Shown: positions 1 through 64,000 of the stretch, in pieces | How the letters are laid out: every line of letters begins with the position of its first letter | How positions within the stretch are numbered: position 1 is the stretch's first letter | IMG/VR virus record: IMGVR_UViG_3300030202_003189 | Coordinates: 124,001 to 188,000 of that record | Direction: 5' to 3' (one strand) | Length of the DNA: 64,000 bases | The notes under the pieces: model-generated | Told to the model about the DNA's origin: nothing | What the model saw: the letters and a program-made list of their open reading frames with translations, nothing else | Databases searched by the model: none | Made by a program: the position numbers and the translations under genes

Positions 1-974
1 GTTGGGATGAATATAGGATAACAAGAACAAATGCTGACACATATATAATAGGAGGGACAGACTACGGCACATTCTGGTATAATCAGAGTTTTACAACATC
101 CACTTGTCAAGTAACTGATTATTATGCTTACTATGATGCCATGAGGAAACTAGCCAATCCAGAGGCGACACCAAGTAGCGTATTTACAACACCAGGTATA
201 GATTATACAAATAATTTAACATTGGTTAATCGAGCAAAAGAAATGATAGAAAATGATAAAGGAGACTCGATTTATATTGTAACTTCAGATAACCCAAGAA
301 ATCAAACAGTAGATGAAGCTGTAGATAATTTAGAAAACGCAGCATTAAATAGTAGTTATATGGCTACGTATTGGCCTTGGGTAAGGTATAACGATACTGA
401 AAATAACGTAAGAATATATATTCCACCTACAGCTAATGTTGTTAGAAATTTAGCATTAACTGATAATGTATCATTCCCGTGGTTCGCAACAGCTGGTTAT
501 AATAGAGGTAAACTGGATGTTGATAGGGCACAAACAAAACTAACTCAGATTAACAGAGACGACCTTTATGAGGCAAGAATAAACCCAATAGCCACATTTA
601 ATGGTGCGGGGGTTATTATATGGGGAAATAAAACTTTACAAACAACACAATCAGCTTTAGATAGAATTAATGTAAGACGACTTATGTTAGACCTTAAAAC
701 TAAAGTTAAAGATATAGGGTTACAATTATTATTTGAACAGAACGACGCTATTGTAAGACAACAATTCTTATCTTTAATTAATCCAGTTCTAGAAGAAGTA
801 AGGGCAAATAGAGGATTAACAGATTTCAGGGTAGAACTAAATTCAGATGTTAACGAACTAGACACCAACTCTATGACAGGTAAAATATTTGTTAAACCAA
901 CTAGAACACTTGAATTTATAGAAGTTGAGTTTAACATAACACCATCGAGTACATCATTCACTGACTTAACATAA
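1..974 (+). CDS. Contractile tail sheath protein (T4 gp18-like), C-terminal part; gene starts upstream of the window
   Basis: Frame is open from nt 3 (WDEYRITRTN...) through the annotated ATG at 141. Sheath C-terminal motifs: YWPW, PPT, WFATAGYNRG, RDDLYEARINPI, IWGNKTLQ, SALDRINVRRL, LFEQND, IFVKPTRTLEFI. Confidence 0.95.
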   Translation, partial: WDEYRITRTNADTYIIGGTDYGTFWYNQSFTTSTCQVTDYYAYYDAMRKLANPEATPSSVFTTPGIDYTNNLTLVNRAKEMIENDKGDSIYIVTSDNPRNQTVDEAVDNLENAALNSSYMATYWPWVRYNDTENNVRIYIPPTANVVRNLALTDNVSFPWFATAGYNRGKLDVDRAQTKLTQINRDDLYEARINPIATFNGAGVIIWGNKTLQTTQSALDRINVRRLMLDLKTKVKDIGLQLLFEQNDAIVRQQFLSLINPVLEEVRANRGLTDFRVELNSDVNELDTNSMTGKIFVKPTRTLEFIEVEFNITPSSTSFTDLT

Positions 975-979
975 TCACT

Positions 980-1762
980 ATGAGTAGAAAGTTATTATAT
1001 GAAATAACAATGAGAGCTTATAGTTTTGACTGGGATGATAATATTCTGCACATGCCAACCATGATTAACATGGAAAAAAGAATGGGTAATGGTTGGGAAT
1101 TGGTTAAATTAACAACTGGAGAATACGCGGAATTAAAAGATAATGAAGATTATAGATACCCAGAAGGGGACATTAGGAAAGCTTTTAGTGAGTTTGATGA
1201 CGACGAAGGATTTCTTAAGAATGTAGAAGACAGTCTAAGAAAAAAAGATTTTGCTCCAAGTTTTAACGACTTCAAAGAAGCAGTAATAAAGGCAAAACCA
1301 ATATCAATTATTACAGCGAGACCACAATCCCCAACAACTCTAAAGAAAGGAGTTTCAATGATAATTAATACTGATTTTAGTGATGAAGAAATCGATGAAA
1401 TGGTTAGAAATGTAGAAGAAAACTATGGATTTACTGGTGATTCAGATGAAATTATTGATAAATATATTGAATCAAACTACTATTACCCAGTTTCATTTAG
1501 GGATAGAAACGCCGATATTAAAAAAGGAAAGGGAGACGCTTTAGATAATTTTGTTGAAAATATTGTTAAATCTTTTGAAAAAATGGATAAAAAACTATAT
1601 AATAAAATGAGTGTTGGGTTTAGTGATGATGATGTAGACAACGTAGAAGAAATGATAAAAAAAGTAGAAAATGAAATGGCGGAAAAATATCCCGGAGTTA
1701 AATTTTTTATATATGATACCTCTGAAAGGGGTAAAAACAAATTAATAGTACATACAACTTAG
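980..1762 (+). CDS. HAD-superfamily phosphatase/hydrolase
   Basis: Motif I FDWDDNI (DxD), motif II IITAR, Lys motif, motif IV GFSDDD. Confidence 0.75.
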   Translation: MSRKLLYEITMRAYSFDWDDNILHMPTMINMEKRMGNGWELVKLTTGEYAELKDNEDYRYPEGDIRKAFSEFDDDEGFLKNVEDSLRKKDFAPSFNDFKEAVIKAKPISIITARPQSPTTLKKGVSMIINTDFSDEEIDEMVRNVEENYGFTGDSDEIIDKYIESNYYYPVSFRDRNADIKKGKGDALDNFVENIVKSFEKMDKKLYNKMSVGFSDDDVDNVEEMIKKVENEMAEKYPGVKFFIYDTSERGKNKLIVHTT

Positions 1763-1780
1763 ATAATTTTATATTTAGTT

Positions 1781-1788
1781 ATATTTAT
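1781..1788 (+). promoter_or_regulatory. ATATTTAT motif (candidate phage promoter) upstream of tail tube
   Basis: Motif recurs in 8 intergenic gaps. Confidence 0.5.
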
Positions 1789-1830
1789 AGTTGTATTCAA
1801 TATAATAATACAAATAAAAAAAAATAGAAA

Positions 1831-2319
1831 ATGGCAGACTTACTAATGAAAATGCCGGTTCCTTACGAACCAAAAAGAAAGAATCGGTTTATAATGAAAT
1901 TTCCTTCTGACTTAGGAATAGCAGAATGGATAGTATCTAGTGCGGCTAGACCATCAATAACAATTAACGAAGTTGAGATTCCATTTCTTAACACTAAAAC
2001 TTTCGTAGCTGGACAATTCCAATGGGAAACAATTGATGTTACCTTTAGAGATCCTATCGCACCTTCTTCATCACAAGCGTTGATGGAATGGGTTAGATTA
2101 CACGCAGAATCAGTAACAGGTAGAATGGGATATGCGGCAGGATACAAAAAGAAAGTAGATTTATTCATGTTAGACCCAACAGGTGCTATCGTGGAAAATT
2201 GGGAATTAAGAGGAACTTTCTTAACTAATGTTAATTTTGGTGATTTAGATTATAGTGGTGATGATTTGGCAGATGTTTCTGCAACACTACGTTTTGATAG
2301 AGCAATCTTAAAGTACTAA
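1831..2319 (+). CDS. Tail tube protein (T4 gp19-like)
   Basis: 162 aa with EPKRKNRF, RPSI..E.EIPFLN, AG..WE.I.VTFRD, QALMEW, YKK...L.MLDP.G..VE.W, FGDLDYS, LRFDRA; downstream of sheath. Confidence 0.93.
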   Translation: MADLLMKMPVPYEPKRKNRFIMKFPSDLGIAEWIVSSAARPSITINEVEIPFLNTKTFVAGQFQWETIDVTFRDPIAPSSSQALMEWVRLHAESVTGRMGYAAGYKKKVDLFMLDPTGAIVENWELRGTFLTNVNFGDLDYSGDDLADVSATLRFDRAILKY

Positions 2320-2346
2320 ACATTATAACAAAAATATATTTCAATA

Positions 2347-2375
2347 TAAGGGCCTATTTAGGTCCTTAATTGTTT
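2347..2375 (+). terminator. Putative intrinsic terminator/hairpin after tail tube
   Basis: TAAGGGCCT-ATTT-AGGTCCTTA stem (one G.U pair) followed by ATTGTTT. Confidence 0.55.
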
Positions 2376-2411
2376 ACAAAGTGTTACACTTTACTATTCT
2401 TAGTAAATAAA
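2371..2411 (+). promoter_or_regulatory. Putative promoter upstream of tail chaperone (same class as 23217)
   Basis: TGTTTACA, 16-bp spacer, TATTCT, then TAGTAAATAAA. Confidence 0.5.
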
Positions 2412-2431
2412 CTGTATTAAAAAAAAAAGTT

Positions 2432-3190
2432 ATGTCAGAAAACAAAAATGAATTTGTCGTACCATTCGACGTTATTGAACTTCCTTCAAAAGGGTTATTA
2501 TACCAAAATTGTGGTGGGTCAATAAAAATCGAGTATATGACTGCTGAGGATGAAAACATTCTAACCTCACCCAACCTAGTACAATCAGGCAAGGTTCTTG
2601 ATGTATTAATGGAACGTAAAATCAAAGAAGAAGGACTCAACGCTAAAGACCTTTTACTTGGTGATAGAAACGCAATTATGGTGTTTTTAAGGTCCACTGC
2701 TTATGGTGAGATGTATCCAGTTAAATTAACCGACCCTTCAACAGGAGAAGAATTTGAAACTGAAATCGATCTATCCAAATTAGAAGTAAAACAAATTGGT
2801 GCGTCTCCTGATGAAAACGGACTATTCTCCTTCGACTTACCAAAAACTAAAAAGACGATAAAATTTAGATTACTAACTGCACGAGATGAAGAAGACTTGG
2901 TTAAATCAGAAGAGAAAAGAAAGAAATTACTACAGAATAAAGTCTCACAACTCCTAACATCAAGATTAGCCCTACAAATTATGGACGTAGACGGCAATAA
3001 GGACAAAAGTTATATACAACAATTTGTTCAGTATTTACCAGCATTCGATTCTTTAGAATTAAGAAAATATATGGAAGAAATCGAGCCGGGTATAGATCTG
3101 AGGGCAGACGTGGAGTCTCCTTCAGGTGCCAGCTTTCGCGCTCTCGTTCCAATTACAGTCAGATTTTTTTGGCCTAACATCGAGTTATAA
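2432..3190 (+). CDS. Tail assembly chaperone / baseplate hub assembly protein (T4 gp26-like)
   Basis: LPSKG..Y, YMTAEDENIL, DLLLGDRNAI...LR..AYG, F.LP.....IKFRLLT..DE, C-terminal FFWP; lies between tube and tape measure. Confidence 0.8.
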   Translation: MSENKNEFVVPFDVIELPSKGLLYQNCGGSIKIEYMTAEDENILTSPNLVQSGKVLDVLMERKIKEEGLNAKDLLLGDRNAIMVFLRSTAYGEMYPVKLTDPSTGEEFETEIDLSKLEVKQIGASPDENGLFSFDLPKTKKTIKFRLLTARDEEDLVKSEEKRKKLLQNKVSQLLTSRLALQIMDVDGNKDKSYIQQFVQYLPAFDSLELRKYMEEIEPGIDLRADVESPSGASFRALVPITVRFFWPNIEL

Positions 3191-3371
3191 ACCGGAGTTA
3201 TTTAAGGAGATATATATCTTAGTTCATCATTGTGGATTTTCACGAGCAGATATAATGAAGATGCCAATATATGAAAGAAGGGTTTATCTGGGTGAATTAA
3301 CCAAGGAATTGGAAGAAAAACAGAAACAACAAAAAGCCGCTGAACGAAAGGCAAAATCAAAGAGGGGATAG
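3165..3371 (+). CDS. Tail assembly chaperone extension (GT-like), probably reached by frameshift from the upstream gene
   Basis: +1-frame ORF overlapping the end of 2432..3190 across a T7 run (3164-3170). Sequence EIYILVHHCGFSRADIMKMPIYERRVYL resembles chaperone T-segments. The called start at 3126 is a GTG inside the upstream gene. Confidence 0.7.
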   Translation, partial: FFGLTSSYKPELFKEIYILVHHCGFSRADIMKMPIYERRVYLGELTKELEEKQKQQKAAERKAKSKRG

Positions 3372-3388
3372 TCCCTCTTTTTTTTATA
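3360..3388 (+). terminator. Intrinsic terminator after chaperone extension
   Basis: AAGAGGGG-ATAG-TCCCTCTT hairpin followed by a poly-T run. Confidence 0.75.
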
Positions 3389-3392
3389 TTAG

Positions 3393-3400
3393 ATATTTAT
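3393..3400 (+). promoter_or_regulatory. ATATTTAT motif (candidate phage promoter)
   Basis: Directly after terminator, upstream of the next gene. Confidence 0.5.
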
Positions 3401-5016
3401 TGTTAAACACATACCTTTTGAAAACAGAAGAAAGAAGACATATACGTATAAAAGAACTAATGGGTATCGAAAAACCTCTATTAGAACAAGCACCTACCGC
3501 TGATTTATTTGGTACAAAACCAAGTAGTAAAGTGGCGGACCAAGGATTGCAAGATTTAGTTGGGGCAGAAGCCGCAGTTGCTGCAGGAAGAGAGTTAATG
3601 GGTACAACCCCAATTTCACAGGGATATATAAATAGAGTTGTATTAAAATACCTAGATGGGACGGGACCATTCGGACTAACTTATTCATTCTCAAAAGATA
3701 TAGTTGAGGGAAATACTGTTTATAAATCTAGTGACATTTTTTCTACAAAAAATGCTGAATATTTTGGTGTTACTTCAGTTGGTAATGCTATTATAGTTGA
3801 CGCTCCAACATCAGAAGAAATCGAAACAGACGATAAAGAGGAGGAAATAGAGAAAAAAGAAGAAGATAATAGAAATAAAAGATTAACACAGATATTCAAA
3901 AAAATAGGTATAAATTTTGACCATAAAGATCCATTTATTGTATATTTTAGAAAAGGTATCCGACCAATACTAAGAAGATTAAAGACAGAATTTCCTGAAT
4001 ATAACATAGAATTTCTTGACCAAGCAACAAATGTTGGAGTAGAAGATGTTATTGTTGATGGTTTCCTAACAACTAAATCTATATTATTTGAAGAGTATAA
4101 AGACTCTATGAGACACCTAATGGATTTACATAAGGGTAAAAAAGAATATAGTAAGGATAAAAAGATGGTAGGTATCCTAGATGGTGAAATTGAAAAAGAA
4201 AAAAAGAAACTTCTTAAAATAGTTAAACCACGATTTAAGAAAGTATTTAAGAAATATTTTACTTCATTAGACGACGATAAATTATTAAGACTAGGTATGT
4301 ACCTATCAACCTTTTTATCAGGACTTAAAAAAGATTATCCACAATATAATATAAATTATGGACAAATGAGAGTAACCGAGCAGGAAGAAAAGGAAGTTAC
4401 TCCAGAAAAATTATCCATAATCTTAGAACAAAATGTAACAGAAGTATGGATAGGTAGAAGATACCCTTGTAAGGTTAAGGTAGGTGAGGGTAAGGAAGCA
4501 AATAATACGATAAAGATATTAGATGTGGACTCCGAATATGTATTCAAAGGAGGTACAACTTCTAAAAAAGGACCCGGGGGAGGAGGAGAAGGTAATAAGT
4601 GTCCAGAAGGAAAAGTATGGAACGAAAAAACTAAAAAATGTGAAGAAAAACAGGGTTCATATACTTTCCCAAGTGGGTTAACTAATAGACAAGATAAAGG
4701 AAAAAAATTCTGGGTAACAATGGAGATAACTACTTCTCCAGCTAACTACCTAAAACAAGGATTTGAAACAGACGTACTACAACCCCATAACTCATTTGTG
4801 TATGTTGTAGAAATGTTATTTAATGGTTTTGAGTTTGAAAGAATAAACAGTAGTGCATTCCCAAACCAAAACTTTGAAGGTAAACAAATTAGATTTATTT
4901 TTGAAGATGACGTTGACGAAGTAGATTTTGGAAAAGAATACCAAATTGAAGTTAAAAAAGAGAACGAATCCCTTGGGTACTTAAATATAATAGTTACAGA
5001 TATAGTTAAAAGATAG
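3400..5016 (+). CDS. Hypothetical protein, possibly virion/head-associated (likely true start TTG 3418)
   Basis: 538-aa ORF. RIKELMGI..LLEQ leader, internal repeat LKTEFPEYNIEF / LKKDYPQYNINY, small CPEGKVWNEKTKKC motif. Confidence 0.6.
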   Translation: MLNTYLLKTEERRHIRIKELMGIEKPLLEQAPTADLFGTKPSSKVADQGLQDLVGAEAAVAAGRELMGTTPISQGYINRVVLKYLDGTGPFGLTYSFSKDIVEGNTVYKSSDIFSTKNAEYFGVTSVGNAIIVDAPTSEEIETDDKEEEIEKKEEDNRNKRLTQIFKKIGINFDHKDPFIVYFRKGIRPILRRLKTEFPEYNIEFLDQATNVGVEDVIVDGFLTTKSILFEEYKDSMRHLMDLHKGKKEYSKDKKMVGILDGEIEKEKKKLLKIVKPRFKKVFKKYFTSLDDDKLLRLGMYLSTFLSGLKKDYPQYNINYGQMRVTEQEEKEVTPEKLSIILEQNVTEVWIGRRYPCKVKVGEGKEANNTIKILDVDSEYVFKGGTTSKKGPGGGGEGNKCPEGKVWNEKTKKCEEKQGSYTFPSGLTNRQDKGKKFWVTMEITTSPANYLKQGFETDVLQPHNSFVYVVEMLFNGFEFERINSSAFPNQNFEGKQIRFIFEDDVDEVDFGKEYQIEVKKENESLGYLNIIVTDIVKR

Positions 5017-5022
5017 TAAATC

Positions 5023-7626
5023 ATGGCAGAAGGATCATCAACTTCAGACAGAATTAAAGAACTACAACAGGAGAGGGCATTACTCCAGTGGATGATTGAT
5101 AACCAAAAAAGGGTTAACAACGGCATTTCCAGTTACCTTAAGGCTAGAAGAGAAATTCTAGTAATTGACCAACAAATAGCAGAAGCTGCTAAACAATTAG
5201 CAAAATCCCAAAAAATTATTGACGATTTAGAAAAGGAGAATAAGGATAGAATGGGAAGGGTCAAGAAATATTATGATGAAAAAATAAAACAACAAAAGAA
5301 GTTTCACGCTGGTGTTCAAAAAACTTTAGATGATTTAGATGAGGAACAAAAGAAGTTAAAGGGAACGTTAAATATAATGAAGGCGATAACAAAATCGCTT
5401 ACCGACCAACTTAAAAAGTTTACAGAACAACACTTCTCACTTAAACAACTTAAGAAAGTATATCTGGAGTACGATAAAGCAGTTAGAATGACTCAAGTTA
5501 GTATGGGAGCAACTGCGGGAGCTGCTGATATGATTAGGAGAAATTTAGGGGAAGCAGCATATGAAGGAGCTAGATATGGGATATCGGTTGCGGAAATGGC
5601 CGCAAATCAAAGAGATATTAGTGAAAGTATAGGTAGACAATTAATTATGACTTCGGAACAGTTATCTAAGTTTGGTGTTATGAATAAATTAGTTCCGGGG
5701 GTAGCCAATGAATTGGCTTCTTTATTTGATGTATTTGGTAAGAGTCTAGAATATACGGGAGATATGATGCAGAGAATACTTACCACATCTGTAGAAACAG
5801 GATTAAACTTCACTAGATTAACTAAAGAAAATGCTAAAAATGCGAAACTTGCAACAAGATTCAGGTTCAAAGGAGGACTTAGAGACATTGAAGGTATTAG
5901 TAAACAAATGGTAAGACTAAGAACTAACTTTGAATCTATCGCTGGTTTTGCGGAAAAAGTGTTTAGACCCGAAGGGGCAATTGAGGCGGCGGCACAACTA
6001 CAAGTTTTAGGGGGCGCTATGGCTAATCTTGGTGATCCTTTTATGTTAATGTATAAAGCACGTAACGATGTTGCTGGGTTCACAGAGGAAGTTCTTAAGG
6101 CAACTAAATTCACAGGAATGTGGGATAAGAAGACACAGGAATTTACATTAACGGCTAATGAGTTAGACCGTTTAAGAGAATTGGCAAAAATTACAGGTCA
6201 ATCTATGGAGGAGTTAGCGGTACAAGCACGACAACAAATTAGATTTGATGCTATTGGAGGGGAGATAGCAGCAAACTTTACCGGTAAGGACAAAGAGTTG
6301 ATTGAGAATTTGGCAGTTATGAAAGATGGTAAGTTCAAAATGAATGTTAGTACAGAAATTGGTGGGGAAGAATTTGTAGAGATTGGTAAGGTTACACCAG
6401 AACAAATAAAACTACTTACAGATCACCGACAAACACTAGAAGACCAAGCAAGGATGGCACTTACATTCCAAGAAAAGTTTGATGCGTTTATAAATCAACT
6501 ACAAACTCTTTTAATCCCATCAATGGACAAGATTGCCGCATGGTTAGATAAATGGGCAATAAAAATAGATATGTGGAGTGATAAAACAAAAGAAAATCTT
6601 GCATACTTTTTAGTCGGGGCGGCGGCACTTTTTAGTGTAACTGCCATGTTTGGAATGGGGATATCCCTAGGACTTGGATTTAGGGCCAGTTCAGGAATAG
6701 GAGGACTTGCAGCTGGTGGTGGGTATCAAGGAGGAATGGCGTCAAAGTTAGCGGGAAAAAAAGGTGGTATGTATGCAGCAAAAGGAAGTATGATGAAAAT
6801 GTTGGGGGCTGCGGCTGTGATAACAGCGGTTGGTGCGGCAATTCTAATGGTTGGTCATGGTATGAAGGCCGCGTCAGAAGGATTCTCAACATTAGCCAAC
6901 GCAATGGCCAGTCTTCCAGTTACTCATTTAGAAACCTTCGAATCAATAGTAACTAAACTAGGTACTGGTGTTGTAATTATGGCGGTGGGTCTTGGAATAT
7001 TGGCGGCTGTATTAATCGGTATGGGAGCAACATCAGCAGCAATGGGGATGGCGGCAGTAGTTCTATTGGCAGTTGGTGCTGCTGTTTTAATGATTGGAGG
7101 GGCGGTTTGGTTAGCAGCAAATGGTATGGCGTCATTAGTAGATTCGATGTCGAATTTGATGAAAAATCCAGGTGTAGGTGATGAGATGTTAAAGATGGGA
7201 GCGGGGTTAGTAGCAATGGCTGGTGGACTAACTCTAATGGCAAATCCATTAGCGATGTTAGGAATGGGGGAGGCGTGGTGGTTCTTATCTAAAGTTTCTA
7301 AATACGGCCCTGGTATCCAGGCTGCTGGAGAAGGGGTTAAATACTTAAACGAAAACCTAGGAGGACTAAAGTCCTCAATTAAAAACTTTGATGCGGATGG
7401 AGGTATGTTTGAGAAGTTGGCACAAATTGATAAAATGATAACCAGAACACAATCAAAACCAATCATTGTTGAAGTAAAAGGTGATTTAGGGGGTAGGTTA
7501 ACTGTAGACGTTCTTGGTGCTGAAACTGAAAGAAAGATATTACTGTCAGATGGTAGATTCATAACTAACTTAACAAATGAGATTGAAGATAGAATAGATA
7601 TAAAACAAAAGATTAGTGGTAAATAA
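5023..7626 (+). CDS. Tape measure protein
   Basis: 867 aa; coiled-coil N-terminus, EGAIEAAAQLQVLGG..DPF.LMY core, Gly/Ala-rich hydrophobic C-terminal half; canonical position after tube and chaperone. Confidence 0.85.
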   Translation: MAEGSSTSDRIKELQQERALLQWMIDNQKRVNNGISSYLKARREILVIDQQIAEAAKQLAKSQKIIDDLEKENKDRMGRVKKYYDEKIKQQKKFHAGVQKTLDDLDEEQKKLKGTLNIMKAITKSLTDQLKKFTEQHFSLKQLKKVYLEYDKAVRMTQVSMGATAGAADMIRRNLGEAAYEGARYGISVAEMAANQRDISESIGRQLIMTSEQLSKFGVMNKLVPGVANELASLFDVFGKSLEYTGDMMQRILTTSVETGLNFTRLTKENAKNAKLATRFRFKGGLRDIEGISKQMVRLRTNFESIAGFAEKVFRPEGAIEAAAQLQVLGGAMANLGDPFMLMYKARNDVAGFTEEVLKATKFTGMWDKKTQEFTLTANELDRLRELAKITGQSMEELAVQARQQIRFDAIGGEIAANFTGKDKELIENLAVMKDGKFKMNVSTEIGGEEFVEIGKVTPEQIKLLTDHRQTLEDQARMALTFQEKFDAFINQLQTLLIPSMDKIAAWLDKWAIKIDMWSDKTKENLAYFLVGAAALFSVTAMFGMGISLGLGFRASSGIGGLAAGGGYQGGMASKLAGKKGGMYAAKGSMMKMLGAAAVITAVGAAILMVGHGMKAASEGFSTLANAMASLPVTHLETFESIVTKLGTGVVIMAVGLGILAAVLIGMGATSAAMGMAAVVLLAVGAAVLMIGGAVWLAANGMASLVDSMSNLMKNPGVGDEMLKMGAGLVAMAGGLTLMANPLAMLGMGEAWWFLSKVSKYGPGIQAAGEGVKYLNENLGGLKSSIKNFDADGGMFEKLAQIDKMITRTQSKPIIVEVKGDLGGRLTVDVLGAETERKILLSDGRFITNLTNEIEDRIDIKQKISGK

Positions 7627-7631
7627 AAAAT

Positions 7632-10600
7632 ATGGGAATTAATATAGATAATACAGTAATTAATGGAGTTTCACAAGCAACCACAACTGCTGAACTAAGA
7701 GAGTGGTTACTAAATAGAAATTTACCTAATGTTATAACAGAAGCTGGGTTTCAACAGAATGTACAAATGCTTCAAGAAGCCTCACTGTTATTTGAAGAAA
7801 CCAACCAAGGATTTCTCCAATCACTAGTTGTTGGGAATGAGTTTTATCAGACTGGTGCGTATTATAGCGCTGGGGTTAATTACGGTATGTTAAATGGGCC
7901 ACAATATTCTATTGATAATCTAGGTGAGATTAATATTGATACAACTACAGACTCATCTGGAAATTTAATGCCACACATCTCTTGTGAATTACCAGACTAT
8001 ATCTTTCCTATAGAATCGAGTTCACTATGTGAAATAAATTTATTTAGTGCAGAATTAGAATATACCGCTAATAATCTAGATTATTATGAAATACCAACAT
8101 CAGATGGGACACCAATATCAGAAACATATAACCCAGAGTCATTTGGGGTTTTACCACCATTTAATATGGCTAGAACATCTAGTGATTTTAGTGTTCTTGC
8201 TCAGTATGGTGAAGGAGTGGATAGTCTAGTTAAAAAGACACAGAATCAAAACCCGGCGAATAACCCATATTCTTGGTTCAATTCAAATCCGACAATGTAC
8301 GACTTATTCATTTCACCTAATTTTGATGGTAATTTTATGAGATTCGATTCAACAGCTTTAGAATTATCACCATTAGATAATAGATTCTATGGGTTAAAAA
8401 TTAGTCAAAGGGGATTTGAATTTAATAATGCTTCAGCACCTGATGGTTCAGGAGTTAAAACTTTCTATACACCTTTACAACCATATAATGATGGTTTCTC
8501 TGATGCTCCGTCTACTTTAATACAAAATACTAGAATATTAGAACAATGGGTTCTTGGTTCTTATGGTACTAGAATAGTTAGAGACGCTCATTTATTAAGA
8601 AATTCATTCACATCCTGTGACATGTATCTTAGTAATAGTCCTGGACTTCCTGGTATTGATTCTATCGAAGGAACAGTAGGATTAAATAATTACTATTTAA
8701 CTTTGGCTTGGGTGTTATCAGGCCCAAGAAAACCGAAATCAAACACTAACTACTTTGTACAACAACTAACCGCGTCTCAAATGGACCCTACAGCTCTTGC
8801 TGGAGGACTTGGGGAGGCGGTTATTGACCAAGATTTTGGGTGGGATAGGGCATTAATACCTGATTTTGCTGCACTACCAACAGCTCGAAAAATAGAAAGT
8901 GGTGCTAGATGGCAACCACAAAGAACTATTAGTAACTTTGAATTAATGGAAGAAGTAGGGACTAAAGGAATATTAAACTATACCCAACGAATAATTAATA
9001 ACTCCACTGATGGTGCACAAGGGGTAGTAAAAGTCGGTGATTATATTAGACAGGACACGAAATACATTAAAACAAAAAATGGACCAATTAGTAGAGGTTC
9101 AGGGGTAGACTCACTTAAAAATAGTGGTCAGAAACCATTTTATAGAAGTTGGATTAGAGCAAAGAAAGAAGAAGTAGTACAAGGAGGTGAAGACGGATCA
9201 CTTCCATTAAATTATTCAAGGTACGATGCTTTAATAAGACACCAAGGATTAGTCCTAGGAGGTAATCGTTCTACTTGGAGTGGAGGAGCAAGTGTAATCG
9301 AGGAAACTGGAGGGGCACATAATGCTCAATCAGGACCTACAGATACAAAAAGATTCATGTTTTCACTTGAAAATTTAGCGTGGAAGGATGATAATGACAG
9401 TCTTTCACCCCATGAAATAGGTCCAAATAAAGGTAGGATAATGTGGTTCCCACCTTATATTGAAAGTTGGACTGAAAACTCAAGTGCAAACTGGACACAG
9501 ACAGATATTTTAGGTAGGGTTGAACCTATTTTTACTTATAAAAATTCGTTTAGACAAACTAACCTTAACTTTATGGTTGTAACTGACTATCCAGAAGTAT
9601 TAGATACAATAAGTAAGGATTTTTCACCAACTAATTCTGATATGGAGGCTGCTCAGTTCTTCTCAGGAGAAGATTTTGATAGATATAGAGACGCAATTGT
9701 TTCAGGTAAAACAATGGGAGGTAACTCACAATTCTTTGAAGATGTTGGTGCTGTAAAATTAAAACCTGCTAGTGATTTTTTAACTGATGTAGGGGAAAGT
9801 GTGCCGAATGGTTTTGATACTGAGGAAATAACACTTTATTATTTTAGTGGATGTTCACAAATGAATTCAGTAGGTACTGAGGTGTGGCCATATACAGATA
9901 CAGAACCTGCTTGTACAAATTGTGGAGAACTTTGGGAAGGGCAGTATGATAAAACAACTGAAGCAGATGCGTATTCAACACGAGGGGGAGATGTGAAACT
10001 TGGAGCTAAAAATAAACTACAAGAACTTGCTGAGTGGTTAGTTACCGAACAAGGAAAGAGATATAAAATTCAAATTCAATACTATAGAGGTCCAATACAG
10101 GAAGATATGGGGGATGACTTCCATCACATACCTGTTCCTGGTAATCATGGAGTTCCTTTTGAGGGAGAAGGTGAAGGGATTGAGGTAGTAAATTCTTTAT
10201 CTGAAGAGGCAGTATCTCTTATAAATAAAGACTATGTAACGTGTGGACCAAGTAGAGGATTAAAGGCAGCGGATTTATTACAGGGTTTAATGAGTACGTA
10301 TGAAGAGGCTAATTTAGAAGAATTATTAACAACTAGAAATGATAGTTGGTATATGGAAGACGCCCCAGAAGATGGTAGATGGGAAGTAACATATGGTGGG
10401 GCAGCACCATATGATGAGATAATTTTAGAAAAAGATAATAACTCTACAGTAACTAATGTTGTTGATGCGGATTATGTTGTACCATATCCGGGGTATATCC
10501 AAGCCTTACCTATAACATTGAAAGTGATACTTAATCCAGAGTTAACGAGTCAAGACGCTAAGGATGAGGCTCAAGCAACATTCGAGGCTGAGAAGGCTAC

Positions 10601-11906
10601 GGTTATTGAAGAATATGAATCCGGAGGAAACGACAGAATTCCAACAGGAACATTTTTTAGAGACTTAGAACAAAAGGATACCTTTGCTTATCAAAATTAT
10701 AAAGAAAAAATAAACAACTTTCATCCCGCATTTCATTCTATTCATCCTTGTGAGTTTAATGCAAGAATGACCTTCTTAAACCAATGTTTAAGGCCAGGTA
10801 GTTCAATAGAAGGGATTGTAGGTCCTAACAACATGTCATTTGGAAGACCTCCGGTATGTGTTCTTAGACTGGGGGATTACTATAATTGTAAAGTTATTAT
10901 TAATAATATAGATTTCAGTTATGAACAACCATTTTGGGACTTAAACCCAGAAGGGATTGGTGCACAACCATGGGTTGTTAGAGTTTCCATGCAAATGTAT
11001 ATTGTAGGTGGAATGAGTCTTGGTGGTCCATTATCACAATTACAAAATGCAGTTTCCTTTAACTATTTTGCTAATACTGAACTTTGTGAACCAGATAGGG
11101 CAAAACCTACTGTACCAACAACTTTAACAACTACACAAGAGGAGATAATTCCTAATGATTCAGAAATAGGAGATGGTGATGATGATAATGACGAAATAAT
11201 AATCCAAAACAATTCAGGAGTTGGAAATAATCCAGAGCAAACTAACAATTCTGAAGTAGTAGTCACAAATGATGAAAATGAGATAATGTGGACAGGGTTC
11301 ATAAATAGTGGTACTTTAACAAATACATACGACGCATCCCAAGCTGATCCTCTAAATCTAGCTGACCCTGGGTTTGCAATACCTTCGGCAAATTATGAGG
11401 GTATGTTCAGATGTACGGCAACTTTACAAAGAGTAGGGACAGGGAATCAATATAAGATATCCTGGTCTTATGCTGTTGCCACAACTCAGATTAAACAAAA
11501 GGTTGTGAATTTATTAGACCCAAGTGACCTAAACTACAGTGACCCATTTACATGGGAGAGTGTTGGTATTGGAGATAATATGACATATAATACAGAGGTA
11601 TTTGAAGATACCACTGAATGTATCAAAGACAATAAAGCGGGATGTACGGTACTTTTGCAACAAATGAAGACTCTTGCGCTTAAGGTCGAGGACTTTTACC
11701 AAGAGTGGTATAATCTATACTGGGGAGACATGTGGGCTGAGGGTTCTACTCCCCCTGACCTACCTTCATTCAAATTAAATTTCTGTTACAGTGTGTCAAC
11801 AGGTGATCCACACTCAAACAGCACATTTGACGAGTGTTTAACAAACCCAACAGGAAATAAACTTGAAACAGATGGTACTGCAGTAATAAACATCATTAAA
11901 ACCTAA
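7632..11906 (+). CDS. Baseplate hub / tail-tube initiator-like structural protein with large insertions
   Basis: Tube-initiator-like segments RIMWFPPY..W.ENSSANW...ILGR.EPIFTY.NS.R..L.F and FGRPPVCVLRLGD.YN.KVII.NI.FSYE..WDLNPEGIG; immediately after tape measure. Confidence 0.65.
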   Translation: MGINIDNTVINGVSQATTTAELREWLLNRNLPNVITEAGFQQNVQMLQEASLLFEETNQGFLQSLVVGNEFYQTGAYYSAGVNYGMLNGPQYSIDNLGEINIDTTTDSSGNLMPHISCELPDYIFPIESSSLCEINLFSAELEYTANNLDYYEIPTSDGTPISETYNPESFGVLPPFNMARTSSDFSVLAQYGEGVDSLVKKTQNQNPANNPYSWFNSNPTMYDLFISPNFDGNFMRFDSTALELSPLDNRFYGLKISQRGFEFNNASAPDGSGVKTFYTPLQPYNDGFSDAPSTLIQNTRILEQWVLGSYGTRIVRDAHLLRNSFTSCDMYLSNSPGLPGIDSIEGTVGLNNYYLTLAWVLSGPRKPKSNTNYFVQQLTASQMDPTALAGGLGEAVIDQDFGWDRALIPDFAALPTARKIESGARWQPQRTISNFELMEEVGTKGILNYTQRIINNSTDGAQGVVKVGDYIRQDTKYIKTKNGPISRGSGVDSLKNSGQKPFYRSWIRAKKEEVVQGGEDGSLPLNYSRYDALIRHQGLVLGGNRSTWSGGASVIEETGGAHNAQSGPTDTKRFMFSLENLAWKDDNDSLSPHEIGPNKGRIMWFPPYIESWTENSSANWTQTDILGRVEPIFTYKNSFRQTNLNFMVVTDYPEVLDTISKDFSPTNSDMEAAQFFSGEDFDRYRDAIVSGKTMGGNSQFFEDVGAVKLKPASDFLTDVGESVPNGFDTEEITLYYFSGCSQMNSVGTEVWPYTDTEPACTNCGELWEGQYDKTTEADAYSTRGGDVKLGAKNKLQELAEWLVTEQGKRYKIQIQYYRGPIQEDMGDDFHHIPVPGNHGVPFEGEGEGIEVVNSLSEEAVSLINKDYVTCGPSRGLKAADLLQGLMSTYEEANLEELLTTRNDSWYMEDAPEDGRWEVTYGGAAPYDEIILEKDNNSTVTNVVDADYVVPYPGYIQALPITLKVILNPELTSQDAKDEAQATFEAEKATVIEEYESGGNDRIPTGTFFRDLEQKDTFAYQNYKEKINNFHPAFHSIHPCEFNARMTFLNQCLRPGSSIEGIVGPNNMSFGRPPVCVLRLGDYYNCKVIINNIDFSYEQPFWDLNPEGIGAQPWVVRVSMQMYIVGGMSLGGPLSQLQNAVSFNYFANTELCEPDRAKPTVPTTLTTTQEEIIPNDSEIGDGDDDNDEIIIQNNSGVGNNPEQTNNSEVVVTNDENEIMWTGFINSGTLTNTYDASQADPLNLADPGFAIPSANYEGMFRCTATLQRVGTGNQYKISWSYAVATTQIKQKVVNLLDPSDLNYSDPFTWESVGIGDNMTYNTEVFEDTTECIKDNKAGCTVLLQQMKTLALKVEDFYQEWYNLYWGDMWAEGSTPPDLPSFKLNFCYSVSTGDPHSNSTFDECLTNPTGNKLETDGTAVINIIKT

Positions 11907-11909
11907 AAA

Positions 11910-12227
11910 ATGAGCTTATATTATAATAGATATCACAATATGACCAACGACGGAAAACCAAAACCGATGCCGTTTATAAAATTACCTAATAAATCAACCG
12001 ATAAATTTATAAAATACGAACAAGGGGTTACCAGGTTTGATAAGTTGAGCAATCAGTACTATGGGAACTCATTACATGGGTGGTTAATTATGCAAGGAAA
12101 TGCAGAATTGGGTGGTTTAGAGTTTACTATACCTGAGGGAACAATCATTAGAATACCATTCCCATTCAAAAAGTCTTTACAAGATTACGAGAATGCAGTA
12201 AATAGATATCTTAAACTAAATGGTTAA
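11910..12227 (+). CDS. LysM-like baseplate wedge protein (T4 gp53 / P2 gpX-like)
   Basis: 105 aa: TRFDKLSNQYYGNSLHGWLIMQGN...IPEGTIIRIP; sits between tube initiator and hub. Confidence 0.85.
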   Translation: MSLYYNRYHNMTNDGKPKPMPFIKLPNKSTDKFIKYEQGVTRFDKLSNQYYGNSLHGWLIMQGNAELGGLEFTIPEGTIIRIPFPFKKSLQDYENAVNRYLKLNG

Positions 12228-12230
12228 AAT

Positions 12231-15200
12231 ATGGGTGTAAATTTAATTGATCCGAATGAAGAGATAAGAAAATATGTTGGTGGAGGCGCTGACCTGCAAT
12301 TCCCTGGTAATAATAATGCGGGTTCGGTAACAGTACCCCCAGAAGATTTAGTACCCTATGCTAATTTAAGAGTTATTCTTCCGGGAAGAAGTGTAATAGT
12401 TGATAATGTTGCTGACCAAGTCCAAAATCAAGCAGAGATAGGGTTTATAGTACCATCTAAATTACCTCCTGAAAATAAAGGAAAAATGGGAACATCATGG
12501 ACTGAGATAGGAGGATTATCAGGATTCATGAAAGAGAAAGATGGATCGTATACGGTTGATGGATTAGGGAATCTCCAAAGAGAAGGGACATGGGGTGAAA
12601 CATTTGGAATAACAGACATCTCAGTTAAACTTAATGCGTCTTTTGAACCCCAAGTATTCATTAGTTTTGTTGATATTAGAGGTGCTTCCCTAATGGAACC
12701 AGGACTAAATTCTCCATACGCCGCATTTTTCCATATGCCATACCCATTATTTACTTTAGACCTAAAAGGGTATTACGGTAAAGGGATTAGCTATAAACTA
12801 CACCTAATGAAATTCAATTCAAAGTTTGATGCAGAAACAGGGAATTTTATTATTAACTGTGAATTTATTGGGTTTACGTTTACCTATCTTGCGGATTTGG
12901 CTGCAATATACTCAGATGTTGGTCCAGATCTTTATGGGCAATACGTTACTTCAGATCCTAACTATTTCCAACAAATAGGTAATGCAGGTAGTGGTTCTGG
13001 GAAACCGTGGCCAGAAGGTACAATGACTTTAGGTCCATATCTTAATAATATTGCTGACATGGCAGCAAAAATGGAGGCAATAGAGAATGATGAGGTTGTC
13101 CAAGACCACAAAGATATGGTTGATGCTGTCACATCATTAAAAGCGGTTATTGCATATTGGAAAGGTACCACTGTTAATAATATACGAAAAGATGGTAGTG
13201 ATGATATATACACTTATGACCCACATAATGAAACGTTAACTGTAACTGAATGTCTTTCTGCTAGTACAAAAACTTTATTAGCTGATTTGGAGTGTAAAAA
13301 GAAAAGAGCCGCCAATCAGAATGGATATTATCATGATCTTCTATTAACAATTAAAGGGTATGCAGACAAAACTAATAATAATCCAGATGTGGAAAAAGTC
13401 TTAGTAGAAAAAGCGTCAGGAGCCTATCGACCATATGCTACCTCTGTTTTCGCGTCCATACCTGATGGTGCAAAGACTAAAATAAATGGTCCCGAAGGGG
13501 CTCCATTACCAGCAGTTAGTCTAATAAAAACAAAATTCGATGGACCTGTCAAATGGGATCACGATTATAATCCTAATACTCCCGATGCTTATGGTGACGA
13601 TGGTGGTAATAAGGGTGGGGCGGTAATCTTATCAGATTATGATGACTCAACCGCCGATGCTGGGACTGGTGCTAATGGATGTGTTCAAGTTATTGCTAAG
13701 GAATTTTTAGATGGGGCAAAGGAGTCATTAGCATTTGCAGAAATGCGATTAGTAGAACTCGCTAAAGAGAAAAAGATACAAGAAGAAACTGTTAGATTGA
13801 ATTCATTGGTTATGCCCCCTACTTTGGAGAATGTATTTAAGTTAATATTGAATGGAGTGGATGGTTTTAATTCAACAGTAACTAATGTAGGTAAAATGGC
13901 AAATAAACAACATCAGGATGACGGGCGTTTAAGGGCTAAGTTAAGAGAATCAGGTACAGGAACAGACATTAAAGAAAATCAAAAACAAGTTTTTCCTTTT
14001 CCATTAGTATATAAAACGGTAACTCAGGGAACAAGTTCAACAACGAACGACTCAGACGCAACACTTAGGACAGTAAAAATATTTCCAGGTGAAAAAAATG
14101 CAGGTGGTGGTGAGTACACTTATCCAGATTATACAACTGATCCCTTTAAGTGGCCAGAGATTACTCTTGTTGAAAGATTGATACATACATTAATTGAAAA
14201 AACACGTCAAATAAATAGTACATTTAGTGAGGAAGAAGGATTTAGTGATGACGCTGGATATGTTGCTGCGACTGTTGAAGAAACACCACCTTCAGGTAAT
14301 CCATATGGAAAATTAACAGATGTTGATAAACAAATTATTCCATTAGTAATGTTAAGAACTATGTTACGATTAGGTAATTCTAATCTACTTAATAGTTCTG
14401 GTTATGGATCTATAGGTAAACAATTAGGAAATTTTACGAATATGGATATGTCGGATGCGACTGGAACGTATTCTTGGTATAACGCTCATAACTATTCGGA
14501 AACTGGTGACAATGAACTCATTACGGAACTAGGTAGGATGGAGGGAGAAACACTAATTCAAGGTATAGAAGACGATGCAACAAACGTCCGACTCGATGCT
14601 CTATATACAAAATTAACAGGAAATGCTGTTACTCAACAGGTTCCTAGCGGAACTAAGGGAAGATCAAAAGCTTGGCAGTTATATAAAGAAGCTGGGTATG
14701 ACACAAGGGGTTCGGGAATTAGTTGTGTGAGTACCGCATCAGATGCACAGAAGGAAGATACAGTGGGATGTCATTACATGTTTACCAATTTTGGTAACAA
14801 CACCCCAGTACAACAAGATGGAGCAACAGGAACAATTTTAGCAGGAACTTACAGTTTCTATGGGTGTAATTATAAAAATCAGAGTGGAGAACAGATTCTA
14901 AATGACTATGGGTATTATTTACCAAATGTAGAGGTAGAATTAAGTGGAGATATAAATTATGATCCATGTGTAACTCCAGAAACAAATAGTGGAGCGAGTG
15001 TATGTCCAGATTTTTGGATAACAGGAGTTGGGAGTAGTAATAACTTGGTGAGTTCTGTAGAAATATCAGGAGGATTATCAGAAGCGGTTCAAAACTACTA
15101 TGGTTTTAATACTCGTGCATTTGGAGGGAACCCAAAATTTACATCAGATATATGGATGATGATGGCACTCACAGGTGATATGACTAGTGCGACGGAGTAT

Positions 15201-18200
15201 GGTGGAGGTGATGACTCAATCAAGAAAACCGGACATTTCAAAACACCAAAATATATATTAGGAAAATACGGTACAGTTGATTATAATTGGGATAAATGGG
15301 GGAATTGGGACTGGTTCTCATACTACAATCCAATTATTGCTGATGGAAAAATCTCCCAAGGAGATACTAACAGTGAAGACAAGAGCACTTATATGAAACC
15401 TGATCAGTTTAGTCCTCTGGCGGTTTTCTACTCCGACGGAACAAAATACAGTGATAGATCATCAAACGAAGCACCATACACGGATGTGCAAACTTTTTTA
15501 TTAGAAGATGCTTTATGGATGAGAAATGACTGGGAAAATGAATTATATAGTAGTCAATTCCCTGTCATGCCTGCTGATCCTTTAATTACCGCATACACTA
15601 CGAGAGTGGAGTTAGATAATACTGATAAGAATTCTAAATTATATACTAGTGGTGCAGATACTGCAGGTTATCGTGAAGTCTTAAACGATAAGGCGTCTGG
15701 GGTGGCAGACCCAAGAGCGGCCAGTAATATAGCACTAGGTTACCTATATATAAATAATTGTGGTAAATACTTTAGTTTAAGTTATATGCACAGGGCCCGT
15801 GATAATAAACCATGGGACCAATTTAACTTAGGAAAATTATTACACAACTCAGGAGGATACCTTAAATTACCACAGTCTGTAATTCTTACCTTAGGGTCGT
15901 TATTATATCGTTATGATGAAACAAATGATATAATAGATTGGCCAAACTATTTTAATAGAACAGGGAAGGGGAATACGGATCTTAATGGTCATGATTGGGG
16001 GGTAAATACCGTCATGTATCAAATACCACGAAAAGATGAAAGACCAATGCCAGAACCTTACTTTAGACTCGGCGGAGGTATGACCCCAGACACCAGGAGA
16101 AAGTTTGCCGCTTCTCAAGACATAGAACAATGGCGAACCGCTGGTGACCTCAATAACACATTACACTTTTTGGCGGGTGGGTGTGTGACCTCTTATGGGG
16201 ATAAAATGACCTTTGGTAGTTGGTGTGGTGGTGGTGCACTTAGCCTTGCAAGCATAACAAACGCTACCGCTTTCCATTTCTACAATAACCTCACAAATTT
16301 TTTCTGTCCTGGATGTAACATTCATGACGATAAAGGCGACTTTCCTAACTACGGATTTTATGAGAAATTACCAGAATGGTTAATAAACGCCCCAAAATAC
16401 ATAAGAGAGAGACTTAAGACAGAATTTGTGTCATGGGCTACAGGCACCAATCAACACGATAAAGGACATTTTGAAATGCACCCTTCATTCCCAGAATTAA
16501 AGAGGTTAATGAAAGAAACCACAACAGTATTAGGTTGTGACCCTAATGAGAGTGGGTGTACTCCAGGTCTTAAATCCGATGATGGAAATGTGCAAATGGG
16601 CCCAACAACAGTAGGACCTAGTTATACAGAGAATATGGCCCCAGACAGTAGATTATATACTACTTTTTATAGTACCGGAGACTATTGGCTTCATAACAAC
16701 GACACTGGTTCTACAGACGAAAATGATATTAACAGAGGTATATGTACTATGTACACTGAACCGTGGGGTGCTGTTCATCCATATTTTATGACAGGTCATG
16801 CATCCAATAAAGCAAAAACTTTTACGTCACGAGAAATGGAAGGACAACATCAAAAAACAGGTACTACTAAAAAGAAAACTCTCGTGATAAACTTCGTAAA
16901 TGCATTTTCAAATTTAAGGAGTTCTCAAAAAGGTACCACGAATTTTATACAGCGTAAGGGACCTGCAGACGTATCAAAGGCTGAATTTACCTATACATTA
17001 CCTTTATTATGGAATGGTTGGGTGAATATGAGATGGCAAGGTTCTGGGGAAGTACCTGATAAATACGGAACAGAAGGATTCTTTAATACCATAACAAAAG
17101 ATACAATAAAGAGTTATGAGGATTTACGAAAACACCACCAAGCTAAACACTCAAAGTCTCCAGGTTATGGTATTTATGAAACATGGGGAATGGCTAACGT
17201 ATATTACTATATTAGAAAAGCAAGTCACACGAGTAATGTAGTAGTAGGAAATGGTTTTAATAGGAAGTACATAAACAACTGGGATGGAATTGGGTCAATA
17301 GTAACAGCTTTTAATGATTCGATTCAGGGATTTAACCAAGTTGGAAATGAAGTTTATAAAAATATTCATTTTCAGAGTGAGGGGTGTGCGTTTAATTTTA
17401 ATCCTGGGACGGCTATGGGTAACCAAATACCAAGAAAAAGGTTTACTGCGGATCCTGCAGATGGAGACTGGGCATACTCCTATGAAATATATGAAGAAGC
17501 TGGACTAGGTGGAATTAATCAAGATACAGAAACATTTATTGGGGGAGGAGATGGAAACGGAGTTCAGTTCATTCCAAATTTTTACATACCTAAGATGCAA
17601 TACTTAGCAACAGCCAAAAATAACACCGCCGACTATGTTGCTAATGAATTATATATCCAAACCAAAGACTTCATGCAAAGAATAGTTGAAATAAAAAATC
17701 CTTCATGGAGATATTGGATGGGATGGAAAGAGAACGATAACTACGTAAACTCAGTATTTACAACTTCAACACACGCTGATAGGTTTTTTGGTGGATTTTT
17801 AGCTGCGATAAACGAATATCTCGCATCTCAAATTAAAAGTGGTGCACAACAGACGGCCCGAGTGGATAAATTGGATATATTAAACGATAACGACATTAAG
17901 TTAGATACTTATTTAACTGTTAAAAATCTACATGATAAATGGTTATGTGAACCACAACAATCGGCTAGAAATAATTTAACCACAGGAAATGCTAGAGAGG
18001 CTAGTAAAATTGGGTGGTTATTTGACCAATTTAGTTTTGTTGATAGGGCGTATAACGATATTAGACATAAATTTATTGACCCATCACCCCTCTTAAATCT
18101 TAAAAAGAATCCTAAAATGAGTTTATATACACTAATATATGACCTCATAGTACATAATCAATTTGAATTCTTCCCCTTACCTTCTAATATAGACTTTTCA

Positions 18201-20471
18201 CCAGAGGAGTTTAGACAGGCATTTACACCGTTTCTAACAGTTAATGAGAGAGACATGAATAAAAATCCTAGGTTCTATATTATGTATATGGGTGGTTTTT
18301 CAGATAGTCTTGATGTTGACAGCACAGATTACCAATATAGTAACGACGGATTTGATATTGATAATGAGTGTATAGATTGTCCAGCTGACTACTTCGGCGA
18401 AGAAATTTCTAAAAAATATGGTGATAGTTTAGTGTTCGGTCAACTATTGAGTGAGGGAAAAATGAAATGTGAGAGTGGTGAATGTGGTAGTGGTGATATT
18501 AAAAAAGCACCACAATTAGTACCACAAACTGGACATTGGGTATGTTGGAGTGAGGATGCGACAGGAGGTACATGTAAAGTTAGGACTCAGAATGTTACGG
18601 CTTTCAGAGTGGCCTTTGGACAAGATAACCAAAACTTCTTCAAGTCTGTTTCTCTAGATCAAGCAGAATTCCAAGAAACACAGGAATCGTTAGAACTGAT
18701 AGATGCTTTAGCAAAAGAAGAAGGTACTTCTAAGGATCCTATGTTAAAAGGACAAAACCTATTTAATGTATACCAAAAAAGAAGTTATACTTGTAGTGTA
18801 GATGCTTTCGGAATGATGAACATCCTACCTTTACAATACTTTCAACTAGATCAAGTCCCTATGTTTCATGGGGCGTACATTATAACAAATGTTGACCACA
18901 CCATCACACCAGGAGAGTTTCAAACAAATTTCAAAGGAACTAGAATATCACGTTCTGTTGTACCCTACGTATCCAATTTTATTACAAATACTCTTATTGT
19001 AGAGTCAGATAATCCAGAAATTAGTTATGGACAAGGTGATGTAAACTATACCGTTTTAGATGGAAATGTTGATAGGGTGGGTGTATGGATGGATAGTAAA
19101 GTTACTAACGCATCAATAAATAATTTTGTAGTCGGTGCGGGAGGTAATAGTGTGGGTATTGAACTAAATAGTAGTTGGCCTAATTATAAAAAGGATATTG
19201 GAAAAATCTCTCCAGTTAGTGGGAATAAAGTTACATGTGCGACAAAATATATGGGAGAAACATGGCATTGGCAACCAATTCATACAGGAACACAATATAG
19301 TCCAAATTCAAGATATTCATTAGATGAACTTAAAGAAGCGTGTGTTAAGTTAGCAAAAAAGAACGTTTTTATATTTATATGGTTATATTTTGTACCTACG
19401 AAATCTTATGTTGAGCCTATGTGTGGCGGAACAGGAATAGAAAGTTATGACCCTAAAAAAGATTGGGTTGATTGGGAGGCGAAAGGGGCTTCGGTACCAC
19501 CTAGTTTACCTCAGTTAGTGAAACAATTAAATGATGCTTGTAAGGCAGATTCTGAAGTTGGAAAAAATTGTATTGGTGCGGTAGAGTTTGATTTAGAGGC
19601 TCATTATACAAATACAAAATATGAAGGGAGTAATACTACGATGGTAGATGGGTGTTATACAGCGTGGAGGAATCAACAAGAGAATGTTTATGGATCTTAT
19701 AATAATGTTAAGAAAAAAGATTTGGCACTAAAAGTTATGGCAAAACTACGACAAGATTTACCATCTGATTGTCAAATAGGTATATCTACCATTATGAATA
19801 ATCCTGGTAAGGATGAAAAACTTAAATCAGAGATCAGAGATAACGATACTAACTATTGGAAAGGTGTGGTGTGTGCAGAATATGCATTACAATCAGACTA
19901 TGTTGCGGCTCAAGCATATTCTCACCCAAGATGTGAAGAAGGTAAAGATGAAATGTGTAAATCATGCACTTCAGATAATCAGTGTAGTGGAGACAATTTC
20001 TGTCAAGGAAGTCCTGATGGTATGTATGAGGGAGATAGACCTATGGGTAAAAGATTTTATACCAATAAAGTATGTCAAAGCCCTACATACAAGTGGGATG
20101 GATGGGCTGGTACAGGAGTTACTGGAAGACCTGGACTTTACGCTCGTTATGTTAAGGCCTTACAAGAGTCTACCTGGTTAGGTCACGACGCATCCTCAGG
20201 TAAACCAGAATTTGTTTGTGGTTTAGCAGGGTATGATAAGAAATGGAATAACCATACCCCTGCCGATGGGGCTACCGAAGATTGGAATGGATGTACCGAT
20301 GAGGTTGCTAATGGTATAAAAGCAAAAGAAGTAAGATATTGGTCATATCTTAATACTTTTAGTAATGGTGGTAAAGGAGGGGCAAGAGGAAGAATGGCAA
20401 ATCAAAATGGTGGAGATGGACTTTGGCCATACGGTTGGAGAGACTTTGTTAAGGCAAGAACAACCACATAA
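12231..20471 (+). CDS. Giant baseplate hub protein (gp27/gpD-like) with C-terminal GH18-like glycoside hydrolase domain
   Basis: N-terminal FGITDI.VK.N.SF.P.V.I.FVDIRG..L and PYPLF.L.LKGYYGK; hub C-terminal segment YTC.V...G...I.PLQYF.L..VPMF.GAY.IT.V.H.I.PG.F.T.F.G.R; last ~470 aa has AVEFDLE, DYVAAQAY, GLAGY, YWS. Confidence 0.7.
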   Translation: MGVNLIDPNEEIRKYVGGGADLQFPGNNNAGSVTVPPEDLVPYANLRVILPGRSVIVDNVADQVQNQAEIGFIVPSKLPPENKGKMGTSWTEIGGLSGFMKEKDGSYTVDGLGNLQREGTWGETFGITDISVKLNASFEPQVFISFVDIRGASLMEPGLNSPYAAFFHMPYPLFTLDLKGYYGKGISYKLHLMKFNSKFDAETGNFIINCEFIGFTFTYLADLAAIYSDVGPDLYGQYVTSDPNYFQQIGNAGSGSGKPWPEGTMTLGPYLNNIADMAAKMEAIENDEVVQDHKDMVDAVTSLKAVIAYWKGTTVNNIRKDGSDDIYTYDPHNETLTVTECLSASTKTLLADLECKKKRAANQNGYYHDLLLTIKGYADKTNNNPDVEKVLVEKASGAYRPYATSVFASIPDGAKTKINGPEGAPLPAVSLIKTKFDGPVKWDHDYNPNTPDAYGDDGGNKGGAVILSDYDDSTADAGTGANGCVQVIAKEFLDGAKESLAFAEMRLVELAKEKKIQEETVRLNSLVMPPTLENVFKLILNGVDGFNSTVTNVGKMANKQHQDDGRLRAKLRESGTGTDIKENQKQVFPFPLVYKTVTQGTSSTTNDSDATLRTVKIFPGEKNAGGGEYTYPDYTTDPFKWPEITLVERLIHTLIEKTRQINSTFSEEEGFSDDAGYVAATVEETPPSGNPYGKLTDVDKQIIPLVMLRTMLRLGNSNLLNSSGYGSIGKQLGNFTNMDMSDATGTYSWYNAHNYSETGDNELITELGRMEGETLIQGIEDDATNVRLDALYTKLTGNAVTQQVPSGTKGRSKAWQLYKEAGYDTRGSGISCVSTASDAQKEDTVGCHYMFTNFGNNTPVQQDGATGTILAGTYSFYGCNYKNQSGEQILNDYGYYLPNVEVELSGDINYDPCVTPETNSGASVCPDFWITGVGSSNNLVSSVEISGGLSEAVQNYYGFNTRAFGGNPKFTSDIWMMMALTGDMTSATEYGGGDDSIKKTGHFKTPKYILGKYGTVDYNWDKWGNWDWFSYYNPIIADGKISQGDTNSEDKSTYMKPDQFSPLAVFYSDGTKYSDRSSNEAPYTDVQTFLLEDALWMRNDWENELYSSQFPVMPADPLITAYTTRVELDNTDKNSKLYTSGADTAGYREVLNDKASGVADPRAASNIALGYLYINNCGKYFSLSYMHRARDNKPWDQFNLGKLLHNSGGYLKLPQSVILTLGSLLYRYDETNDIIDWPNYFNRTGKGNTDLNGHDWGVNTVMYQIPRKDERPMPEPYFRLGGGMTPDTRRKFAASQDIEQWRTAGDLNNTLHFLAGGCVTSYGDKMTFGSWCGGGALSLASITNATAFHFYNNLTNFFCPGCNIHDDKGDFPNYGFYEKLPEWLINAPKYIRERLKTEFVSWATGTNQHDKGHFEMHPSFPELKRLMKETTTVLGCDPNESGCTPGLKSDDGNVQMGPTTVGPSYTENMAPDSRLYTTFYSTGDYWLHNNDTGSTDENDINRGICTMYTEPWGAVHPYFMTGHASNKAKTFTSREMEGQHQKTGTTKKKTLVINFVNAFSNLRSSQKGTTNFIQRKGPADVSKAEFTYTLPLLWNGWVNMRWQGSGEVPDKYGTEGFFNTITKDTIKSYEDLRKHHQAKHSKSPGYGIYETWGMANVYYYIRKASHTSNVVVGNGFNRKYINNWDGIGSIVTAFNDSIQGFNQVGNEVYKNIHFQSEGCAFNFNPGTAMGNQIPRKRFTADPADGDWAYSYEIYEEAGLGGINQDTETFIGGGDGNGVQFIPNFYIPKMQYLATAKNNTADYVANELYIQTKDFMQRIVEIKNPSWRYWMGWKENDNYVNSVFTTSTHADRFFGGFLAAINEYLASQIKSGAQQTARVDKLDILNDNDIKLDTYLTVKNLHDKWLCEPQQSARNNLTTGNAREASKIGWLFDQFSFVDRAYNDIRHKFIDPSPLLNLKKNPKMSLYTLIYDLIVHNQFEFFPLPSNIDFSPEEFRQAFTPFLTVNERDMNKNPRFYIMYMGGFSDSLDVDSTDYQYSNDGFDIDNECIDCPADYFGEEISKKYGDSLVFGQLLSEGKMKCESGECGSGDIKKAPQLVPQTGHWVCWSEDATGGTCKVRTQNVTAFRVAFGQDNQNFFKSVSLDQAEFQETQESLELIDALAKEEGTSKDPMLKGQNLFNVYQKRSYTCSVDAFGMMNILPLQYFQLDQVPMFHGAYIITNVDHTITPGEFQTNFKGTRISRSVVPYVSNFITNTLIVESDNPEISYGQGDVNYTVLDGNVDRVGVWMDSKVTNASINNFVVGAGGNSVGIELNSSWPNYKKDIGKISPVSGNKVTCATKYMGETWHWQPIHTGTQYSPNSRYSLDELKEACVKLAKKNVFIFIWLYFVPTKSYVEPMCGGTGIESYDPKKDWVDWEAKGASVPPSLPQLVKQLNDACKADSEVGKNCIGAVEFDLEAHYTNTKYEGSNTTMVDGCYTAWRNQQENVYGSYNNVKKKDLALKVMAKLRQDLPSDCQIGISTIMNNPGKDEKLKSEIRDNDTNYWKGVVCAEYALQSDYVAAQAYSHPRCEEGKDEMCKSCTSDNQCSGDNFCQGSPDGMYEGDRPMGKRFYTNKVCQSPTYKWDGWAGTGVTGRPGLYARYVKALQESTWLGHDASSGKPEFVCGLAGYDKKWNNHTPADGATEDWNGCTDEVANGIKAKEVRYWSYLNTFSNGGKGGARGRMANQNGGDGLWPYGWRDFVKARTTT

Positions 20472-20515
20472 ACCCCCAAATCTAATTTAACTTTGTACTA
20501 AGAGAAATATAATTC

Positions 20516-20522
20516 TATTTAT
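20516..20522 (+). promoter_or_regulatory. TATTTAT motif (candidate phage promoter)
   Basis: 12 nt upstream of ATG 20535. Confidence 0.45.
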
Positions 20523-20534
20523 ATATAAACAATA

Positions 20535-20954
20535 ATGAACAATAATATATCTAAATCCTCACTGGTTTGTACTTTTGTTGAACATAAATCCTTAGAAAAA
20601 ATATACTCTAATTTAGAAAAAGGATTTGGTGTTGATACAAATAAGGTCTTTATATTTAATATTGAGGATAAAGAAAAATACTTAATAACGTATAAGATTA
20701 ATTTAGATAACGAACAACGAAAAGACTTCAAAAGAAGAATGAAACGAACGTTTCCGATACATAAAAAAGGGAAAACATTTTTCACAATTAACGGACTTAA
20801 TAAACTAATAGAAAAAATATATAAATTAACCCCAGGGAACATAAACTATAAGGACTATCAAATAAACTGGAAAGATTATGACAACAAATTAATAATGATA
20901 AAGGAAAAAGAATTATATATTATTGATCTAGATAGAGTTTTCCTAGATAAGTAA
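20535..20954 (+). CDS. Hypothetical phage protein
   Basis: 139-aa ORF with its own upstream TATTTAT motif; LVCTF, IHKK..TFFTINGLNKLI, INW..Y.N. Confidence 0.7.
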   Translation: MNNNISKSSLVCTFVEHKSLEKIYSNLEKGFGVDTNKVFIFNIEDKEKYLITYKINLDNEQRKDFKRRMKRTFPIHKKGKTFFTINGLNKLIEKIYKLTPGNINYKDYQINWKDYDNKLIMIKEKELYIIDLDRVFLDK

Positions 20955-20961
20955 TATTTAT
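20954..20961 (+). promoter_or_regulatory. ATATTTAT motif (candidate phage promoter)
   Basis: 18 nt upstream of ATG 20980. Confidence 0.5.
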
Positions 20962-20979
20962 AGTAAAAGAATTAGTATC

Positions 20980-21192
20980 ATGAAAAAAGAAAACAAGATA
21001 ACAAACGATGCGATAAATGAATTTTTAGGTGACGATTTAACAGTAAATGTTAATAAAGAAGATTGTGTTGACCAAGAATGTAAATTAAAATCTAAGGACG
21101 GATTAATAGAATCAACTAAAGTTATAAATAAAAAAGTCATTGTAGAAGATGGTAGAGAATTATTAAGAGAAGTAACTTTTAAGCACGAGTAA
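20980..21192 (+). CDS. Small hypothetical protein
   Basis: 70 aa, CVDQEC..K.KDGLIE..K...EDGRELLRE; preceded by ATATTTAT. Confidence 0.7.
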   Translation: MKKENKITNDAINEFLGDDLTVNVNKEDCVDQECKLKSKDGLIESTKVINKKVIVEDGRELLREVTFKHE

Positions 21193-21194
21193 AA

Positions 21195-22025
21195 ATGAAA
21201 AAATCATTGAATGAAGAGTTGAAAAGACACATGCAAATCGTTAATTACGCTAATGGTTTAGATAATGTCATTGAAGAAAAATTTAAGGTTACCTTCCAAG
21301 AACAAGAACCGGAAACTGAACCTGAAGAAGTAGAGGGTGAAGCAGAGGATGCACCAGCCACACCACCTACCCCACCTACACCCGGAGCAACACCTCCAAC
21401 ACCAGCAGCAACAGGAACACCAAAGTCAGCAACAGGTGGAAAGAATCTTCCAGCTAAACCTGATTTATCAGGAGGTAATAGACCAGTTCCACCAGCACCA
21501 CCAGCAGCAGGAGCACCAGCAGGAGCACCAGAAGCAGGAGCGACAACACCTCCACCTCCACCACCACCAGCACCTGGACAGGATGTAGAGGTAGATGAAG
21601 ATGTTGAGGAGATAGATGTTACCGATTTAGTAAATAATACAGAAGAAGTGGGTGATACAGTTGATAAATTTGCTAAACAACTAACCGATATAGAATCTAG
21701 ATTCAGCGAACTATCTGGACAATTAAGTAAAATGGATATGGTATTCCAAAAGATTGATAATATAGAAATGGAGATAGAAAAAATGATACCACCAACACCA
21801 GTAGAAAAAATGGAACTAAGATCATTAGATAGTTTTCCTTATAATCAACGACTAGATGATTATTTTGACCAGAAGAAAGGAGAATATAAAAGATTACGTG
21901 GAGTTGATTTAGACGTTAAACCACAACAAGAAAAAGAATATACTTTAACTGTGGGAGACACAGAAGAATGGGATGACAACTCAATAGGGAAATCATTTAA
22001 TCCCGACTATGACGAAAATAACTAA
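21195..22025 (+). CDS. Acidic, Pro-rich coiled-coil protein; candidate head scaffold/core protein
   Basis: MKKSLNEELKR leader, Pro/Ala low-complexity tract, EEIDVTDLV, heptad region, PTPVEKMELRSLDSFPYN. Confidence 0.55.
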   Translation: MKKSLNEELKRHMQIVNYANGLDNVIEEKFKVTFQEQEPETEPEEVEGEAEDAPATPPTPPTPGATPPTPAATGTPKSATGGKNLPAKPDLSGGNRPVPPAPPAAGAPAGAPEAGATTPPPPPPPAPGQDVEVDEDVEEIDVTDLVNNTEEVGDTVDKFAKQLTDIESRFSELSGQLSKMDMVFQKIDNIEMEIEKMIPPTPVEKMELRSLDSFPYNQRLDDYFDQKKGEYKRLRGVDLDVKPQQEKEYTLTVGDTEEWDDNSIGKSFNPDYDENN

Positions 22026-22040
22026 AAAAAATTAAAAAAA

Positions 22041-22778
22041 ATGGCAAGAGTAATAAAATTAAAAGAATCAGATATCACTAAGATCGTTAAAAAAATATTA
22101 AAAGAAAGAAAATTTGAAATGCCTGATTTATCAGGATTACCACCGGACCACTATCCAGACTTTGATAATCCTTTTGGTGATGGAACGACATGGAACACTG
22201 GCGGAGGTGGTGGAGGAACTACATGGGGAGGTAATAAAGGAGATAAATCTAAAACACATCCAGGTAGACGTGATTATGAAGGAAATGGTGGTGTAGAAAT
22301 TACTTTTGAGACCATGAAGGAGGCTTTAGGTGATTGTAGAACTATGGATGATTGTTTAAGAGGGTATGAGGCTTTATATAATAGAGGTAAAAAAGGAAAA
22401 ATACAAGGTATGCCAACACCACAAGAAATGAGTATGAAGGTTATGGAAATTGAAGAATCAGATCCAGATCCATCTCCAGCTATGTTTATATGGCTTCTAG
22501 TTGGTACTGCGGTAGCTTTAGGTATTCGTTGGATAAATGGTACTAATCCATGGACATGGAATTCTGATGTAACATTAAAAGAAAATATAAATTTAGTAGG
22601 GAAGTCAAAATCAGGTATTAATATTTATGAGTTTGATTATATTAATAAAAAATACGGTAACGGAAGATATCGTGGAGTTATGGCACAAGAAGTACCATCA
22701 GCGTCTTTTGTTGGACCAGAAGGTACTTTAATGGTAGACTATTCAAAATTAGATGTACAATTTGAAGAATTAAATTAA
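22041..22778 (+). CDS. Protein with LKESD leader, predicted transmembrane helix and C-terminal peptidase S74 intramolecular chaperone domain
   Basis: SDVTLKENI (Ser/Lys dyad spacing) at 22563, IYEFDY, GVMAQEV, VDYSKL; hydrophobic AMFIWLLVGTAVALGIRW just before it. Confidence 0.8.
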   Translation: MARVIKLKESDITKIVKKILKERKFEMPDLSGLPPDHYPDFDNPFGDGTTWNTGGGGGGTTWGGNKGDKSKTHPGRRDYEGNGGVEITFETMKEALGDCRTMDDCLRGYEALYNRGKKGKIQGMPTPQEMSMKVMEIEESDPDPSPAMFIWLLVGTAVALGIRWINGTNPWTWNSDVTLKENINLVGKSKSGINIYEFDYINKKYGNGRYRGVMAQEVPSASFVGPEGTLMVDYSKLDVQFEELN

Positions 22779-22780
22779 CT

Positions 22781-23134
22781 ATGGCACGAATAATAAAATT
22801 AAGAGAATCAGATATCACTAATATTGTTAAGAAAATATTAATGGAAGAAAAAGGTAAGCGTAAGGATGATAAATGTCAGGAAATTAAAGTAAGGAGTGTT
22901 AAAGATGTTAAACGTTTATTAGGAAACGCTAAAACTATGGACGAGTTGGTTACTAACTATAAAAAATTATATAGTGGCCAATCTAATAAAAAAGGTATGC
23001 CAACACCAAAAGAAGTTATGGAGAGAAGTAAACAAATAACTGACGCAGGTCCTAAAGAACCAGTTATTGCGATGTTTTGGTGGATATTTGCCGTTGTTAT
23101 AGGTCTGATGATAATACTTTGTATCGATTGGTAA
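22781..23134 (+). CDS. Paralog of 22041..22778 lacking the S74 domain; C-terminal transmembrane helix
   Basis: 54 of the first 60 nt match the upstream gene; shares LG...TMD....Y..LY, GMPTP.E and AMF.W. Confidence 0.75.
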   Translation: MARIIKLRESDITNIVKKILMEEKGKRKDDKCQEIKVRSVKDVKRLLGNAKTMDELVTNYKKLYSGQSNKKGMPTPKEVMERSKQITDAGPKEPVIAMFWWIFAVVIGLMIILCIDW

Positions 23135-23174
23135 CACAAGATACTTGATACAAACAATAAAAAAGTATAATATT

Positions 23175-23204
23175 AACCCAACCCTAAAAAAGTTGGGTTT
23201 TTAT
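23175..23204 (+). terminator. Intrinsic terminator before the replication block
   Basis: AACCCAAC-N9-GTTGGGTT followed by TTTAT. Confidence 0.7.
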
Positions 23205-23216
23205 GTATACAGCATG

Positions 23217-23256
23217 TTTACTTTATAATATTTGTTTTGTATACTTAGTAAGTAAA
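23217..23256 (+). promoter_or_regulatory. Putative promoter for ssb-recA-exonuclease operon
   Basis: TTTACT (23217-22), 17-bp spacer, TATACT (23240-45), then TAGTAAGTAAA; near-copy at 2373-2411. Confidence 0.6.
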
Positions 23257-23290
23257 AATATTAATTAATTAGTTAAAAAAAACAAAAAAC

Positions 23291-24109
23291 ATGAGTAATA
23301 TACTAGATTCAATTCTTAAGCAGTACGAGTCCAACAAGTCTGGAGTAGGGACCGAAAAAAAGAAAACAGACCTTAGAAAATATTTCGCACCCTTTTTACC
23401 AAAAGGAGAGGCGAATGGAGAAAGAACAGTTAGAATTTTACCTCCTAAAGATGGGGCATCACCATTCCAAGAAGCTTGGTTCCATGAGGTACAAATTGAT
23501 GGTAAATGGCAAAAACTTTATGACCCAGGAAAAAATGATAACGAAAGAAGTCCTATTACTGAAGTTAATGAAGCATTGTTAATGACAGGAGACCCAGAAG
23601 ATAAAGTTCTTGCAAGACAATACAGACCAAGAAAATTTTATGTTGTTAGAGTTATCGATAGAGATAAAGAAGAAGAAGGGGTTAAATTCTGGAGATTTAA
23701 GCACAATTATAAAGGAGATGGGATAATGGACAAATTAATTCCACTATTTCAAAAGAAAGGAGATATTACCGACCCAAGAGAGGGGAGAGATATTAACCTA
23801 ATTCTTAAAGCGGTTAAATTACCAAGTGGTCATGGAACTTACACAACAGTATCAACAATAATGACTGAAGATCCTTCTATGTTAACTACTGATACAGAAA
23901 AAGCTAAAAATTGGATGGCTAATACTGAAACATTTAGAGATGTTTATGTAAAGAAAGATGTAGACTTTCTTGAAAAGGTAGCTAAAGGAGAAAATCCTTA
24001 TGAAAGAAAAGAGGAAAGTACACCAAAACCAACTTCTAGTGTTAGCGATACAACAATATCAGAATTAGATAAAGGTACTGAGATTAACATGGATGATATG
24101 CCATTTTAA
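23291..24109 (+). CDS. ssb: Single-stranded DNA-binding protein (T4 gp32-like)
   Basis: RILPP...SPF....FH, VIDRD.EEEGVKFW, DITDP.EGRD, acidic C-terminal tail DDMPF; upstream of recombinase. Confidence 0.85.
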   Translation: MSNILDSILKQYESNKSGVGTEKKKTDLRKYFAPFLPKGEANGERTVRILPPKDGASPFQEAWFHEVQIDGKWQKLYDPGKNDNERSPITEVNEALLMTGDPEDKVLARQYRPRKFYVVRVIDRDKEEEGVKFWRFKHNYKGDGIMDKLIPLFQKKGDITDPREGRDINLILKAVKLPSGHGTYTTVSTIMTEDPSMLTTDTEKAKNWMANTETFRDVYVKKDVDFLEKVAKGENPYERKEESTPKPTSSVSDTTISELDKGTEINMDDMPF

Positions 24110-24120
24110 TAATTATAGAT

Positions 24121-25119
24121 ATGGCTAAATCAATAAAGAAAAAAACATTCTCATTAGAAGACCTACAAGGAAAGTATAGTACAAAGGCAAAATACAAAGA
24201 AGATAGTTTCTTTGATGTTGGCGAAGCATTTTACAAAGCTTGTGGAATACCAGGACCAGCAGAAGGACATATAAATGTATTTTTAGGACATTCTGACACT
24301 GGAAAAACCACGGCTTTAGTTAGGTCAGCTATAGACGCTCAAAAAAAAGGAAAATTACCCGTTTTTATAATAACTGAACAGAAATGGGATTTCCAACACG
24401 CAAAATTAATGGGTTTTGATTGTGAATTAAACGCAACAGGAGAGTGGAGTGGTACATTCTTATTTAATGATGGATTTTCTTATATAGAACAAATTACTGA
24501 TTATATAAATGAATTAATAGATGAACAACAAAAAGGAAATATACCTTATGATTTAGTTTTCTTTTGGGATTCGGTAGGTTCAGTACCTTGTAAAATGACT
24601 TTTGAGGGTAAAGGTGGAAAAATGCACAATGCGAGTACATTAGCAGATAAAATAGGAATGGGGATTAATCAAAGAATTACAGGATCAAGAAAAGAAAGTG
24701 AAAAGTTTACAAATACCTTAATAATTGTTAATCAACCATGGGTAGAATTACCAGATAATCCATTTAGTCAACCAAGAATTAAAATGAAAGGAGGGGAGGC
24801 AATATTTCTAAACTCCACACTAGTCTTTTTATTTGGAAATCAAAAAAATTCTGGAATATCAAAAATAAACGCCACTAAAAATGGACGTAAAGTAGCTTTT
24901 GCTACTAGAACTAAAGTCTCCATACTTAAAAATCATGTAAATGGTATTGGTTTTTCTGATGGTAGAGTAATCGTTACACCACATAGTTTTATTAATGATG
25001 ACGCTAACGATATAAAGAAGTACAAAGAAAGTCACTCAAGTTATTGGGTTGAGCAATTTGAAAAAGCTGGTGAGAAAGTAGATGATGGAAGTTTCGAACT
25101 AGTAGAATCCGATGTTTAA
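24121..25119 (+). CDS. recA: RecA/UvsX-like recombinase
   Basis: Walker A GHSDTGKTT, FIITEQK, Walker B FFWDSVG, IIVNQ, KGGEA, KNHVNG. Confidence 0.9.
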   Translation: MAKSIKKKTFSLEDLQGKYSTKAKYKEDSFFDVGEAFYKACGIPGPAEGHINVFLGHSDTGKTTALVRSAIDAQKKGKLPVFIITEQKWDFQHAKLMGFDCELNATGEWSGTFLFNDGFSYIEQITDYINELIDEQQKGNIPYDLVFFWDSVGSVPCKMTFEGKGGKMHNASTLADKIGMGINQRITGSRKESEKFTNTLIIVNQPWVELPDNPFSQPRIKMKGGEAIFLNSTLVFLFGNQKNSGISKINATKNGRKVAFATRTKVSILKNHVNGIGFSDGRVIVTPHSFINDDANDIKKYKESHSSYWVEQFEKAGEKVDDGSFELVESDV

Positions 25120-25137
25120 CCTTTTAATTACAATGAG

Positions 25138-26169
25138 TTGAGACGTAGAAATAATCAAAAAAATCTTGAAACCCTTGTAGTAGATGGAGATGCTCTTCTA
25201 AAAAGATCATTCTTCGGGGCTAAAAATGTTTTTAATGAAAAAAAAGAACATATCGGCGGACTATACCAATTTATCAATATCCTTAGAAAAACTTTATCAG
25301 AGAAGTATTATAATAAAGTTGTTGTTTTTTGGGATGGGGTAAATGGTAATTTAGCCCGACGTAAGATATATCCAAATTATAAATTGAATAGAAAAAAGAG
25401 TAGTAATTATGATTCAGACGCTTTTTTACGTCAGAAATTAAGAACACAACAATACTTAGAAGAATTATATATTAGACAATACGTTCATAAAGACACAGAA
25501 GCGGATGACCTTATTGCTGAATATTGTATAAACAAAAAGGAAAAAGAAATAATAACAATTTATACCGCAGATAGGGACCTCGTACAATTAATCAATGAAA
25601 AAGTTAGAGTATTTCTTTTAGATAAAAAGGAGTTAGTTACAGAGGATACCATTTTAGTAACAAGAGAATTAGAATACCTCCCCAAAAACGTATGTTTAAT
25701 TAAGATTCTTTTAGGAGACGCGTCCGATAACATATTAGGGATAAAGGGACTATCACCAAAAAGATTGGGTGAAATATCCCCAGAACTTAAAAGTCGAAAA
25801 GTTAACCTACAGGAAATTAAAGATATAGAATACGATGGGGATAATTGGAGAGTACGTAATGTATTAAATAACATTAAAACCGGAACAAGTAATGGAGGGG
25901 TATTTGGGGACGAACTCTATGAGATAAATAATAAGATAATAAGTTTAGAAGAACCTTTTATTGATGAAGATATTAGGAAAGATGTAAAAGATTTAGTAAA
26001 CTTAAATCTAGATCCTTCAGGACGAGATTACAAAAATGTAATAAAAATGATGATAGAAGATGGGTTAGTTAATGTGATACCAGCTTCATATGAAGATCAG
26101 TCAGAATTTTTAATACCATTTATAACACTTAAAAATAATGAAACAAAAAATGGAAAAGACAAGAAGTAA
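25138..26169 (+). CDS. 5'-3' exonuclease / flap endonuclease (Pol I N-terminal / T4 RNase H-like)
   Basis: LVVDGD, VFWDG, R..IYP.YK.NR, EADDLIA, TADRDLVQL, GDASDNI.GIKG (H3TH). Confidence 0.92.
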   Translation: MRRRNNQKNLETLVVDGDALLKRSFFGAKNVFNEKKEHIGGLYQFINILRKTLSEKYYNKVVVFWDGVNGNLARRKIYPNYKLNRKKSSNYDSDAFLRQKLRTQQYLEELYIRQYVHKDTEADDLIAEYCINKKEKEIITIYTADRDLVQLINEKVRVFLLDKKELVTEDTILVTRELEYLPKNVCLIKILLGDASDNILGIKGLSPKRLGEISPELKSRKVNLQEIKDIEYDGDNWRVRNVLNNIKTGTSNGGVFGDELYEINNKIISLEEPFIDEDIRKDVKDLVNLNLDPSGRDYKNVIKMMIEDGLVNVIPASYEDQSEFLIPFITLKNNETKNGKDKK

Positions 26170-26614
26170 ATACACAGATAAATTTGAGTTTATATTAAGA
26201 ATTAATGGGAATATAGTTTGCCAAAGATACTTTAATATTAGAGGGTATAACGATAACAGTAAAAACTCTATGGAATTAAGATGGGAATTAGGGGAGATTG
26301 TGGATACAATACAAAGTTATTTGAAACAAAAAAGTGAAGATTTTCTTTGGGCAAATCACAATCCCTTCTCTAATAGAAACTCCGTAGTTAAAGACACAAA
26401 AAAAGAGGAAGAAGACTACTTTACCTTCGAAATCAGAGTGGATGGTAAGGTTATTATTATACAGAGATTCACAGGAATGGTTTTCCCACCTAAAATTAGA
26501 TATTCAGTAAACATAAAAAGCTTGATACCATCTATAATTTCAAAGATTCAGAGGTGTTTAAGTAAGAGAAAATACCTTAATGTTAAAAGATATTACAACC
26601 ACCAAACTACGTAG
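26138..26614 (+). CDS. Hypothetical phage protein
   Basis: 158-aa ORF overlapping exonuclease end; FEF.L.INGNIVCQRYFN, FPPKIRYSVNI. Confidence 0.7.
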   Translation: MKQKMEKTRSKYTDKFEFILRINGNIVCQRYFNIRGYNDNSKNSMELRWELGEIVDTIQSYLKQKSEDFLWANHNPFSNRNSVVKDTKKEEEDYFTFEIRVDGKVIIIQRFTGMVFPPKIRYSVNIKSLIPSIISKIQRCLSKRKYLNVKRYYNHQTT

Positions 26615-26630
26615 AATAAAGATAAATAAT

Positions 26631-26638
26631 ATATTTAT
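26631..26638 (+). promoter_or_regulatory. ATATTTAT motif (candidate phage promoter)
   Basis: 19 nt upstream of helicase ATG. Confidence 0.45.
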
Positions 26639-26657
26639 TATTAAATAAATTAATAAA

Positions 26658-28031
26658 ATGACAGACAGAAACTTCGGATACCTTGGAGATAAATTCCAAT
26701 TAAAATTACTTTCACTTTTAATTGTGGATAATAAATTTGCTGACAATATAGTAGAGTCCATAGAACCCACTTATTTTGATGACCAATATTGTAGATTATT
26801 GATGCAGTTAATTAAGGAATATTATGGTAAATATGAGACAGTACCAACCCACGATTCACTTGACCAACTTATTAGAATAGAGGTGTCAAATGAAACAGCA
26901 AAAGAATACTTAAAAGACACATTAAAAAAACTAAAGGACCAAGATTTTGCTGATGCTGACTTTACTCAACAAACAGCATTAAAATTCTGTAAACAACAAG
27001 AGATTAAGAAAGCCATCTCCAATTCGGAGAAAATAATGTCAAATGGTAATTTTGAGGATTATGATAAAATAGAAGATTTATTTAGAAAGGCACTTAGTGT
27101 AGGAAATGACAAAGAAGATGGTATTGATGTTTTTACGGCACTAGAAGATGTTTTATCAGACGATTTTAGACATCCAGTACAAACAGGCATAACAGGAATA
27201 GATAACATAACAAATGGGGGACTATCAAAAGGAGAATTAGGTGTAGTTTTAGCCCCTTTTGGTGTGGGTAAATCTACAGTATTAACAAAATTTGCTAACA
27301 CTGCTTATAATTTAGGACATAATGTAGTACAAATAATTTTTGAGGACAACCCAAAAGTTATACAAAGAAAACACATATCATGTTGGACTGGTATTGAACT
27401 AAATGAACTATCTGAGAGAAAAGAAGAGGTTAAAGAAAAGTTAGAAAAGTTTAAGAAGGACAGAGGAAATTTAATAATTAAAAAAATGGCTTCCGATGGG
27501 ACAACAGTTGCCAAAATAAAACACTATATTAGAAAGTTAATCACTAGAGGTATAAGACCGGATGTTATTCTTTTAGACTATATTGATTGTGTTGTTCCAA
27601 GTAGACTTTTTACAGATGAATACGCTGGAGAAGGTAATGTAATGAGAGAGTTTGAAACATTAGTTCATGAATTTGATATGGTAGGGTGGACAGCCGTACA
27701 AGGAAACAGAAGTTCAATAGGGGCAGATGTAGTTGAGGCTCACCAAATAGGAGGGTCGATTAAAAAAGGCCAAATAGGACACTTTATTATGTCTATTGCT
27801 AAAACTTTAGAACAAAAAGAAAGTGGAAGGGCAACTATAGCAGTACTTAAATCTAGATTTGGTAAAGACGGTGTTATTTTTGAAGACTGTGTATTTGACA
27901 ATGGTAAAGTACATATAGATACAGATGATCAGGTATCCTTTTTAGGTTTTGAGGATGTTAAAAAAGAAAAGAATGCGAATAGGGTCTTAGACGCAATACA
28001 GAAAAGAAACGAAAAGTTAAATAATAATTAA
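26658..28031 (+). CDS. dnaB: Replicative DNA helicase (DnaB / T4 gp41-like)
   Basis: TGI..ID....GGL.KGELG, Walker A APFGVGKST, ILLDYID, WTAVQGNR, KSRFG. Confidence 0.93.
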   Translation: MTDRNFGYLGDKFQLKLLSLLIVDNKFADNIVESIEPTYFDDQYCRLLMQLIKEYYGKYETVPTHDSLDQLIRIEVSNETAKEYLKDTLKKLKDQDFADADFTQQTALKFCKQQEIKKAISNSEKIMSNGNFEDYDKIEDLFRKALSVGNDKEDGIDVFTALEDVLSDDFRHPVQTGITGIDNITNGGLSKGELGVVLAPFGVGKSTVLTKFANTAYNLGHNVVQIIFEDNPKVIQRKHISCWTGIELNELSERKEEVKEKLEKFKKDRGNLIIKKMASDGTTVAKIKHYIRKLITRGIRPDVILLDYIDCVVPSRLFTDEYAGEGNVMREFETLVHEFDMVGWTAVQGNRSSIGADVVEAHQIGGSIKKGQIGHFIMSIAKTLEQKESGRATIAVLKSRFGKDGVIFEDCVFDNGKVHIDTDDQVSFLGFEDVKKEKNANRVLDAIQKRNEKLNNN

Positions 28032-28047
28032 GAAAAATTTATAAAAA

Positions 28048-29958
28048 ATGGATGTATCAAATAGAATTTTGTCGGATATTACTGTGTATATGAAATATGC
28101 TAAGTATATCCCTGAATTAAATAGAAGAGAAACTTGGGAAGAATTAGTAACTAGAAATAAGAATATGCATATTAAAAGTTATCCTAACCTAAAAGAAGAG
28201 ATTGAAGATAAGTATAGATTTGTATATGAAAAGAAGGTATTACCCTCCATGAGAAGTATGCAATTTGGTGGAAAACCAATTGAAATATCACCAAACAGAA
28301 TTTATAATTGTGCTTATATGCCAATTGATAATATAGATTCTTTTAGTGAGTGTATGTTTTTACTACTAGGAGGAACAGGTGTAGGATACTCCGTTCAGAA
28401 ACATCATGTGGCAAAATTACCAATAATACAAAAACCTTACCCTAAAAAGAAAAGAAGATTCTTAATTGGAGATTCTATCGAAGGATGGGCAGACTCCATT
28501 AAAGTTCTAATGAAATCATATATGAATGGTGGAGGTTCTAGAGTAGAGTTTGATTTTTCTGATATTAGACCTAAAGGGGCTAGATTAATAACATCAGGTG
28601 GTAAAGCACCAGGACCTCAACCACTAAAAGAATGTTTAGTAAAAATAGAAGGTCTATTAAATCAAAAAGAAAATGGAGAACAACTTACAACAATTGAAGT
28701 ACATGACATTGTCTGTCATATCGCAGATGCGGTACTTGCCGGTGGTATTCGTAGAGCAGCTCTTATTAGTTTATTTAGTGCTGATGACGATGCTATGATT
28801 GGATGTAAAGCAGGTAACTGGTGGGAAACAAATCCACAACGAGGTAGGTCAAATAACTCGGCTGTACTAATGAGACATAAAATCACAAAAGAATTCTTTT
28901 TAGAACTATGGAAAAGAGTTGAGTTATCAGGGGCAGGAGAACCAGGTATATATTTGAATAATGATAAAGACTGGGGAACCAACCCATGTTGTGAAATTGC
29001 TCTAAGACCATATCAGTTCTGTAATTTATGTGAGGTAAATGTTTCAAACATAGAATCACAAGATGATTTGAATGAAAGAGTGAAGGTGGCGGCATTTATA
29101 GGTACATTACAAGCTGGATATACTTCGTTTCATTATTTAAGAGATGTGTGGAGAGAAACAACAGAAAAAGATGCTTTAATAGGAGTATCAATGACAGGTA
29201 TAGGATCCGGTAAAGTTTTAAGATATGACATGTCTAAAGCTGCTAGTCTAGTAAAAAGAGAAAATACTAGAGTTTCGAAATTATTAGGTATTAATCAGGC
29301 GGCAAGAACAACAACAGTTAAACCAGCAGGAACAACATCATTAACACTAGGAACATCATCAGGTATTCATGCATGGCATAATGATTATTATATTAGAAGA
29401 ATTAGAGTTGGTAAAAATGAAGCAATATATACTTATTTAACAATTAATCATCCAGAATTAGTTGAGGATGAATATTTTAGACCTCATGATACTGCGGTTA
29501 TTAGCATACCACAAAAATCACCAGAAGGTTCCATACTAAGAACTGAGTCACCATTCCAATTACTAGAAAGAGTTAAAAAGGTTGCATCTGAATGGGTAAA
29601 TGCTGGACACAGAAAGGGTTCTAATAGTCATAATGTATCTGCGACTATTTCTTTAAGAGACCATGAGTGGGATCCTGCAGGAGAATGGATGTGGGAAAAT
29701 AGAAAATTTTATAATGGATTATCAGTATTACCTTATAATGGAGGAACATATAAACAAGCACCATTTGAGGATATTACTGAAGAAACATATGAAGAAATGT
29801 TAAAATCTTTAACCAATGTTGACCTATCTAATGTAATAGAATTAGATGATAACACAGATTTGTCTGGTGAATTAGCTTGTTCTGGTGGTAATTGTGAAAT
29901 TGATGTAGATATGAAATCTATAGAGGAGAAGGGAGAGGTTGAATTAAATGACGCATAA
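28048..29958 (+). CDS. nrdJ: Class II (adenosylcobalamin-dependent) ribonucleotide reductase
   Basis: RRETWEE, LPSMR, YNCA, GTGVG, GGIRRAA, GEPG, TNPCCEI, CNLCE, VKPAGT, C-terminal ACSGGNC; no nrdB nearby. Confidence 0.93.
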   Translation: MDVSNRILSDITVYMKYAKYIPELNRRETWEELVTRNKNMHIKSYPNLKEEIEDKYRFVYEKKVLPSMRSMQFGGKPIEISPNRIYNCAYMPIDNIDSFSECMFLLLGGTGVGYSVQKHHVAKLPIIQKPYPKKKRRFLIGDSIEGWADSIKVLMKSYMNGGGSRVEFDFSDIRPKGARLITSGGKAPGPQPLKECLVKIEGLLNQKENGEQLTTIEVHDIVCHIADAVLAGGIRRAALISLFSADDDAMIGCKAGNWWETNPQRGRSNNSAVLMRHKITKEFFLELWKRVELSGAGEPGIYLNNDKDWGTNPCCEIALRPYQFCNLCEVNVSNIESQDDLNERVKVAAFIGTLQAGYTSFHYLRDVWRETTEKDALIGVSMTGIGSGKVLRYDMSKAASLVKRENTRVSKLLGINQAARTTTVKPAGTTSLTLGTSSGIHAWHNDYYIRRIRVGKNEAIYTYLTINHPELVEDEYFRPHDTAVISIPQKSPEGSILRTESPFQLLERVKKVASEWVNAGHRKGSNSHNVSATISLRDHEWDPAGEWMWENRKFYNGLSVLPYNGGTYKQAPFEDITEETYEEMLKSLTNVDLSNVIELDDNTDLSGELACSGGNCEIDVDMKSIEEKGEVELNDA

Positions 29959-30154
29959 ATTTAGTAAAGAAATATTATATCACTTTAATTGTGGTAAGTG
30001 TAATAAATGGTGGTCAATTGCTGACTACCATTTATTTTCTAAAGAAGTACGGCCATATCAATACCTACAACCCAGTTTAATGACTTGTCCCCATTGTGGA
30101 CATAAAAAAGAAGTAAAAGAAATAGAAAATGACGAGAAGAGACGATTGGATTAG
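29948..30154 (+). CDS. Small zinc-ribbon protein
   Basis: CGKC...WWS...CPHCG; overlaps the RNR stop. Confidence 0.65.
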   Translation: MTHKFSKEILYHFNCGKCNKWWSIADYHLFSKEVRPYQYLQPSLMTCPHCGHKKEVKEIENDEKRRLD

Positions 30155-30350
30155 TGAACTACACTATAGAGAATTTATTAAACCTAAATTACAACCCCAA
30201 GACTTTTATTGGGATGGTGGTAATATGGTAATGACAGAAGAGTATCATAAAAAAAGAGGGAGTTGTTGTGGTAGTGGGTGTAAACACTGTCCTTTTTGGC
30301 CACAATACATTAAAATGAATAAAGAGTTAAAAGAAGATGTTAAAGTATAA
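30129..30350 (+). CDS. DUF5522-like Cys-rich small protein
   Basis: V.TE.YH.KRG.CCGSGCKHCPF motif. Confidence 0.75.
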   Translation: MTRRDDWISELHYREFIKPKLQPQDFYWDGGNMVMTEEYHKKRGSCCGSGCKHCPFWPQYIKMNKELKEDVKV

Positions 30351-30373
30351 GGTCTTACAAATTAAAACCATCG

Positions 30374-30381
30374 ATATTTAT
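30374..30381 (+). promoter_or_regulatory. ATATTTAT motif (candidate phage promoter)
   Basis: 15 nt upstream of gp25-like ATG, at the replication-to-structural boundary. Confidence 0.55.
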
Positions 30382-30396
30382 AATAAAGAATTATAA

Positions 30397-30777
30397 ATGG
30401 CGGTAAAAACAATTAATATAGGGTTTCCTTTCGAAACCTCACCTATTGGGAATTTTTTGAGGTTAAATAGAACATCAAAAGATGCGATAAAGTCTGATAT
30501 TACCCACCTTCTAATGACAAGAAAAGGGGAGAGACTTTACAATAATGAGTTTGGTTCGGGTTTATATACTTTTTTATTCGAACAAATTGACGAAAAAACA
30601 GTAACTGATATTAAATTAGAACTAACAGAAAGTATTGCTAAGTATATGCCTAATGTGACAATAGACGACTTAATAGTAGAGTCGGATCCTGATAATAATC
30701 ACATTAAAATTAACTTAGAATATACAATAACTAACACATCATTTGATGAGAGTGATGCAATTGAAATTATTTTATAA
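30397..30777 (+). CDS. Baseplate wedge / sheath initiator (T4 gp25-like, GPW_gp25)
   Basis: I.FPF, IKSDI..LLMT.KGER...EFGS.L..FLFEQ, I.KYMP.V.I. Confidence 0.92.
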   Translation: MAVKTINIGFPFETSPIGNFLRLNRTSKDAIKSDITHLLMTRKGERLYNNEFGSGLYTFLFEQIDEKTVTDIKLELTESIAKYMPNVTIDDLIVESDPDNNHIKINLEYTITNTSFDESDAIEIIL

Positions 30778-30779
30778 AA

Positions 30780-32588
30780 ATGGCTAATCAAGGAATTAAC
30801 TATAATGCACGTAATTTTGTAGAGGTAAGGTCGGAATTAATAAATTTTGTTAAACAATATTATCCTGATTTATTTAGTGATTTTAATGACGCTTCTGTGG
30901 GACAAATGTTATTGGAGCTTAACGCAGCGGTTGCTGACATGTTATCCTATAATACCGATAGAACATTTCAAGAAACACAGATAGACTATGCTCAGGAAAG
31001 AGCTTCCATATTAGCAATGGGACGTACTTTAGGATTAAATGTACCAGGAGTAAGACCTAGTATGTGTTTAGTAGATTTCACGGTAATTGTTCCCCCAAAA
31101 GGAGATAGTTTCGATATTAATTACGCACCTATGTTAAAATATGGATCTCAAGTAGAAGGGGCGGGACAAATATTCCAAGTAGATGAGGATGTTAACTTTG
31201 CATCCCCACTTTCATCAGGAGGAGTACCAAACAGATTGGTATTACCTAATAAAGACAGTAATGGTGTAATAGTATCTTATAGTATTGTTAAGAGAGAGGC
31301 GGTAATAAATGGTAGGAGTAAGGTATTAAAAAGAAATGTTAGACCTGAGGATATAAAACCATTTATGGAGATAATACTACCAGAGACTAATGTTACTAGT
31401 ATAGAACAAGTTAAACTAGTTGATGGATTAGACGCTGTGGAACCATCCTTATCTGACTTCCTAAAGTTTGAAAATAGTTTTTATGAGGTAGACTCTTTGG
31501 CCGAATCACAAGTTTTTATGGAAGATAAAAATAGACAGAGTGATAACGGGGCAATAATTCCTGGTAAATGGGTTAGTGTAGATAAGAGATTTGTAAAAGA
31601 TTACACGGATAAAGGATTTTGTAGATTAACTTTTGGTAGTGGTACACCAAACGCGCAACCTCTCGTAGACTATATTAATAATAATTCATTAAGTCAGATA
31701 GATAATGTACTTAACAATAAGAGTCTAGGAGAATTACCTAAGGCGAATTCAACACTGTTTATTAGATATAATGTAGGTGGAGGGGAATCCTCTAACGTTG
31801 GACCAAATGTGTTGCAGAATAAAGGGGTGATATATATGATAACACAAGGTAGTTCAGCTGCCAATAATGAAGTGGTAGAACTATCCTTAAAGTGTACTAA
31901 CCCTACTCCAGCTATTGGAGGTGCGGATACCCCATCAATAGATGAACTAAGACACTTAATAAAATATAATTTCGCAAGTCAAAATAGAGCGGTAACAGTA
32001 AGGGATTATTATACTCTCATCACAAAAATGAGTAGTAAATTTGGTGTTCCATATAAAAGCGCAATAGCCGAAACACAAAATAAAATTGAAGTATCAACAC
32101 TGAGTCTGGATAGTAATAGAAAGTTAACAGCAATATCGACAGATACACTTAATGATAATATGTCAAGATACCTGGCAAACTATAGAATGATAAATGATTA
32201 TATAACCGTAACGTCAGGAAAAATAATAAATATATCTATGGAGGTTTATTGTTATATTGATAAAAACTTTAATAAGTCATTAGTTATTTCTCAAATGATT
32301 AATACTGTTAGTACCTATCTGAGTGTAACCACCCAAACGATGGGTCAGAATATCTATTTATCTGACCTTACAAGAGAGTTAAATAATATTGATGGTGTTC
32401 TAAATATAGTAGAGTTTAAGGTTTATAATAAAATTGGTGGTAAATACTCTCTTAATATAACACCACAAGAACTAGACCCAACAACAAATGAAATATCAAT
32501 CAAAGAAAGTCTTACGTTATTCGGGAACTTTAACACCATGTATGAGATAAAATACCCAACCACTGACATTCAAGTATTCGCAAAGTAA
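30780..32588 (+). CDS. Baseplate wedge protein (T4 gp6 / baseplate J-like)
   Basis: Y.ARNF...R.EL, DFNDASVG.MLLE, A.ER.S, L.FG.G, Y.VGGG..SNV, NP.PA.GG.D, QNRAVT..DY. Confidence 0.9.
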   Translation: MANQGINYNARNFVEVRSELINFVKQYYPDLFSDFNDASVGQMLLELNAAVADMLSYNTDRTFQETQIDYAQERASILAMGRTLGLNVPGVRPSMCLVDFTVIVPPKGDSFDINYAPMLKYGSQVEGAGQIFQVDEDVNFASPLSSGGVPNRLVLPNKDSNGVIVSYSIVKREAVINGRSKVLKRNVRPEDIKPFMEIILPETNVTSIEQVKLVDGLDAVEPSLSDFLKFENSFYEVDSLAESQVFMEDKNRQSDNGAIIPGKWVSVDKRFVKDYTDKGFCRLTFGSGTPNAQPLVDYINNNSLSQIDNVLNNKSLGELPKANSTLFIRYNVGGGESSNVGPNVLQNKGVIYMITQGSSAANNEVVELSLKCTNPTPAIGGADTPSIDELRHLIKYNFASQNRAVTVRDYYTLITKMSSKFGVPYKSAIAETQNKIEVSTLSLDSNRKLTAISTDTLNDNMSRYLANYRMINDYITVTSGKIINISMEVYCYIDKNFNKSLVISQMINTVSTYLSVTTQTMGQNIYLSDLTRELNNIDGVLNIVEFKVYNKIGGKYSLNITPQELDPTTNEISIKESLTLFGNFNTMYEIKYPTTDIQVFAK

Positions 32589-32622
32589 ACTCGTTTACTT
32601 TCTGCAAATTATTAATAAAATA

Positions 32623-32630
32623 ATATTTAT
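32623..32630 (+). promoter_or_regulatory. ATATTTAT motif (candidate phage promoter)
   Basis: 26 nt upstream of ATG 32657. Confidence 0.5.
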
Positions 32631-32656
32631 TAATAAATAAACTAAGAAGTAAACTT

Positions 32657-35600
32657 ATGGGGGACAATCGAACAATACATTTAGCAACAAAAGAAGGCAC
32701 ACAAAGCGTTAATATAGACCTAGAACAAGATTTTGATTTCCTAGAGGTATTGAGTCTTCGTATAACACAACAAGAGGCTTATAGAATCTTCTGTGCGAAC
32801 TATGGAGTCTTAGTTGGTAAGGTAAAGGCAAACGGAGGTTATCCTATTAAGAACGCAAAACTATCTATTTTTATTCCATTAGACAATGTAGACGCAGGAA
32901 ATTCAGTAATAAGAAATATCTACCCTTTTGAGACACCTACAGACACACTACCATCAGGACAAAGATATAATTTATTACCCAGAGATAAGCAATTAGCGAC
33001 TCCGGCTGATCATACCCCTGTAGGGACGTTCCCATCCAAATATGACATAATGGTTAATGAAACATTATTATATGTTCATGAGAAGTACTATAAGTACACA
33101 ACCACCACCAATGAGAATGGAGATTATATGTTTTTTGGATTACCTATTGGAACCCAAATAGTTCACATGGATGTTGACTTAAGTGATATAGGAAATAATT
33201 CTGTAACACCAGCGGATTTAATGAATTTAGGGTATTCTGAGGCCCTATTTGAATCCGATGCTAAATTTAAGAGATCAAATGACTTAGACCAATTAGCTCA
33301 GATAGTTGGAATAAATAAAACAGTATATATTAGACCTTTTTGGGGTGATGTGGATGAATGTGAATATGGTATAACAAGGGCTGATTTTGATACCGCAAGG
33401 TTTGTTTTCCCTAAGGGTTATCTAATAGGAAGTGTATATACCGATGGACCAGCGGAGGATAATAACTCTTTTGTTCCTAAATCATGTTGGCAAGAAAGTT
33501 CAACCTCAGCTTCATCTGGAGTAGGACTTAGGGGAGGGGTTTCGCGAATCGTTAGAGCCGATAGTCTAAGAACACCAGAGGAGGTTGCTAGTGCTGGAGA
33601 GAAATATGGAAAAGTTGGAGTAGTAGAAGCTTGTAGATTAACATCAGACGGCACAACTGAATATGTTGGTAAATGGAATACAAAACCAGATGGGTCGTTC
33701 ATGATTCCCTTACCCTTAAATTTAGGAAAAAAGATTTGGGATGAAGATTCACAATCTTGGGTAGATAATGAGGATGAAGGGTTTGCCACTTTTGCAGATT
33801 ATAGATTTAAGATCTATTGGGAAGGTCAAGGGGATGGTAGTAATGAACAAAACGTGGAGAATTACTACGATAATACCATCAACACAACCCAGCTCATTTT
33901 AGGATCTGAGGGAGAAGGAGTACTACGTAGTCCAAAGTATTCTCAATCAGGAGAAGAATACGGCGACTCCTACTCTTCAATATCAAACCTTACGGGAAAT
34001 CTTTGGTACGGTACTTTTTATAATAATTCTAATAGAGATAGTGCAAAACTTAATAGAGGAGTATTATTTTTACCAAATCCATATGTTGATTTAGGTACCT
34101 CAGGAAGTGAGGAGGCTAATAGTTATACCTTCTTTGCAGAACCAGATACATTAAATGCTAGTTCAGCACCATTTAATATGAAGGATCAATTCGGTAATCA
34201 ACTAGGAAGATGGTCAAATTACACAAGAATTAGACTAAGTTCCTATTATACGGTTGCACAGTATTTTAATTATGTAAGTGATTATGATGTTGCAGTACCA
34301 GGTAGAAAACCTGAAGGTTGTTTTAGTGAAGGAATACTCGGGGCTTGGTATAATGGACCCGGAGATTCAGTTTACTCCACTCCAAATAAACCAAGTGTAT
34401 ATGATGACAATGGTCCTGATTGGAATACTCAAAGTGTAGGAACTAACCCTTGGATAATTTCAAGAAGTTGGGTTGATTCAGACGAAGAAATAAGACAATT
34501 CCCAGTTAATTATATTTTTAACAAATATAAAAGAAAAGATCCAAGATGGCAAGGAATACACTTAGAAGGTGATGAAGTGTGGTTGAAAAATTATGGAGGG
34601 TTTATATCTAACTACACCACAGCCTCATTAAAAGTCTATGCGGCTTTTAATATGGGGGCGTCGGCTGGGTTTAATGAACAAACAACCTCTAACTCCGCAG
34701 GATGTCATTTGGAACATATAATTGGAAATGGTGGTGGATTTAGAGGTAATCACAGAGCGGCTGCTCAGTATTGTGATACACAAGGAGATTGTTGTAACCC
34801 ACCCCAACTATTATATTGTACAACCAGTGCTTGTGATTGTACTAACGTATGTACTGGAACGTATGCAGGTAGCTCACTATTTTGTCAGGATGGCGATTGT
34901 TTTGGTAAGACGGACGGAACCAACGGAGTTATAGACGGATACTGGTTTACCACTGCTAGGAATTTCTACCATTTTGATATGGATGGGGCTTCAGGGAACG
35001 GAAACGATTTAATTTTTAACACTACAATAGATGAATGGGAATCCACCAATCATTTGGATGGTTGTAAAGGATGTATGGATTTGGATACAGTATATGAAGA
35101 TATGGCGAACTGGTCAATGACAGGAAGAGGAGGGTCTATATTTAACGAGGATGCTACTCCTTATTCGTGGGTTATGCCACCAGGTCAAACCCCATTATAT
35201 GACCCAAACCAAGGGGTTGATATATCGGGAACACTAACATATGGTAATATGAGAGATACTCCATCACCCCTAGCAAAGGGGTCAAATAAAGTTACAATGG
35301 TAGGTGATGGTGTAACTGAGAATACAGGTATTATGGGGAATACTATATGTGGCGGGTTTCTTGCTCCAGTATGGGGACAATACGCTGTCAGAGCACGTAT
35401 ACCTTACGGAGGAGCTGACTCTTGTTTCGCCGGTGTAGTTGGTATACACTATTGTGATACAACGAGAAAAAATTGTGACCTTAACGCCAATTGGAGCTAT
35501 TCTGCGGCGACCTCACAATTTTTTAATACAGGATATGATAAACAATCTGTATCCTTTGCCGGATTCGCAGGTAATGATGATTATACAAGATCACTGGACT

Positions 35601-37183
35601 ACTCATCTAACTATTGTCCAAGTTTTATCACCGGCCAACCAGCCCTAGTGGATAGTCACTGTAGTGCACTAGAGAAAAATGTAAGAGTTTGTGGGGATGG
35701 ACATGATAAGGATTGTGGAGCTCTGGGAGCTTACCACCAAAAAGGGGGTGGAGGATTCGTCAGTTGGGAATTACGTCTAAAGGAAGGTATGGCCGTTAGA
35801 TTAGGGGTACAACCGGTTGCTGCTAATAGTTGGGATAGTATTCCGGCATGGTGTGATCCCGGTATTACTTGTAATCACAATGGAACTACTGATGGTGGGA
35901 ATTTAGCAATCCCATCATTGGCACATGACCAAAATCTCTGTGATAATGGGTTTGGGTGTGGTTATGTCTACCTTAATATGTCGATTAGTCATTATGTGAA
36001 TCCTAGAGAAAGTGAACTCGTAGAGAATTACCAAAGAACAATAGGAGAACCAATACACGGTTCCTTATATTTTCCACAATACTATGTGGGTACTAACGAT
36101 GATGAATGTTGTTCAAGATCCAATGGTGACTTTGAGGGATGGAGTCATAATGCACCAGAAGAAAGACATAAAGTGGATGTATGGGAAAACTTTTCATTAT
36201 TATATGCTGGTAGTTTTATGGAGGTTAATGGGACTCTTAATTTTGAAAATTATACAACAGGACAAGGGGATGTGTTAGGGGGATCACCAGTGAGGAACGG
36301 TAAATATTATAACACTAGAACAATAGGAAATACAGATATTATTGAGATAACTAAAGAGAAACCTAATTTTAGACTGGGGCCAAACCAATGGGCTAGTATA
36401 GACATGAACTTACCTAATACATCAGTTAATTTAAGTTCTGATTATAATTATTCTCTAATATTAGATAAAAGTGATTATGGCCCTTTCTTCACCAATCAAG
36501 ACACTCAAAATTGGCCATTAACATACGGTGGAGGTATGGAAGAACTACAGAATAAGAATTTTGCACCATACGACTGGTTAGATTTTAGATTATCACAACA
36601 ATATCCTCCACAATTTGATACTAATGAGATAATGCAAAACGGTATTGGTGCTCAAGGAGATATTCCAGTTAATTGGGATTGGATGAATGGTGGTAATTGG
36701 GGGGCATCAACCTCCTCATTGGTTTATCCAGTACAATTTCCTTATTATGCTACCGCTGGTAATCTTGTTGAGTCTAACTATAATGTTTTCAGATACGACG
36801 TCCAAGGATTTTCTCAAGGGGGTGTTGTATTTCCTGGGGTATATCCTAGGTGGTACAATTGGTTAAGACCAATGCCAGAGAGTTGGTATTCTACTAATAC
36901 TTTTTGGTGGAAAGACATCTACGCCCTATCAACCGAATATAAAGAGTTAGATGGTGAAACTCCAGGAGCTTATAGTCCAACAACGCCATGGTCAGCAGGT
37001 GAAACTTATAATAATGACTGGGGTACTCAGAAGACACAAGAAGTTGGTAGATCAGGATGGAGTGCAACTAATCTAAATGCTTATCCTATTCGAAAATATT
37101 ATTATTTCGGTCTTAGGAAAAATAGATGGACATCTTTAGATGAATTAAAAGATGTATTAGGAAACGTACAAATGGATTATTAA
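32657..37183 (+). CDS. Large baseplate/tail structural protein with Cys/Trp-rich insertions
   Basis: Globular-looking N-terminus (LEQDFDFLEVLSL, YGV..G.V, KYYKYTT.TN..GDYM.FG.P.G, PFWG, GITRADF) and terminal YYYFGL; Cys-rich centre. Confidence 0.65.
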   Translation: MGDNRTIHLATKEGTQSVNIDLEQDFDFLEVLSLRITQQEAYRIFCANYGVLVGKVKANGGYPIKNAKLSIFIPLDNVDAGNSVIRNIYPFETPTDTLPSGQRYNLLPRDKQLATPADHTPVGTFPSKYDIMVNETLLYVHEKYYKYTTTTNENGDYMFFGLPIGTQIVHMDVDLSDIGNNSVTPADLMNLGYSEALFESDAKFKRSNDLDQLAQIVGINKTVYIRPFWGDVDECEYGITRADFDTARFVFPKGYLIGSVYTDGPAEDNNSFVPKSCWQESSTSASSGVGLRGGVSRIVRADSLRTPEEVASAGEKYGKVGVVEACRLTSDGTTEYVGKWNTKPDGSFMIPLPLNLGKKIWDEDSQSWVDNEDEGFATFADYRFKIYWEGQGDGSNEQNVENYYDNTINTTQLILGSEGEGVLRSPKYSQSGEEYGDSYSSISNLTGNLWYGTFYNNSNRDSAKLNRGVLFLPNPYVDLGTSGSEEANSYTFFAEPDTLNASSAPFNMKDQFGNQLGRWSNYTRIRLSSYYTVAQYFNYVSDYDVAVPGRKPEGCFSEGILGAWYNGPGDSVYSTPNKPSVYDDNGPDWNTQSVGTNPWIISRSWVDSDEEIRQFPVNYIFNKYKRKDPRWQGIHLEGDEVWLKNYGGFISNYTTASLKVYAAFNMGASAGFNEQTTSNSAGCHLEHIIGNGGGFRGNHRAAAQYCDTQGDCCNPPQLLYCTTSACDCTNVCTGTYAGSSLFCQDGDCFGKTDGTNGVIDGYWFTTARNFYHFDMDGASGNGNDLIFNTTIDEWESTNHLDGCKGCMDLDTVYEDMANWSMTGRGGSIFNEDATPYSWVMPPGQTPLYDPNQGVDISGTLTYGNMRDTPSPLAKGSNKVTMVGDGVTENTGIMGNTICGGFLAPVWGQYAVRARIPYGGADSCFAGVVGIHYCDTTRKNCDLNANWSYSAATSQFFNTGYDKQSVSFAGFAGNDDYTRSLDYSSNYCPSFITGQPALVDSHCSALEKNVRVCGDGHDKDCGALGAYHQKGGGGFVSWELRLKEGMAVRLGVQPVAANSWDSIPAWCDPGITCNHNGTTDGGNLAIPSLAHDQNLCDNGFGCGYVYLNMSISHYVNPRESELVENYQRTIGEPIHGSLYFPQYYVGTNDDECCSRSNGDFEGWSHNAPEERHKVDVWENFSLLYAGSFMEVNGTLNFENYTTGQGDVLGGSPVRNGKYYNTRTIGNTDIIEITKEKPNFRLGPNQWASIDMNLPNTSVNLSSDYNYSLILDKSDYGPFFTNQDTQNWPLTYGGGMEELQNKNFAPYDWLDFRLSQQYPPQFDTNEIMQNGIGAQGDIPVNWDWMNGGNWGASTSSLVYPVQFPYYATAGNLVESNYNVFRYDVQGFSQGGVVFPGVYPRWYNWLRPMPESWYSTNTFWWKDIYALSTEYKELDGETPGAYSPTTPWSAGETYNNDWGTQKTQEVGRSGWSATNLNAYPIRKYYYFGLRKNRWTSLDELKDVLGNVQMDY

Positions 37184-40100
37184 TGGAAAGAAAAAAGACA
37201 ATAAGAACACAAGATAAAAGAGCCGGAGCTAAAGGAATAGGCTATAGTGAGACTGTTGGTTTTACTAACACAAATAAACCTTTACCAACGGGAGAGGTTA
37301 TTAAAATAGTTAGTCAATCAGAACAGTTTTTTACTGAAAGAAAAGAATCAAAATTATATCGACTAACCGCTACTCTCACACCATTAGTTTATCTACCACA
37401 ACAATATTATTGGATAGGTGCTAACTTAGCACCAAATGGTGAATTAGCAATCGTAGATTCGACATCACAAACAAGTGTATATGAAACATTAAATTATTCA
37501 TTACCTAATATTCTCACACCATCCTTTGCCGGTGGTAACCCAACAGAATATAATTTTGATTTAGATAATACTAGTAATTGGGTAGGACATATTTTATACC
37601 CTTATGAAAATGAATATCTAAAACTATATACAATACCAGAGTTTACTGCCAGTCTTATGTTTATTCCAGATATTAACGATGCAAGATATGGGATTAATAC
37701 TGGAATAAATGATTTAGTATATTATGATATAGTGAACTATTTAGAGAGTGATTTAGATGGATTAACAATATCAGAATGGTTTAACGGAGTTGACCATATC
37801 TTAGAAGAACCACTATGGGTAGATAATAGTGGGGCGGTTGTACCAGTCACCGATGAAAATGCTACTACACTAACTTTCCCAGAACTAAAAATAAGTAATC
37901 AAGAGTATAAAGGGTACACACAAGATGGAGTTCCTTTTCTTTTTAGTGTTCCGGTAAAAACAGAACAGGGATGGTATACCGCATTATATACACCATTTGA
38001 ACATAATTTCGAGGAAGGTGACTATATCTTTGTTAAACCATTGGTTACAATTGGATATGTAACACTAAACGGTAAATATGACACTTGTGACCCTAGTTTA
38101 TATGGATTTAAGAGAGTAATTGGTGCATCATGGGATGTGGTAGGAGATAAATACTCGAGACACTATGTTATTATTGAACATAAGACTAAAAAACATTGGG
38201 ATTGGGTAACAGCTGGTGGTGGAACAAACACAGCTGGAGAAAACTATACATGGAGCGTTGAAAGCTCACAAGGGTTTATAAAGAAGGTGTCAAACTACTC
38301 ACCAGAACTTATCCAATCAATAAGTGTTGAATTTATAAATCTTTCTCATTTTACTCTAATTCCTACTCAACCAGATACCATTCTGGTTACCCTAGGTGTG
38401 TTAGAAACTGGATTAAGAGTTGATGATAAAGTGTTAATAACCATATCTGAAGATGCTTATGGTACAGAATTTTATGAAGAAAGAAGACCATCGTTATTTA
38501 ATTTAAGTGGAATATATACTGTTGCGAGTATTGAAAGTTTATTCTCTTTTACAATACGTGCAAGAGAAATTCAGGATAATATACCATTTTTTGATCAAAC
38601 TCTAAATCAGTTGGTATTTGGTGGAACAAACTATCGTGTTGAGGTATCAAGGATAGGGTCGACACCATCAGAATATTACCTAAGAAAAGGAAAAATTATA
38701 ACAAGTATTAATAATTTTGAGATTAATAAATTACCTTTTAGTAATAGTATATATAGTGATCCTAATTATAATGTTGTTGTAGATGAGGATATTGATATCT
38801 CTAAAATAAAAGATAACTACGGAAAACCAATCTCTGAGTTATTCTTAATGTTAACTAAGAGAGCGGGGCAGAAAACATACGATTTTACTGATGTAGAATG
38901 TTTCTTTTCTTGGATGTTTAACTACTCCTCTATATTAGTAAAAACAGGTGATGGGTTAGATATAGTATCAAAAAGAAGTGCTGATAGTAAACTTAGTGGA
39001 CATGTAAAGAACGTAAGCGGTGGTTTTATGAGTGAATATAATGATTATTTAGGTGATTGGTATTATATGGATTTTGTGGAATATAACAATACTCAACTCA
39101 CTGAAACTAGAATAGAGAGATTAAAAAATAGATTTAATACAATAGGACGGGAATGTCCAGATAATAAATGTGATGAAGTTTTAATTGACGGATCAAATGG
39201 ATTTGAGATAAATATATGGGACGTTTACAATAGTTACAATGTGGGGAGTCTAACTTTAACAGATGGGGGTTCTAGTATTGGAGGAATACTAAGCTCAAGT
39301 AGTGCAGGTCTCGGACAATCACAACCAGCAGATGGTAATTACATATATACTACAGTTTTTATCACTCCAGAATTATGTAATTTACCAGATGAGGGGTTAT
39401 TATTGGAATTTGATTTTACACAGGTCACAACCACAGGGGTGGTTAGAATCCTAGGACCATCTGGGAATGAAGAGACTTTAGGGAATGGTTCTTCGGCTCT
39501 GTTTGTTGGAACTGCCGCTGATGTAAATGGAGTTGCTCAAACAATAAACTACTCACTAACATTCAACCCAGCCACTTCTGGAGTTTATAGAATATTATTA
39601 GGTATAGTTAATTTTGAAGGAAGTTATGATGCTAATACGGGGGGTACGTTTTCTCCACCATATGAGGCTTACTTCAATAATGTTACCTTAATGAGGTATT
39701 TTGGTACACCAAAATATGGTGGATGGGTATACGATCCTCTTGCGGATTACCAGATAAAAAGATGGTCAAGTTATATAGAAACTGCTGACCCTTCAGTTCT
39801 AGGTATTCCTTATTGGGCTCAAGATGTGGATGGACTAATGGTTTGGAGAGAATTACTAGATATTGGTTATTTTGAAGATGTGGAACAGACCTTAGGGGTA
39901 GATTACCCTTTCCTAAACGGAAAACACTATATTAATATAGATAAAACAATTGCTGTGGGTATAACACCGTCCAAACTTGGAGAAAATAGTTCTTCTTACT
40001 CTACTGTAATATATGGATGTATGGATGATGTGGCTGCCAATTATAACCCTTTTGCAACATATCCTTGTGCCAGTAATATAGTGCAAGGCGGACCATGTGT

Positions 40101-42375
40101 TGGGGACGTTAACGGAATTATGCAAACATATCCAGGTGGTGCCAACCCCAACCCAAATGGATGTTGTTGTTCGTATGTAACTGGAACAAATCCAAGTAGT
40201 GCAGGAAATTACGGAACTGTATTTGCAACACAACTTAACCCAATTATAATTACTTTTAATACGGCGATTAATACTTTTAGTGGACTACCTTTTGGTCCCA
40301 GCCCTGAATACCAAAGAGGTGATCACAATTTTGGGTGGAACGCGGGTAGGGGTCTATTCCCGTATTGGAAAGAAGCTACTTATTTTGGTACCAATTTTGT
40401 CGCTTATGACATAAATGAAAACTTTTCTACTACAAATTATCCTTCAAGAAGTCGTTTTTCTGGCGTGGTTTGTGGTGTGTCTAATCCTGTTTTTAACGCA
40501 AATAAGGAAAGTGGAGTGATTGCTTATGATATTTTTAGATATGAAAACTTTTTACTTACACCAGACTTTACTGATTTTTATGGTTCATTAGACCCGGCTA
40601 ATACAGGATTTTCACAATTTGGTACAAATAAGGGAAAAAAACAAGCATTATTTGATAATGAGACATCACCATTTGGGGTTGAAACAAAAGGACCAAGTTT
40701 TACTTATAACGCAGCAAATTTTAATAATGGTCAAACGGATTGGAGTTCTCAAATAACTGATGCTAATGGATCTACAGGTAATCCAGTGTATTTTGACCAT
40801 AACCTTTTCGAATTTTATAAGTTCGACACCTCCCAATGTAATACCTGTTATGATAAGGGTAGTGGGATTCCGGGGACTAATGACTATTTAGCCCCACGAC
40901 ACGGATGGCCTGTAGATGTGGATTCAGATGGAAATGTTAATAACCCAGCAGGAGTACCAGTTTGGCAACAAACACAACCTTATGGGGGACTGGGGATACA
41001 ATGGGTAGGTTTTGGTACGGCAGACGGACGGTCTGGAATAATAGAGGATTCACAATATGCTATGGTTCCTGGTAGTGTTAATATTGTTGGACATCGATTA
41101 CCTAGTGACCCAGATAATTGGAGATTTTTTTATGGACAATGTACACAAACATGGTATACTAATTTTATAGCATCAACTTCTGAGGGCGCCGCAGAGTGGC
41201 CAGACGGTACTCCAGAATCTGACGCTAGTCCATTTTCGGGTAACCCCTATGCCAATGGAGGAGTCACTCCGGGTAATTTACCCATACCACTTGATAATTG
41301 GACTAATTCAAGAGCGGGAAGTATTTTGGGTAAATGTTATAAAAGTGACGCTTGTTCTATGAGTTGTGGGTGTATGAATCTAGATGCAGGAAATAGGTGG
41401 TATGATTATGATGGTGGGGGAACTTCACAAGCTCAAGCGGTCGGTAATATTATGAAACCGTACACACAACCTTCATATTTTAAGCCAGATATACCAAATA
41501 ATATGACATATACTTACGAGTTTAGAGGTAGACTTAACATTGAAATGGGGATTAACTATGATGGATATGAACATTGGTATAATGGTACTAATACTGATCG
41601 AGGGTGGTCAGTGGCTGGATCTTGGGTAGGTGGACCACCAATAGTATGGAATAATCCAAATATGAATGATGGAACTGCATCTTGGTCTGGAGGTCCTACA
41701 GTACTCTCTCTAAGTGAAGCTAAAAACTTAGCTTATAAAATGTCTCTAACAGACGCTTATCAGAGATATACTAGATTATATTCAGGTTTCTGGATAGGTA
41801 TTGTTTCTGAAAAATGTGGAGTGGCAGGACCGGGAACAGGTTCCAATTCTTGTACGTATATCTACGACCCTGATGATGGGACAGCAGGAGGGTCTTCTAA
41901 CGCACAACCATGGTACCAATCCGAAGGGTATAACTCATTTGTTAATAAAAAATGGAATCACGGTTGTGGAGGTTTTGATGTTAATGGAGTACCAGCGGTT
42001 AATAAAATGGCGTATAGTCCATGTAGAGACGCCTTCACGGCTTATGCAGACTGTAATATAGGAAATATTAATAGTTACGAGTATGACCCAATTAATCATG
42101 CAAGTGCTGAGTATCTACCAAGTTGTGGAGAAAGTGGTTCAAATTCGAATAAGGGAGATTTCCAAAAAAGATGGTCACAAAGTTTTAAGTCCGCACCAAT
42201 ACCAATGCATCAAGGAGACAAAGCTTTTATTTTTATACGTTCAGTAGGGGGAACTTTAAGGGATAATAATCTACATTATGAGGGTTATGGAGTAGAATAC
42301 TATGCTGGGTCTCCACAAGTAACATCATTAGCCACTTATTGGGCAGCTAGAAATGTTGATCAAGTAACTATATAA
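37183..42375 (+). CDS. Large baseplate/tail structural protein with CBM-like and GCxD modules
   Basis: ER.ES..YRL, SEYYLRK, DN.GKPISELFL, DFVEYN, WRELLDIG, DYPFLNG.HY; jelly-roll-like insert; one GCMD..A.NYNP.A repeat. Confidence 0.6.
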   Translation: MERKKTIRTQDKRAGAKGIGYSETVGFTNTNKPLPTGEVIKIVSQSEQFFTERKESKLYRLTATLTPLVYLPQQYYWIGANLAPNGELAIVDSTSQTSVYETLNYSLPNILTPSFAGGNPTEYNFDLDNTSNWVGHILYPYENEYLKLYTIPEFTASLMFIPDINDARYGINTGINDLVYYDIVNYLESDLDGLTISEWFNGVDHILEEPLWVDNSGAVVPVTDENATTLTFPELKISNQEYKGYTQDGVPFLFSVPVKTEQGWYTALYTPFEHNFEEGDYIFVKPLVTIGYVTLNGKYDTCDPSLYGFKRVIGASWDVVGDKYSRHYVIIEHKTKKHWDWVTAGGGTNTAGENYTWSVESSQGFIKKVSNYSPELIQSISVEFINLSHFTLIPTQPDTILVTLGVLETGLRVDDKVLITISEDAYGTEFYEERRPSLFNLSGIYTVASIESLFSFTIRAREIQDNIPFFDQTLNQLVFGGTNYRVEVSRIGSTPSEYYLRKGKIITSINNFEINKLPFSNSIYSDPNYNVVVDEDIDISKIKDNYGKPISELFLMLTKRAGQKTYDFTDVECFFSWMFNYSSILVKTGDGLDIVSKRSADSKLSGHVKNVSGGFMSEYNDYLGDWYYMDFVEYNNTQLTETRIERLKNRFNTIGRECPDNKCDEVLIDGSNGFEINIWDVYNSYNVGSLTLTDGGSSIGGILSSSSAGLGQSQPADGNYIYTTVFITPELCNLPDEGLLLEFDFTQVTTTGVVRILGPSGNEETLGNGSSALFVGTAADVNGVAQTINYSLTFNPATSGVYRILLGIVNFEGSYDANTGGTFSPPYEAYFNNVTLMRYFGTPKYGGWVYDPLADYQIKRWSSYIETADPSVLGIPYWAQDVDGLMVWRELLDIGYFEDVEQTLGVDYPFLNGKHYINIDKTIAVGITPSKLGENSSSYSTVIYGCMDDVAANYNPFATYPCASNIVQGGPCVGDVNGIMQTYPGGANPNPNGCCCSYVTGTNPSSAGNYGTVFATQLNPIIITFNTAINTFSGLPFGPSPEYQRGDHNFGWNAGRGLFPYWKEATYFGTNFVAYDINENFSTTNYPSRSRFSGVVCGVSNPVFNANKESGVIAYDIFRYENFLLTPDFTDFYGSLDPANTGFSQFGTNKGKKQALFDNETSPFGVETKGPSFTYNAANFNNGQTDWSSQITDANGSTGNPVYFDHNLFEFYKFDTSQCNTCYDKGSGIPGTNDYLAPRHGWPVDVDSDGNVNNPAGVPVWQQTQPYGGLGIQWVGFGTADGRSGIIEDSQYAMVPGSVNIVGHRLPSDPDNWRFFYGQCTQTWYTNFIASTSEGAAEWPDGTPESDASPFSGNPYANGGVTPGNLPIPLDNWTNSRAGSILGKCYKSDACSMSCGCMNLDAGNRWYDYDGGGTSQAQAVGNIMKPYTQPSYFKPDIPNNMTYTYEFRGRLNIEMGINYDGYEHWYNGTNTDRGWSVAGSWVGGPPIVWNNPNMNDGTASWSGGPTVLSLSEAKNLAYKMSLTDAYQRYTRLYSGFWIGIVSEKCGVAGPGTGSNSCTYIYDPDDGTAGGSSNAQPWYQSEGYNSFVNKKWNHGCGGFDVNGVPAVNKMAYSPCRDAFTAYADCNIGNINSYEYDPINHASAEYLPSCGESGSNSNKGDFQKRWSQSFKSAPIPMHQGDKAFIFIRSVGGTLRDNNLHYEGYGVEYYAGSPQVTSLATYWAARNVDQVTI

Positions 42376-42382
42376 ACATATT

Positions 42383-43285
42383 ATGAGTGATATACAAAAA
42401 TATAAATTAAGAAGTACAGGGAAAAAACGTAATGTTAATATACAGATTGAACAAGACTTTTTCCCAGTTGACAATACCGAAGAGGTAAAAGAGAGAATAG
42501 ATAAAATAACCCAACTAGAAATTAATCCTATTGATGATTGGGAAAAAACAAAATATACTTTAAGATGTGATGAAGGGTCAAATATTGGGGATAACTTAAA
42601 CGAACAGGCTGGGTGTTACACTATTCAGATGCATATGTGGAACAATTGTGATGGTTCTGGTTGTATTCCGTCTATGACAACAAGTTGGACAGAATCTGGA
42701 ATATTTAGTAAACAAGATGTTGCTTATAGATCTGCTCGGTTTATAGGAAGTTATGTTAGATTATCTTATTTCACAACACCACATCGAGAAACTCAGAAAT
42801 TAGTATCATATGCTAATATACAATTATCAGAAAATGATAATTCCTTTATTAATCTTTGTAAGTCAGAACAGGGTTCGTTCTTATATCATTGGAAATCTGA
42901 GGCGAAATTAAATATGACAGATAGTAGACTCTATATGAAGGTAGAGTTTTTTAATTCAGCGAAGGGAGTCGTTCACACATTAGGTAGGACTTTTCCTGTC
43001 GATAGTAATGATGGTAATTTTTATATTGATTATTGGAATGAAAAATTTGATTATGTCACGGTGTTATTGGATCCGGCTACCCGAACTTATAGGTTTGAAA
43101 CAAGTTGGGTTGACCTAGATCTCATAGCATGGTGGAACCAATACATAATATCACAAGGTGCAGGTGATCCACTACCTAGACTTAAAAATTATTTAGTTGA
43201 AAATACTTATAATAATGGGTGTGAAATGGATCTATGGGATAAAAGATTAAATAACTTACCAATCTGGCCAGGAATAGAATATTAA
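42383..43285 (+). CDS. Hypothetical virion structural protein
   Basis: 300 aa; INPI.D.EK, S...L.YF.TP...QKL, LYMK.EFFN...G; within baseplate cluster. Confidence 0.55.
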   Translation: MSDIQKYKLRSTGKKRNVNIQIEQDFFPVDNTEEVKERIDKITQLEINPIDDWEKTKYTLRCDEGSNIGDNLNEQAGCYTIQMHMWNNCDGSGCIPSMTTSWTESGIFSKQDVAYRSARFIGSYVRLSYFTTPHRETQKLVSYANIQLSENDNSFINLCKSEQGSFLYHWKSEAKLNMTDSRLYMKVEFFNSAKGVVHTLGRTFPVDSNDGNFYIDYWNEKFDYVTVLLDPATRTYRFETSWVDLDLIAWWNQYIISQGAGDPLPRLKNYLVENTYNNGCEMDLWDKRLNNLPIWPGIEY

Positions 43286-43287
43286 AA

Positions 43288-43521
43288 ATGAAATCAGGAA
43301 AAACAAGAACATATATATTACCTCCTTTACCTAAGGTTCAGGCACCAACTGTGGTTCAAGTGGAGCCACAACCACAAGATATGTCGGGATTTGCGGATTT
43401 TATACCAAAAGGAGTTAAAAACTCAATTAAAAGAATGAGAAGGTTAAAACCAAATTATTCTATTGAACAATTAAAGACTGCATATAGCGGAGGTACCATA
43501 ACCCCCTTTTTTGAACAATAA
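43288..43521 (+). CDS. Small hypothetical protein
   Basis: 77-aa ORF exactly filling the gap between neighbours, AAAATG start. Confidence 0.5.
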   Translation: MKSGKTRTYILPPLPKVQAPTVVQVEPQPQDMSGFADFIPKGVKNSIKRMRRLKPNYSIEQLKTAYSGGTITPFFEQ

Positions 43522-43524
43522 TAA

Positions 43525-46500
43525 ATGGAATATATAAAAAGAAAAATATCAAGAGGAAGTTTATTAGGAGATAGGACTAATATGAGACGAGCGATTCTAA
43601 ATCCAGAACCGATATACACTAATGGAATATATCCTTATCCTTGTTTGGACACCAATCAATCTATGGATGATTGTATTGAATCCCTTTTTATTGACGTAGA
43701 TGCTGATGGTATTAAGGACTGGTTTGTGATTCCTCCTACATGGTTTGGTGGTAATTTAGTAACTGATGCTTATGGTCAGTGGGAGCAAGATATTGATGAA
43801 AAAATTATAGAACTATTTAATGACTTTATTGATGACGCTTTTCATGATGATTTTGAAATGGGAACCGCTAGATGGTATGGAGGTAGTGAAGAATACGATA
43901 CAAAATTAGTGTGGAATCAGTATAGCCCATATATTGTTATTCCGGGAAATAATAATATTAGATTAGAAATTACTGATATTATCGGAGGTGCCGTTCCAAA
44001 CTTTGGTAGACTAATTTTACAAACTCCATCAGTTAATCCCCTATTATCTCCAGGGGTTATGGATCCATTTACACTAAATCAAGGAATACAGTTATCGGCT
44101 GGAGTGAATTATAGATTATCGGTGAATATAATGAGTAGAGTTAGGTCACATAAAGACTTTATCGATGATTTGGCAACCACCAACCCTTTCCAAGTCCAAA
44201 TAATGGGAATTGATATGGTAACTCAAAATTTAGTGGTGTTCGATTGGTCATCAGAACAGATTCCATATTATCCTGATAGAGAAACTATAACAACTACATT
44301 CACTGCACCTTCAGGAGGTAACTACTGGTTTACTATAGTGGTTAATATACCAGCAGGACCAACAGGAGTGGTAAATATGGTAGGCGACTTTATACAAATA
44401 GATGATTTCTCAATCTCATTAGAAAGTTCACCCAGTCAACAGAATACTTTTAACTCAGTAAAAAGAAAAGTATTTGGATTCTTCAAAGGGTTTAATATAT
44501 TACCAACTGCTTACAATATAGAATTATATAAACATAACATAACAGGATATCTTCTAAATTCTGACCCAATAGATGTTGACAATTTACCTCTAGGGGTGTA
44601 CGGGTCTCAAACGTACGATGATTTAGGGAACCAAGTTTATTATGAATTAACTAACCCTCCTTTAGGGGTTATCCCTTTCTATTATCTTGGTTATAATCTT
44701 TATGGTGCTATAACTACTAATGTACAAGGTAATACCCTAATGAATGATGGGTACTTGTATTGTAATGGTGCAGATTTAGGACCGTGGGATGGGGTTAATA
44801 ATATATACGAAATAGGGGATGTGGTAGAAGATACTACAGGTTCATTGTGGTATTGTAGTGCTCTTATTAATGGAGAATGTAATACATGTGCACCAGAAGA
44901 TGATTGTGGATGGGTGAAATGTTTAAGTATGTTGGCATATGGTGGAGGAACTTTGAATATTAATATACCACTTTACCAAGACGTAAAAGATATTGGTATT
45001 TATAGGGATGTAATTCACCCTGGTATTGCGGAGGAATGTAGTGGAAGTGTAGAAACTTTAACTGAAGATTATAAATGCCCAATACCTTATTATATACAAG
45101 ACAATGGGGCTGTTATGTTTTATGACCCCCTAACAACTAAAGAGATAGTAGTTAAAAGACCATGTTGTGAGGACTATAGTGAATATGGTTTTGTGTGGTG
45201 GAATGGTAAGTGTTATTTAGACTATGGTAATGACATACAAGGACAAGGAAAAGAATTATTTAATTTTCCTTATAGTACTCTGTTTCTAGGAAGAGGTGAT
45301 AATGGGTTGTTATATTCAGATGTTGGTCTCCAATCACCAGACCAGGTATTTGTAAATTCAGGACTTCAAGGGGAAATAATACAAGATAGTGGAGAAAGAG
45401 TGTTACTTTATAGTCCTTTAGTGAATGATGTCATAGATGGTGTAACATATATCGCTAAAGCAACCTTAACAATGGAGGATTATAATAGTCAAACCCTGAG
45501 TACAATACAATTAGGAGCAACAGGACAACTCGATCCAGACTGGGGTTATATATATTTCGAAGATTTTGAAATGGGAGAAGATGACGATTTACAACCAGGT
45601 GTAATAACTACTCCAGGGGCAACAGTTATAGATGCGGTAGTAGATGGTATATATACCATAATAACCGATGACTTTCCAGGATTAGCGTTAAATCTAATAA
45701 GATCATTAGAACAGAATAGAACCTATAGATTCCGGTTTGGGTATGTTGGTCTTACATTAGGTGGAACAACAACACCATATTATACCCCATCAGTTGATAA
45801 TGTATTACAGGGTACTGATCTACATATTGAAGTTTCAGCATACCCTGGTGGTACAACGGTAATACCTCTTATGTTCTATGGAGGATCAGGGTCTAATGAC
45901 ATTGAGGCGGTCTTCACAATCCCAGCCACAGGTAACTACTTAATACAATTATTAGTTGTCAACCCACAAGGATCATTTATCGCTGGAGATTTTTATGGTT
46001 TTGGATTAGATTATTTTGCAATTGATGAGATGCCCTATAATTACACAACTGACAACAATACATTAATTACTCCAAGAAAAGTATGGTCTAGTAATTCTTT
46101 TGATGCTGCGGATGGACTACAAACAATAGAGTTGGAGAGCGAAATTACAGTTAGAGGAGCTACAGATTTAAGTTTAAGGTTAATATGTGATATTAAAGAA
46201 CCGATAGTTAATAGTCCTTTAACTTTTACTCTACTCTTAAAAGATTTATCATTGAAATATCACCAAAAACCAAATTTCTTAGGGTGTAAACCAACTCATT
46301 TCCTTAATGAGGTAAGTAATACCTTTACACAAGAAATTAATACACTTACACCTACCCAGGATGGAACCTATGACACTTTCTCCCCGGTAATCCCTGGGGC
46401 TATTAACCAACTAACATTTGGGTCTGCTTTTGGTGCACAAGGGATACAAGGAAGTGATATTCAAACTACATCAGCTCCTTATGTAACACCAGTATTTGGT

Positions 46501-47637
46501 ACTGATCATAGAATAATCCCATCTGGACCAGAAGATACAAGTGCTCAGTGCGAAACTTCACAATTTATTGTGGGATGGTATTGTAACCTTAACTATTATA
46601 TTGAACTTAATGGAATACCAGTCCAACAACCTGATGGTTCTTTAGGAGTTAGAGGTTGTGTGGGTTCTCCAGTGATGATTCCAGGGGTTACCATGTATTC
46701 TACAGCAGCTGATTGTGTGGCGCAAAGTGATTGTACATCTATAATTGGGTGTATGAATGACGAGGCCACTAATTATAATCCCTCGGCGACAGAACCTTGT
46801 TTTGACCTAAATAACGTACCAGGTCAAAATTATGTTTGTGAATGTGGGATAACTTCTAGTTGTGTGGATCCAAATTCTATACTAACTAATCAACAATATT
46901 CGGGTCTTTGTTTTGGTGACCAAAATATGTGTACCGATCCCGCTCAATGTAATTCTAACTGGGTACCATTATTAAATGGAGGTCATTGTTGTGTTATGGA
47001 AGACTCAGATTGGGGATGTATGGATTACAATTCAGAGGACTGGGCCCCTAATATGGAATACGATGGAGGAGAAGTTTATTGTCATTATCAACCAGGATGT
47101 CCCGACCCTACTGCAAGTAACTATCTAGTAGGACCAAATAATTGTACACCACAGGTGGGGCCAAATGGTAACGTATATAGTTGTACTGATTGTTCTGGTA
47201 ATCCACCTTCTTCAGTTTGGGGATTAACAGCACAAGCAACTAATACCTCCTTAGGGATAACACAAGGACAATTACTATACTCAAACGCTATAATACCTGG
47301 GACTCTAGGTGACACTAGTTGTTGTTATTTTGATAATTCTAACGATATGCCAATAGGGTGTAGTGACCCAATGGCGGTTAACTTTGGCGACCCAATTAAT
47401 ATAGATTGTGCAAATGCAATTAATAACGGTGACCCCTGTTTCGATAATGGCACTTGTCTATATGGTACCATATTTGAAGTACATTGTTGTGTCAATGTTG
47501 GTGGGACATGGGGACCGGCATGTGACGGTTACACCTTACTAAGTCAAGCTTCTTATGATGCTTTAATGAACTCTTCGGGTGGTATGTGTCAGGATCTTTT
47601 ATCTGATTGTATAAATTTAACCCCATGTACAAGTTAA
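43525..47637 (+). CDS. Multi-domain structural/adhesin-like protein (CBM-like jelly rolls, CBM5/12-like module, GCxD repeats)
   Basis: Two DFEMG-initiated beta modules, W.....Y.IGD.V....G..W.C...P...W module, several GCxD.A.NY repeats. Confidence 0.6.
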   Translation: MEYIKRKISRGSLLGDRTNMRRAILNPEPIYTNGIYPYPCLDTNQSMDDCIESLFIDVDADGIKDWFVIPPTWFGGNLVTDAYGQWEQDIDEKIIELFNDFIDDAFHDDFEMGTARWYGGSEEYDTKLVWNQYSPYIVIPGNNNIRLEITDIIGGAVPNFGRLILQTPSVNPLLSPGVMDPFTLNQGIQLSAGVNYRLSVNIMSRVRSHKDFIDDLATTNPFQVQIMGIDMVTQNLVVFDWSSEQIPYYPDRETITTTFTAPSGGNYWFTIVVNIPAGPTGVVNMVGDFIQIDDFSISLESSPSQQNTFNSVKRKVFGFFKGFNILPTAYNIELYKHNITGYLLNSDPIDVDNLPLGVYGSQTYDDLGNQVYYELTNPPLGVIPFYYLGYNLYGAITTNVQGNTLMNDGYLYCNGADLGPWDGVNNIYEIGDVVEDTTGSLWYCSALINGECNTCAPEDDCGWVKCLSMLAYGGGTLNINIPLYQDVKDIGIYRDVIHPGIAEECSGSVETLTEDYKCPIPYYIQDNGAVMFYDPLTTKEIVVKRPCCEDYSEYGFVWWNGKCYLDYGNDIQGQGKELFNFPYSTLFLGRGDNGLLYSDVGLQSPDQVFVNSGLQGEIIQDSGERVLLYSPLVNDVIDGVTYIAKATLTMEDYNSQTLSTIQLGATGQLDPDWGYIYFEDFEMGEDDDLQPGVITTPGATVIDAVVDGIYTIITDDFPGLALNLIRSLEQNRTYRFRFGYVGLTLGGTTTPYYTPSVDNVLQGTDLHIEVSAYPGGTTVIPLMFYGGSGSNDIEAVFTIPATGNYLIQLLVVNPQGSFIAGDFYGFGLDYFAIDEMPYNYTTDNNTLITPRKVWSSNSFDAADGLQTIELESEITVRGATDLSLRLICDIKEPIVNSPLTFTLLLKDLSLKYHQKPNFLGCKPTHFLNEVSNTFTQEINTLTPTQDGTYDTFSPVIPGAINQLTFGSAFGAQGIQGSDIQTTSAPYVTPVFGTDHRIIPSGPEDTSAQCETSQFIVGWYCNLNYYIELNGIPVQQPDGSLGVRGCVGSPVMIPGVTMYSTAADCVAQSDCTSIIGCMNDEATNYNPSATEPCFDLNNVPGQNYVCECGITSSCVDPNSILTNQQYSGLCFGDQNMCTDPAQCNSNWVPLLNGGHCCVMEDSDWGCMDYNSEDWAPNMEYDGGEVYCHYQPGCPDPTASNYLVGPNNCTPQVGPNGNVYSCTDCSGNPPSSVWGLTAQATNTSLGITQGQLLYSNAIIPGTLGDTSCCYFDNSNDMPIGCSDPMAVNFGDPINIDCANAINNGDPCFDNGTCLYGTIFEVHCCVNVGGTWGPACDGYTLLSQASYDALMNSSGGMCQDLLSDCINLTPCTS

Positions 47638-47650
47638 TAATATATAAGTT

Positions 47651-48619
47651 ATGAATAAAAATAAAAAAATAGGATGTTTAGATATAACAGCATTAAATTA
47701 TGATGAAACTGTAGGGGTTGCTTGTGATAGATGTTGCATAAAACCAGAACAGGACAATATCATAAAGGAAGTTCTCAATTTTATGTTATTTGGTAAAAGA
47801 GACCCGAATAAACCGATAGATTATTCAACATACGCTGTGTCAAAACTAGACAATGAACCACTCTTTAACCTACCTTCCCAAGCAAGAGAATATGGGTTAC
47901 AAATAGGGTGTTTAGGTTTTCATGAACATATTATGAGGGGAAAAAAATTATATATGGCGTGTTCTTCTCATGAAGACGCTCTATCAGAAGATAGAGTTGA
48001 ACCAACAGCCGAAGACTATGTTGAAAGTATAACAACAGAAGGGGTTGTACAGTGGTATAGATCTACAACAATTGAACAACAAGTAAAATTCTGTGAAGAA
48101 AAAATAAGTGAGGGTTATAGATGGAATCGTATAGATAGAATATGTAGTATGCCAAACAGGGATAATACAAACATAGGGAATCATCAGATAGTCGGATACG
48201 TAGATAATATACCTGTATGGTATACAAAAGGAGCCGCCATGGAATATGCCAATGTAATAAAATGTGATGGATATTACTCCTATAATATGAATGGTACACT
48301 TGGATATATTGCTTGTGAGAATTATGATATTGTAAAAGAGAAACTACTAGGTGTAGAATGTAAAGGAACCAGAAAGATGTTAGACGGGACCTTAGCATTT
48401 GTTCAATTAGGTCAAATAAACGCAACTAAATATGGTGAGGCTTGTTGTCTAGAACAAGCACACCAAGGATATTTATGGAATGGAAGAGGATGTGTTAAAA
48501 ATCAAATGGAACTAACATGGTCATGTATTGATAATTTAACAACAGAAATCTATGATGGTACCGGTGAATATAAAACATTTGACGAATGTCTAATGTTCTG
48601 TGAAAAAAATAAAAAATAA
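47651..48619 (+). CDS. Cys-rich protein with GCxD repeat and two DUF3721-like modules
   Basis: GCLDITALNY; A.EY...IGC.G.H.H...G...YMAC and a degenerate second copy. Confidence 0.55.
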   Translation: MNKNKKIGCLDITALNYDETVGVACDRCCIKPEQDNIIKEVLNFMLFGKRDPNKPIDYSTYAVSKLDNEPLFNLPSQAREYGLQIGCLGFHEHIMRGKKLYMACSSHEDALSEDRVEPTAEDYVESITTEGVVQWYRSTTIEQQVKFCEEKISEGYRWNRIDRICSMPNRDNTNIGNHQIVGYVDNIPVWYTKGAAMEYANVIKCDGYYSYNMNGTLGYIACENYDIVKEKLLGVECKGTRKMLDGTLAFVQLGQINATKYGEACCLEQAHQGYLWNGRGCVKNQMELTWSCIDNLTTEIYDGTGEYKTFDECLMFCEKNKK

Positions 48620-48624
48620 GTATA

Positions 48625-50217
48625 ATGGCACAACCAGGATGTATTGATGAATTATGTTTAAGTTTTGACTTTGCTTCTTATCCGTATAGTGGCCCAATTA
48701 ACTCGTATTTCTTTGAGTCTATTGACACTAATGTGGCTAATGTTTGGGGACTACCAACTCCGGTAATCGGAGCGTTTAATCCGTTCAGTTTAGGGGCAAA
48801 TATTTTGATCGGTAGTAGTGACGCTGGTATGACGTCAACCACTACCGGACTAAGTACCTCTTACGAATTATTTTACTTCCAAGGAGGTAATTTCTTATCA
48901 GTTCCATTGGCAACTCCAATTCTTATACCAAGTACCTATGTTGTTAGAGTCACTTCTACATCTGAAATCGCAGATGATGGGTCGGCTTGTATTTATGATT
49001 TTTCTTTCGCAATAAATAATAATTATGATTTTATTCCTTTTGTGATGGCTGGTTCCACAGGAGCGAATGGTTGGTGTAATGCCTGGGGATGTACTGAAGC
49101 ATCATCACCTAATTATATTCCAGGGGCTAATGCAAATGACGGTTCTTGTGTCTATAATATGGATGCTGATCCTTATGGTTGTACCGATAATAATGCTTGT
49201 AATTACGATTTCTTAAAAACTATTGACGACGGAAGTTGTAATTATGATTGTTATGGATGTACAGACCCTAACGCTGGTAATTGGAACACTTCAGCAACAA
49301 TTCCATGTAATGGACTCTATAATTTTTGTGTAAATATGGGGGTTTCCAACTGTTGTTGTGATTATAACCAACAAACATTTGGGTGTACAGATTTTTTAGC
49401 AGATAACTACGATTCATCAGCTTCATTTGACGATGGAAGTTGTACCTTCACAACTGAAGGATGTACGGATCCTAGGGCAGATAATTATAACCCTATTTAT
49501 ACAACTGATGATGGAACTTGTAGTATTGGTGGGTGTATGGATAACACAGCTTCTAATTGGAATCAGGAAGCCACGTTTGACAATGGTTCCTGTGTGTATG
49601 ATAACTGTAAATATGGTTGTACGGACCCAACATCGTCTAATTATGATATTTACGCAACTTGTGATGACGGTTCTTGTATGGGTGGATGTTGTGGAAAAAC
49701 AAACTCAGGTAATTTTATAATTACAGGTACTACAGAAAGTAAATTAAACAGAATTAAGTGGCTTGGGACCGCTATAGGGGTCGACTCAAGTGGTGCGGTT
49801 CAAGACAATGTAAATATTGCGATGACTGATGCAAACATGACGGCAAAATACGGTGTTAATCAATGGTATCCTTTAGTTAGAAGAGTCCCATCTTTAGGAA
49901 TGAAGAATGGATGGACACAAATAACTCCTGGAGTTGTTACTGCATACACCATTGATAATATACATTATTGGGATTATGAGATAGGAAAACAATCAATGTT
50001 CGCAGTAGAGATGAAAAATTGTTGTCCAGGATGTCTTTATCCAGATATAAAAGAAGAGTGGACAATGGGACATGTTTTCCCTCCACAAATAGAAAATAAT
50101 GTATTTATAGATAGAGGAATTGCTTCCGTTTTTGAAGAACATTATAGATTAACAGAAGTTAAGACTTTGGAGGATTTTGATATTTACCAATCAGGATTTT
50201 TCAATATAATAAATTAA
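48625..50217 (+). CDS. Structural protein with tandem GCTD...DDGSC repeats
   Basis: Seven repeats, then ITGTTESKL ... KEE...G.V.PP.I.NNVFIDRG..SVFE.H.RL.EV.TL C-terminal domain. Confidence 0.65.
   Translation: MAQPGCIDELCLSFDFASYPYSGPINSYFFESIDTNVANVWGLPTPVIGAFNPFSLGANILIGSSDAGMTSTTTGLSTSYELFYFQGGNFLSVPLATPILIPSTYVVRVTSTSEIADDGSACIYDFSFAINNNYDFIPFVMAGSTGANGWCNAWGCTEASSPNYIPGANANDGSCVYNMDADPYGCTDNNACNYDFLKTIDDGSCNYDCYGCTDPNAGNWNTSATIPCNGLYNFCVNMGVSNCCCDYNQQTFGCTDFLADNYDSSASFDDGSCTFTTEGCTDPRADNYNPIYTTDDGTCSIGGCMDNTASNWNQEATFDNGSCVYDNCKYGCTDPTSSNYDIYATCDDGSCMGGCCGKTNSGNFIITGTTESKLNRIKWLGTAIGVDSSGAVQDNVNIAMTDANMTAKYGVNQWYPLVRRVPSLGMKNGWTQITPGVVTAYTIDNIHYWDYEIGKQSMFAVEMKNCCPGCLYPDIKEEWTMGHVFPPQIENNVFIDRGIASVFEEHYRLTEVKTLEDFDIYQSGFFNIIN
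49087..49677 (+). repeat. Seven tandem GC(T/M)(D/E)xxAxN(Y/W)xxxAxxDDGSC-type coding repeats
   Basis: GCTEASSPNY, GCTDNNACNY, GCTDPNAGNW, GCTDFLADNY, GCTDPRADNY, GCMDNTASNW, GCTDPTSSNY read directly from the translation. Confidence 0.9.
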
Positions 50218-50235
50218 AAACTAAAAAATTATTAA

Positions 50236-51126
50236 ATGGCAACAGGTAATTATGGAATAAAAAGACCGGCAGATGTATCACCACAGGATGTGGATATGTA
50301 CGTACACTACTCACCAAGTAGGGACTCAAACTTTACTAATAGTTTCGTAAAAGTAAGTGCCCCTGAATTTTTAACGAGTTATAATAAGCCATCGTCGGGA
50401 GGAGCACTAGGAGGGGTGTTAGAAGGTTTGTATAATTTAACCCTTTCCCCAACAATATTCAATGCTAGGGGTATCTATACCATTGTTTTGAAACCAAGAG
50501 AAATTATTAAAACAATAGTTGATTGTGGTAATCTAGCGGCACTTCCAGAGGTAAAAGGTATTGTCCTTGACAACTCCAATCTTACTTCTGAAGCAGTAAA
50601 TGGAGGGTTAGTGGGATATAGAATTGAATACTATGACCAAAATACTAACTCTAAAATAAGAAATTTATTTAGGATAGTTACATCCTCAAATTTAGCAGAG
50701 CCAGTTAATCAACAATTATCTAATACAACTCAGAAGGCAATAAGGTATAGTTTTAACGATGGAGGAAATCTCATATTTTTAACCTTAACCCCAAGTTCTG
50801 CACCTAATGTTAAACCAAACGCAGAACCTTTTTTAGGACAAACAGGACAGGTGATCGCAATCTCCAATACATTCTTTAATCCAGTAACGATAGAGATAGA
50901 ACTAACAGAACATGATTTTGATACTTTAGGAACCGGTATATTTGGTAACCAAACAAAATCAATCCAAGACGGAATATACACAATTTATGATTCAAGTAAC
51001 GCTATTTATAAACAATATAACTTATTTGAAATTAAAGACACATTTAATGAATCTCTATATGAAGTTAGAGAAGAACGTACAAATGTCGATACCAGTAAAA
51101 CTTTTAATAGTATAACCTCGTTATAA
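50236..51126 (+). CDS. Putative baseplate structural protein
   Basis: 296 aa, MATGNYGIKRPADV, GLYNL.L, GYRIEY, NTFFNP, NQTKSI.DGIYTIYD; overlaps the next gene (TAATG). Confidence 0.6.
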   Translation: MATGNYGIKRPADVSPQDVDMYVHYSPSRDSNFTNSFVKVSAPEFLTSYNKPSSGGALGGVLEGLYNLTLSPTIFNARGIYTIVLKPREIIKTIVDCGNLAALPEVKGIVLDNSNLTSEAVNGGLVGYRIEYYDQNTNSKIRNLFRIVTSSNLAEPVNQQLSNTTQKAIRYSFNDGGNLIFLTLTPSSAPNVKPNAEPFLGQTGQVIAISNTFFNPVTIEIELTEHDFDTLGTGIFGNQTKSIQDGIYTIYDSSNAIYKQYNLFEIKDTFNESLYEVREERTNVDTSKTFNSITSL

Positions 51127-54100
51127 TGGCATATAAAAGAGTAATAGGTAATTATCAATCTAACGCGGACTTTTCACCGAGTTTAGTGGGATATCAAATA
51201 TCAGAAGGTAGCATAACGATATTTAACACTTTTTATACTACAGCTAATCTGGAGTCTAGAAGTAATATTTTCTACGAAACACAGGGATTTTCTCAAGCAA
51301 TATCATTGAGTAATTTAGGTATTACGTCCACCCAAGGACAATCACTTCTTGATAACAACCTAAATTTAGTCTTAAATCTAGATCAAAACGACCTATTTAA
51401 TTATACTTTATTTGGTAGTCTAAGAGAACACATAAAGTCAAGTATTACTAGTATAATAAGGAAGTGGCCAGCTTCCCTATACGTCAATAAGATAGTTAGT
51501 GGGGCGACTTTGAATACAATTCTGGAATATGACTACAGTCCAATAACAAATCGATCAAAATTCAAAGTTCCCGCATCAACGATAAGGAATAATTTTGATA
51601 TTAATTTAGAGAACTCACCTAATCCATATCAAGGATATAATGGGATTAGAATGATGGGGTTAGACTATTATAAATATGTTATAAAATTTCCGGTAACTGG
51701 AAGTACAATAGGTAATAGTCCAGGATATGCAAATAATGTACAAGAATTACCAATAATCGGGTATACTGGCACATCAAACCTTTCACAAAACTATGTGTAT
51801 TTTAATGTTAAAGGAAATCCTTTCACAGGTACTACTTCTTCACCTAGTGGAGGAATAATGTCTGCAAATTTCCACATAAAACCAAATAAACAAATAGTCG
51901 AAGAATTTTTTTCTAAATTAAAAAATTTAGACAGTTTCTTATTAAATAGAGAGACAACACCTATTTTTACATCAAAATTTACAGTTCCTATGGAGGGTAA
52001 TGGAGGTGGATTTATAGAGACACCTAGAAAATACACTTGGCCAACCACAGATGGGTATAATATAGATATTAACACCACAAAGTATCAAACATACCTTATA
52101 GGATTATTAGAGTTGTCCGATTCTTACGACAATTATAAAACAGATCTAGTTTCTAGGTTTTTTACAACAGAAGCAATAAAAGAATTTGACACATCTGATA
52201 ATAGAGTACAAAAATTATTAAGAATATACGGTCGTGAATTTGATGAAGTTAAAAGATATATAGATGGATTGGCTTTCGCTAATCGTGTTAGTTATAATAA
52301 GAGTAATAATATACCGGATCAATTAGTTAAGAACTTTGCGAGAACATTAGGGTTTGAGACTATTGATTTTAATGATCAGAGTAATCTACTAGAATCTTTT
52401 TTTGGAGGAACAAACAACCCTATTTTTTCAGGGACTTCAGTAAGTATGACACCAGTGGAATTTGATATTGAGTTATGGAGACGATTGATTATAAACGCTG
52501 GTTATTTATTTAGGGCAAAAGGGACACGAAAAATCATAGAATTTTTCTTAAAATTTATTGGTGCACCGGAATCCCTGGTTGAGTTTAATGAATATGTTTA
52601 CACTACGAGAGGTAAACTTGATACAGACATGGTTAACCAGTCTATTCACTACTTGACTAATTCTCTTGATCAGGCAGCAGTTTCAGTGGACATACCAATG
52701 GACGCAGAAGGATATCCTCGAGTACTTTCTCATGATGACAACTACTACTTTCAAATGAAGGGTGGATGGTATCGGGAAACTAACACCATTGGTGCTAACT
52801 CACCACATAGAGGTCCTTATGATGGGGGTCAAGAGTATTTTGATAAATTTAGGTGTTTTACAGATATCTCTGGGGCTTCGATTACCACCAGAACCGTACC
52901 AACAGGAACCATACCAGAAGAAGATTTAACAATAGTTTTAGTTTCTAATGAATTAGGACTAGAGAATAATTTTAATTATATAAAAAATTCTTTAGGGGCC
53001 GGTGTAGGGTTAGGTTATACAAATAGTACTGGAGGAGGAGGTATAGGAAAAGGTAACACACCAGGGGCTTGTGATCCTAATAATCCAGCATTATTTTGTA
53101 CATGGACTAATGTAAATGAAGCTGTACAATTTGGTGGTGGTGCGGTATATGTTTTTGAACACGTTGGGGAAGAAATTCCTGCAAATATGCAACAATTAGC
53201 AAAAGATTTATATGATGCAGGATACGCCGTACTCACAATAAGTGACTATTCCCAACCTTCATTATATCCTATAACATCTGTGAGTGATCATATAATAGGT
53301 GAACCTTGGGGTTTTATTGAGAATCCTTTTATTGACGCATTAAATCCTTTAGGTCAAAGTTGGGGAGTTTCCCCATCAATGAGTACCGCACAAGGATGGA
53401 ACATTACCGGAACCAAACCAGAGGCACAGACACTAGCGTATAATGCACCACCAAACGAGACAATTATAAACACAGTATATCTACACAATACCAACCAAGG
53501 AAGATGGGTACATTCACAAAATCCTAACTTATGGCAAGGAGGAGTGGGGTCACAGCAATTGTTCACTAATATAATGAACTTCTTAACAATGAGAACCGAA
53601 GAATACCGACAATATTTTAATTTTGAATGGAATGACTTCTACGAACAAGAAATATATGTCTCCTGTCCTGGTTTCTCTTTAACACCACAGGTTGATAATA
53701 AAAAATCTTGGTCTGTGAAAGATGGGATCGACACAATTAGAGATTGGAGTATTAGTGATAGTAATACAGCAACTACTAATACAATTCGAGATACCTATTA
53801 CGCTGTTGGGGATAGTGAAAAATTAGTATTGAACACCAAGATGGTAGATGCTCATATTAATGTGGCAAAGGGGATAGAATATGATGTTTACAAATACAAT
53901 AAGGATTACGGATTTCCAATATCACAGAATTTTGAATATTATTCACAAAATTATGCACCAACAATGGGTGACCCAGCAACACCGGGTACTGATAGGTATA
54001 TGGAAAATAATCTATGGCCAGTTTATAGTTATAGAACGAATCCTTTCATGGCTAGTTCTACTGATCCATTAAACCCATTTAGTTATTATTATGGTTCACA

Positions 54101-55373
54101 ATTAAGCGCCGCTTCTTTTACAGTTAGTGCTACAACATTTGCTCAGTATATTGATAACCTTAAGACCACCTTTATAAACGTTAAAAATAGAAAGACGATA
54201 GGTGGAGGGGGATTTGGATTCCAACCAAATTGGCCAGCATATCCAACATTAAGGAATTTATACGAATCTTATGTGAGTGGAGGAACACATTCAACATCAA
54301 CCGGAGTTGTAACTTATCCATTTAGTAGTAATCAATTAGATTATGAAAATATGATAGGATTTATGAGTAAAATAGAACCATACTGGACGCCATTAGTAGA
54401 GCAATTTATACCTTCTACTACTATAATAGGTCTAGGAACAAAATATAGTAATACAGTCTTTGATAAACAGAAATATGTTTATAGACATGGACAACATAGT
54501 ACAATGGAAATAGAAGATATTTCTAACAGCACAATGTTAACAAACCCTTTTCCTGCTTATGATACCCCAGATACGTTAAATAATAACACGGGTAGTCAAT
54601 GGTATAATAAAACAGTAGTATATTCACGAATAATTGGACCAGGTGATGCCGCAACAGAAACAGAACCATTAATATTAGTACAAACTGATGGCACCAATAC
54701 AGTTGGTGGGGTTTCAACCCCAGTTAGTGCCTTAGTTGCGGGGGGGTCTTTTAGTCTTAGAATAGGGGTTAAATTTATTTCTGGGTTACAAAATATACCA
54801 GGTTCTTTAGGGGGACAAAAAACATATAATGTTGGTGGATCAATAGGATGTGCCAATAATAGTGTTCCATTTGGACCACCTACGAATTGTTTTGATTTTA
54901 TTGCGGGTGTTGGAATTCCAGAAAGACAAGGAAAAATATTCATAAAAGATGCCATAACTGCAGGTGAGGATTTAGAAATATTAGTTAGAGGACCAGGGTT
55001 TTATGAAGTCGATTGGTCTCCTAGTGTTGGGTGTACAACCGATTTCAAAATATCTACTAATATAAATGGATTAATATTGGATAGTGTTAAACTTTATAGA
55101 AGCACTGGTGCCGTATCAACTGCATATATAGTTGATATTGAAAATCGTAATGGGGCCTTTACTATGGGAATGGAATATGACCAAGACGCTCAATTAGATT
55201 GTAATAGAATGATGCATTGGAGAGGATTATCTGGAAGTGCACCACCAGCAGGAGGTACTGCTAAATGGGGACTTTCACCAGGACATGGTAATGTTTGGCC
55301 TGGCACTGATGGAACAGAATCTGTTACTGAAATAGATTGGTATGAAAGAGGATTAATAGACGACGTAGTTTAG
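51126..55373 (+). CDS. Baseplate wedge protein (T4 gp7 / P2 gpI-like core) with insertions
   Basis: IYGREFDE.K.YID, NIPD.L.KN.A..LG, ELWRRLI.N..YLF.AKGTRK.IEF.L, LVEQFIP.TT. Confidence 0.7.
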   Translation: MAYKRVIGNYQSNADFSPSLVGYQISEGSITIFNTFYTTANLESRSNIFYETQGFSQAISLSNLGITSTQGQSLLDNNLNLVLNLDQNDLFNYTLFGSLREHIKSSITSIIRKWPASLYVNKIVSGATLNTILEYDYSPITNRSKFKVPASTIRNNFDINLENSPNPYQGYNGIRMMGLDYYKYVIKFPVTGSTIGNSPGYANNVQELPIIGYTGTSNLSQNYVYFNVKGNPFTGTTSSPSGGIMSANFHIKPNKQIVEEFFSKLKNLDSFLLNRETTPIFTSKFTVPMEGNGGGFIETPRKYTWPTTDGYNIDINTTKYQTYLIGLLELSDSYDNYKTDLVSRFFTTEAIKEFDTSDNRVQKLLRIYGREFDEVKRYIDGLAFANRVSYNKSNNIPDQLVKNFARTLGFETIDFNDQSNLLESFFGGTNNPIFSGTSVSMTPVEFDIELWRRLIINAGYLFRAKGTRKIIEFFLKFIGAPESLVEFNEYVYTTRGKLDTDMVNQSIHYLTNSLDQAAVSVDIPMDAEGYPRVLSHDDNYYFQMKGGWYRETNTIGANSPHRGPYDGGQEYFDKFRCFTDISGASITTRTVPTGTIPEEDLTIVLVSNELGLENNFNYIKNSLGAGVGLGYTNSTGGGGIGKGNTPGACDPNNPALFCTWTNVNEAVQFGGGAVYVFEHVGEEIPANMQQLAKDLYDAGYAVLTISDYSQPSLYPITSVSDHIIGEPWGFIENPFIDALNPLGQSWGVSPSMSTAQGWNITGTKPEAQTLAYNAPPNETIINTVYLHNTNQGRWVHSQNPNLWQGGVGSQQLFTNIMNFLTMRTEEYRQYFNFEWNDFYEQEIYVSCPGFSLTPQVDNKKSWSVKDGIDTIRDWSISDSNTATTNTIRDTYYAVGDSEKLVLNTKMVDAHINVAKGIEYDVYKYNKDYGFPISQNFEYYSQNYAPTMGDPATPGTDRYMENNLWPVYSYRTNPFMASSTDPLNPFSYYYGSQLSAASFTVSATTFAQYIDNLKTTFINVKNRKTIGGGGFGFQPNWPAYPTLRNLYESYVSGGTHSTSTGVVTYPFSSNQLDYENMIGFMSKIEPYWTPLVEQFIPSTTIIGLGTKYSNTVFDKQKYVYRHGQHSTMEIEDISNSTMLTNPFPAYDTPDTLNNNTGSQWYNKTVVYSRIIGPGDAATETEPLILVQTDGTNTVGGVSTPVSALVAGGSFSLRIGVKFISGLQNIPGSLGGQKTYNVGGSIGCANNSVPFGPPTNCFDFIAGVGIPERQGKIFIKDAITAGEDLEILVRGPGFYEVDWSPSVGCTTDFKISTNINGLILDSVKLYRSTGAVSTAYIVDIENRNGAFTMGMEYDQDAQLDCNRMMHWRGLSGSAPPAGGTAKWGLSPGHGNVWPGTDGTESVTEIDWYERGLIDDVV

Positions 55374-55385
55374 AAAATAAATATT

Positions 55386-55706
55386 ATGAAGAAAACAGGA
55401 AATATAAATGTAACACCTACAATAACAACAACTTCTACAGCCTCTGGTTATGATAGAAGTCCCGATAAGGATGTATCAATCGAAAGAGAGGACGGCACTT
55501 ATAAAAGAGGACCTGGTACTCTAGACAATACACAGAATTATGGTACATTAATTTTAGGTCAAAATATTGAAAGTAATGGGACTATACAAAGAGAAAATAT
55601 AAAACTATATGGAACTAATAATTTAGGTCCTATAACAAATAACAACAAAACACGTACCAAAATAATAAAGGGTAGTGTTAATTCATCATTGTACTCAAAT
55701 GGATAA
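55386..55706 (+). CDS. Small Thr/Asn-rich hypothetical protein
   Basis: 106-aa ORF filling the gap; its stop overlaps the next start. Confidence 0.5.
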   Translation: MKKTGNINVTPTITTTSTASGYDRSPDKDVSIEREDGTYKRGPGTLDNTQNYGTLILGQNIESNGTIQRENIKLYGTNNLGPITNNNKTRTKIIKGSVNSSLYSNG

Positions 55707-58002
55707 ATGTAGATATAAAACTTTATTAAGAGATTCGGCTAAGTTGATTAGTAATTCACAGTATACTAATCAGAATACTGCTTATATACCTTTAGATGTG
55801 TACACATGTTATGATGTATTTTATCGACCTACTATCACAATGAGTGGTGCGTCCAAATTATCTAACTATTATAGATACTCTTTTTCAGGAAGTCCGTACA
55901 CTACTCTGAATATGCTACCAACAGGACCCACGGCATCCACTAATAATTCAGTATGGAATGTTACTAAATCTGCGGCAACCCTAGAATATTATATACCACG
56001 TAGTTTTGCCACTGGGTATACGGGAAAATTTAGAAGTAGTGTGTATAAGTGGAGTGATAGACAGAAAGGATTTGTCTACCCCCCAGTACATCAACGATTA
56101 TTTGGGGCGTTTCCCGAAACACCTAACTTAGCGTGTAGTGCTACTACAACTTCTAGTACTTATAGTGTCTTTTTTAGTATATCGGCAAATTCTCTAGGAC
56201 CAGGATTAGATCCTTCATACCTATCAAAACCTTCTTTTTATTGGTGGGGGAATGATATTACAAGAGGACATGGTTCAGGAGGTCACTTAGCCCCTATATG
56301 GGACGGTTTTTATACTGCAGGTACACTATCTAATTACCTAACAGGAGTTCGCATAACCACGGGTGGAACTATACAAACTTTTGGAAACACAGGAGAGACC
56401 TTTTATTATGATGGAAAAAAGGCACCGACAACCGACATACTATCATATACTGCAAGATTTAAGACAGCGGAAAAGAATGGACACATTATACCAATCCCAA
56501 ACCCAACCACAGGAGCTCTAAACATACTAAACGAAGGTGTTACTGGTAATGCGGGATATTGGGAAAGGGATCAATGTTACATGTCAGGAATGACATTTGA
56601 TTTTGCAATAGGTGCAGGTAATGGTTGGTTATCTGGAGGTCCTCAGTTTATAAGTGCAACCACATCTTATAGTGGATATTATACTGGATTTGCAACAGGA
56701 AATGTTTATGTGTATAGTGCATGTTGCCAACACAAACTAGTTGATACGGTACTTCCATCAGCTTTGGCCTCACAAAGAGGACCCGGACAACCAGAAAATT
56801 CAAACGACTTTTTAGTTAAAAGTTCTTTTGTGTATACTGGAGATGGAACAACCGCAAGTTGTTACCTAACCTCCGGACTGACCTACGATACTTTAATTGA
56901 TAATCCAGATGATAAAGGGTATGAAGCTTTAGTAAGTACAATATATAAAAATAACCTAAATTATTCAGGTACTGATTATACTTTTATTGCTGTAACAGAC
57001 CCAGCAGTACCTTATATATTAGAACCTAATAATAATGTAAGTCCTTATGATGCAACAAATTTAGGAATTGCAACTGGTATGACAGATACTGGGATAGGGT
57101 TTAATACGACAGAAAAGATTGAATTAATAGTTGAGGATTTACCTATTATAACATCTGGACAGTCAGAGTACTATTTAAGTCAGGAACCTGTTGGGGATGT
57201 AAGTCTAACCCTAAATGGAGTGGTTCTATTAAAAGACATTGAGTATATTAAAGACCAAAGAAAGATAACAATAATGGTGGACAAGACTGTTGCCAATTCA
57301 GTTAATATAAAAACCTCCGATAGAATAGTTGTAACCTACATAAAAGGTAGTACCATAGATGGATTTGTGTCAGAAACAGAGACAGTCCCGACAACGATGA
57401 CTTCTGGAGCTACAACTACAGATGTTAATTATAATACATTTAATTATAACACGGGATCAACATCATATGAATACTATACCAACCAAGATATAATTAACAG
57501 TACTGATTTAAGCAATACAGTAGTTCTATTAAATGGAGTGAGATTAGTACCTAATGATGAATATTATAGGTCAACAACTAATCCGAAAAGAATAATTTTT
57601 AATGAGAATATAAGACTAGTGGCTGGTGAGATAGTGAACGTTTTTTATATAACTAATTTAACTGGAATTAACAGTCAAAGTCTATCAACACCATATAAGA
57701 ATATAACATGGGGAGTAACTCCCACACCAACTACTAGCTCTGGTTATTTTGAGATACAGGTCACTAATAGTGCCGATACACAATTTTACTCAGCAACGAC
57801 TTGGACAACTATCACACATCAAGAAAACATGTCCCAATATAACACTAAAATTGGACCATTCGATACACTAAATCAAAAGTATTTATATAGGATAGTTAGT
57901 TATAAAACATATGTATCTGTTAGCGGGTCAACTCTAACCACAACGGCTACAAGTTCAACAAATAAGTTTGACACGTTTAATGCGTCATTAAAAAGCTATT
58001 AG
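55699..58002 (+). CDS. Tail fibre/baseplate-associated structural protein (start ATG 55699 preferred over 55675)
   Basis: Ser/Thr/Gly-rich; two V.LNG..L....EY...I......D/E...V.Y modules typical of myovirus fibre/baseplate proteins; FN3-like C-terminus. Confidence 0.6.
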   Translation: MDKCRYKTLLRDSAKLISNSQYTNQNTAYIPLDVYTCYDVFYRPTITMSGASKLSNYYRYSFSGSPYTTLNMLPTGPTASTNNSVWNVTKSAATLEYYIPRSFATGYTGKFRSSVYKWSDRQKGFVYPPVHQRLFGAFPETPNLACSATTTSSTYSVFFSISANSLGPGLDPSYLSKPSFYWWGNDITRGHGSGGHLAPIWDGFYTAGTLSNYLTGVRITTGGTIQTFGNTGETFYYDGKKAPTTDILSYTARFKTAEKNGHIIPIPNPTTGALNILNEGVTGNAGYWERDQCYMSGMTFDFAIGAGNGWLSGGPQFISATTSYSGYYTGFATGNVYVYSACCQHKLVDTVLPSALASQRGPGQPENSNDFLVKSSFVYTGDGTTASCYLTSGLTYDTLIDNPDDKGYEALVSTIYKNNLNYSGTDYTFIAVTDPAVPYILEPNNNVSPYDATNLGIATGMTDTGIGFNTTEKIELIVEDLPIITSGQSEYYLSQEPVGDVSLTLNGVVLLKDIEYIKDQRKITIMVDKTVANSVNIKTSDRIVVTYIKGSTIDGFVSETETVPTTMTSGATTTDVNYNTFNYNTGSTSYEYYTNQDIINSTDLSNTVVLLNGVRLVPNDEYYRSTTNPKRIIFNENIRLVAGEIVNVFYITNLTGINSQSLSTPYKNITWGVTPTPTTSSGYFEIQVTNSADTQFYSATTWTTITHQENMSQYNTKIGPFDTLNQKYLYRIVSYKTYVSVSGSTLTTTATSSTNKFDTFNASLKSY

Positions 58003-58017
58003 AAATTTTAGAGTTTG

Positions 58018-58025
58018 ATATTTAT
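58018..58025 (+). promoter_or_regulatory. ATATTTAT motif (candidate phage promoter)
   Basis: 40 nt upstream of ATG 58066. Confidence 0.5.
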
Positions 58026-58065
58026 AATAAAATGAAAGATAATATATTAAAGAAAATAAATTAAA

Positions 58066-60519
58066 ATGGGATATATAAAAAAAGATAGTGTAGCATATGT
58101 GAGTGCTAAATTAACAGACTATGGTAGAGAAAAATTAGCATTAGGTAGACTTAACTTTAGTTATTGGGGGTTTGGTGATTCTGAAATGGATTACGGAACT
58201 TTTGGTGATGATTATTCGTGGTTAAATAATGGAGCTGGTGGTAACGTTGATTTAGGTTTATTAAATATTCTACGACCAGCGGATAACCCTCCTGGACAAA
58301 GGTATCCTTTATTACGTGTTCCGGGTAATAGTGGAAGTAGTTACACCTCTATAAGTTCACCAGACGTACTTAAAACGATTATAAATAATCAAGCAGTAAC
58401 AAGAGGATTTTTTACAGGGGCTACTAAAAATTCTACATCTTATCCTGAACGTAAATACGATTACTTTGTCCAATCAGGAACATCCTACACTAAAGGTGTT
58501 GGGAAAACTAATTTAGCAAGTATTGTTAGAGCGGGTAGTAATGTTGTTAAAAGTACTGTACCGGGAACAACTGGTATTGATATAAATTTAGGACAAACTG
58601 GGGCTATAACAGATGTAAGTGTAAATGGAGTAGAACCAGTAGCTGGAGACTTTATGTTATTAGTACCAAACTCATTCGCTCTTTATCCTAATACAATTAC
58701 ACCAGATCCGGCTGTTTTTGTGAGTGATGGAACGACTGGTCCAGGGACAATAGATTCATCACAAGGTACACCATTTTTATGGTATAGAATAGTTGAGGTG
58801 ACAGGTACTTTATCAGCTAACAGTCTAAAAGTTACTGTAGATAGATCAATACCTAATTTTACTGGGTCTACAACTACACAATATAGAGATTCCTATGTGT
58901 TCTTTTATGATGGAGGTGGGGTTAACCATAACCCTATTGACACTTATTACGGAACAGGTACAACAATTCCTTATTGGAATGAGTTAAGTTTATCATTTGA
59001 CAGTAACTGTGATGTTTCTGTAAATGATGTTAAAATTTGGAATATGAATATTCCTTGGACAGAAACAGTTGCAGGGTTGACAGCATCAACACACGGAACA
59101 GTAGCAAATTTTGGTTCCACAGCCTACACTTCAACTAAAGAATATCTGGAGTACACAAAACCAGTATTTTCAGAATCTTATGGTGGAATCACAGATGACT
59201 ATAGACAGAAATCTATTGCGGTTATACACTACACTAATAATTCTATTTCTAATTTTTATGGAGAAGGATTTTACTGGTCAGAGACTGGAGTTAATAACTT
59301 CCAACTTACTTTACCAACCGTTATGTATAACTATACTGGGAATACAACGATGGGGTTGTTATTAACAGGAGAAACAAGAGTGACACCAAGAACTTTGGTA
59401 TCAACATATAATTCAAATAGTGAAATTGATTATTATCAATTACATACTTCCGGAGGAACATCTAATACTACAATAGGTGGTATATTAATTGAAAATTACA
59501 CAGCCCCAGTTAGTGTTGGAAAGATATTTCCCGATCTAAAAATTGCAGTTATTGATGATGAGGAGATTGTTGCGGCGTTATCTTATAAGAGTAATAGAAA
59601 CTGGGTTTTACCACAGTTAAAAGCAGATTATACGGCAGTGACTGGGAGTACGGCGGCTGAAGGAGTATCCCAAGCTGGAGACCAATTCTGGATAACTTAC
59701 CAATTTACTAGTACTAGTGGATATACAAGTGGGATGTACTGTAACAAATATACTTTCCTATCAATGGAAGCAACAAACTGTGACAATTGTGATGGGGCAA
59801 ATAAAAATATTAAACTTACTTTCCCTTATGGTAGTTTACCGTTTATGAGAAGAAATGGTATCGCTGCAGAATCAGGAGGACCAAATGATGAAAAATATTT
59901 AGGGTGGGAGGCAACAGGATTTGATATATTGATACAAAAAACTCAGAATAATGAACCACCAACTTCCACAGGGTGGAAAAGAATTCCAGTTGCTCAGGAC
60001 GCGGCAGGTAATTCTATATTAAATTCATTTACAGATGGTGCCGGTGGAACAGACATGTTTGTTGATTATGAAATTTTATATAATGGAGAATTTGTAATAA
60101 CAAAAGAGTATTTTGATAATTGTGTGATCACTGCGACCAGTCCATATACACCAGATTATGGTCTATTTAGTCTAAACGATTGGATTCATATGCCACTTTT
60201 AACAGACATGACAGACTCAACACCAACAGCAACTCTAACTTTTGGAGATGAAAGATGGACGTATGGGAATGTAGATACAGACATTAAAGCAACGGTATTC
60301 CGTACAACATTCATGTTTACTGCAGCTGGTACAGACTTTAATACATCACAGAATCCTACATGGGGTACTGGTAGTGCAGACCCTGCACACAATGTAAGAA
60401 TTAGTGAGGTATCAGTTTATGATAGTGAATTTAGAGAAGTCATTGTAGGAAAAATAAGTGATCCGATTGAGAAAAAACAGGATTCACAATTTACATTAGC
60501 GATGGGACTAGATTTTTAG
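58066..60519 (+). CDS. Tail-collar fibre-like (DUF3751-like) structural protein
   Basis: N-terminal KLTDYGREKLA.G....YWGFGDSE.DY and C-terminal VRISEV.VYD......VGK.S.PI.K. Confidence 0.65.
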   Translation: MGYIKKDSVAYVSAKLTDYGREKLALGRLNFSYWGFGDSEMDYGTFGDDYSWLNNGAGGNVDLGLLNILRPADNPPGQRYPLLRVPGNSGSSYTSISSPDVLKTIINNQAVTRGFFTGATKNSTSYPERKYDYFVQSGTSYTKGVGKTNLASIVRAGSNVVKSTVPGTTGIDINLGQTGAITDVSVNGVEPVAGDFMLLVPNSFALYPNTITPDPAVFVSDGTTGPGTIDSSQGTPFLWYRIVEVTGTLSANSLKVTVDRSIPNFTGSTTTQYRDSYVFFYDGGGVNHNPIDTYYGTGTTIPYWNELSLSFDSNCDVSVNDVKIWNMNIPWTETVAGLTASTHGTVANFGSTAYTSTKEYLEYTKPVFSESYGGITDDYRQKSIAVIHYTNNSISNFYGEGFYWSETGVNNFQLTLPTVMYNYTGNTTMGLLLTGETRVTPRTLVSTYNSNSEIDYYQLHTSGGTSNTTIGGILIENYTAPVSVGKIFPDLKIAVIDDEEIVAALSYKSNRNWVLPQLKADYTAVTGSTAAEGVSQAGDQFWITYQFTSTSGYTSGMYCNKYTFLSMEATNCDNCDGANKNIKLTFPYGSLPFMRRNGIAAESGGPNDEKYLGWEATGFDILIQKTQNNEPPTSTGWKRIPVAQDAAGNSILNSFTDGAGGTDMFVDYEILYNGEFVITKEYFDNCVITATSPYTPDYGLFSLNDWIHMPLLTDMTDSTPTATLTFGDERWTYGNVDTDIKATVFRTTFMFTAAGTDFNTSQNPTWGTGSADPAHNVRISEVSVYDSEFREVIVGKISDPIEKKQDSQFTLAMGLDF

Positions 60520-60522
60520 ATA

Positions 60523-60996
60523 ATGGGATTCACAAAAACAAATACTGAGAATTTTGAAGTTTATTTAACCCCTATGGCTAGAGAAAAATTATATACTGGA
60601 AAAGGAGGGAAGATAAAGATTAAGTATTTTAGTTTACATGATGGAGACATCAATTACACTAAATCGGCAAAAACACAGACTTTTGCCACAACTCCAGCTG
60701 GGAAATACACTGAAGTGCCAAACCTTAGAGGGGAACCTACAACAATAGGGGTTAATGGGTGTCAAGTTTACCAGTTAGAAGATTTTATATTAAGAAAGGA
60801 TACAATGAGTGATCAAAAATGTCCGGATGGGTATATTAAAAATGAGGTAGGTATATGTGTTAAAAACCCTCTTAATACACAACCTCCTAAGGAGAAAATA
60901 ATAAAAAGAAAAAATAATGACATTACCAGAACGGCTAACAGATTGGGAGGAAATAACTCGAGTGTTGGGATTATACCAGGAGGAAGTAGTTATTAA
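60523..60996 (+). CDS. Short paralog carrying the LTxxxREKL...YF...D..INY N-terminal domain
   Basis: MGF...YLTPMAREKL...IKYFSLHDGDINY; CPDGY.....C motif. Confidence 0.6.
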   Translation: MGFTKTNTENFEVYLTPMAREKLYTGKGGKIKIKYFSLHDGDINYTKSAKTQTFATTPAGKYTEVPNLRGEPTTIGVNGCQVYQLEDFILRKDTMSDQKCPDGYIKNEVGICVKNPLNTQPPKEKIIKRKNNDITRTANRLGGNNSSVGIIPGGSSY

Positions 60997-61000
60997 TAAC

Positions 61001-61025
61001 ATTAAATAAAAAATTATATAAATGG
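61001..61025 (+). repeat. 25-bp exact direct repeat, copy 1 (ATTAAATAAAAAATTATATAAATGG)
   Basis: Identical to 63211-63235; covers the intergenic gap and start codon. Confidence 0.85.
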
Positions 61026-62620
61026 GATATCAACCTTCAGGAACCACAACTACACAAGTAACTATAGATGTAAAACTCACCAAACAGGGTAGAGAAAGAT
61101 TAATCTATGGAAGTGGATCCAATATTGCTTATTTTACCTTACACGATGAAGGAATAAATTATACCTCCACATCCAAACCAACTAGAGGTAGAACACCAGA
61201 AGCGGCAGGAACTTTAAGCTCTAATTCAGGGGTGGCCGATGGACAAGGTTTTAGAGATGTAATTCTAAGAGAAGTTATAGACGGAATGGGTAATCTTATT
61301 GAACAAACTGGAGTTAAACAAGTAAAGTTTGGTACGTCATCTAAAGGATGGGGGTCCTTAATTGGATTAACTGCAGACACTGCTAGTTATAATAAGTTAA
61401 ATGTAACCGTTAATTTGGATTACGCAATTAACTTTATGAAATGGTTAGCGGGACAAGTGGAACAGGGATCAACTATAGACTATAGTATGTTCTACGACAC
61501 TAATAACCATCCAGCGTCCTCTCTTAAAGACGGATTCCTTAACTTTATGGATTACATAGAGATTGATACTGTAGATGAAACAACACAAGCAATACTTAAT
61601 ACAGAAAAAGATGAAATAGATGTATGTTTCTTATCAGATAATGATAAGATATTAAATAGAAGTGTTAATAAATATAGTTCTGATTTACAGAAATATATTT
61701 TCATGTCTAAAGAAATGTTATACAGTAATGGAGGAAGTCCTGTAAATATAAGTTATCTTGATAACGCTATGGATAGTCCATTTAAGTTTGCATTCTCGTC
61801 AGGGAGAGATTCAACTGTTTCGGAATCGATAGGTAGATTAACTAAAGATCCTTCACAAGCTAAACAAAGAGGTAAACTATATGGAGGAGCTGGTAAATGG
61901 GGGGTTAGTTTAGGTTCTACCGATTTTGTTTATGGTATAAGGAGAAAGGATTGGAAGAGTGATGGTATTAATGGTTTATTTGACTCTGGAATATCGGCAG
62001 ACGGAGGACAAAAGTCTGGTTTTATATCATATTTTGATATGGTTAACTATAATGATGGGGCCAATGCTATTAATACAGACTTAGATTTTATGGAACTTGA
62101 TCCTGCTACCTACGAAAATAAAATGTTACCTAAGAGTATTAGTAACCCAACAACGGATGTTCCATTATATGTGGGACAATCAATATTAACAAATAAGAAT
62201 AAGGGATTCTATCCGAGAACTAGAGAAGGTAGTTATCCATTTGCCATACCTGGATTAGAGATGTGTTCATTTGGTTCACAGGTAATCGCGGTACAAAATG
62301 ACATAGTAGAAACATTCTTTAGAAGAACAAGTACTACTCCATATAATTTTACAAACTTATCCGCTAGTACATACCATACTAGTTTAAGTTTCATTGCAAA
62401 ACCACGAACAATTAAAGCTTCTAGAGCTAATCCAATTAAAGAAGGGTTATTAACAGTAACTTTCAAATATAATAAATCCATAGCTGAGTCTACTATAGAT
62501 TGGGGTATGAAGGCGGATTGGGCTTCGAGTTATAACTATAATAATTTTGTAGTAAGAGAAAGAACTGATTACGGATTGTCATATACACACGCATTACCAG
62601 ATCCAGTAGTGAGTTATTAA
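61022..62620 (+). CDS. Structural protein with LTxxGRExL...YF...D..INY N-terminal domain
   Basis: MGY...KLTKQGRERL...IAYFTLHDEGINY. Confidence 0.6.
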   Translation: MGYQPSGTTTTQVTIDVKLTKQGRERLIYGSGSNIAYFTLHDEGINYTSTSKPTRGRTPEAAGTLSSNSGVADGQGFRDVILREVIDGMGNLIEQTGVKQVKFGTSSKGWGSLIGLTADTASYNKLNVTVNLDYAINFMKWLAGQVEQGSTIDYSMFYDTNNHPASSLKDGFLNFMDYIEIDTVDETTQAILNTEKDEIDVCFLSDNDKILNRSVNKYSSDLQKYIFMSKEMLYSNGGSPVNISYLDNAMDSPFKFAFSSGRDSTVSESIGRLTKDPSQAKQRGKLYGGAGKWGVSLGSTDFVYGIRRKDWKSDGINGLFDSGISADGGQKSGFISYFDMVNYNDGANAINTDLDFMELDPATYENKMLPKSISNPTTDVPLYVGQSILTNKNKGFYPRTREGSYPFAIPGLEMCSFGSQVIAVQNDIVETFFRRTSTTPYNFTNLSASTYHTSLSFIAKPRTIKASRANPIKEGLLTVTFKYNKSIAESTIDWGMKADWASSYNYNNFVVRERTDYGLSYTHALPDPVVSY

Positions 62621-62633
62621 AAAATAAAGAATT

Positions 62634-63206
62634 ATGCCATTATTAAATAAAATACCAACAATATCATCAGGAGATTATAAGAATTATAATGCATATTTTG
62701 ATGAAACACCGGGAAGAGCAACGGTACAATACTTTCTAAATACTAAAGTATTAATAACAGATGAAAATGGGGTCTATAGAACAATACTTGGAAATTTGAC
62801 TCGATCCGAACCATACGCTGACTATACGTCTGCTTATGTAAAAACATTTATTAATTTTCCGTTTAAGAAAAATCCTCTTTATACAGTGAGTAAAGGTAAT
62901 ATTGACACTAAAAGTGGTATAATAATAAATGAGACTCCTGCGGGAGAGACTAACCCGACGTATAAAGCTCAACCCACTTTTATGATTGCATGTTCGGGAA
63001 GAGACACAATGGCTCTTGACCCATCAACAAAAATGTTGACAAATACTAGAATAGTAACACAAGGTGGTTTAACACAAAATAATAATAAACAACAAAATAC
63101 TACACCTACTAGTCAACCTCAAACAACACGTACCTCAAGTATGGGATCAACAGGTGGTTCTATGGGTGGTTCTATGGGTGGTAGCGGAGGAGGAGGAGGT
63201 TATTAA
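62634..63206 (+). CDS. Hypothetical protein with low-complexity Gly/Ser/Met tail
   Basis: 190-aa ORF ending GGSMGGSMGGSGGGGGY (GGTGGTTCTATG x2 at 63153-63176). Confidence 0.55.
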   Translation: MPLLNKIPTISSGDYKNYNAYFDETPGRATVQYFLNTKVLITDENGVYRTILGNLTRSEPYADYTSAYVKTFINFPFKKNPLYTVSKGNIDTKSGIIINETPAGETNPTYKAQPTFMIACSGRDTMALDPSTKMLTNTRIVTQGGLTQNNNKQQNTTPTSQPQTTRTSSMGSTGGSMGGSMGGSGGGGGY

Positions 63207-63210
63207 CAAT

Positions 63211-63235
63211 ATTAAATAAAAAATTATATAAATGG
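63211..63235 (+). repeat. 25-bp exact direct repeat, copy 2
   Basis: Identical to 61001-61025. Confidence 0.85.
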
Positions 63236-64000
63236 CATTAAATAAAGGATTTTTCAAAAAAGTAGAGGACAGCTCCTCAAAAATTAAACCAATAACAATT
63301 AATACTGATAGTGTAACACTAAGCGGAAAGTCAATGAAGTTTTATGTTGGGGATCGTAGAAACCTATCCAACCAATATAATAATATATTCATGACAATGA
63401 ACTTACCCTTGACACCTACTCAAAGAACGGTATTTGAGGGAAATTTCTCAACAGGAACAACATATAACTTCTCTGGGACTAGTGGGTTTAATCAGAATGT
63501 TATAGTGTTTACACCAATAACAGGTACAAGTTATGGGGAGTTAATTGTAGGACACTCTATTCATATGAAAGTGCCAGTTCAGACAGGAAATACAACGTGG
63601 TTACCAGTTGCTAGTAGTACTTGTGGGGTAATTCCATGTGTACAAACAATTGATATATATGGGTCTTATCAGTTCCAAGGAGGATATAAAAATAGTTTTG
63701 ATAATTTAACATCAGAAAGTAGTAAAAATGCAGTTGAGTTTGGACAACCTATGTACAACATCAATGATGAATTGATTAATTACAATCCTTATAAGAGTAA
63801 TGTAGTTTTTTTATTCTCTGATTTTGTGAGAAGACCTAATAATGATGTGGCAAAATCATGGGCAACACAATCAGCAAACGCTCTAATAAATACAAATAAA
63901 GTTTTTAAGGACGGTAAAGAGCCATTTAATTATGAATCAATTAATATTAATGGTAGAGATATTGTAGACGTACCTGTAGGTCTATGTCTTCTAGATGCTG
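63232..64000 (+). CDS. Probable virion structural protein, truncated by window end
   Basis: ATG at 63232 (MALNKGFFKKVEDSS...); the last bases read DVPVGLCLLDA in the same frame. Missing from the ORF track, consistent with no stop inside the window. Confidence 0.65.
   Translation, partial: MALNKGFFKKVEDSSSKIKPITINTDSVTLSGKSMKFYVGDRRNLSNQYNNIFMTMNLPLTPTQRTVFEGNFSTGTTYNFSGTSGFNQNVIVFTPITGTSYGELIVGHSIHMKVPVQTGNTTWLPVASSTCGVIPCVQTIDIYGSYQFQGGYKNSFDNLTSESSKNAVEFGQPMYNINDELINYNPYKSNVVFLFSDFVRRPNNDVAKSWATQSANALINTNKVFKDGKEPFNYESININGRDIVDVPVGLCLLDA

What the first reader, a model, noticed from the sequence alone, without database searches (positions are those of the whole stretch)
19068..20471. Giant hub protein ends in a GH18 (chitinase-like) TIM-barrel rather than a lysozyme
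Seen: after the hub segment come VGVW, IFIWLY, IGAVEFDLE (19572-19598), IGIST, DYVAAQAY, FVCGLAGY and VRYWS in the order expected for a (beta/alpha)8 barrel, with Cys-rich loops. Known: GH18 enzymes carry DxxDxDxE on strand 4, a D..x(M/Q)xY motif on strand 6 and Trp on strand 8. Inference: the baseplate centre carries a GlcNAc-glycan hydrolase (peptidoglycan, capsule or chitin) with a variant ExDxE motif.
Basis: partly seen in the sequence, partly recalled or inferred. Interest (0 to 1): 0.65.

Follow-up and report, generated by a model that had tools for sequence, protein, structure and literature searches.

The report
Unclassified TIM-barrel glycosidase ending giant tail protein
The last 477 residues of a 2746-residue phage tail-module protein form a sugar-cutting barrel enzyme of an undescribed family, only distantly related to chitinases (GH18) and to the cell-wall enzyme Cwp19, and it most likely cuts the bacterial cell wall during infection.

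Summary

Across 27 homologues the last Glu of EFDLE (E2456) is invariant. So are Q2561, G2664 and S2705. All conserved residues lie at the C-terminal strand ends, which is the catalytic face.

GH18 membership is not established:
- No Pfam, PHROG or PDB sequence hit.
- Structure searches tie Cwp19 (best, Z 18.2) with GH5, GH1, GH42, GH53 and GH18.
- Profile-profile comparison gives GH18 84-89 % and GHL10 50-70 %. Different known families also score 76-80 % against each other.
- An independent subset of homologues prefers GHL10.

It is a new, rare TIM-barrel glycosidase family near GH18 and GHL10.

Stand-alone ~270-aa homologues point to peptidoglycan as the substrate. Four carry peptidoglycan-binding domains, two lie at the end of prophage tail modules, and one lies next to an endolysin-type peptidase. 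So "rather than a lysozyme" is misleading.

The gene lies in a contractile-tail module, but its "hub" identity could not be shown.

The parts
12231..20471 (+). Giant ORF, 2746 aa (P0001), in a contractile-tail gene module. Its N-terminal 300 aa and aa 1900-2250 are the best conserved parts.
   Evidence: Homologues of 2614-2744 aa are known only from metagenomes.
19038..20468 (+). C-terminal (beta/alpha)8 glycosidase domain, aa 2270-2746.
   Evidence: AF2 model. Fold searches. Family alignments A2 and A5.
19077..19088 (+). Strand b1 motif VGVW (aa 2283-2286). W2286 is conserved in 26/27.
19371..19388 (+). Strand b3 IFIWLY (aa 2381-2386), followed by P2389 (23/27). There is no SxGG motif here.
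19572..19598 (+). Strand b4 IGAVEFDLE. E2452 (26/27), D2454 (26/27) and E2456 (27/27, nt 19596-19598) is the proposed catalytic acid.
   Evidence: Aligned to the DxDxE-type motif GVniDFEG of GH18 by hhalign.
19776..19790 (+). Strand b5 IGIST (aa 2516-2520). The S/T position is conserved.
19896..19925 (+). Strand b6 DYVAAQAYSH. Q2561 (27/27) and Y2563 (25/27) correspond to the QxYN/MxYD motif of GH18.
19926..20207 (+). Cys-rich insertion between b6 and b7 (aa ~2566-2659). It occurs only in the giant-phage clade, has four invariant Cys, and gives weak knottin-like hits.
   Evidence: The model confidence here is low.
20211..20234 (+). Strand b7 FVCGLAGY. G2664 is invariant and no acidic nucleophile is present.
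20331..20345 (+). Strand b8 VRYWS. Aromatic W2704 (24/27 Trp, the rest Phe or Tyr) is followed by invariant S2705.
   Evidence: Parallels the Phe367-Ser368 cis-peptide of Cwp19 and the GH18 Trp.
17928..19037 (+). Highly conserved segment before the enzyme domain (aa 1900-2269), ending in GAYIITNVDHTI.
11910..12227 (+). 105-aa ORF directly upstream with a weak match to a baseplate wedge subunit family.
   Evidence: phrog_7145 E 6.7e-5
3..3190 (+). Tail sheath (3-974), tail tube (1831-2319) and a baseplate-hub-family protein (2432-3190) that open the same gene block.
   Evidence: phrog_23 4e-50, phrog_4542 3e-28, phrog_150 2e-13

Best explanation
The C-terminal 477 residues of the 2746-aa tail-module protein are a catalytically competent (beta/alpha)8 glycosidase. 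The domain belongs to a rare sequence family with no Pfam, PHROG or PDB match, distantly related to GH18 chitinases and to GHL10 (Cwp19). The proposed mechanism is inferred. E2456, just past strand 4, is the general acid. D2454 and E2452 on strand 4 and Y2563 on strand 6 position and stabilise the substrate's N-acetyl group. There is no enzyme nucleophile on strand 7, which carries an invariant Gly instead. Catalysis would therefore be substrate-assisted on an N-acetylhexosamine polymer. The most likely substrate is the glycan strand of host peptidoglycan. The domain would be carried on the virion and would open the wall locally during tail penetration. The phage's separate Amidase_2 protein would serve as the endolysin. 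Shown here: the fold, the conservation pattern, homology to stand-alone lysin-like proteins, and the tail-module location of the gene. Inferred: substrate, chemistry, presence in the virion, and position at the baseplate centre.
For: Fold: the AF2 model has eight b/a units at pTM 0.70. It matches TIM-barrel glycosidases at Z 15-18.2, with Cwp19 best and a GH18 chitinase as the Foldseek top hit. Active site: all invariant or near-invariant columns of the 27-sequence alignment lie at C-terminal strand ends. Relationship: hhalign gives GH18 84-89 % (P 2-7e-6, 163-176 columns), aligning ExDxE with the template's GVniDFEG (DxDxE-type) motif, QAY with MGY, and GLAAY with GlPlY. GHL10 gives 50-70 %. 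GH25, GH5, GH20 and DUF4015 are below 8 % and GH114 ranges 3-37 %. Reversed-profile controls are below 0.5 %. Substrate: the stand-alone ~270-aa homologues are clearly homologous (hhalign 99.2 %, P 1e-19). P0024, P0033 and the two Polyangiaceae ORFs carry N-terminal PG_binding_1-type domains. P0031 and P0037 lie a few genes downstream of Baseplate_J, at the end of tail modules. The L013 copy follows a LysB4/Ply500-like L-Ala-D-Glu peptidase. Most lack signal peptides, as holin-dependent endolysins do. Location: sheath, tube, a hub-family gene and a wedge-family gene lie upstream in the same block. The genome has a separate Amidase_2 and a Peptidase_M23 but no Phage_lysozyme or SLT gene.
Against: No enzyme assay or virion proteomics exists. 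The model is only moderately confident (pLDDT 60.7) and its long inserts are unmodelled. Structure searches cannot separate GH families. The GH18 link is not robust: subset B scores 0.5 %. The peptidoglycan inference rests on distant homologues (17-26 % identity), whereas the phage domain has about 200 residues of extra loops that could change specificity. The hub or central-spike position is not demonstrated. The record is about 70 % complete, so the absence of other lysins is not proven.
Confidence: 0.6

Rival explanations
1. It is a true, divergent GH18 enzyme (chitinase or endo-beta-N-acetylglucosaminidase) acting on chitin or GlcNAc glycans.
For: GH18 is the best hhalign partner for three profile versions at 84-89 %. 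The DxDxE, QxY(N), b7 GlPxYG-like and b8 Trp motifs are collinear. The Foldseek top PDB hit is a GH18 chitinase, and several GH18 proteins appear among the viral hits.
Against: The Pfam GH18 HMM gives no hit at E<=10 for any of the 27 members or in the genome. SxGG is absent. An independent subset scores 0.5 % against GH18 and 63.5 % against GHL10. Similarity is at the level seen between different families. Homologues are fused to peptidoglycan-binding modules, not chitin-binding ones.
Confidence: 0.1
2. It is a tail-borne depolymerase for a host surface polysaccharide (capsule, EPS, or a PNAG-like polymer) rather than for peptidoglycan.
For: TIM-barrel glycosidases on phage tails are often depolymerases. 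The phage-clade domain has about 200 residues of extra, Cys-rich loops around the cleft that the lysin-like homologues lack. Its structural neighbours include many polysaccharide hydrolases.
Against: The catalytic constellation is identical to that of the stand-alone homologues, whose context is peptidoglycan. Depolymerases usually sit on fibres or spikes rather than at the end of a 2700-aa protein whose most conserved parts are aa 1-300 and 1900-2250. This last point is inference.
Confidence: 0.18
3. The substrate is peptidoglycan but the chemistry differs. It is a lytic transglycosylase like Cwp19, using the single acid E2456 and producing 1,6-anhydro-MurNAc, not a hydrolase.
For: Cwp19 is the top structural match: Z 18.2, 15 % identity, 262 residues. 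GHL10 is the second-best profile match, and the best for subset B. The constellation is the same as in Cwp19: acids on b4, Tyr on b6, Gly replacing the b7 nucleophile, and aromatic-Ser on b8. Cwp19 was reported as a lytic transglycosylase (PMC6016235).
Against: Pfam GHL10 does not hit. The b4 motif (ExDxE) and the QxY motif align better with GH18. Sequence cannot distinguish hydrolysis from transglycosylation.
Confidence: 0.2
4. The domain is a non-catalytic structural or lectin-like barrel, like the chitinase-like proteins.
For: Many GH18-like proteins are lectins. The domain is less conserved (24-42 % identity to the distant clade) than the N-terminal and aa 1900-2250 parts of the protein.
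Against: The acid E2456 and the other cleft residues are invariant or nearly so across 27 sequences, including free-standing proteins that have no other domain.
Confidence: 0.04

Closest known systems
GH18 (chitinases, endo-beta-N-acetylglucosaminidases; Pfam PF00704)
   Same: (beta/alpha)8 barrel. Acidic x-D-x-E motif at the end of strand 4 with the Glu just past the strand. QxY on strand 6. GL(A/P)xY on strand 7 with no enzyme nucleophile. Trp on strand 8. Best profile-profile partner (84-89 %).
   Different: The first acid is Glu, not Asp. There is no SxGG on strand 3, no upstream Asp of DxxDxDxE, and S/T instead of N/D after the Tyr. The Pfam model gives no hit. Similarity is no higher than between distinct families, and it is absent for one subset of the family.
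GHL10 / Cwp19 of Clostridioides difficile (PDB 5oq2/5oq3; Pfam PF02638)
   Same: Top structural match (Z 17.8-18.2, rmsd 3.7-3.8 A, 262-266 residues, 13-15 % identity). It acts on peptidoglycan. It has acids on b4, Tyr on b6, a conserved Gly in place of the b7 nucleophile, and an aromatic-Ser pair on b8. Second-best profile match at 50-70 %.
   Different: The Pfam GHL10 model gives no hit. The b4 motif is DD in Cwp19 and ExDxE here. Cwp19 is an S-layer autolysin with cell-wall-binding repeats, not part of a virion protein.
Virion-borne tail lysins such as T4 gp5 (hub plus lysozyme) and phiKZ gp181 (giant protein with a C-terminal transglycosylase); comparison from general knowledge
   Same: A muralytic domain attached to a large tail or baseplate protein encoded in the contractile-tail module, with a separate endolysin elsewhere in the genome.
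   Different: Those enzymes have lysozyme-like alpha+beta folds (GH24, GH23), whereas this is a TIM barrel. No homology to gp5, gp27 or gpD could be demonstrated for the rest of the protein.

Membership tests
GH18 | (beta/alpha)8 TIM-barrel catalytic domain | tested here: met
   The AF2 model has eight b/a units at pTM 0.70. It matches TIM-barrel glycosidases at Z 15-18.
GH18 | DxDxE (DxxDxDxE) motif on strand 4 with the catalytic Glu between b4 and a4 | tested here: inconclusive
   The variant is E2452-x-D2454-x-E2456 (26/27, 26/27, 27/27). The position matches, and hhalign aligns it to the GH18 template's GVniDFEG motif. The first Asp is replaced by Glu, and the upstream Asp (position -7) is not conserved.
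GH18 | SxGG motif on strand 3 | tested here: not met
   Strand 3 ends in L-(W/Y)-x-x-P. No SxGG appears in any of the 27 sequences.
GH18 | QxYN / MxYD motif on strand 6 (catalytic Tyr) | tested here: inconclusive
   Q-A-Y-(S/T) is present: Q 27/27, Y 25/27. The residue after the Tyr is S/T instead of N/D.
GH18 | Conserved Trp on strand 8 | tested here: met
   W2704 is Trp in 24/27 and aromatic in 27/27, followed by invariant Ser.
GH18 | Significant match to the family sequence model (Pfam PF00704) | tested here: not met
   No hit at E<=10 for the window protein or any of the 27 members. The six-frame search of the genome found none. hhalign gave 84-89 % for three profiles but 0.5 % for subset B, and cross-family background is 54-80 %.
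GHL10 (Cwp19-like) | Significant match to Pfam PF02638 | tested here: not met
   No Pfam hit. hhalign gave 50-70 % over 72-138 columns.
GHL10 (Cwp19-like) | Active-site constellation: acids on b4, Tyr on b6, conserved Gly at the b7 end, aromatic-Ser on b8 | tested here: met
   E/D/E on b4, Y2563, G2664 and W2704-S2705, compared with Cwp19 D195/D196, Y297, G328 and F367-S368. The correspondence is by strand position, not by a residue-level superposition.
Clan GH-A (GH5/GH1/GH42/GH53) | Nucleophile Glu at the end of strand 7 and an N-E acid/base at the end of strand 4 | tested here: not met
   Strand 7 is G-L-A-(A/G)-Y with no conserved acid. hhalign to GH5 is below 8 %, although structural Z scores tie.
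GH25 lysozymes | Profile similarity to PF01183, with the DxE motif in a (b/a)5b3 barrel | tested here: not met
   hhalign is below 1 %. There is no Pfam hit.
GH13 (alpha-amylase superfamily) | Region II GFRxDxxxH with the Asp nucleophile, a b5 Glu and a b7 His-Asp | tested here: not met
   Only a chance-level hit to GlgX (E 0.61), aligning AVEFDLEAH with GFRFDLAAV. Arg is replaced by Glu, and there is no conserved b5 Glu or b7 HD.
Baseplate hub (gp27 / gpD / Phage_GPD) | Sequence or fold similarity of the non-enzymatic part to hub proteins | tested here: inconclusive
   No Pfam, PHROG or PDB hit. hhalign to Phage_GPD aligned only a 15-column motif at P 0.036. The AF2 model of aa 1830-2275 failed at pLDDT 39. 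Gene order places the gene in the tail module.

The most novel reading that the evidence does not exclude
This domain and its roughly 30 known relatives are a new CAZy-level family of TIM-barrel peptidoglycan glycosidases, a link between GH18 and GHL10. The family would be used in two ways: as a virion-borne entry enzyme fused to giant tail proteins of uncultured jumbo myoviruses, and as free or PG-binding-domain-fused lysins in prophages and Polyangiaceae.
Probability: 0.45. Interest if true: 0.6.

Novelty: new variant of a known kind. Interest (0 to 1): 0.5.

Why it matters
Virion-borne and lytic phage muralytic enzymes are nearly all lysozyme-like, amidase or peptidase folds, and a TIM-barrel enzyme in this role is unusual. 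This family has no Pfam, PHROG or PDB match. A profile search of 1.8 billion representative proteins found only 19 hits at E<=0.001. The family has a clean, testable catalytic constellation. If it proves active on peptidoglycan, it would add a new glycosidase family. It would also give a sequence-level bridge between chitinase-type GH18 enzymes and the poorly understood GHL10/Cwp19 group, and it would annotate the business end of giant tail proteins in an uncultured jumbo-phage lineage. The small (~270 aa) stand-alone members would be convenient candidates for enzymology and structure work.

Tried and rejected
- **Family scans.** Pfam and PHROG scans of the whole protein, the C-terminal domain and all 27 family members found no glycosidase family. 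The only traces were single sub-threshold hits to EndoS TIM-barrel (E 0.17) and DUF5010 (E 0.0075).
- **PDB sequence searches.** Searches with the single sequence and with profiles A2, A5, A6 and A7 gave only chance-level hits. The GlgX (GH13) hit that aligns AVEFDLEAH with region II was considered. It was rejected because the E-value is 0.61 and the other GH13 catalytic residues are absent.
- **GenBank phages.** tblastn or megablast with the gene, the enzyme domain, the N-terminus and aa 1900-2270 found nothing in 50,697 phage records.
- **Structure searches.** PDB Foldseek, VIA wide, VIA second look, ESM Atlas and BFVD all confirm a TIM-barrel glycosidase. None can separate families, because the top Z scores are tied within 1-2 units.
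- **Language-model search.** It gave clan-A glycosidases at 0.86 for the enzyme domain, which is a lead only. For the N-terminus it gave noise (rhabdovirus nucleoprotein).
- **Hub test.** The AF2 model of aa 1830-2275 failed at pLDDT 39. hhalign to Phage_GPD was not significant. A weak phrog_52 'tail protein' trace recurred in three homologues at E 0.15-0.23. The hub assignment is left open.
- **Other families.** GH25, GH20, GH5, GH114 and DUF4015 were rejected as relatives by hhalign.
- **Neighbour genes.** Genes next to the small homologues are not conserved between loci; only the lysin-like gene is shared. No Baseplate_J gene was found in the two Polyangiaceae MAGs.
- **Failed call.** The search for related loci with alignment A3 failed for lack of a conserved stretch and was repeated with A4.
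- **Not used.** The read-mapping, sequencing-run and complex-prediction tools were not used.


Full report
**What is there.** The window is part of a 231-kb IMG/VR virus record, CheckV about 70 % complete. All large ORFs are on the + strand, at about 35 % GC. ORF 12231-20471 is one open frame of 2746 aa.

It lies in a contractile-tail block:
- tail sheath at 3-974
- tail tube at 1831-2319
- a baseplate-hub-family protein at 2432-3190
- three unassigned large ORFs
- a 105-aa ORF with a weak baseplate-wedge match at 11910-12227
- the giant gene itself

Downstream come a fibre-like ORF with a Peptidase_S74 chaperone, a gp32/UvsX/exonuclease/helicase/RNR replication island, a gp6-like wedge protein, and more giant ORFs. 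The giant protein has no relative among 50,697 GenBank phage records. It does have ten or more full-length relatives of 2614-2744 aa in metagenomes and IMG/VR contigs.

**Checking the observation.** IGAVEFDLE is aa 2448-2456, nt 19572-19598. An AlphaFold2 model of aa 2270-2746, built on a 12-sequence alignment, gave pLDDT 60.7 and pTM 0.70 with eight alternating strand/helix units.

The motifs fall on strands as follows, in domain numbering (1 = aa 2270):

| Motif | Strand | Residues |
|---|---|---|
| VGVW | b1 | 13-18 |
| IFIWLY | b3 | 111-117 |
| AVEFD | b4 | 179-185 |
| IGIST | b5 | 246-251 |
| YVAAQAY | b6 | 288-294 |
| FVCGLAG | b7 | 391-397 |
| VRYWS | b8 | 431-436 |

The Glu of FDLE (E187 of the domain, E2456 of the protein) lies two residues past the end of strand 4. 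That is the C-terminal mouth of the barrel. The strand-4 region is the most confident part of the model, with block pLDDT of 94-97.

Low-confidence stretches are the long insertions. Among them is a Cys-rich insertion between b6 and b7. The domain holds 16 of the protein's 42 Cys. The model matches solved TIM-barrel glycosidases at Z 15-18 over 250-300 residues.

**A wider family.** An exhaustive profile search of 1.8 billion representative proteins returned only 19 hits at E<=0.001. Besides the giant proteins, these include stand-alone proteins of 267-412 aa, and a further word-index search added nine more. They align over the whole barrel and are clearly homologous to the phage domain (hhalign 99.2 %, P 1e-19).

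In the 27-sequence alignment the conserved columns are:
- invariant: E2456, Q2561, G2664, S2705
- near-invariant: W2286, E2452, D2454, Y2563, A2666, and a GxG turn (G2627, G2629)
- aromatic in all 27: W2704 (Trp in 24)

Apart from the GxG turn, which lies in the loop between b6 and b7, all of these sit at C-terminal strand ends. That is the signature of a conserved active site. Compared with the ~270-aa minimal barrel, the phage clade has about 200 extra residues in loops after b2, b3, b4, b5 and b6.

**Which family?**
- None of the 27 members hits any Pfam glycosidase model, even at E<=10.
- The GH18 model finds nothing in the phage genome.
- Profile searches find nothing in PDB sequences.
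- Structure searches tie Cwp19/GHL10 (best, Z 17.8-18.2, 13-15 % identity) with GH5, GH1, GH42, GH53, GH164 and GH18. Foldseek's top PDB hit is a GH18 chitinase at E 2e-6.

I therefore built reference profiles of seven families from genome hits to their Pfam models and ran hhalign.

| Comparison | hhalign probability |
|---|---|
| New family vs GH18 | 84-89 % (P 2-7e-6, 163-176 columns, b3 to b7) |
| New family vs GHL10 | 50-70 % |
| New family vs GH114 | 3-37 % |
| New family vs GH5, GH25, GH20, DUF4015 | below 8 % |
| Reversed-profile controls | below 0.5 % |
| GH18 vs GHL10 | 76 % |
| GHL10 vs GH5 | 80 % |
| GH18 vs GH114 | 54 % |
| Independent subset (P0030-P0038) vs GH18 | 0.5 % |
| Independent subset (P0030-P0038) vs GHL10 | 63.5 % |

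The GH18 alignment pairs AvEfDlEg with the template's GVniDFEG (DxDxE-type) motif, vavQAYS with lfIMGYdyH, and limGLAaYdQkW with ilGlPlYG~~W. So the relationship to GH18 is real but at superfamily level, not family membership. The family sits between GH18 and GHL10.

Motif by motif against the GH18 signatures (PMC7334433):
- DxDxE is present as ExDxE.
- QxYN is present as QxY(S/T).
- The b8 Trp is present.
- SxGG is absent.

The same constellation is described for Cwp19: acids on b4, Tyr on b6, Gly replacing the b7 nucleophile, and an aromatic-Ser pair on b8 (PMC5765458).

**What it most likely does.** There is no acidic residue on strand 7. Together with the D-x-E pair and the Tyr, this argues for a single-acid, substrate-assisted mechanism on an N-acetylhexosamine polymer. 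GH18 hydrolases work this way, and Cwp19 was reported as a peptidoglycan lytic transglycosylase (PMC6016235).

The substrate inference comes from the small homologues:
- P0024 and P0033 carry N-terminal PG_binding_1 domains.
- The two Polyangiaceae genome copies have the same N-terminal module.
- One of those copies directly follows a LysB4/Ply500-like L-Ala-D-Glu endopeptidase with an SH3-like tail.
- P0031 and P0037 lie a few genes after Baseplate_J, at the end of tail modules. That is a usual place for a lysis gene.
- Most lack signal peptides, as holin-dependent endolysins do, and one has an N-terminal membrane anchor.

The phage itself encodes a separate Amidase_2 ORF and a Peptidase_M23 ORF, but no Phage_lysozyme or SLT gene, in the 231 kb available. 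The most economical reading is that the giant protein's C-terminal barrel is a virion-borne muralytic enzyme for entry, with the amidase as the endolysin. This is inference. A role as a surface-polysaccharide depolymerase cannot be excluded, because the phage clade's large loop insertions might retarget the cleft.

**The 'hub' claim.** The best conserved parts of the giant protein are aa 1-300 and aa 1900-2250, at up to 0.89 identity with a clade whose enzyme domain is only 0.24-0.42 identical. That suggests a structural core.

No tool recognised it. Pfam, PHROG and PDB gave nothing. A structure prediction of aa 1830-2275 failed at pLDDT 39. hhalign to Phage_GPD aligned only the short GAYIITNVEH motif at P 0.036. 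The tail or baseplate location is supported by gene order only. The central-hub position remains a hypothesis, and a separate baseplate-hub-family gene exists at 2432-3190.

**Verdict.**
- a catalytic TIM-barrel glycosidase with a GH18-like ExDxE/QxY/W constellation: yes
- a GH18 member: not established
- 'rather than a lysozyme': misleading, since peptidoglycan is the most likely substrate
- hub: unverified

Within the libraries searched here the domain represents an undescribed, rare family, best called a new variant of a known kind (phage muralytic or tail-borne glycosidases). Interest is moderate.

Noticed in passing
window 3-3190: Tail sheath C-terminus (3-974), tail tube (1831-2319) and a baseplate-hub-family protein (2432-3190) open the block that contains the giant gene. 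The phage is therefore a contractile-tailed jumbo phage.
   Followed up: partly
window 22041-22778: A 245-aa ORF ends in a Peptidase_S74 intramolecular chaperone domain (E 1.2e-5), typical of self-cleaving tail fibres or spikes.
   Followed up: no
window 23291-29958: A replication and recombination island (gp32-like SSB, UvsX-like recombinase, 5'-3' exonuclease, DnaB-like helicase, ribonucleotide reductase) is inserted between two structural gene blocks.
   Followed up: no
window 30780-55373: A gp6-like baseplate wedge protein (30780-32588) is followed by four giant ORFs (1508, 1730, 1370 and 1415 aa) that have no PHROG match at all.
   Followed up: no
window 12231-13130 and 17928-18980: The N-terminal 300 aa and aa 1900-2250 of the giant protein are far better conserved (0.5-0.89 identity to the distant clade) than the enzyme domain (0.24-0.42). 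They match no known family or structure.
   Followed up: partly
window 19926-20207: A Cys-rich insertion between strands 6 and 7 has four invariant Cys in the phage clade. It gives weak knottin, squash-inhibitor and carboxypeptidase-inhibitor-like hits. It is absent from the stand-alone homologues.
   Followed up: partly
L013 4639-6861 (Polyangiaceae MAG contig JBNKUV010000058.1): A LysB4/Ply500-like L-Ala-D-Glu peptidase with an SH3-like tail is directly followed by a PG-binding-domain fusion of the small TIM-barrel family. No Baseplate_J gene was found in that genome, so this may be a bacterial (predatory?) lytic pair rather than a prophage.
   Followed up: partly
G000 contig 1, 198261-198593 and 49983-50270 (outside the window): The phage record encodes an Amidase_2 ORF (214-aa frame), a likely endolysin, and a Peptidase_M23 ORF (199-aa frame). 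No Phage_lysozyme or SLT gene was found.
   Followed up: partly
L002 1-5848: The stand-alone homologue P0025 lies downstream of a 1968-aa SNF2/Eco57I-type helicase-methylase-like protein and a 1196-aa protein kinase. This neighbourhood looks like a defence island or mobile element.
   Followed up: no

What the first reader, a model, noticed from the sequence alone, without database searches (positions are those of the whole stretch)
20980..23134. Family of N-terminal LxE-type leaders suggesting a capsid-targeting and protease-cleavage address system
Seen: consecutive genes begin MKKSLNEELKR, MARVIKLKESDITKIVKKILKE and MARIIKLRESDITNIVKKILMEE. Similar leaders occur at 3418 (RIKELMGIEKPLLEQ) and 980 (MSRKLLYE). 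Known: T4 prohead protease gp21 cleaves after (L/I)xE, and T4 internal proteins carry short cleaved capsid-targeting sequences. Inference: a portable amphipathic leader loads diverse cargo into the head for ejection into the host.
Basis: partly seen in the sequence, partly recalled or inferred. Interest (0 to 1): 0.6.

Follow-up and report, generated by a model that had tools for sequence, protein, structure and literature searches.

The report
Portable N-terminal tag on phage proteins
Two neighbouring genes of an uncultured marine T4-like giant phage start with the same 22-residue tag, which heads thousands of unrelated phage proteins in metagenomes and probably sends them into the assembling phage head, where a protease would cut it off.

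Summary
Both begin with the same 22-residue peptide, M-A-R-[VI]-I-K-L-x-E-S-D-I-T-x-I-V-K-K-I-L-x-E. They are paralogs along all of P5, so this pair alone shows no portability.

The same peptide heads at least six unrelated cargo families in this 231-kb genome. It matches 2,217 protein clusters in public metagenomes, almost always at residue 1. It is absent from Pfam, PHROGs, GenBank phages, T4 and the searched literature.

P3 (21195-22025) is unrelated to P4/P5. It carries a different conserved N-terminal motif. The "leader" at 3418 is mostly 5' UTR, and the one at 980 is not a member.

The phage is T4-like. It encodes a gp21-family prohead protease, and its capsid protein has an invariant L-I-N-E site aligned with T4's L-T-E cleavage site. 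The tag's two invariant glutamates both sit in (L/I/V)-x-E, and conservation stops after the second. P4 also shares a short motif found otherwise only in the head scaffold.

Best reading (about 0.45): a T4-CTS-like prohead-targeting propeptide, new in sequence. There is no protein-level evidence. A docking tag for another virion part remains a serious rival.

The parts
20955..20962 (+). Promoter-like motif TATTTATA, 18 nt before the ATG of P2. It probably drives P2-P3-P4-P5 as one tightly packed unit.
   Evidence: [AG]TATTTAT[AT] is 17-19x enriched upstream of genes. It sits 11-26 nt before the ATGs of the terminase, portal, protease, tail tube and baseplate wedge genes, and before several tag-bearing genes. 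The late or structural timing is inferred.
20980..21192 (+). P2, a 70-aa ORF with no leader. A small ORF holds this position before P3 in distant relatives.
21195..22025 (+). P3, 276 aa. It has a conserved N-terminal motif (residues 1-18; family consensus L-L-N-E-E-L-K-R-F-x-x-I-x-x-Y), a variable Pro-rich acidic linker and a conserved coiled-coil C-terminal domain. It is a conserved member of the hub/giant-protein module, not a P4/P5 relative.
   Evidence: E7, E8, R11 nearly invariant, Y18 invariant. (synteny giant-small-P3-gp32). (only a weak match, 9 bits, to motif B).
22041..22106 (+). Tag A on P4 (residues 1-22), with candidate cleavage motifs L-K-E at 7-9 and L-K-E at 20-22.
22227..22277 (+). 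Short motif G-G-N-K-G-D-x-S-K-T-H-x-x-x-x-D-Y in the P4 linker (residues 63-79). It is otherwise found only twice, in the scaffold-like head protein.
   Evidence: There are three occurrences in the six-frame genome, and the motif is conserved in P4 orthologs.
22476..22538 (+). Predicted transmembrane helix of P4 (residues 146-166).
   Evidence: helix 146-166.
22563..22778 (+). C-terminal Peptidase_S74 intramolecular-chaperone domain of P4. S175-D176 is conserved at the usual self-cleavage position.
   Evidence: (26 bits against a cut-off of 22), (S175 and D176 nearly invariant). The self-cleavage position is from my own knowledge of endosialidase-type S74 domains.
22781..22846 (+). Tag A on P5 (residues 1-22).
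22847..23134 (+). Remainder of P5: a basic linker, an 'MPTP' helix block homologous to P4, and a transmembrane helix at the C-terminus. It has no S74 domain.
   Evidence: The P4-like plus P5-like pair recurs in a related contig, L009.
3360..3462 (+). Terminator hairpin with T-run (3360-3388), promoter-like ATATTTATT (3393-3401) and the likely true start ATG at 3460.

Best explanation
Tag A is the 22-residue N-terminus of P4 and P5. Its consensus across metagenomes is M-K-K-I-I-R-L-T-E-S-D-L-T-R-I-V-K-R-V-I-x-E-Q. It looks like a short strand followed by an amphipathic helix. I read it as a portable address and propeptide that recruits accessory proteins into the assembling T4-type prohead, by binding the scaffold core or the inner shell. 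The gp21-family protease would then remove it by cutting after the invariant glutamates (L-x-E at 7-9, h-h-x-E at 19-22).

P4 and P5 are lineage-specific accessory genes inserted between the conserved P3 gene and gp32. They add a membrane helix, and P4 also adds a trimerising, self-cleaving S74 domain. They may therefore be packaged membrane-active proteins or membrane tethers for head assembly.

Shown: the tag family, its N-terminal position, its diverse cargo, the protease gene, the aligned capsid cleavage site, and the shared scaffold motif. Inferred: targeting, cleavage, packaging and ejection.
For: 1. T4-type head maturation is present. There is a PF03420 protease at genome 67683-68372, 35% identical to T4 gp21. 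The head module carries terminase, portal and a gp23-like capsid protein. The capsid's L-I-N-E aligns with T4's F-L-T-E and is invariant in 80 relatives. That T4 gp21 cuts after L/I-x-E and that a 10-residue CTS loads unrelated internal proteins comes from PMC9026906 and PMC3012670.

2. E9 and E22 are invariant in the nine genomic tags. E9 is invariant and L7, L12 and E22 are at least 90% conserved in 130 diverse hits. Residues 19-20 are hydrophobic (V or I at 19 in 114 of 120, I, V or L at 20 in all 120), and the residue after E22 is Q in 67 of 120. This matches the capsid site.

3. In P4 orthologs the tag is nearly invariant, and conservation stops at E22 before a hypervariable linker. Synonymous codon differences (116 of 304 identical-residue pairs) show that selection acts on the protein.

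4. The tag is portable. There are six unrelated cargo families in this genome. Two other jumbo relatives carry 8 and 11 tag genes, often in tandem. Other contigs carry the tag on different cargo.

5. There are links to the head. P4's G-x-K-G-D-x-S-K-T-[RH]..D-Y motif occurs elsewhere only twice, in the scaffold-like protein upstream of the capsid gene. Head-module proteins have tagged paralogs (65442 and 203415, E 1e-29; 68377 and 30284, E 8e-6). L-[LI]-x-E-[QETS] is 9x enriched in the first 40 residues and marks head-module genes and the protease itself.

6. A second terminal tag, motif B, lies only within 25 residues of a protein end (nine of nine). It always follows [LI]-x-E, and its R-M-[KR]-x-L-M-G core matches the conserved scaffold C-terminus R-M-K-D-L-M-[SGA]-K of 80 relatives.

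7. Tag genes share the upstream motif used by structural genes.
Against: There are no protein data: no virion proteome, no N-terminal mapping and no cultured relative. The tag is absent from 50,697 GenBank phages and from the two nearest cultured phages, which have the same protease family.

The tag is twice as long as the T4 CTS, unlike it in sequence, and absent from T4.

P4, P5 and gene 21328 have transmembrane helices. P4 has an S74 domain typical of tail fibres. Other cargo includes LysM, LRR and MORN domains, Cys-rich modules and Pro/Thr linkers. That mix would also fit surface-exposed proteins.

Forty-seven of the 149 top hits carry a second copy, some of them internal or C-terminal. 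P4 and P5 sit beside the tail module.

(L/I)-x-E alone is only 1.6x enriched at N-termini, the same as (L/I)-x-K. The motif-B profile does not score the scaffold tails significantly. The motif-B regular expression and its p-values are post hoc.
Confidence: 0.45

Rival explanations
1. The tag is a docking or oligomerisation peptide for another virion or assembly component, such as the capsid exterior, neck, baseplate or fibres. It would anchor small binding modules on the particle and would not be cleaved.
For: P4 and gene 21328 end in S74 domains, which in PHROGs occur mostly in tail fibre, baseplate or 'virion structural' families. Cargo includes LysM, LRR and MORN domains, Cys-rich modules and Pro/Thr linkers. 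P4 and P5 lie directly after the hub/giant-protein tail module. Tandem, internal and C-terminal copies suit an avidity tag. The shared late-type upstream motif fits any virion protein.
Against: This reading does not explain why the two invariant residues are glutamates in (L/I/V)-x-E, or why conservation stops exactly at E22-Q as at the capsid maturation site. It does not explain the scaffold-specific motif in P4. Head-module proteins are themselves Cys-rich and low in complexity, so that composition is not specific to the exterior.
Confidence: 0.27
2. The tag is an amphipathic helix that acts in the infected cell, not the virion. It could bind membrane, or serve as a handle for a host or phage factor such as a chaperone, protease or secretion route.
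For: The predicted helix over residues 9-24 has a hydrophobic face (L12, I15, V16, I19, L20) flanked by Lys and Arg. Three carriers are membrane proteins. Most cargo is small, orphan and fast-evolving, like host-takeover genes.
Against: Tag genes carry the upstream motif of structural operons rather than that of the replication genes. The links to the scaffold and head module and the match to the cleavage motif are unexplained. Most carriers have no membrane segment.
Confidence: 0.13
3. There is no shared function. The resemblance reflects only gene duplication (P4/P5) or a nucleotide-level signal at gene starts.
For: P4 and P5 are paralogs over the whole of P5, and gene 21328 is a third paralog.
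Against: Five further cargo families show no similarity beyond the tag. There are 2,217 clusters in metagenomes with unrelated cargo. Synonymous codon turnover is heavy, including TCA/AGT serine switches, so the conserved object is the peptide.
Confidence: 0.03

Closest known systems
T4 capsid targeting sequence (CTS) of internal proteins IPI, IPII and IPIII, plus the Alt and gp24 propeptides, removed by prohead protease gp21
   Same: A short N-terminal peptide is conserved on otherwise unrelated, fast-evolving accessory proteins. It ends in (L/I)-x-E. The phage has a gp21-family protease and a T4-like capsid protein with an aligned maturation site. Genes for such proteins lie outside the head module; T4 alt sits next to the hub genes.
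   Different: The tag is 22-24 residues rather than 10 and has two candidate sites. It shows no sequence similarity to the T4 CTS, and T4 has no match. Many more carriers exist per genome (8-11). The tag also occurs internally, in tandem and at C-termini, and some carriers have membrane helices and S74 domains. Function is untested here.
Scaffold C-terminal coat-binding tails (as in P22) and encapsulin cargo-loading peptides
   Same: This concerns motif B. It is a terminal peptide (N- or C-terminal) whose core R-M-[KR]-x-L-M-G matches the conserved extreme C-terminus of this lineage's scaffold protein. That suggests cargo is loaded by mimicking the scaffold's shell-binding end.
   Different: The similarity is by consensus only, and the profile score is not significant. 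That the scaffold tail binds the shell is assumed from other phages, not shown for T4-like ones.
Propeptides of head proteins in jumbo phages phiKZ and SPN3US, cut by gp21-like proteases
   Same: A giant myophage with a diverged gp21-type protease and many head-associated proteins cut after Glu (PMC9026906, PMC5694885).
   Different: Those propeptides are long and not a shared portable motif, and their cleavage logo is reported as different (A/S/G-x-E). Here a single compact tag is reused.
Peptidase_S74 intramolecular chaperone domains of endosialidases and tail fibres, and the eukaryotic MYRF
   Same: The P4 C-terminus matches PF13884 and keeps the Ser-Asp at the domain's start.
   Different: The domain follows a transmembrane helix in a 245-aa protein, not a fibre shaft. 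In MYRF the order is domain then membrane helix; here it is the reverse.

Membership tests
T4-type capsid targeting sequence / gp21-processed propeptide system | The phage encodes a gp21-family (Peptidase_S77) prohead protease | tested here: met
   PF03420 at 88.3 bits (cut-off 27) at genome 67683-68372. It is 35% identical to T4 gp21 over 146 residues.
T4-type capsid targeting sequence / gp21-processed propeptide system | A short conserved peptide at the extreme N-terminus of otherwise unrelated proteins | tested here: met
   Eight of nine genomic copies start at the Met. 143 of 149 database hits start at residues 1-6. Cargo families are unrelated.
T4-type capsid targeting sequence / gp21-processed propeptide system | The peptide ends in the protease's cleavage motif, (L/I)-x-E | tested here: met
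   E9 and E22 are invariant, with L/I at 7 and L/I/V at 20. The same form, L-I-N-E, occurs at the capsid protein site aligned with the T4 gp23 site. This is the sequence motif only.
T4-type capsid targeting sequence / gp21-processed propeptide system | Sequence homology to the T4 CTS | tested here: not met
   The tag profile finds nothing in the T4 genome at E<=10, while it finds 10 places in the phage's own genome. T4 propeptide N-termini read share only their length and the L-x-E ending.
T4-type capsid targeting sequence / gp21-processed propeptide system | Tag-dependent packaging into proheads and removal by the protease | not testable with these tools
   This needs virion or procapsid proteomics or reconstitution.
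Peptidase_S74 intramolecular chaperone domain (P4 C-terminus) | Match to PF13884 above the curated cut-off | tested here: met
   26.0 bits against a cut-off of 22, residues 175-221. Paralog 21328 scores 21.1 bits, just below the cut-off.
Peptidase_S74 intramolecular chaperone domain (P4 C-terminus) | A conserved serine at the domain's N-terminal boundary, where self-cleavage occurs | tested here: met
   S175, D176, L179, K180, E181, N182 and I183 are nearly invariant in 20 homologs. Self-cleavage itself is not testable here.
Scaffold-tail mimic (motif B: P3-like and other termini) | Significant similarity between motif B and scaffold C-termini | tested here: inconclusive
   The shared core is R-M-[KR]-x-L-M-G. 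Profile scores on the scaffold tails are about 0-1.6 bits. P3 itself scores only 9 bits against motif B.

The most novel reading that the evidence does not exclude
An uncultured lineage of marine jumbo T4-like phages, probably infecting Bacteroidota, uses a modular address code of at least three terminal tags. These are tag A, a scaffold-tail mimic (motif B) and an L-L-x-E-Q propeptide, each built around the prohead protease's (L/I)-x-E site. Together they would load roughly a tenth of the proteome into the head for delivery into the host, including membrane-spanning S74-trimerised proteins and Cys-rich orphan proteins. Tag A would then be one of the most widespread undescribed protein-sorting signals in the virosphere, and a ready-made cargo-loading handle.
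Probability: 0.3. Interest if true: 0.75.

Novelty: new variant of a known kind. Interest (0 to 1): 0.62.

Why it matters
If tag A is a capsid-targeting propeptide, it extends the T4 CTS principle to a large uncultured phage lineage. That principle is currently known from a handful of T-even proteins. It would also give a first functional label, 'packaged or ejected head protein', to thousands of orphan metagenomic proteins.

It would mark candidate anti-defence and host-takeover cargo in marine phages. It would also offer a compact, testable handle for loading foreign proteins into T4-like capsids.

Even if the partner turns out not to be the prohead, a 22-residue module with one invariant and three near-invariant (>=90%) residues, heading over 2,000 protein clusters and missing from Pfam and PHROGs, is worth a family description.

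Tried and rejected
- Word-index search limited to residues 1-40 of P4 found only 3 proteins and was uninformative.
- The AlphaFold2 monomer of P4 is poor (pLDDT 48). I used it only for helix positions and ran no fold search.
- The ESM Atlas look-up of P5 gave no usable hit.
- PDB profile searches for the P3 and P4 families gave only sub-threshold coiled-coil matches.
- Pfam and PHROGs found nothing on the tag or on most cargo.
- GenBank phages have no tag, nor do the nearest cultured relatives, Flavobacterium phage immuto and Microcystis phage Mel-JY01.
- A literature string search for tag fragments found no papers.
- The sigma-70 and terminator scan of 20400-23400 was no better than shuffles.
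- I rejected a nucleotide-level signal, pure paralogy, and the idea that all five quoted leaders form one family.
- Read laying and the look-up of sequencing runs were not used. No other genetic code was needed.
Full report
**Context.** The window is bases 124001-188000 of a single 231,285-bp viral contig with 34% GC. Nearly all its genes lie on the + strand. It is a contractile-tailed jumbo phage.

- Window 1-3190 holds the sheath, tube and baseplate hub. Giant proteins of up to 2,746 aa follow.
- Window 23291-29958 holds gp32-like SSB, a UvsX-like recombinase, an exonuclease, a DnaB-like helicase and ribonucleotide reductase. Baseplate wedge and fibre-sized genes come after that.
- Elsewhere the genome has a T4-like head module with large terminase, portal, a Peptidase_S77 (gp21-family) protease and a gp23-like major capsid protein.
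- The nearest cultured phages are only distant: Microcystis phage Mel-JY01, Flavobacterium phage immuto and Rhodothermus phage RM378.

**The observation.** Region 20980-23134 holds four tightly packed ORFs.

- P2 is 70 aa and has no leader.
- P3 is 276 aa and begins MKKSLNEELKR.
- P4 is 245 aa and P5 is 117 aa. Both begin M-A-R-[VI]-I-K-L-[KR]-E-S-D-I-T-[KN]-I-V-K-K-I-L-x-E.
- P4 and P5 are paralogs along all of P5. They share the tag, a helical block around 'MPTP' and a transmembrane helix. P4 has in addition a Gly-rich insert and a C-terminal Peptidase_S74 domain.
- P3 is unrelated to both.
- The N-terminus at 980 matches neither motif profile.

**The tag is a real, portable family.** P4's first 26 residues alone find further N-termini in the genome. 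I built a profile from nine copies. Eight of them sit at the initiator Met: P4, P5 and genome starts 21328, 21962, 22356, 42032, 206615 and 225871. One is internal, near 10422 on the minus strand.

- E9 and E22 are invariant in these nine copies. Each has L, I or V two residues before it.
- Codons differ freely where residues agree: 116 synonymous differences among 304 identical-residue pairs, including TCA/AGT serine. The peptide, not the DNA, is conserved.
- After the tag is removed, only P4, P5 and 21328 resemble one another. The other five cargos are unrelated.
- In P4 orthologs of 38-82% identity the tag is almost invariant. Conservation stops at E22, before a linker that varies in length and sequence.

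**Outside this genome.** The 30-column profile matches 2,217 representative clusters at E<=1e-3 among 1.84 billion proteins.

- Of the top 149 hits, 143 carry the tag at residues 1-6. Their lengths run from 29 to 1,072 aa, and 47 have a second copy that is tandem, internal or C-terminal.
- Across 130 of them, E9 is invariant and M1, L7, L12 and E22 are at least 90% conserved. The consensus is M-K-K-I-I-R-L-T-E-S-D-L-T-R-I-V-K-R-V-I-x-E-Q.
- The residue after E22 is Q in 67 of 120.
- Cargo is almost entirely without Pfam matches. The few exceptions are S74 (four proteins) and single cases of LysM, MORN, LRR and QueF.
- Two other near-complete jumbo relatives, of 229 and 273 kb, carry 8 and 11 tag genes, often in tandem. 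Smaller viral contigs carry the tag on other cargos.
- The tag is absent from the two cultured relatives, from T4, from 50,697 GenBank phage records, from Pfam and PHROGs and from the searched literature.

**Why a head-targeting propeptide is the best reading.**

- T4 gp21 cuts after L/I-x-E, and a 10-residue CTS loads unrelated internal proteins into the prohead core (PMC9026906, PMC3012670).
- This phage's protease is 35% identical to gp21.
- Its capsid protein carries L-I-N-E followed by Q exactly where T4 gp23 has L-T-E followed by A. L-I-N-E is invariant in 80 relatives.
- The end of the tag, V/I-I/V-x-E-Q, has the same form.
- L-[LI]-x-E-[QETS] is 9-fold enriched in the first 40 residues of this phage's proteins (15 found against 1.6 expected). 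It marks the genes between portal and capsid, and the protease's own N-terminus.
- P4's linker holds the motif G-x-K-G-D-x-S-K-T-[RH]..D-Y. In all six frames of the genome this occurs otherwise only twice, both times in the acidic scaffold-like protein just upstream of the capsid gene. The motif is conserved in P4 orthologs.
- Head-module proteins have tagged paralogs elsewhere in the genome.
- Tag genes, including the P2-P5 unit, lie behind the motif [AG]TATTTAT[AT]. This motif precedes the terminase, portal, protease, tube and wedge genes. It is absent in its strict form before the replication genes (only the helicase has a weaker TATTTATT variant).

**A second tag.** Motif B is [LI]-x-E-[EQ]-h-x-R-M-K-x-L-M-G.

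- Four genes start with it, and five proteins end with a variant of it. None of 61,722 interior positions matches. The pattern was derived after the fact, so the p-values are generous.
- Its core equals the extreme C-terminus of the scaffold protein, Y-E-N-P-Q-F-L-R-M-K-D-L-M-[SGA]-K-[IL]-K, which is conserved in 80 relatives. The profile score for this resemblance is not significant.
- P3's conserved N-terminus has the family consensus L-L-N-E-E-L-K-R-F-x-x-I-x-x-Y. It resembles only the first half of motif B, at 9 bits.
- P3 is a conserved gene. The order giant protein, small ORF, P3, gp32 holds in distant relatives that lack P4 and P5. P4 and P5 are therefore a lineage-specific insertion at the border of the tail and replication modules. 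T4 alt, a packaged protein, sits at a comparable border.

**What weakens the reading.**

- Nothing here shows a protein being packaged or cut.
- P4, P5 and 21328 have membrane helices, and S74 domains are typical of fibres.
- LysM and LRR domains, Cys-rich modules and Pro/Thr linkers would also suit exposed proteins. The head-module proteins of this phage are, however, equally Cys-rich and low in complexity.
- Plain (L/I)-x-E is no more enriched at N-termini than (L/I)-x-K.
- C-terminal and internal tag copies are not predicted by a simple propeptide model, although a polyprotein-like cut would accommodate them.
- I therefore put the targeting-and-cleavage model at about 0.45, a docking tag for another virion component at about 0.27, an intracellular or membrane handle at about 0.13, and no shared function at about 0.03.

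**Verdict.** The T4-CTS analogy is the best-supported mechanism and is directly testable. The tag itself appears to be undescribed.

Noticed in passing
window 20516-20523, 20955-20962, 1782-1789, 30375-30382, 58019-58026 (genome-wide list): The motif [AG]TATTTAT[AT] lies 11-26 nt upstream of many start codons and is 17-19x enriched. It precedes structural genes and tag genes, while among the replication genes only the helicase has a weaker TATTTATT variant. It is a candidate late promoter. It reads as the reverse complement of T4's TATAAATA but lies on the coding strand.
   Followed up: partly
genome 32545, 24407, 41157, 11475(-) (N-termini); C-termini of 17503-20538, 20592-21272, 38911-39681, 65442-67079, 203415-206612 (outside the window): A second terminal tag, motif B ([LI]-x-E-[EQ]-h-x-R-M-K-x-L-M-G), is found only within 25 residues of protein ends. 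Its core matches the conserved C-terminus of the scaffold protein in 80 relatives (R-M-K-D-L-M-[SGA]-K).
   Followed up: partly
window 22227-22277 and genome 70925-72334 (scaffold-like protein, residues about 173-192 and 225-241): The short motif G-x-K-G-D-x-S-K-[TS]-[RH]..D-Y occurs only three times in the genome: twice in the scaffold-like head protein and once in P4. Some P4 orthologs carry two copies.
   Followed up: partly
genome 33021-36809 (outside the window; L004:4021-7809): A 1,262-aa phage protein has an N-terminal signal-like sequence and a C-terminal type IX secretion sorting domain (Por_Secre_tail, E 8e-12). This hints at a Bacteroidota host and a secreted phage-encoded protein.
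   Followed up: no
genome 42564-46421 (outside the window; L004:13564-17421): A 1,285-aa orphan protein ends in a DUF192 domain (E 3e-24).
   Followed up: no
genome 22729-22738, inside tag gene 22356-23219: A run of ten N lies between two copies of the same 18-residue stretch (M-D-N-W-W-G-N-D-W-G-K-V-A-D-D-G-G-G). This looks like an assembly gap inside a tandem repeat, so the length of this gene is uncertain.
   Followed up: no
L015 and L016 (IMG/VR contigs), and P0097, P0108, P0111: These are natural fusions in the order tag, membrane helix, S74 domain, second tag, second cargo, all in one reading frame. Protease cuts at the tags would make them behave like small polyproteins.
   Followed up: partly
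window 12231-20471, 7632-11906, 32657-47637, 51126-55373: There is an unusual concentration of giant ORFs (2,746, 1,424, 1,508, 1,730, 1,370 and 1,415 aa) in the tail and fibre region. The ones scanned (1,424 aa and its 867-aa neighbour) have no PHROG match; the rest were not scanned. The pair of giant genes around a 105-aa ORF is syntenic in distant relatives.
   Followed up: no
window 2432-3190 and 3126-3371: The baseplate-hub ORF is followed by an overlapping 81-aa ORF in another frame that ends at a strong terminator (3360-3388). This could be a separate small gene or a frameshifted extension.
   Followed up: no
genome 9-56 kb (outside the window): This region is dense in Cys-rich, low-complexity orphan proteins that carry tag A, motif B or an N-terminal L-L-x-E-Q. 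Several are paralogs of head-module proteins (65442 with 203415; 68377 with 30284).
   Followed up: partly

Follow-up and report, generated by a model that had tools for sequence, protein, structure and literature searches.

A minimal S74 chaperone module behind a membrane-type helix in tandem, leader-bearing proteins of uncultured marine jumbo phages

We find that, in a family of small phage proteins, a minimal S74 module behind a membrane-type helix appears to be an optional and exchangeable cassette, and that a short leader, which heads the same proteins and has the typical features of a capsid targeting sequence, marks out a large and as yet undescribed multigene family of marine jumbo phages. 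The two genes at the centre of the study, ORF A (22041..22778, 245 aa) and ORF B (22781..23134, 117 aa), lie on the + strand of the 64,000-nucleotide stretch of DNA that was analysed (the window), bases 124001–188000 of a 231,285-bp linear IMG/VR virus record with an estimated completeness of 70%. We read their products as small precursors, probably delivered by the virion and inserting into membranes, whose S74 cap would trimerise and then cleave itself off and whose leader would direct the protein into the particle; we put the probability of this reading at roughly 0.45.

The source genome, with a G+C content of 34%, is that of an uncultured marine T4-related jumbo myophage. A type-IX-secretion sorting domain, Por_Secre_tail, is present on one protein of the genome and again in a related 231-kb contig, which indicates a host among the Bacteroidota; the host thus probably belongs to that group. 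Genes for the tail sheath, the tail tube and the baseplate hub open the window and are followed in turn by genes for proteins of 538, 867, 1424, 105 and 2746 aa; the 105-aa protein has a weak match to a baseplate-wedge PHROG, and the four large ones had no match in family profile searches. Three small genes upstream of A (139, 70 and 276 aa; 20535..22025, + strand), also without a family match, stand in the same order relative to A and B in every close relative. The pair makes up the final two genes of the co-directional string that starts at the sheath, tube and hub genes, and downstream of it come gp32-like and RecA/UvsX-like genes; on a syntenic contig (L012), what comes next is a gene called as 5'-3' exonuclease and one called as DnaB helicase. 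Past the end of B, a hairpin followed by a U-run (23165..23210, + strand; z = -3.6), with a G+C-rich inner stem of 8 bp (23175–23182 pairing with 23192–23199), is the probable end of the transcription unit ahead of the gp32-like gene, and A and B would therefore close the gene string begun by the tail genes. A consensus terminator scan missed this hairpin because its loop is 9 nt long. Regarding promoters, the T4-type late motif TATAAATA was not enriched within the window, and a sigma-70 scan of the window gave hits at chance level only. An earlier note on this DNA had placed the pair outside any tail-fibre context; this stands insofar as no recognisable fibre or beta-helix adjoins the two genes, but it does not do justice to their position at the close of a string of tail and hub genes.

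From its N terminus, A consists of a leader (aa 1–22; 22041..22106), a Gly-rich linker, a helical core (aa 89–140; 22305..22460), a hydrophobic, putatively transmembrane helix (aa 146–164; 22476..22532), a 10-residue aromatic linker and a mini Peptidase_S74 or intramolecular-chaperone (ICA) module (aa 175–245, 8.0 kDa; 22563..22775), all on the + strand; the helix is supported by Kyte–Doolittle hydropathy and conservation, and the module by its Pfam match, the conservation of the tail and a structure model. The linker, Gly/Pro-rich and predicted with low confidence, contains a motif, GNKGDxSKTxPGxRDYEG (aa 64–83; 22230..22289, + strand), that is doubled in some relatives and missing from B, and the core, with the pattern LG..RTMD....Y..LY...GMPTP.E, is predicted, again with low confidence, to form three helices. 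B starts two bases past the stop codon of A and has, on the same strand, the leader (aa 1–22; 22781..22846), the core (aa 43–78; 22907..23014) and the hydrophobic helix (aa 96–117; 23066..23131), the last at the very C terminus of the protein, which ends in CIDW. The adjacent genes are tandem paralogs, as the earlier note had claimed, with a BLASTP E value of 2e-17 and 31% identity spanning the leader, the core and the hydrophobic helix; further claims of that note likewise hold, the leaders being identical at 54 of the first 60 nt (six differences) and the core pattern LG..(R/K)TMD....Y..LY...GMPTP.E being common to A and B and conserved in 21 homologs. Only A continues into S74: Pfam Peptidase_S74 is above its cut-off in A and has no match in B. 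Nor is a beta-helix predicted upstream of the module, where helices, among them the hydrophobic one, are given with low confidence. The full-length AF2 model of A is poor (pLDDT 45) and gives the part N-terminal to the S74 tail as small and helical or disordered; a search of the ESM Atlas for look-alikes of B returned nothing informative. A does not have the layout of a tail fibre or tailspike, with an elongated, beta-rich trimeric shaft and a receptor-binding domain at the far end: no fibre families match outside its S74 tail, and the remainder is small and helical or disordered in the model.

Both proteins have the hydrophobic helix that had been noticed towards their C termini, the 19-residue Kyte–Doolittle value being 1.87 in A, 2.82 in B and 2.06 in a third paralog, C, where the usual threshold for a transmembrane segment in such a window is about 1.6. 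Across the family, the hydrophobicity of the helix is conserved and its sequence is not, and the flanks are rich in Trp; in A, acidic residues and Pro precede the helix, and an aromatic belt with RW and PWTW follows it. The charges flanking the helices of A and B give no consistent topology. S74 domains are textbook chaperones of beta-helical fibres, and their classical role is to fold the trimeric segment just upstream. The helix could, accordingly, lie buried inside a short stalk made of three chains, A then being a small fibre protein, a whisker or a decoration protein and the leader a common adaptor for docking onto the particle, like the conserved N-terminal anchors of exchangeable tailspikes: this would match the classical role of S74, a conserved N terminus joined to a variable C terminus is the known pattern of exchangeable fibres, and the pair is located near tail genes. 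We nevertheless consider it quite unlikely, since soluble coiled coils do not typically have a helix of 19–22 residues that is very hydrophobic, poorly conserved in sequence and bordered by Trp belts, no domain for receptor binding would remain beyond the stalk in the mature protein, B stops within the helix itself, and enzymes and Cys-rich proteins are found among the proteins tagged with the leader.

The evidence for the S74 module itself is of several kinds. Pfam Peptidase_S74 (PF13884) matches residues 175–221 of A with 26 bits against a curated cut-off of 22 (E 1.2e-5), and in the genome scan the score is 28.3 bits, which bears out an assignment originally made from the letters alone. The predicted scissile bond is N174|S175, with Ser175 encoded by the codon at 22563 and the catalytic dyad formed by S175 and K180. 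A cut there would free 71 residues (8.0 kDa) and leave a product of 19.3 kDa; as had been proposed, this product would be nearly co-terminal with B, A then ending 10 residues past the helix and B ending right at it. The Ser, the Asp that follows it and the Lys at Ser+5 are invariant across 51 related tails, whose conservation is very high and whose length is nearly always 70–72 residues. The same spacing of the dyad is found in MyRF, where S587/K592 was established by mutagenesis and equated with S911/K916 of endoNF, and where the cleavage falls just ahead of the serine (PMC8326128). When modelled alone, the tail of A gives a confident AF2 structure (pLDDT 92), compact, mostly beta and without a long helix, that is similar to BFVD models named 'intramolecular chaperone auto-processing domain' (TM 0.7–0.89, probability 1.0). 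Among solved structures, a Foldseek search of the PDB with the tail model found no ICA structure and just chance matches to kinase lobes, the match of the model to the MyRF ICA structure 7dc3 is weak (Z 2.3), and single-sequence and profile searches with the tail returned nothing meaningful.

We infer that A is made as a precursor ending in a 71-residue minimal S74 intramolecular-chaperone autoprotease. The module would align three chains in register at the C-terminal end of the hydrophobic helix and then, using the S175/K180 dyad, cut itself off at N174|S175; the remaining product of ~19 kDa would end ~10 residues past the helix, an end that B and the other S74-less members would reach by a stop codon. 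The tail of A is roughly half as long as the ICA domains that have been characterised and is without their C-terminal helical part, the triple coiled coil that is the main driver of trimerisation in MyRF (PMC8326128). One could thus argue that the mini-S74, being half the size of a characterised ICA and without its C-terminal helices (PMC8326128), no longer cleaves and serves as a permanent C-terminal domain for trimerisation or binding, and the searches did not convincingly recover a solved ICA structure. The invariance of the Ser, Asp and Lys of the cleavage motif in the 51 sequences and the very high conservation of the tail make a loss of cleavage very unlikely in our view, and the S74-less orthologs, which stop immediately ahead of the serine, speak for a mature function that has no need of the tail.

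A search with the A protein gave 93 matches, and about 20 clusters have the full architecture of A at 47–83% identity. The earlier note had called for a search for proteins combining the leader, a transmembrane helix and S74, and these metagenomic clusters, drawn from Tara, JGI and ENA assemblies among other sources, are such proteins. A Tara contig keeps the gene order of the giant protein, the proteins of 139, 70 and ~270 aa, A, B and gp32. The third paralog, C (201 aa; 21328–21933 of contig G000), has the leader, the core, the hydrophobic helix and S74, the last scoring just below the cut-off with hmmscan (21.1 bits) and just above it in the genome scan (22.9 bits). The record is a metagenomic contig with an estimated 30% of its genome missing, and the fusion in A could in principle have come from assembly or gene calling, an origin that the note itself had named as fatal to its proposal. 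The chance of this is negligible: the identical A protein occurs on 6 contigs, the ~20 full-architecture clusters and the conserved synteny come from independent assemblies, and paralog C is a second fusion at another locus. The N-terminal part of A is found in none of 50,697 cultured-phage records, tblastn searches of which with A, B and another leader protein gave matches to the S74 tail or none at all. The family of A and B is one of uncultured marine T4-related jumbo myophages.

Comparison of close relatives suggests how the module comes and goes. On contigs L027/L028 and L029, which have identical synteny, both tandem genes bear S74, and relative to these the B gene of the window is without exactly the ~240-nt block of linker and S74: the helix aligns upstream of the gap, and the intergenic DNA after the stop codon is 92% identical (blastn). 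By this alignment, B is the S74-less ortholog of genes that bear S74 in the relatives, the difference being a clean indel. A maximum-likelihood tree built from the N-terminal parts of 31 members of the family requires the S74 state to change at least six times, with at least three of the changes forced by well-supported branches. The S74-less members (B, P0020 and P0089, the last read on 8 contigs) stop 0–10 residues ahead of the predicted cleavage serine, as would be expected if their mature products were equivalent to those of the S74-bearing members. The tail of A, moreover, is 60–83% identical to the tails of unrelated small proteins and 40% identical to that of paralog C, from which it follows that the module has been exchanged between genes. 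The indel, the changes on the tree and the ends of the S74-less members together imply that the mature protein does without the tail, which fits a self-removing chaperone; were S74 a disposable assembly cap with no part in the working protein, its easy gain and loss would be explained.

The module is not confined to this family. A mini-S74 ends many small marine-phage proteins of 140–430 aa, the bodies of which are Gly-rich, acidic or moderately hydrophobic. We considered whether it generally stands behind hydrophobic segments, and this is partly true at best: with the criterion that the best 15-residue Kyte–Doolittle window within 35 residues before the serine is at least 1.0, such a segment was found in 22 of 60 unrelated mini-S74 proteins, or about one-third, and the module is therefore not specific to membrane helices. 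The tail of A also matches the C termini of PHROG 6121 ('virion structural protein', E 5e-11) and PHROG 4287 ('DNA ejection protein', E 3e-9); these have the same mini-S74 C terminus, the match being limited to the S74 tail, and are without the leader, the core and the strong hydrophobic helix of A and B. In the 43-kb Rhizobium phage RHph_Y1_10, a small S74-tailed gene lies just upstream of two genes annotated 'putative injection protein', and on Tara contigs, mini-S74 genes adjoin or fall within series of large genes that have no annotation, one of these mini-S74 genes belonging to a module that includes a P22-type portal. That virion proteins other than fibres can bear S74 has thus been catalogued before, and the earlier note's best candidate for an undescribed system was too strong a phrase, small S74-tailed proteins being present in both PHROGs. 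In the literature, a search for S74 on ejection or other non-fibre virion proteins found no study, and a paper on the Bcep22-like phage JC1 labels small S74 proteins as tail fibres and says nothing more of them. Mini-S74 on small proteins is found in none of 17 other jumbo records that carry the leader, and the fusion of leader, helix and S74 is therefore confined to the sub-lineage of the window.

In contrast to this narrow fusion, the leader is widespread. Its 22-residue consensus is M-(A/K)-(R/K)-x-I-(K/R)-L-(K/T)-E-S-D-(I/L)-T-x-I-V-K-(K/R)-(I/V)-(I/L)-x-E, in which M1, E9 and E22 never vary and L7 hardly does, position 20 is occupied by I, L, V or M, E9 and E22 are each preceded by a hydrophobic residue and any one residue, and conservation ends after E22. 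With a profile of 24–26 N-terminal residues, the leader is found in at least nine genes of this genome, seven of which start with it; the other copies in the genome use different codons, and the constraint must therefore be at the protein level. Of the 199 clusters found at E <= 0.001 when 1.8 billion representatives were searched exhaustively with the leader profile, some 18 are true family members (E <= 1e-10), and most of the others share the leader only and have unrelated bodies; more than 100 clusters of otherwise unrelated proteins carry it. In IMG/VR, it is encoded at more than 500 places, with 4–14 copies, often arrayed, in each of the 17 other large viral records and six copies on one contig of 10.6 kb. 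The proteins so tagged include soluble ones, among them a DHH-like enzyme, as well as Cys-rich proteins. In some proteins the leader is internal or occurs twice, which a structural module would explain no less well than a targeting signal would, and a literature search for strings of the motif found nothing relevant.

A T4 gp21-type prohead protease (Peptidase_S77, E 5e-26; 67683–68372 of contig G000) is encoded elsewhere in the genome, and Peptidase_S77 is present in 14 of the 17 other leader-bearing records. The genes adjoining the prohead protease have a different N-terminal leader, and the co-occurrence of leader and protease may come from shared ancestry alone. Most likely, to judge from these comparisons, the leader is a virion-incorporation tag or a propeptide: it would direct the protein into the particle and probably be trimmed after E9 or E22, at sites of the gp21 type. 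The packaging of A and B in the head thus has circumstantial support from the leader tag together with the protease of the lineage. The mature proteins would travel in the particle, and their helices would enter the host membrane at infection, for instance as part of the path of genome delivery.

The same helix could alternatively function without any virion, A and B being tail-anchored proteins in the inner membrane of the infected cell, active in superinfection exclusion, lysis timing or membrane-bound assembly and aided by S74 in oligomerising before insertion. We regard this as possible, if doubtful. A single C-terminal helix without a signal peptide is the classic tail-anchor layout, especially so in B, which stops right at the helix, and it would agree with such a function that the family has no match among known structural proteins and that the genomic context of the family differs between phages. 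A membrane role, however, leaves unexplained why the leader is found on many soluble, unrelated proteins such as the DHH-like enzyme; the pair closes a string of tail and hub genes, no lysin or holin was seen in its neighbourhood, and small S74-tailed proteins elsewhere occur in structural or ejection modules. A holin or lysis function had been considered separately and was rejected, with no lysin among the scanned neighbours, the sole M23 peptidase located ~96 kb away, and B ending at the helix, where a holin would have a charged C-terminal tail.

If the mini-S74 does cleave and trimerise, the known use of this autoprotease would be wider than before, and the module could serve as a small natural tag with which to produce trimeric hydrophobic helices and set them free. 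If the role of the leader were confirmed, the repertoire of injected proteins of these uncultured phages would become predictable from sequence alone. A more far-reaching version, which we think fairly unlikely, takes the leader as a lineage-wide address code that loads a hypervariable set of 4–14 small proteins per genome into the capsid for injection, and the mini-S74 as a mobile, self-removing cap that keeps cargo with a membrane helix soluble and pre-trimerised, the trimer being delivered, once leader and cap are gone, to the host inner membrane to form or prime a conduit or to serve as a membrane effector.

The systems known to us resemble A and B in part only. Intramolecular chaperones of the Peptidase_S74 type are found on fibres and spikes such as the K1F endosialidase, the L-shaped fibre protein pb1 of T5 and the neck appendage of GA-1. 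With these, A has in common the C-terminal position of the domain, the match to PF13884, the Ser–Lys dyad with Lys at Ser+5 and a predicted fold similar to that in other viral ICA models; whereas the fibres and spikes have a triple beta-helix or a fibre upstream of the domain, A has a hydrophobic helix within a protein of ~170 aa, and, unlike their ICA, its mini-S74 is gained and lost among close relatives. Another parallel is provided by the membrane-bound transcription factors MYRF and MrfA, in which an ICA with the same dyad and one membrane helix are also joined in the same chain (PMC8326128, PMC3742443). In MYRF, however, cleavage releases the soluble N-terminal part, and the helix remains joined to the ICA, which it follows. 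The order is reversed in A, where the helix is ahead of the serine, and the predicted cleavage would therefore release the ICA, the helix remaining with the working protein. For the leader, the parallels are the internal proteins of T4, which are diverse and have only the capsid targeting sequence in common (PMC3012670), T4 Alt, which is cut at ITE and LTE (PMC5694885), and the paralogous ejection proteins gp53 and gp54 of SPN3US, with an identical N terminus and two cleavage motifs (PMC5694885). Like the T4 proteins and the ejection proteins of SPN3US and phiKZ, the leader family comprises diverse, rapidly evolving small proteins with a common leader that ends in a hydrophobic residue, any residue and Glu, and it comes from genomes that encode a gp21-type protease and paralogs with near-identical N termini. 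The 22-residue leader differs in that it sometimes recurs inside proteins and in that an informal look showed no resemblance to the T4 sequence.

The 22-aa leader with which A (the 245-aa S74 protein) and its paralog B begin has the N-terminal consensus MKKIIRLTESDLTRIVKRVIKE and is borne by at least nine genes of the whole viral record, G000. Besides the copies of A and B at 146041 and 146781 of that record (window 22041 and 22781), copies are found at 21328, 21962, 22356, 42032 and 225871, with an internal one on the minus strand at 10357-10416 and a weak one at 206630. In each of 17 other large viral records, 4-14 genes bear the leader, and across IMG/VR the leader occurs in more than 500 places; a literature search found no description of it. 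We regard the leader as a candidate capsid-targeting or propeptide tag. On the related contig L009, the same leader starts a 467-aa protein (18515-19918) that, judged by eye, looked DHH-phosphoesterase-like, and the tag is therefore also borne by a possible enzyme. The leader-tagged Cys-rich ORF at G000 22356-23219, of uncertain length and repeat structure, is interrupted by an assembly gap, visible as a run of N that reads as X in the translation.

A second, distinct N-terminal leader, MNLxxNIKKxLRLLxE, is common to two head-module genes (G000 69590-70366 and 70370-70795) adjoining the S77 protease gene at 67683-68372, all outside the window, and LL(T/N)E recurs in further N-termini at G000 17089, 17503, 23225, 38911 and 65442; both kinds of N-terminus look like further protease-site propeptides.

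Within A, the Gly-rich linker carries at aa 64-83 (window 22230-22289) the conserved motif GNKGDxSKTxPGxRDYEG, which is present in two copies in the relatives P0013-P0015 and P0089 and absent from B. Downstream, B is followed by a stable hairpin with a U-run (window 23165-23210; z = -3.6), which lies ahead of the gp32-like gene; relatives share this intergenic stretch at 92% identity. Immediately 5' of A lies the gene of a 276-aa protein (window 21195-22025) that combines a long low-complexity Pro/Ala/Thr-rich stretch with a predicted coiled coil, and its synteny with A and B is always kept. Further upstream, a 2746-aa ORF (window 12231-20471), without Pfam or PHROG matches, follows a 105-aa protein weakly matching a baseplate-wedge PHROG; the counterparts of the large ORF in relatives are conserved at 2725-2740 aa, the C-terminal part of its product is Cys-rich, and the product is probably a giant protein of the tail hub or tip.

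Large phage-encoded proteins at about 33-36.8 kb of G000 and at 2217-5624 of L009 terminate in Por_Secre_tail, a type-IX-secretion sorting domain, which implies a Bacteroidota host, whose secretion system these proteins possibly use.

The third S74 match of G000 falls outside the window, in a 401-aa protein (113587-114792) whose chain extends beyond the S74 region, and there the domain looks more like conventional fibre-type use.

What the first reader, a model, noticed from the sequence alone, without database searches (positions are those of the whole stretch)
32657..55373. Baseplate gigantism: scaffold proteins inflated with Cys/Trp/Gly-rich insertions
Seen: six tail/baseplate ORFs of 1370-2746 aa in this window, each with short globular-looking blocks separated by long Cys-rich tracts (e.g. 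YCDTQGDCCNPPQLLYCTTSACDCTNVC, ~34770-34860). Known: cytoplasm-assembled phage virion proteins are usually Cys-poor. Inference: a heavily decorated, disulfide- or metal-stapled baseplate that may need post-lysis oxidation or a phage-encoded oxidase.
Basis: partly seen in the sequence, partly recalled or inferred. Interest (0 to 1): 0.6.

Follow-up and report, generated by a model that had tools for sequence, protein, structure and literature searches.

The report
Cysteine-repeat modules on a phage baseplate
A marine jumbo phage that most likely infects Bacteroidota has doubled the size of its outer baseplate/fibre gene block, partly by adding small two-cysteine repeat modules that its hosts use on secreted surface proteins; this is a new variant of known modular tail proteins, and the disulfide idea is untested.

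Summary
The six giant ORFs and the quoted peptide are real, but "each has long Cys-rich tracts" is overstated. Their Cys content is 0.6-3.5%, against 1.5% genome-wide. Only the 1508-aa and 1370-aa proteins have strong Cys clusters; the 1730- and 2746-aa proteins have weaker regional skews. The richest proteins are two smaller ORFs of 322 aa (5.3%) and 530 aa (5.8%).

The genes lie in a tight operon downstream of gp25- and gp6-like wedge genes of a myovirus. The record is 231 kb and about 70% complete.

Comparison with about 60 related contigs shows that much of the large size is shared:
- The 1508- and 1424-aa proteins have same-size orthologues.
- A marine subclade expanded further. The 1730-aa protein matches 595-aa orthologues plus two insertions and a 770-aa tail. 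The 530-aa protein matches 290-aa orthologues. The 1370- and 322-aa genes are extra.

The 530-aa protein carries six copies of a roughly 25-aa repeat with two invariant Cys. The repeat has no Pfam or NCBIfam model. It occurs in more than 5000 proteins, many of them T9SS-sorted Bacteroidota surface proteins, and in other phages' giant virion proteins.

No Erv or DsbA gene was found; a thioredoxin and a glutaredoxin are present. Disulfide stapling after lysis is plausible and has a precedent in cyanophage Pam3, but it is unproven.

The parts
30397..30777 (+). gp25/W-like sheath-initiator wedge protein (126 aa), anchor of the module
   Evidence: PF04965 GPW_gp25, E 2.3e-14. Orthologues found in all related loci.
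30780..32588 (+). gp6/J-like baseplate wedge protein (602 aa, 0.7% Cys)
   Evidence: PF04865 Baseplate_J, E 3.4e-6, and phrog_6/219 baseplate wedge. It is 26-29% identical to the wedge proteins of Microcystis phage Mel-JY01 and Flavobacterium phage immuto. 60 related IMG/VR loci were found.
32657..37183 (+). 1508-aa protein in the gp7 position. N-terminal ~390 aa is conserved clade-wide and contains a transthyretin/CarboxypepD_reg-like sandwich. The remainder is variable.
   Evidence: Orthologues are 1231-1543 aa with 1.7-2.6% Cys. Only aa 1-~390 align, at 37-40% identity. The AF2 model is poor (pLDDT 54), but aa 50-250 match carboxypeptidase D domain II at Z 9.1, rmsd 1.9 over 79 aa. No Pfam, PHROG or PDB hit. 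hhalign to T4 gp7 was negative.
34703..36112 (+). Cys-clustered middle region of the 1508-aa protein (aa 683-1152, 26 of its 31 Cys). Includes the quoted tract at nt 34769-34852.
   Evidence: The tract is present in L005 and deleted in L006. Cys columns appear and disappear in matched sets across 10 orthologues. C803/C806, C933/C940 and C1151/C1152 are invariant. Homologues exist only in 9 marine clusters.
37183..42375 (+). 1730-aa protein: an expanded orthologue of a ~595-aa baseplate-module protein. Conserved blocks are aa 25-69, 491-659 and 843-918. The C-terminal extension is aa 919-1730 (nt 39937-42372).
   Evidence: hmmsearch with a profile of 17 compact orthologues gave E 8.6e-42 in three colinear blocks. 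19 of 25 Cys lie in the extension. L005 has a 1697-aa orthologue at 72% identity.
42383..43285 (+). 300-aa protein (2.0% Cys), counterpart of the ~284-aa protein of compact relatives
   Evidence: BLASTP 24-25% identity, E down to 8e-10, in the syntenic position. 44% identical to the L079 counterpart.
43288..43521 (+). 77-aa small ORF, conserved in position (78 aa in L074)
43525..47637 (+). 1370-aa Cys-rich protein (48 Cys, 3.5%). An extra gene with no counterpart in the compact relatives. The C-terminal aa 1009-1370 (nt 46549-47634) is densely Cys-rich with degenerate copies of the repeat.
   Evidence: No hit in the 52%-identity relatives. Only 17 clusters in 5.8 billion proteins, all 1094-1384 aa and marine. 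Many Cys are invariant in three divergent homologues. Weak paralogy to the 530-aa repeats. The Atlas lead to galactose-binding-like/CBM folds scored 0.8 and is a lead only.
47651..48619 (+). 322-aa Cys-rich protein (17 Cys, 15 invariant). An extra gene whose N-terminus is a degenerate Cys repeat.
   Evidence: In L079 it is fused to the 530-aa homologue in one 1057-aa ORF.
48625..50217 (+). 530-aa protein (31 Cys, 5.8%). It has an N-terminal beta-sandwich, six ~25-aa two-Cys repeats (aa 156-351, nt 49090-49677), and a C-terminal ~170 aa homologous to ~290-aa Cys-free baseplate-module proteins of relatives.
   Evidence: Alignment A1. Repeat units listed. AF2 pLDDT is 75-88 over aa 80-350. No solved fold matched. 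5281 homologues of the repeat region were found.
50236..51126 (+). 296-aa conserved baseplate-module protein (0.3% Cys)
   Evidence: 51-55% identical to ~307-aa proteins of all compact relatives.
51126..55373 (+). 1415-aa fibre-like protein (0.6% Cys). N-terminal ~590 aa is conserved and the C-terminus is variable.
   Evidence: Orthologous open frames are 800-1100 aa, aligned at 41-45% identity over query aa 4-596; one search places the alignment in G001 at aa 67-594. C-terminal pieces match a second fibre gene of the relatives.
55386..55706 (+). 106-aa small ORF, conserved in L072-L074 and L079
7632..11906 (+). 1424-aa protein downstream of the tube/hub genes (1.2% Cys, no clustering).
   Evidence: Orthologues of 1323-1455 aa with two conserved blocks. 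Shuffle p 0.20.
12231..20471 (+). 2746-aa protein (1.5% Cys, 23 of 42 after aa 2047).
   Evidence: Orthologues of 1830-2120 aa with three conserved blocks..

Best explanation
WHAT IT IS. The block 32657-55373 encodes the peripheral baseplate and fibre (host-recognition) apparatus of an uncultured marine jumbo myovirus that most likely infects Bacteroidota.

HOW IT IS BUILT. The proteins are modular. Short conserved blocks, mostly N-terminal, dock them to the gp25/gp6 wedge core. Long lineage-specific distal parts are built from beta-sandwich/CBM-like domains and small cysteine-rich modules.
- Large size is the baseline of the whole phage clade.
- A marine subclade roughly doubled the block, from about 12.2 kb in the one compact relative measured (G001) to 22.7 kb here. 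It did so by internal insertions, a C-terminal extension, replacement of an N-terminus, and two extra genes.
- One module type is a ~25-aa tandem repeat, roughly C-T-D-P-x-A-x-N-Y-x-P-x-A-x-x-D-D-G-S-C, with two invariant Cys at the ends of a 20-residue unit. The same repeat is abundant in T9SS-secreted surface proteins of Flavobacteriales and relatives, and in other phages' giant virion proteins.

HOW IT PROBABLY WORKS (inferred, not shown). The proteins are made and assembled reduced in the cytoplasm. The Cys pairs close into disulfides when virions reach oxic seawater. This would turn the modules into rigid, protease- and shear-resistant stalk or adhesion elements that extend and diversify host or particle binding. 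No dedicated phage oxidase is required, and none was seen.
For: SHOWN.
- Tail context and synteny.
- Tight operon with overlapping or 3-30-nt junctions.
- Expansion mapped against compact orthologues.
- The expanded layout is conserved in Tara Oceans contigs L072-L074 and in L079.
- The 322- and 530-aa proteins are fused in L079, which ties the extra Cys-rich gene to a protein whose C-terminal domain is a conserved baseplate-module protein.
- The repeat was defined and is found in 5281 proteins. Of the 120 listed, 31 carry T9SS sorting domains, and the named ones are Flavobacteriales, Crocinitomicaceae and Saprospiraceae.
- A paralogous repeat protein of the same phage has a signal peptide and a Por_Secre_tail domain.
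- The repeat occurs in 432 or more IMG/VR stretches. These include 2794-2896-aa proteins matching phrog_14478 'virion structural protein', E 1e-110 to 1e-120.
- Cys are conserved, and they are gained and lost in matched sets among orthologues.
- The repeat is modelled with little secondary structure yet pLDDT 75-88, as expected of a small cross-linked knot.
- Core tail proteins are Cys-poor at 0.40%.

PRECEDENT. Cyanophage Pam3 has disulfide-linked wedge and fibres that dithiothreitol releases (PMC9942802).

BACKGROUND. T9SS cargo carries a Sec signal peptide and crosses the periplasm before translocation (PMC12618676 abstract). From that I infer that the repeat normally works outside the cytoplasm.
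Against: - There is no direct evidence that any of these ORFs is in the virion. None matches Pfam, PHROG or PDB.
- The 1508-aa N-terminus shows no similarity to T4 gp7.
- Total Cys counts are often odd (31, 25, 17, 31), so not all Cys can be paired within a chain.
- Matched gain and loss of Cys columns largely follows the subclade tree and could reflect shared ancestry.
- CxxC and vicinal CC motifs would suit metal sites as well.
- The genome record is ~70% complete, so the absence of an oxidase is not established.
- The host assignment is indirect. It rests on the T9SS domain, repeat homologues, a bS21 gene, and distant similarity to a Flavobacterium phage.
Confidence: 0.55

Rival explanations
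1. The clustered cysteines are metal ligands (Zn or Fe sites) that staple the distal modules. Such sites can form in the reducing cytoplasm and need no oxidation step.
For: - The 1508 family has an invariant CxxC (C803/C806), Cx6C (C933/C940) and vicinal CC.
- The 530 family has a CCPGC motif.
- Odd total Cys counts.
- The genome encodes reductants (a thioredoxin and a glutaredoxin-like protein) and no oxidase was seen.
- Metal ions are known in T4 fibre proteins (general knowledge).
Against: - The commonest module has exactly two Cys per ~25-aa unit, too few for a Cys4 site per unit.
- The same module lives on T9SS-exported extracellular proteins. On general knowledge, disulfides are the usual cross-link in such proteins.
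- Few His residues accompany the Cys in the repeat consensus.
Confidence: 0.2
2. The extra Cys-rich genes (1370 aa, 322 aa, perhaps 530 aa) are not virion parts. They would be non-structural late proteins embedded in the operon, such as assembly factors or proteins acting on the host envelope.
For: - No family, PHROG or structural match.
- The genes are absent from the compact relatives, which evidently build a working baseplate without them.
- The phage also encodes clearly non-virion repeat proteins, namely a T9SS cargo with a signal peptide.
Against: - The three window proteins have no signal peptide and no T9SS domain.
- The C-terminal domain of the 530-aa protein is homologous to a protein conserved in every relative's baseplate block.
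- The 322- and 530-aa proteins are fused in L079.
- The repeats occur in other phages' proteins that match a virion-structural PHROG.
- Gene order and tight coupling are conserved in four marine contigs.
Confidence: 0.13
3. Nothing special is present. These would be ordinary large, fast-evolving tail-fibre/adhesin proteins whose Cys content is compositional noise of beta-rich extracellular-type domains, with no stapling role.
For: - Four of the six giant ORFs are at or near the genome-wide Cys level, and two show no clustering.
- Giant size is shared by the clade.
- The N/T/S/G/Y-rich, K-poor composition is typical of fibres.
Against: - Clustering is far beyond chance in the 1508- and 1370-aa proteins.
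- Cys are invariant across 34-44%-identical homologues.
- Both Cys of the repeat are invariant or nearly invariant across the 33 aligned repeat-region sequences, drawn from more than 5000 homologues.
- The block has 4-5 times the Cys of the core tail proteins and of T4, immuto and Mel-JY01 baseplate proteins.
Confidence: 0.1

Closest known systems
T4-type peripheral baseplate (gp7, gp8, gp9, gp10, gp11, gp12) downstream of gp25/gp6
   Same: - Gene position directly after gp25- and gp6-like genes.
- A first protein of more than 1000 aa, followed by several proteins of ~300-600 aa, then fibres.
- Conserved docking parts with a variable periphery.
   Different: - No sequence or profile similarity to T4 gp7 or gp8, or to any PDB chain.
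- About four times the Cys content of T4's set.
- Proteins up to 1730 aa, plus two extra genes.
Disulfide-linked baseplate of cyanophage Pam3 (PMC9942802)
   Same: An aquatic myophage whose wedge and fibres are held by disulfides despite cytoplasmic assembly. Reduction releases the fibres. This shows that a redox-dependent baseplate is possible.
   Different: - Pam3 is a minimal baseplate of six proteins, with a few specific inter-subunit Cys on the wedge proteins.
- Here the gp6-like wedge protein is Cys-poor. The Cys sit in large distal modules and tandem repeats.
- No experimental evidence exists for this phage.
Cell-surface adhesin-like proteins of Bacteroidota secreted by the T9SS (signal peptide, repeats, Por_Secre_tail/CHU_C domain)
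   Same: They share the ~25-aa two-Cys repeat at 41-56% identity over ~200 aa. The phage itself encodes one such cargo protein.
   Different: The window's proteins have no signal peptide and no sorting domain. They are made in the cytoplasm and sit in a baseplate operon.
Ig-like, FN3 and carbohydrate-binding decorations on phage structural proteins (general knowledge: accessory adhesion domains on tail and capsid proteins)
   Same: Accessory, lineage-variable modules are grafted onto conserved structural proteins. They are probably used for weak adhesion or reach.
   Different: The module here is a much smaller cysteine-dependent repeat without a Pfam or NCBIfam model or a solved structure. 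The extent of inflation, about 10 kb, is unusual.
bS21-encoding jumbo phages predicted to infect Bacteroidetes (PMC9723584)
   Same: - Genome size class of ~330 kb.
- A bS21 gene on the reverse strand.
- A Bacteroidota host signal.
   Different: - Those clades were described from freshwater lakes, whereas this subclade is in Tara Oceans marine samples.
- Their tail modules were not analysed.
- Relative G001 shows no bS21 in its 306 kb.

Membership tests
T4 gp7 / TssG-like wedge protein (for the 1508-aa ORF) | The gene lies immediately downstream of the gp6/J/TssF-like wedge gene | tested here: met
   ORF 32657-37183 follows the gp6-like ORF 30780-32588, as it does in all relatives.
T4 gp7 / TssG-like wedge protein (for the 1508-aa ORF) | Detectable sequence or profile similarity to gp7 | tested here: not met
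   hhalign of the 20-sequence N-terminal profile against T4 gp7 gave probability 0.3%. A profile search of PDB sequences found nothing. No Pfam or PHROG hit.
T4 gp7 / TssG-like wedge protein (for the 1508-aa ORF) | Core-bundle helix and trifurcation-unit fold | tested here: inconclusive
   AF2 model pLDDT 54. Only a transthyretin-like sandwich could be recognised, Z 9.1.
T9SS cargo protein (for the 530-, 1370- and 322-aa ORFs) | N-terminal Sec signal peptide | tested here: not met
   The N-termini are hydrophilic. This contrasts with the paralogue G000:33021-36809, which starts with a classic signal peptide (by inspection, no predictor run).
T9SS cargo protein (for the 530-, 1370- and 322-aa ORFs) | C-terminal sorting domain (PF18962/TIGR04183 or PF13585) | tested here: not met
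   No hit in Pfam or NCBIfam for the window ORFs. The same scans did detect the domain in G000:33021-36809.
Two-Cys ~25-aa repeat (unnamed; consensus G-C-T-D-P-x-A-x-N-Y-x-P-x-A-x-x-D-D-G-S-C) | Two invariant Cys at the ends of a 20-residue unit, with the conserved N-Y and D-D-G-S motifs | tested here: met
   Six units in ORF 48625-50217. Invariant G, C and N columns in alignment A5.
Two-Cys ~25-aa repeat (unnamed; consensus G-C-T-D-P-x-A-x-N-Y-x-P-x-A-x-x-D-D-G-S-C) | Tandem arrays with significant HMMER similarity to other carriers | tested here: met
   5281 proteins at E <= 1e-3, best non-orthologous hits at 1e-60 to 1e-125. 432 or more IMG/VR stretches.
Two-Cys ~25-aa repeat (unnamed; consensus G-C-T-D-P-x-A-x-N-Y-x-P-x-A-x-x-D-D-G-S-C) | Intra-unit disulfide | not testable with these tools
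Disulfide-linked baseplate (Pam3 type) | Cys-rich loops on the wedge proteins that bond to fibre Cys, and sensitivity to reductant | not testable with these tools
   The gp6-like wedge protein has only 4 Cys, 0.7%. No virions are available.
bS21 jumbo phages of Bacteroidetes | bS21 gene on the reverse strand within the terminase/capsid/portal block | tested here: inconclusive
   PF01165 match of 45 bits at G000:214878-215018 on the minus strand. The neighbouring genes were not annotated here, and no phylogeny was made.

The most novel reading that the evidence does not exclude
The ~25-aa two-Cys repeat is an undescribed, disulfide-locked mini-domain shared between T9SS-exported surface adhesins of marine Bacteroidota and the virions of their phages.
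- On this reading, phages have repeatedly grafted the host's own extracellular module onto baseplate and fibre proteins. They also secrete T9SS cargo that carries it.
- Parts of the virion would then mature only by oxidation after lysis.
- That would make adsorption competence redox-dependent in the ocean.
Probability: 0.3. Interest if true: 0.65.

Novelty: new variant of a known kind. Interest (0 to 1): 0.45.

Why it matters
- **An uncharacterised, abundant module.** The repeat occurs in thousands of marine Bacteroidota surface proteins and hundreds of viral contigs. It has no Pfam or NCBIfam model and no matching solved structure.
- **A concrete case of baseplate growth.** Conserved docking blocks persist while insertions, extensions and extra genes accumulate. 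This can be traced gene by gene between a compact and an expanded subclade.
- **A possible maturation step outside the cell.** If the Cys modules are oxidised only after release, virion function would depend on the redox state of the water. That bears on phage decay and host range in oxic versus low-oxygen layers.
- **A host signal.** The shared module also points to the host of an uncultured jumbo-phage group.

Tried and rejected
- **Family scans.** Pfam, PHROG and NCBIfam scans of all ORFs in 32657-55373 found nothing above threshold. A sub-threshold DUF3721 hit on the 322-aa ORF (16.6 bits against a cut-off of 27) was ignored.
- **PDB sequence searches.** phmmer with the four giant ORFs and hmmsearch with two family profiles gave no meaningful match.
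- **Cultured phage records.** tblastn and megablast found nothing for the 1508-aa ORF or the 20-kb block. Profiles of four module families against the immuto and Mel-JY01 downstream proteins also found nothing.
- **T4 comparison.** hhalign against T4 gp7 and gp8 was negative.
- **Structure models.**
  - The 1508-aa N-terminus gave pLDDT 54.
  - The 530-aa protein gave pLDDT 61, with the conserved C-terminal domain unmodelled.
  - Foldseek against PDB gave no hit at E <= 0.001.
  - ESM Atlas shape hits had TM 0.19-0.25 only.
  - Atlas feature searches scored 0.8 for the 1370-aa protein (a lead only), with nothing usable for the 1730-aa extension.
- **Complex prediction.** The 322- plus 530-aa pair gave no verdict (score 0.02). 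This is no evidence either way.
- **Other causes of inflation.** No DNA tandem repeats of note in the block, no reverse transcriptase or DGR signal, and no paralogy among the six giant ORFs. Recent duplication and diversity-generating retroelements are therefore not supported.
- **Literature.** A full-text search for the motif string found nothing relevant.
- **Not used.** No reads tools were used, no alternative genetic code was needed, and the large representative-protein search was not run.

Full report
**1. Where the window lies**

The window is bases 124001-188000 of a 231,285-bp IMG/VR virus record that CheckV rates about 70% complete. That implies a jumbo phage of roughly 330 kb.

PHROG and Pfam scans identify these tail genes:
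- the end of a tail sheath gene (3-974);
- a tail tube (1831-2319);
- a T4_baseplate/hub-like protein (2432-3190);
- a gp25-like sheath initiator (30397-30777);
- a gp6/J-like wedge protein (30780-32588).

A replication block interrupts the tail genes at 23291-29958. It encodes SSB, a UvsX-like recombinase, an exonuclease, a DnaB helicase and a ribonucleotide reductase. All genes of the finding lie on the + strand, with overlapping or 3-30-nt junctions. That arrangement suggests one late operon.

**2. Check of the observation**

Six ORFs of 1424, 2746, 1508, 1730, 1370 and 1415 aa exist. Only four lie inside the stated coordinates. The quoted peptide is aa 705-732 of ORF 32657-37183.

| ORF (aa) | Cys % | Cys clustering |
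|---|---|---|
| 1424 | 1.2 | none (shuffle p 0.20) |
| 2746 | 1.5 | 23 of 42 after aa 2047 (5e-5) |
| 1508 | 2.1 | 26 of 31 in aa 683-1152 (2e-9) |
| 1730 | 1.4 | 19 of 25 in the C-terminal extension (0.003) |
| 1370 | 3.5 | 44 of 48 in two regions (5e-15) |
| 1415 | 0.6 | none (shuffle p 0.91) |
| 322 (not among the six) | 5.3 | not clustered (shuffle p 0.94) |
| 530 (not among the six) | 5.8 | weak (shuffle p 0.07) |

The genome-wide value is 1.5%.

The block as a whole has 2.21% Cys. For comparison:
- this phage's core tail proteins have 0.40%;
- T4's baseplate set has 0.57%;
- the corresponding proteins of Flavobacterium phage immuto and Microcystis phage Mel-JY01 have 0-0.8%, with one exception at 2.2%.

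It is concentrated in a few proteins and regions, not in 'each' giant ORF.

**3. Comparison with relatives**

The wedge protein retrieved 60 IMG/VR loci. Most are 51-55% identical and share a compact layout: gp25, gp6, about 1230-1540 aa, about 595 aa, about 284, about 290, about 307, then a fibre of 800-1100 aa.

| This phage | Compact relatives | What differs |
|---|---|---|
| 1508 aa | 1231-1543 aa, 1.7-2.6% Cys | Same size; only the N-terminal ~390 aa align |
| 1424 aa | 1323-1455 aa | Same size |
| 2746 aa | 1830-2120 aa | Somewhat larger here |
| 1730 aa | ~595 aa | Three colinear blocks, about +215 aa and +158 aa internally, about +770 aa at the C-terminus |
| 530 aa | ~290 aa, Cys-free | Keeps the C-terminal ~170 aa; gains a beta-sandwich and six Cys repeats |
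| 1370 and 322 aa | none | Extra genes |
| 1415 aa | 800-1100 aa | N-terminal ~590 aa conserved |

Gigantism is therefore a clade trait. The same expanded layout recurs in Tara Oceans contigs L072-L074 and in L079. The block is 22.7 kb here and about 12.2 kb in the one compact relative measured, G001.

The quoted Cys tract is itself an indel. It is present in a 66%-identical orthologue and deleted in a 39%-identical one.

**4. The cysteine modules**

ORF 48625-50217 carries six units of a ~25-aa repeat. Each unit has two Cys at the ends of a 20-residue stretch, with N-Y and D-D-G-S motifs between them.

Where else the repeat occurs:
- Three other proteins of this genome carry 4-11 units. One of them, G000:33021-36809, has a classic signal peptide and a T9SS C-terminal sorting domain (PF18962, E 8e-12; TIGR04183).
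- A word-seeded HMMER search found 5281 proteins with the repeat. Of the 120 listed, 31 carry T9SS sorting domains, and the named ones are Flavobacteriales, Crocinitomicaceae and Saprospiraceae.
- The repeat is also in at least 432 IMG/VR stretches.
  - About 60% of the 78 carrier ORFs I could delimit begin with signal peptides.
  - Others are giant proteins without one. These include 2794-2896-aa proteins that match phrog_14478 'virion structural protein' at E 1e-110 to 1e-120.

No Pfam or NCBIfam model covers the repeat, and no solved structure matched the model. A full-text search for the motif string found nothing. AlphaFold models the array with little secondary structure but pLDDT 75-88. 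I read this as consistent with a small cross-linked knot.

Cysteine conservation in the other families:
- The 1370-aa family has 17 clusters, all marine and all of similar length. Most of its Cys are invariant in the three divergent homologues I aligned.
- The 322-aa family also keeps most Cys invariant.
- In the 1508-aa family, Cys columns appear and vanish in matched sets: 683/721, 728/743, 987/1002, 1012/1020 and 1095/1101. C803/C806, C933/C940 and C1151/C1152 never vary.

This pattern is what paired cross-links or shared metal sites would give. It also tracks the subclade tree, so it is suggestive only.

**5. Are they virion parts?**

There is no direct evidence. The indirect evidence is:
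- position and tight coupling within a baseplate operon;
- homology of the 530-aa C-terminal domain to a protein present in every relative's block;
- fusion of the 322- and 530-aa proteins into one 1057-aa ORF in L079;
- use of the same repeat in another lineage's PHROG-annotated virion proteins;
- absence of signal peptides and sorting domains in the window's proteins.

The 1508-aa protein occupies the gp7 position but shows no profile similarity to T4 gp7. Its recognisable N-terminal domain is a common transthyretin-like sandwich. I do not file it as a gp7 family member.

**6. Redox genes**

The 231 kb held contain one thioredoxin (101 bits) and one glutaredoxin-like gene (28.8 bits). On general knowledge both usually serve as reductants, for example with ribonucleotide reductase. 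No Erv1/ALR, DsbA or Thioredoxin_4 match was found. About 30% of the genome is missing, so absence is not shown.

**7. Mechanism**

The best-supported reading is a modular peripheral baseplate/fibre complex. Conserved docking blocks carry lineage-specific distal modules, and some of those modules are of the type used on the host's extracellular proteins.

By analogy with T9SS cargo, I infer that the two-Cys units are disulfide-closed. [quoted passage not shown] Cyanophage Pam3 provides a precedent: its wedge-fibre disulfides are needed for fibre attachment (PMC9942802). For cytoplasm-made virion proteins, oxidation would most simply happen after lysis in oxic seawater.

The rivals are metal sites (CxxC, CC and odd Cys counts), a non-structural role for the extra genes, and no special role at all. 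I weigh them at about 0.2, 0.13 and 0.1.

**8. Comparison with what is known, and novelty**

Already known:
- modular, fast-evolving tail fibres;
- accessory adhesion domains on phage structural proteins (general knowledge);
- a disulfide-dependent baseplate (Pam3, PMC9942802).

New here:
- the specific module, an unmodelled and very abundant two-Cys repeat shared by Bacteroidota T9SS cargo and phage virion-type proteins;
- the traceable doubling of a baseplate block within one phage clade.

I rate it a new variant of a known kind, of moderate interest. The redox-maturation idea is the part that would raise interest if shown.

**9. Host and clade**

Several signals point to Bacteroidota:
- the T9SS-sorted paralogue;
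- the repeat's homologues;
- distant wedge similarity to Flavobacterium phage immuto;
- a bS21 gene on the reverse strand.

The last resembles the bS21 jumbo phages predicted to infect Bacteroidetes (PMC9723584). Those were freshwater, whereas this subclade is in Tara Oceans marine samples.

**10. Limits**

- Both structure models were weak outside the repeat region.
- The complex prediction gave no verdict.
- No reads tools were used, so nothing can be said about expression.
- No alternative genetic code was invoked.

Noticed in passing
G000:C1:33021-36809 (outside the window; locus L067:3021-6809): The phage encodes a 1262-aa protein with a Sec-type signal peptide, the Cys repeats and a T9SS C-terminal sorting domain (PF18962, E 8e-12; TIGR04183). 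The same N-terminal sequence family recurs in many IMG/VR contigs (for example L087, L097, L113, L144). This suggests phage-borne T9SS cargo genes are common.
   Followed up: partly
G000:C1:214836-215030, minus strand (outside the window): A ribosomal protein bS21 gene (PF01165, 45 bits) on the reverse strand, as in the bS21 jumbo phages of Bacteroidetes (PMC9723584). No match was found in the 306 kb of relative G001.
   Followed up: partly
window 3-974 and G000:C1:118654-124974: Two adjacent tail-sheath paralogues of 938 and 1160 aa, 50-55% identical. Window ORF 3-974 is the end of the second.
   Followed up: no
window 23291-29958: A replication/nucleotide block (SSB, UvsX-like recombinase, exonuclease, DnaB helicase, ribonucleotide reductase) sits between the tube/hub/giant-protein genes and the gp25/gp6 wedge genes. 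The arrangement is conserved in relatives.
   Followed up: partly
window 22041-22778 (and paralogues at window 22781-23134 and G000:21328-21933): A 245-aa protein ending in a Peptidase_S74 'chaperone of endosialidase' domain (26 bits, above cut-off), with paralogues. It is probably a self-cleaving fibre or spike protein.
   Followed up: no
L093:759-9449 and L146:624-9008 (IMG/VR contigs of other phages): Giant 2896- and 2794-aa proteins matching phrog_14478 'virion structural protein' (E 1e-110 to 1e-120) carry 4-6 copies of the same two-Cys repeat.
   Followed up: partly
L079:6030-9203 (IMGVR_UViG_3300006921_004083): A single 1057-aa ORF fuses homologues of the window's 322-aa protein (aa 1-319) and 530-aa protein (aa 498-1056).
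   Followed up: yes
window 5023-7626: An 867-aa Cys-free, Gly- and Lys-rich protein between the hub-like gene and the 1424-aa ORF. It is conserved in G001 (822 aa). It is a tape-measure candidate by position and composition only.
   Followed up: no
Homologous-protein hits P0001, P0006, P0008, P0029 and others: Precomputed Pfam labels list PF05479 (PsaN, photosystem I subunit N) on many repeat-bearing Bacteroidota proteins. This probably reflects a spurious match of that model to the Cys repeat.
   Followed up: no
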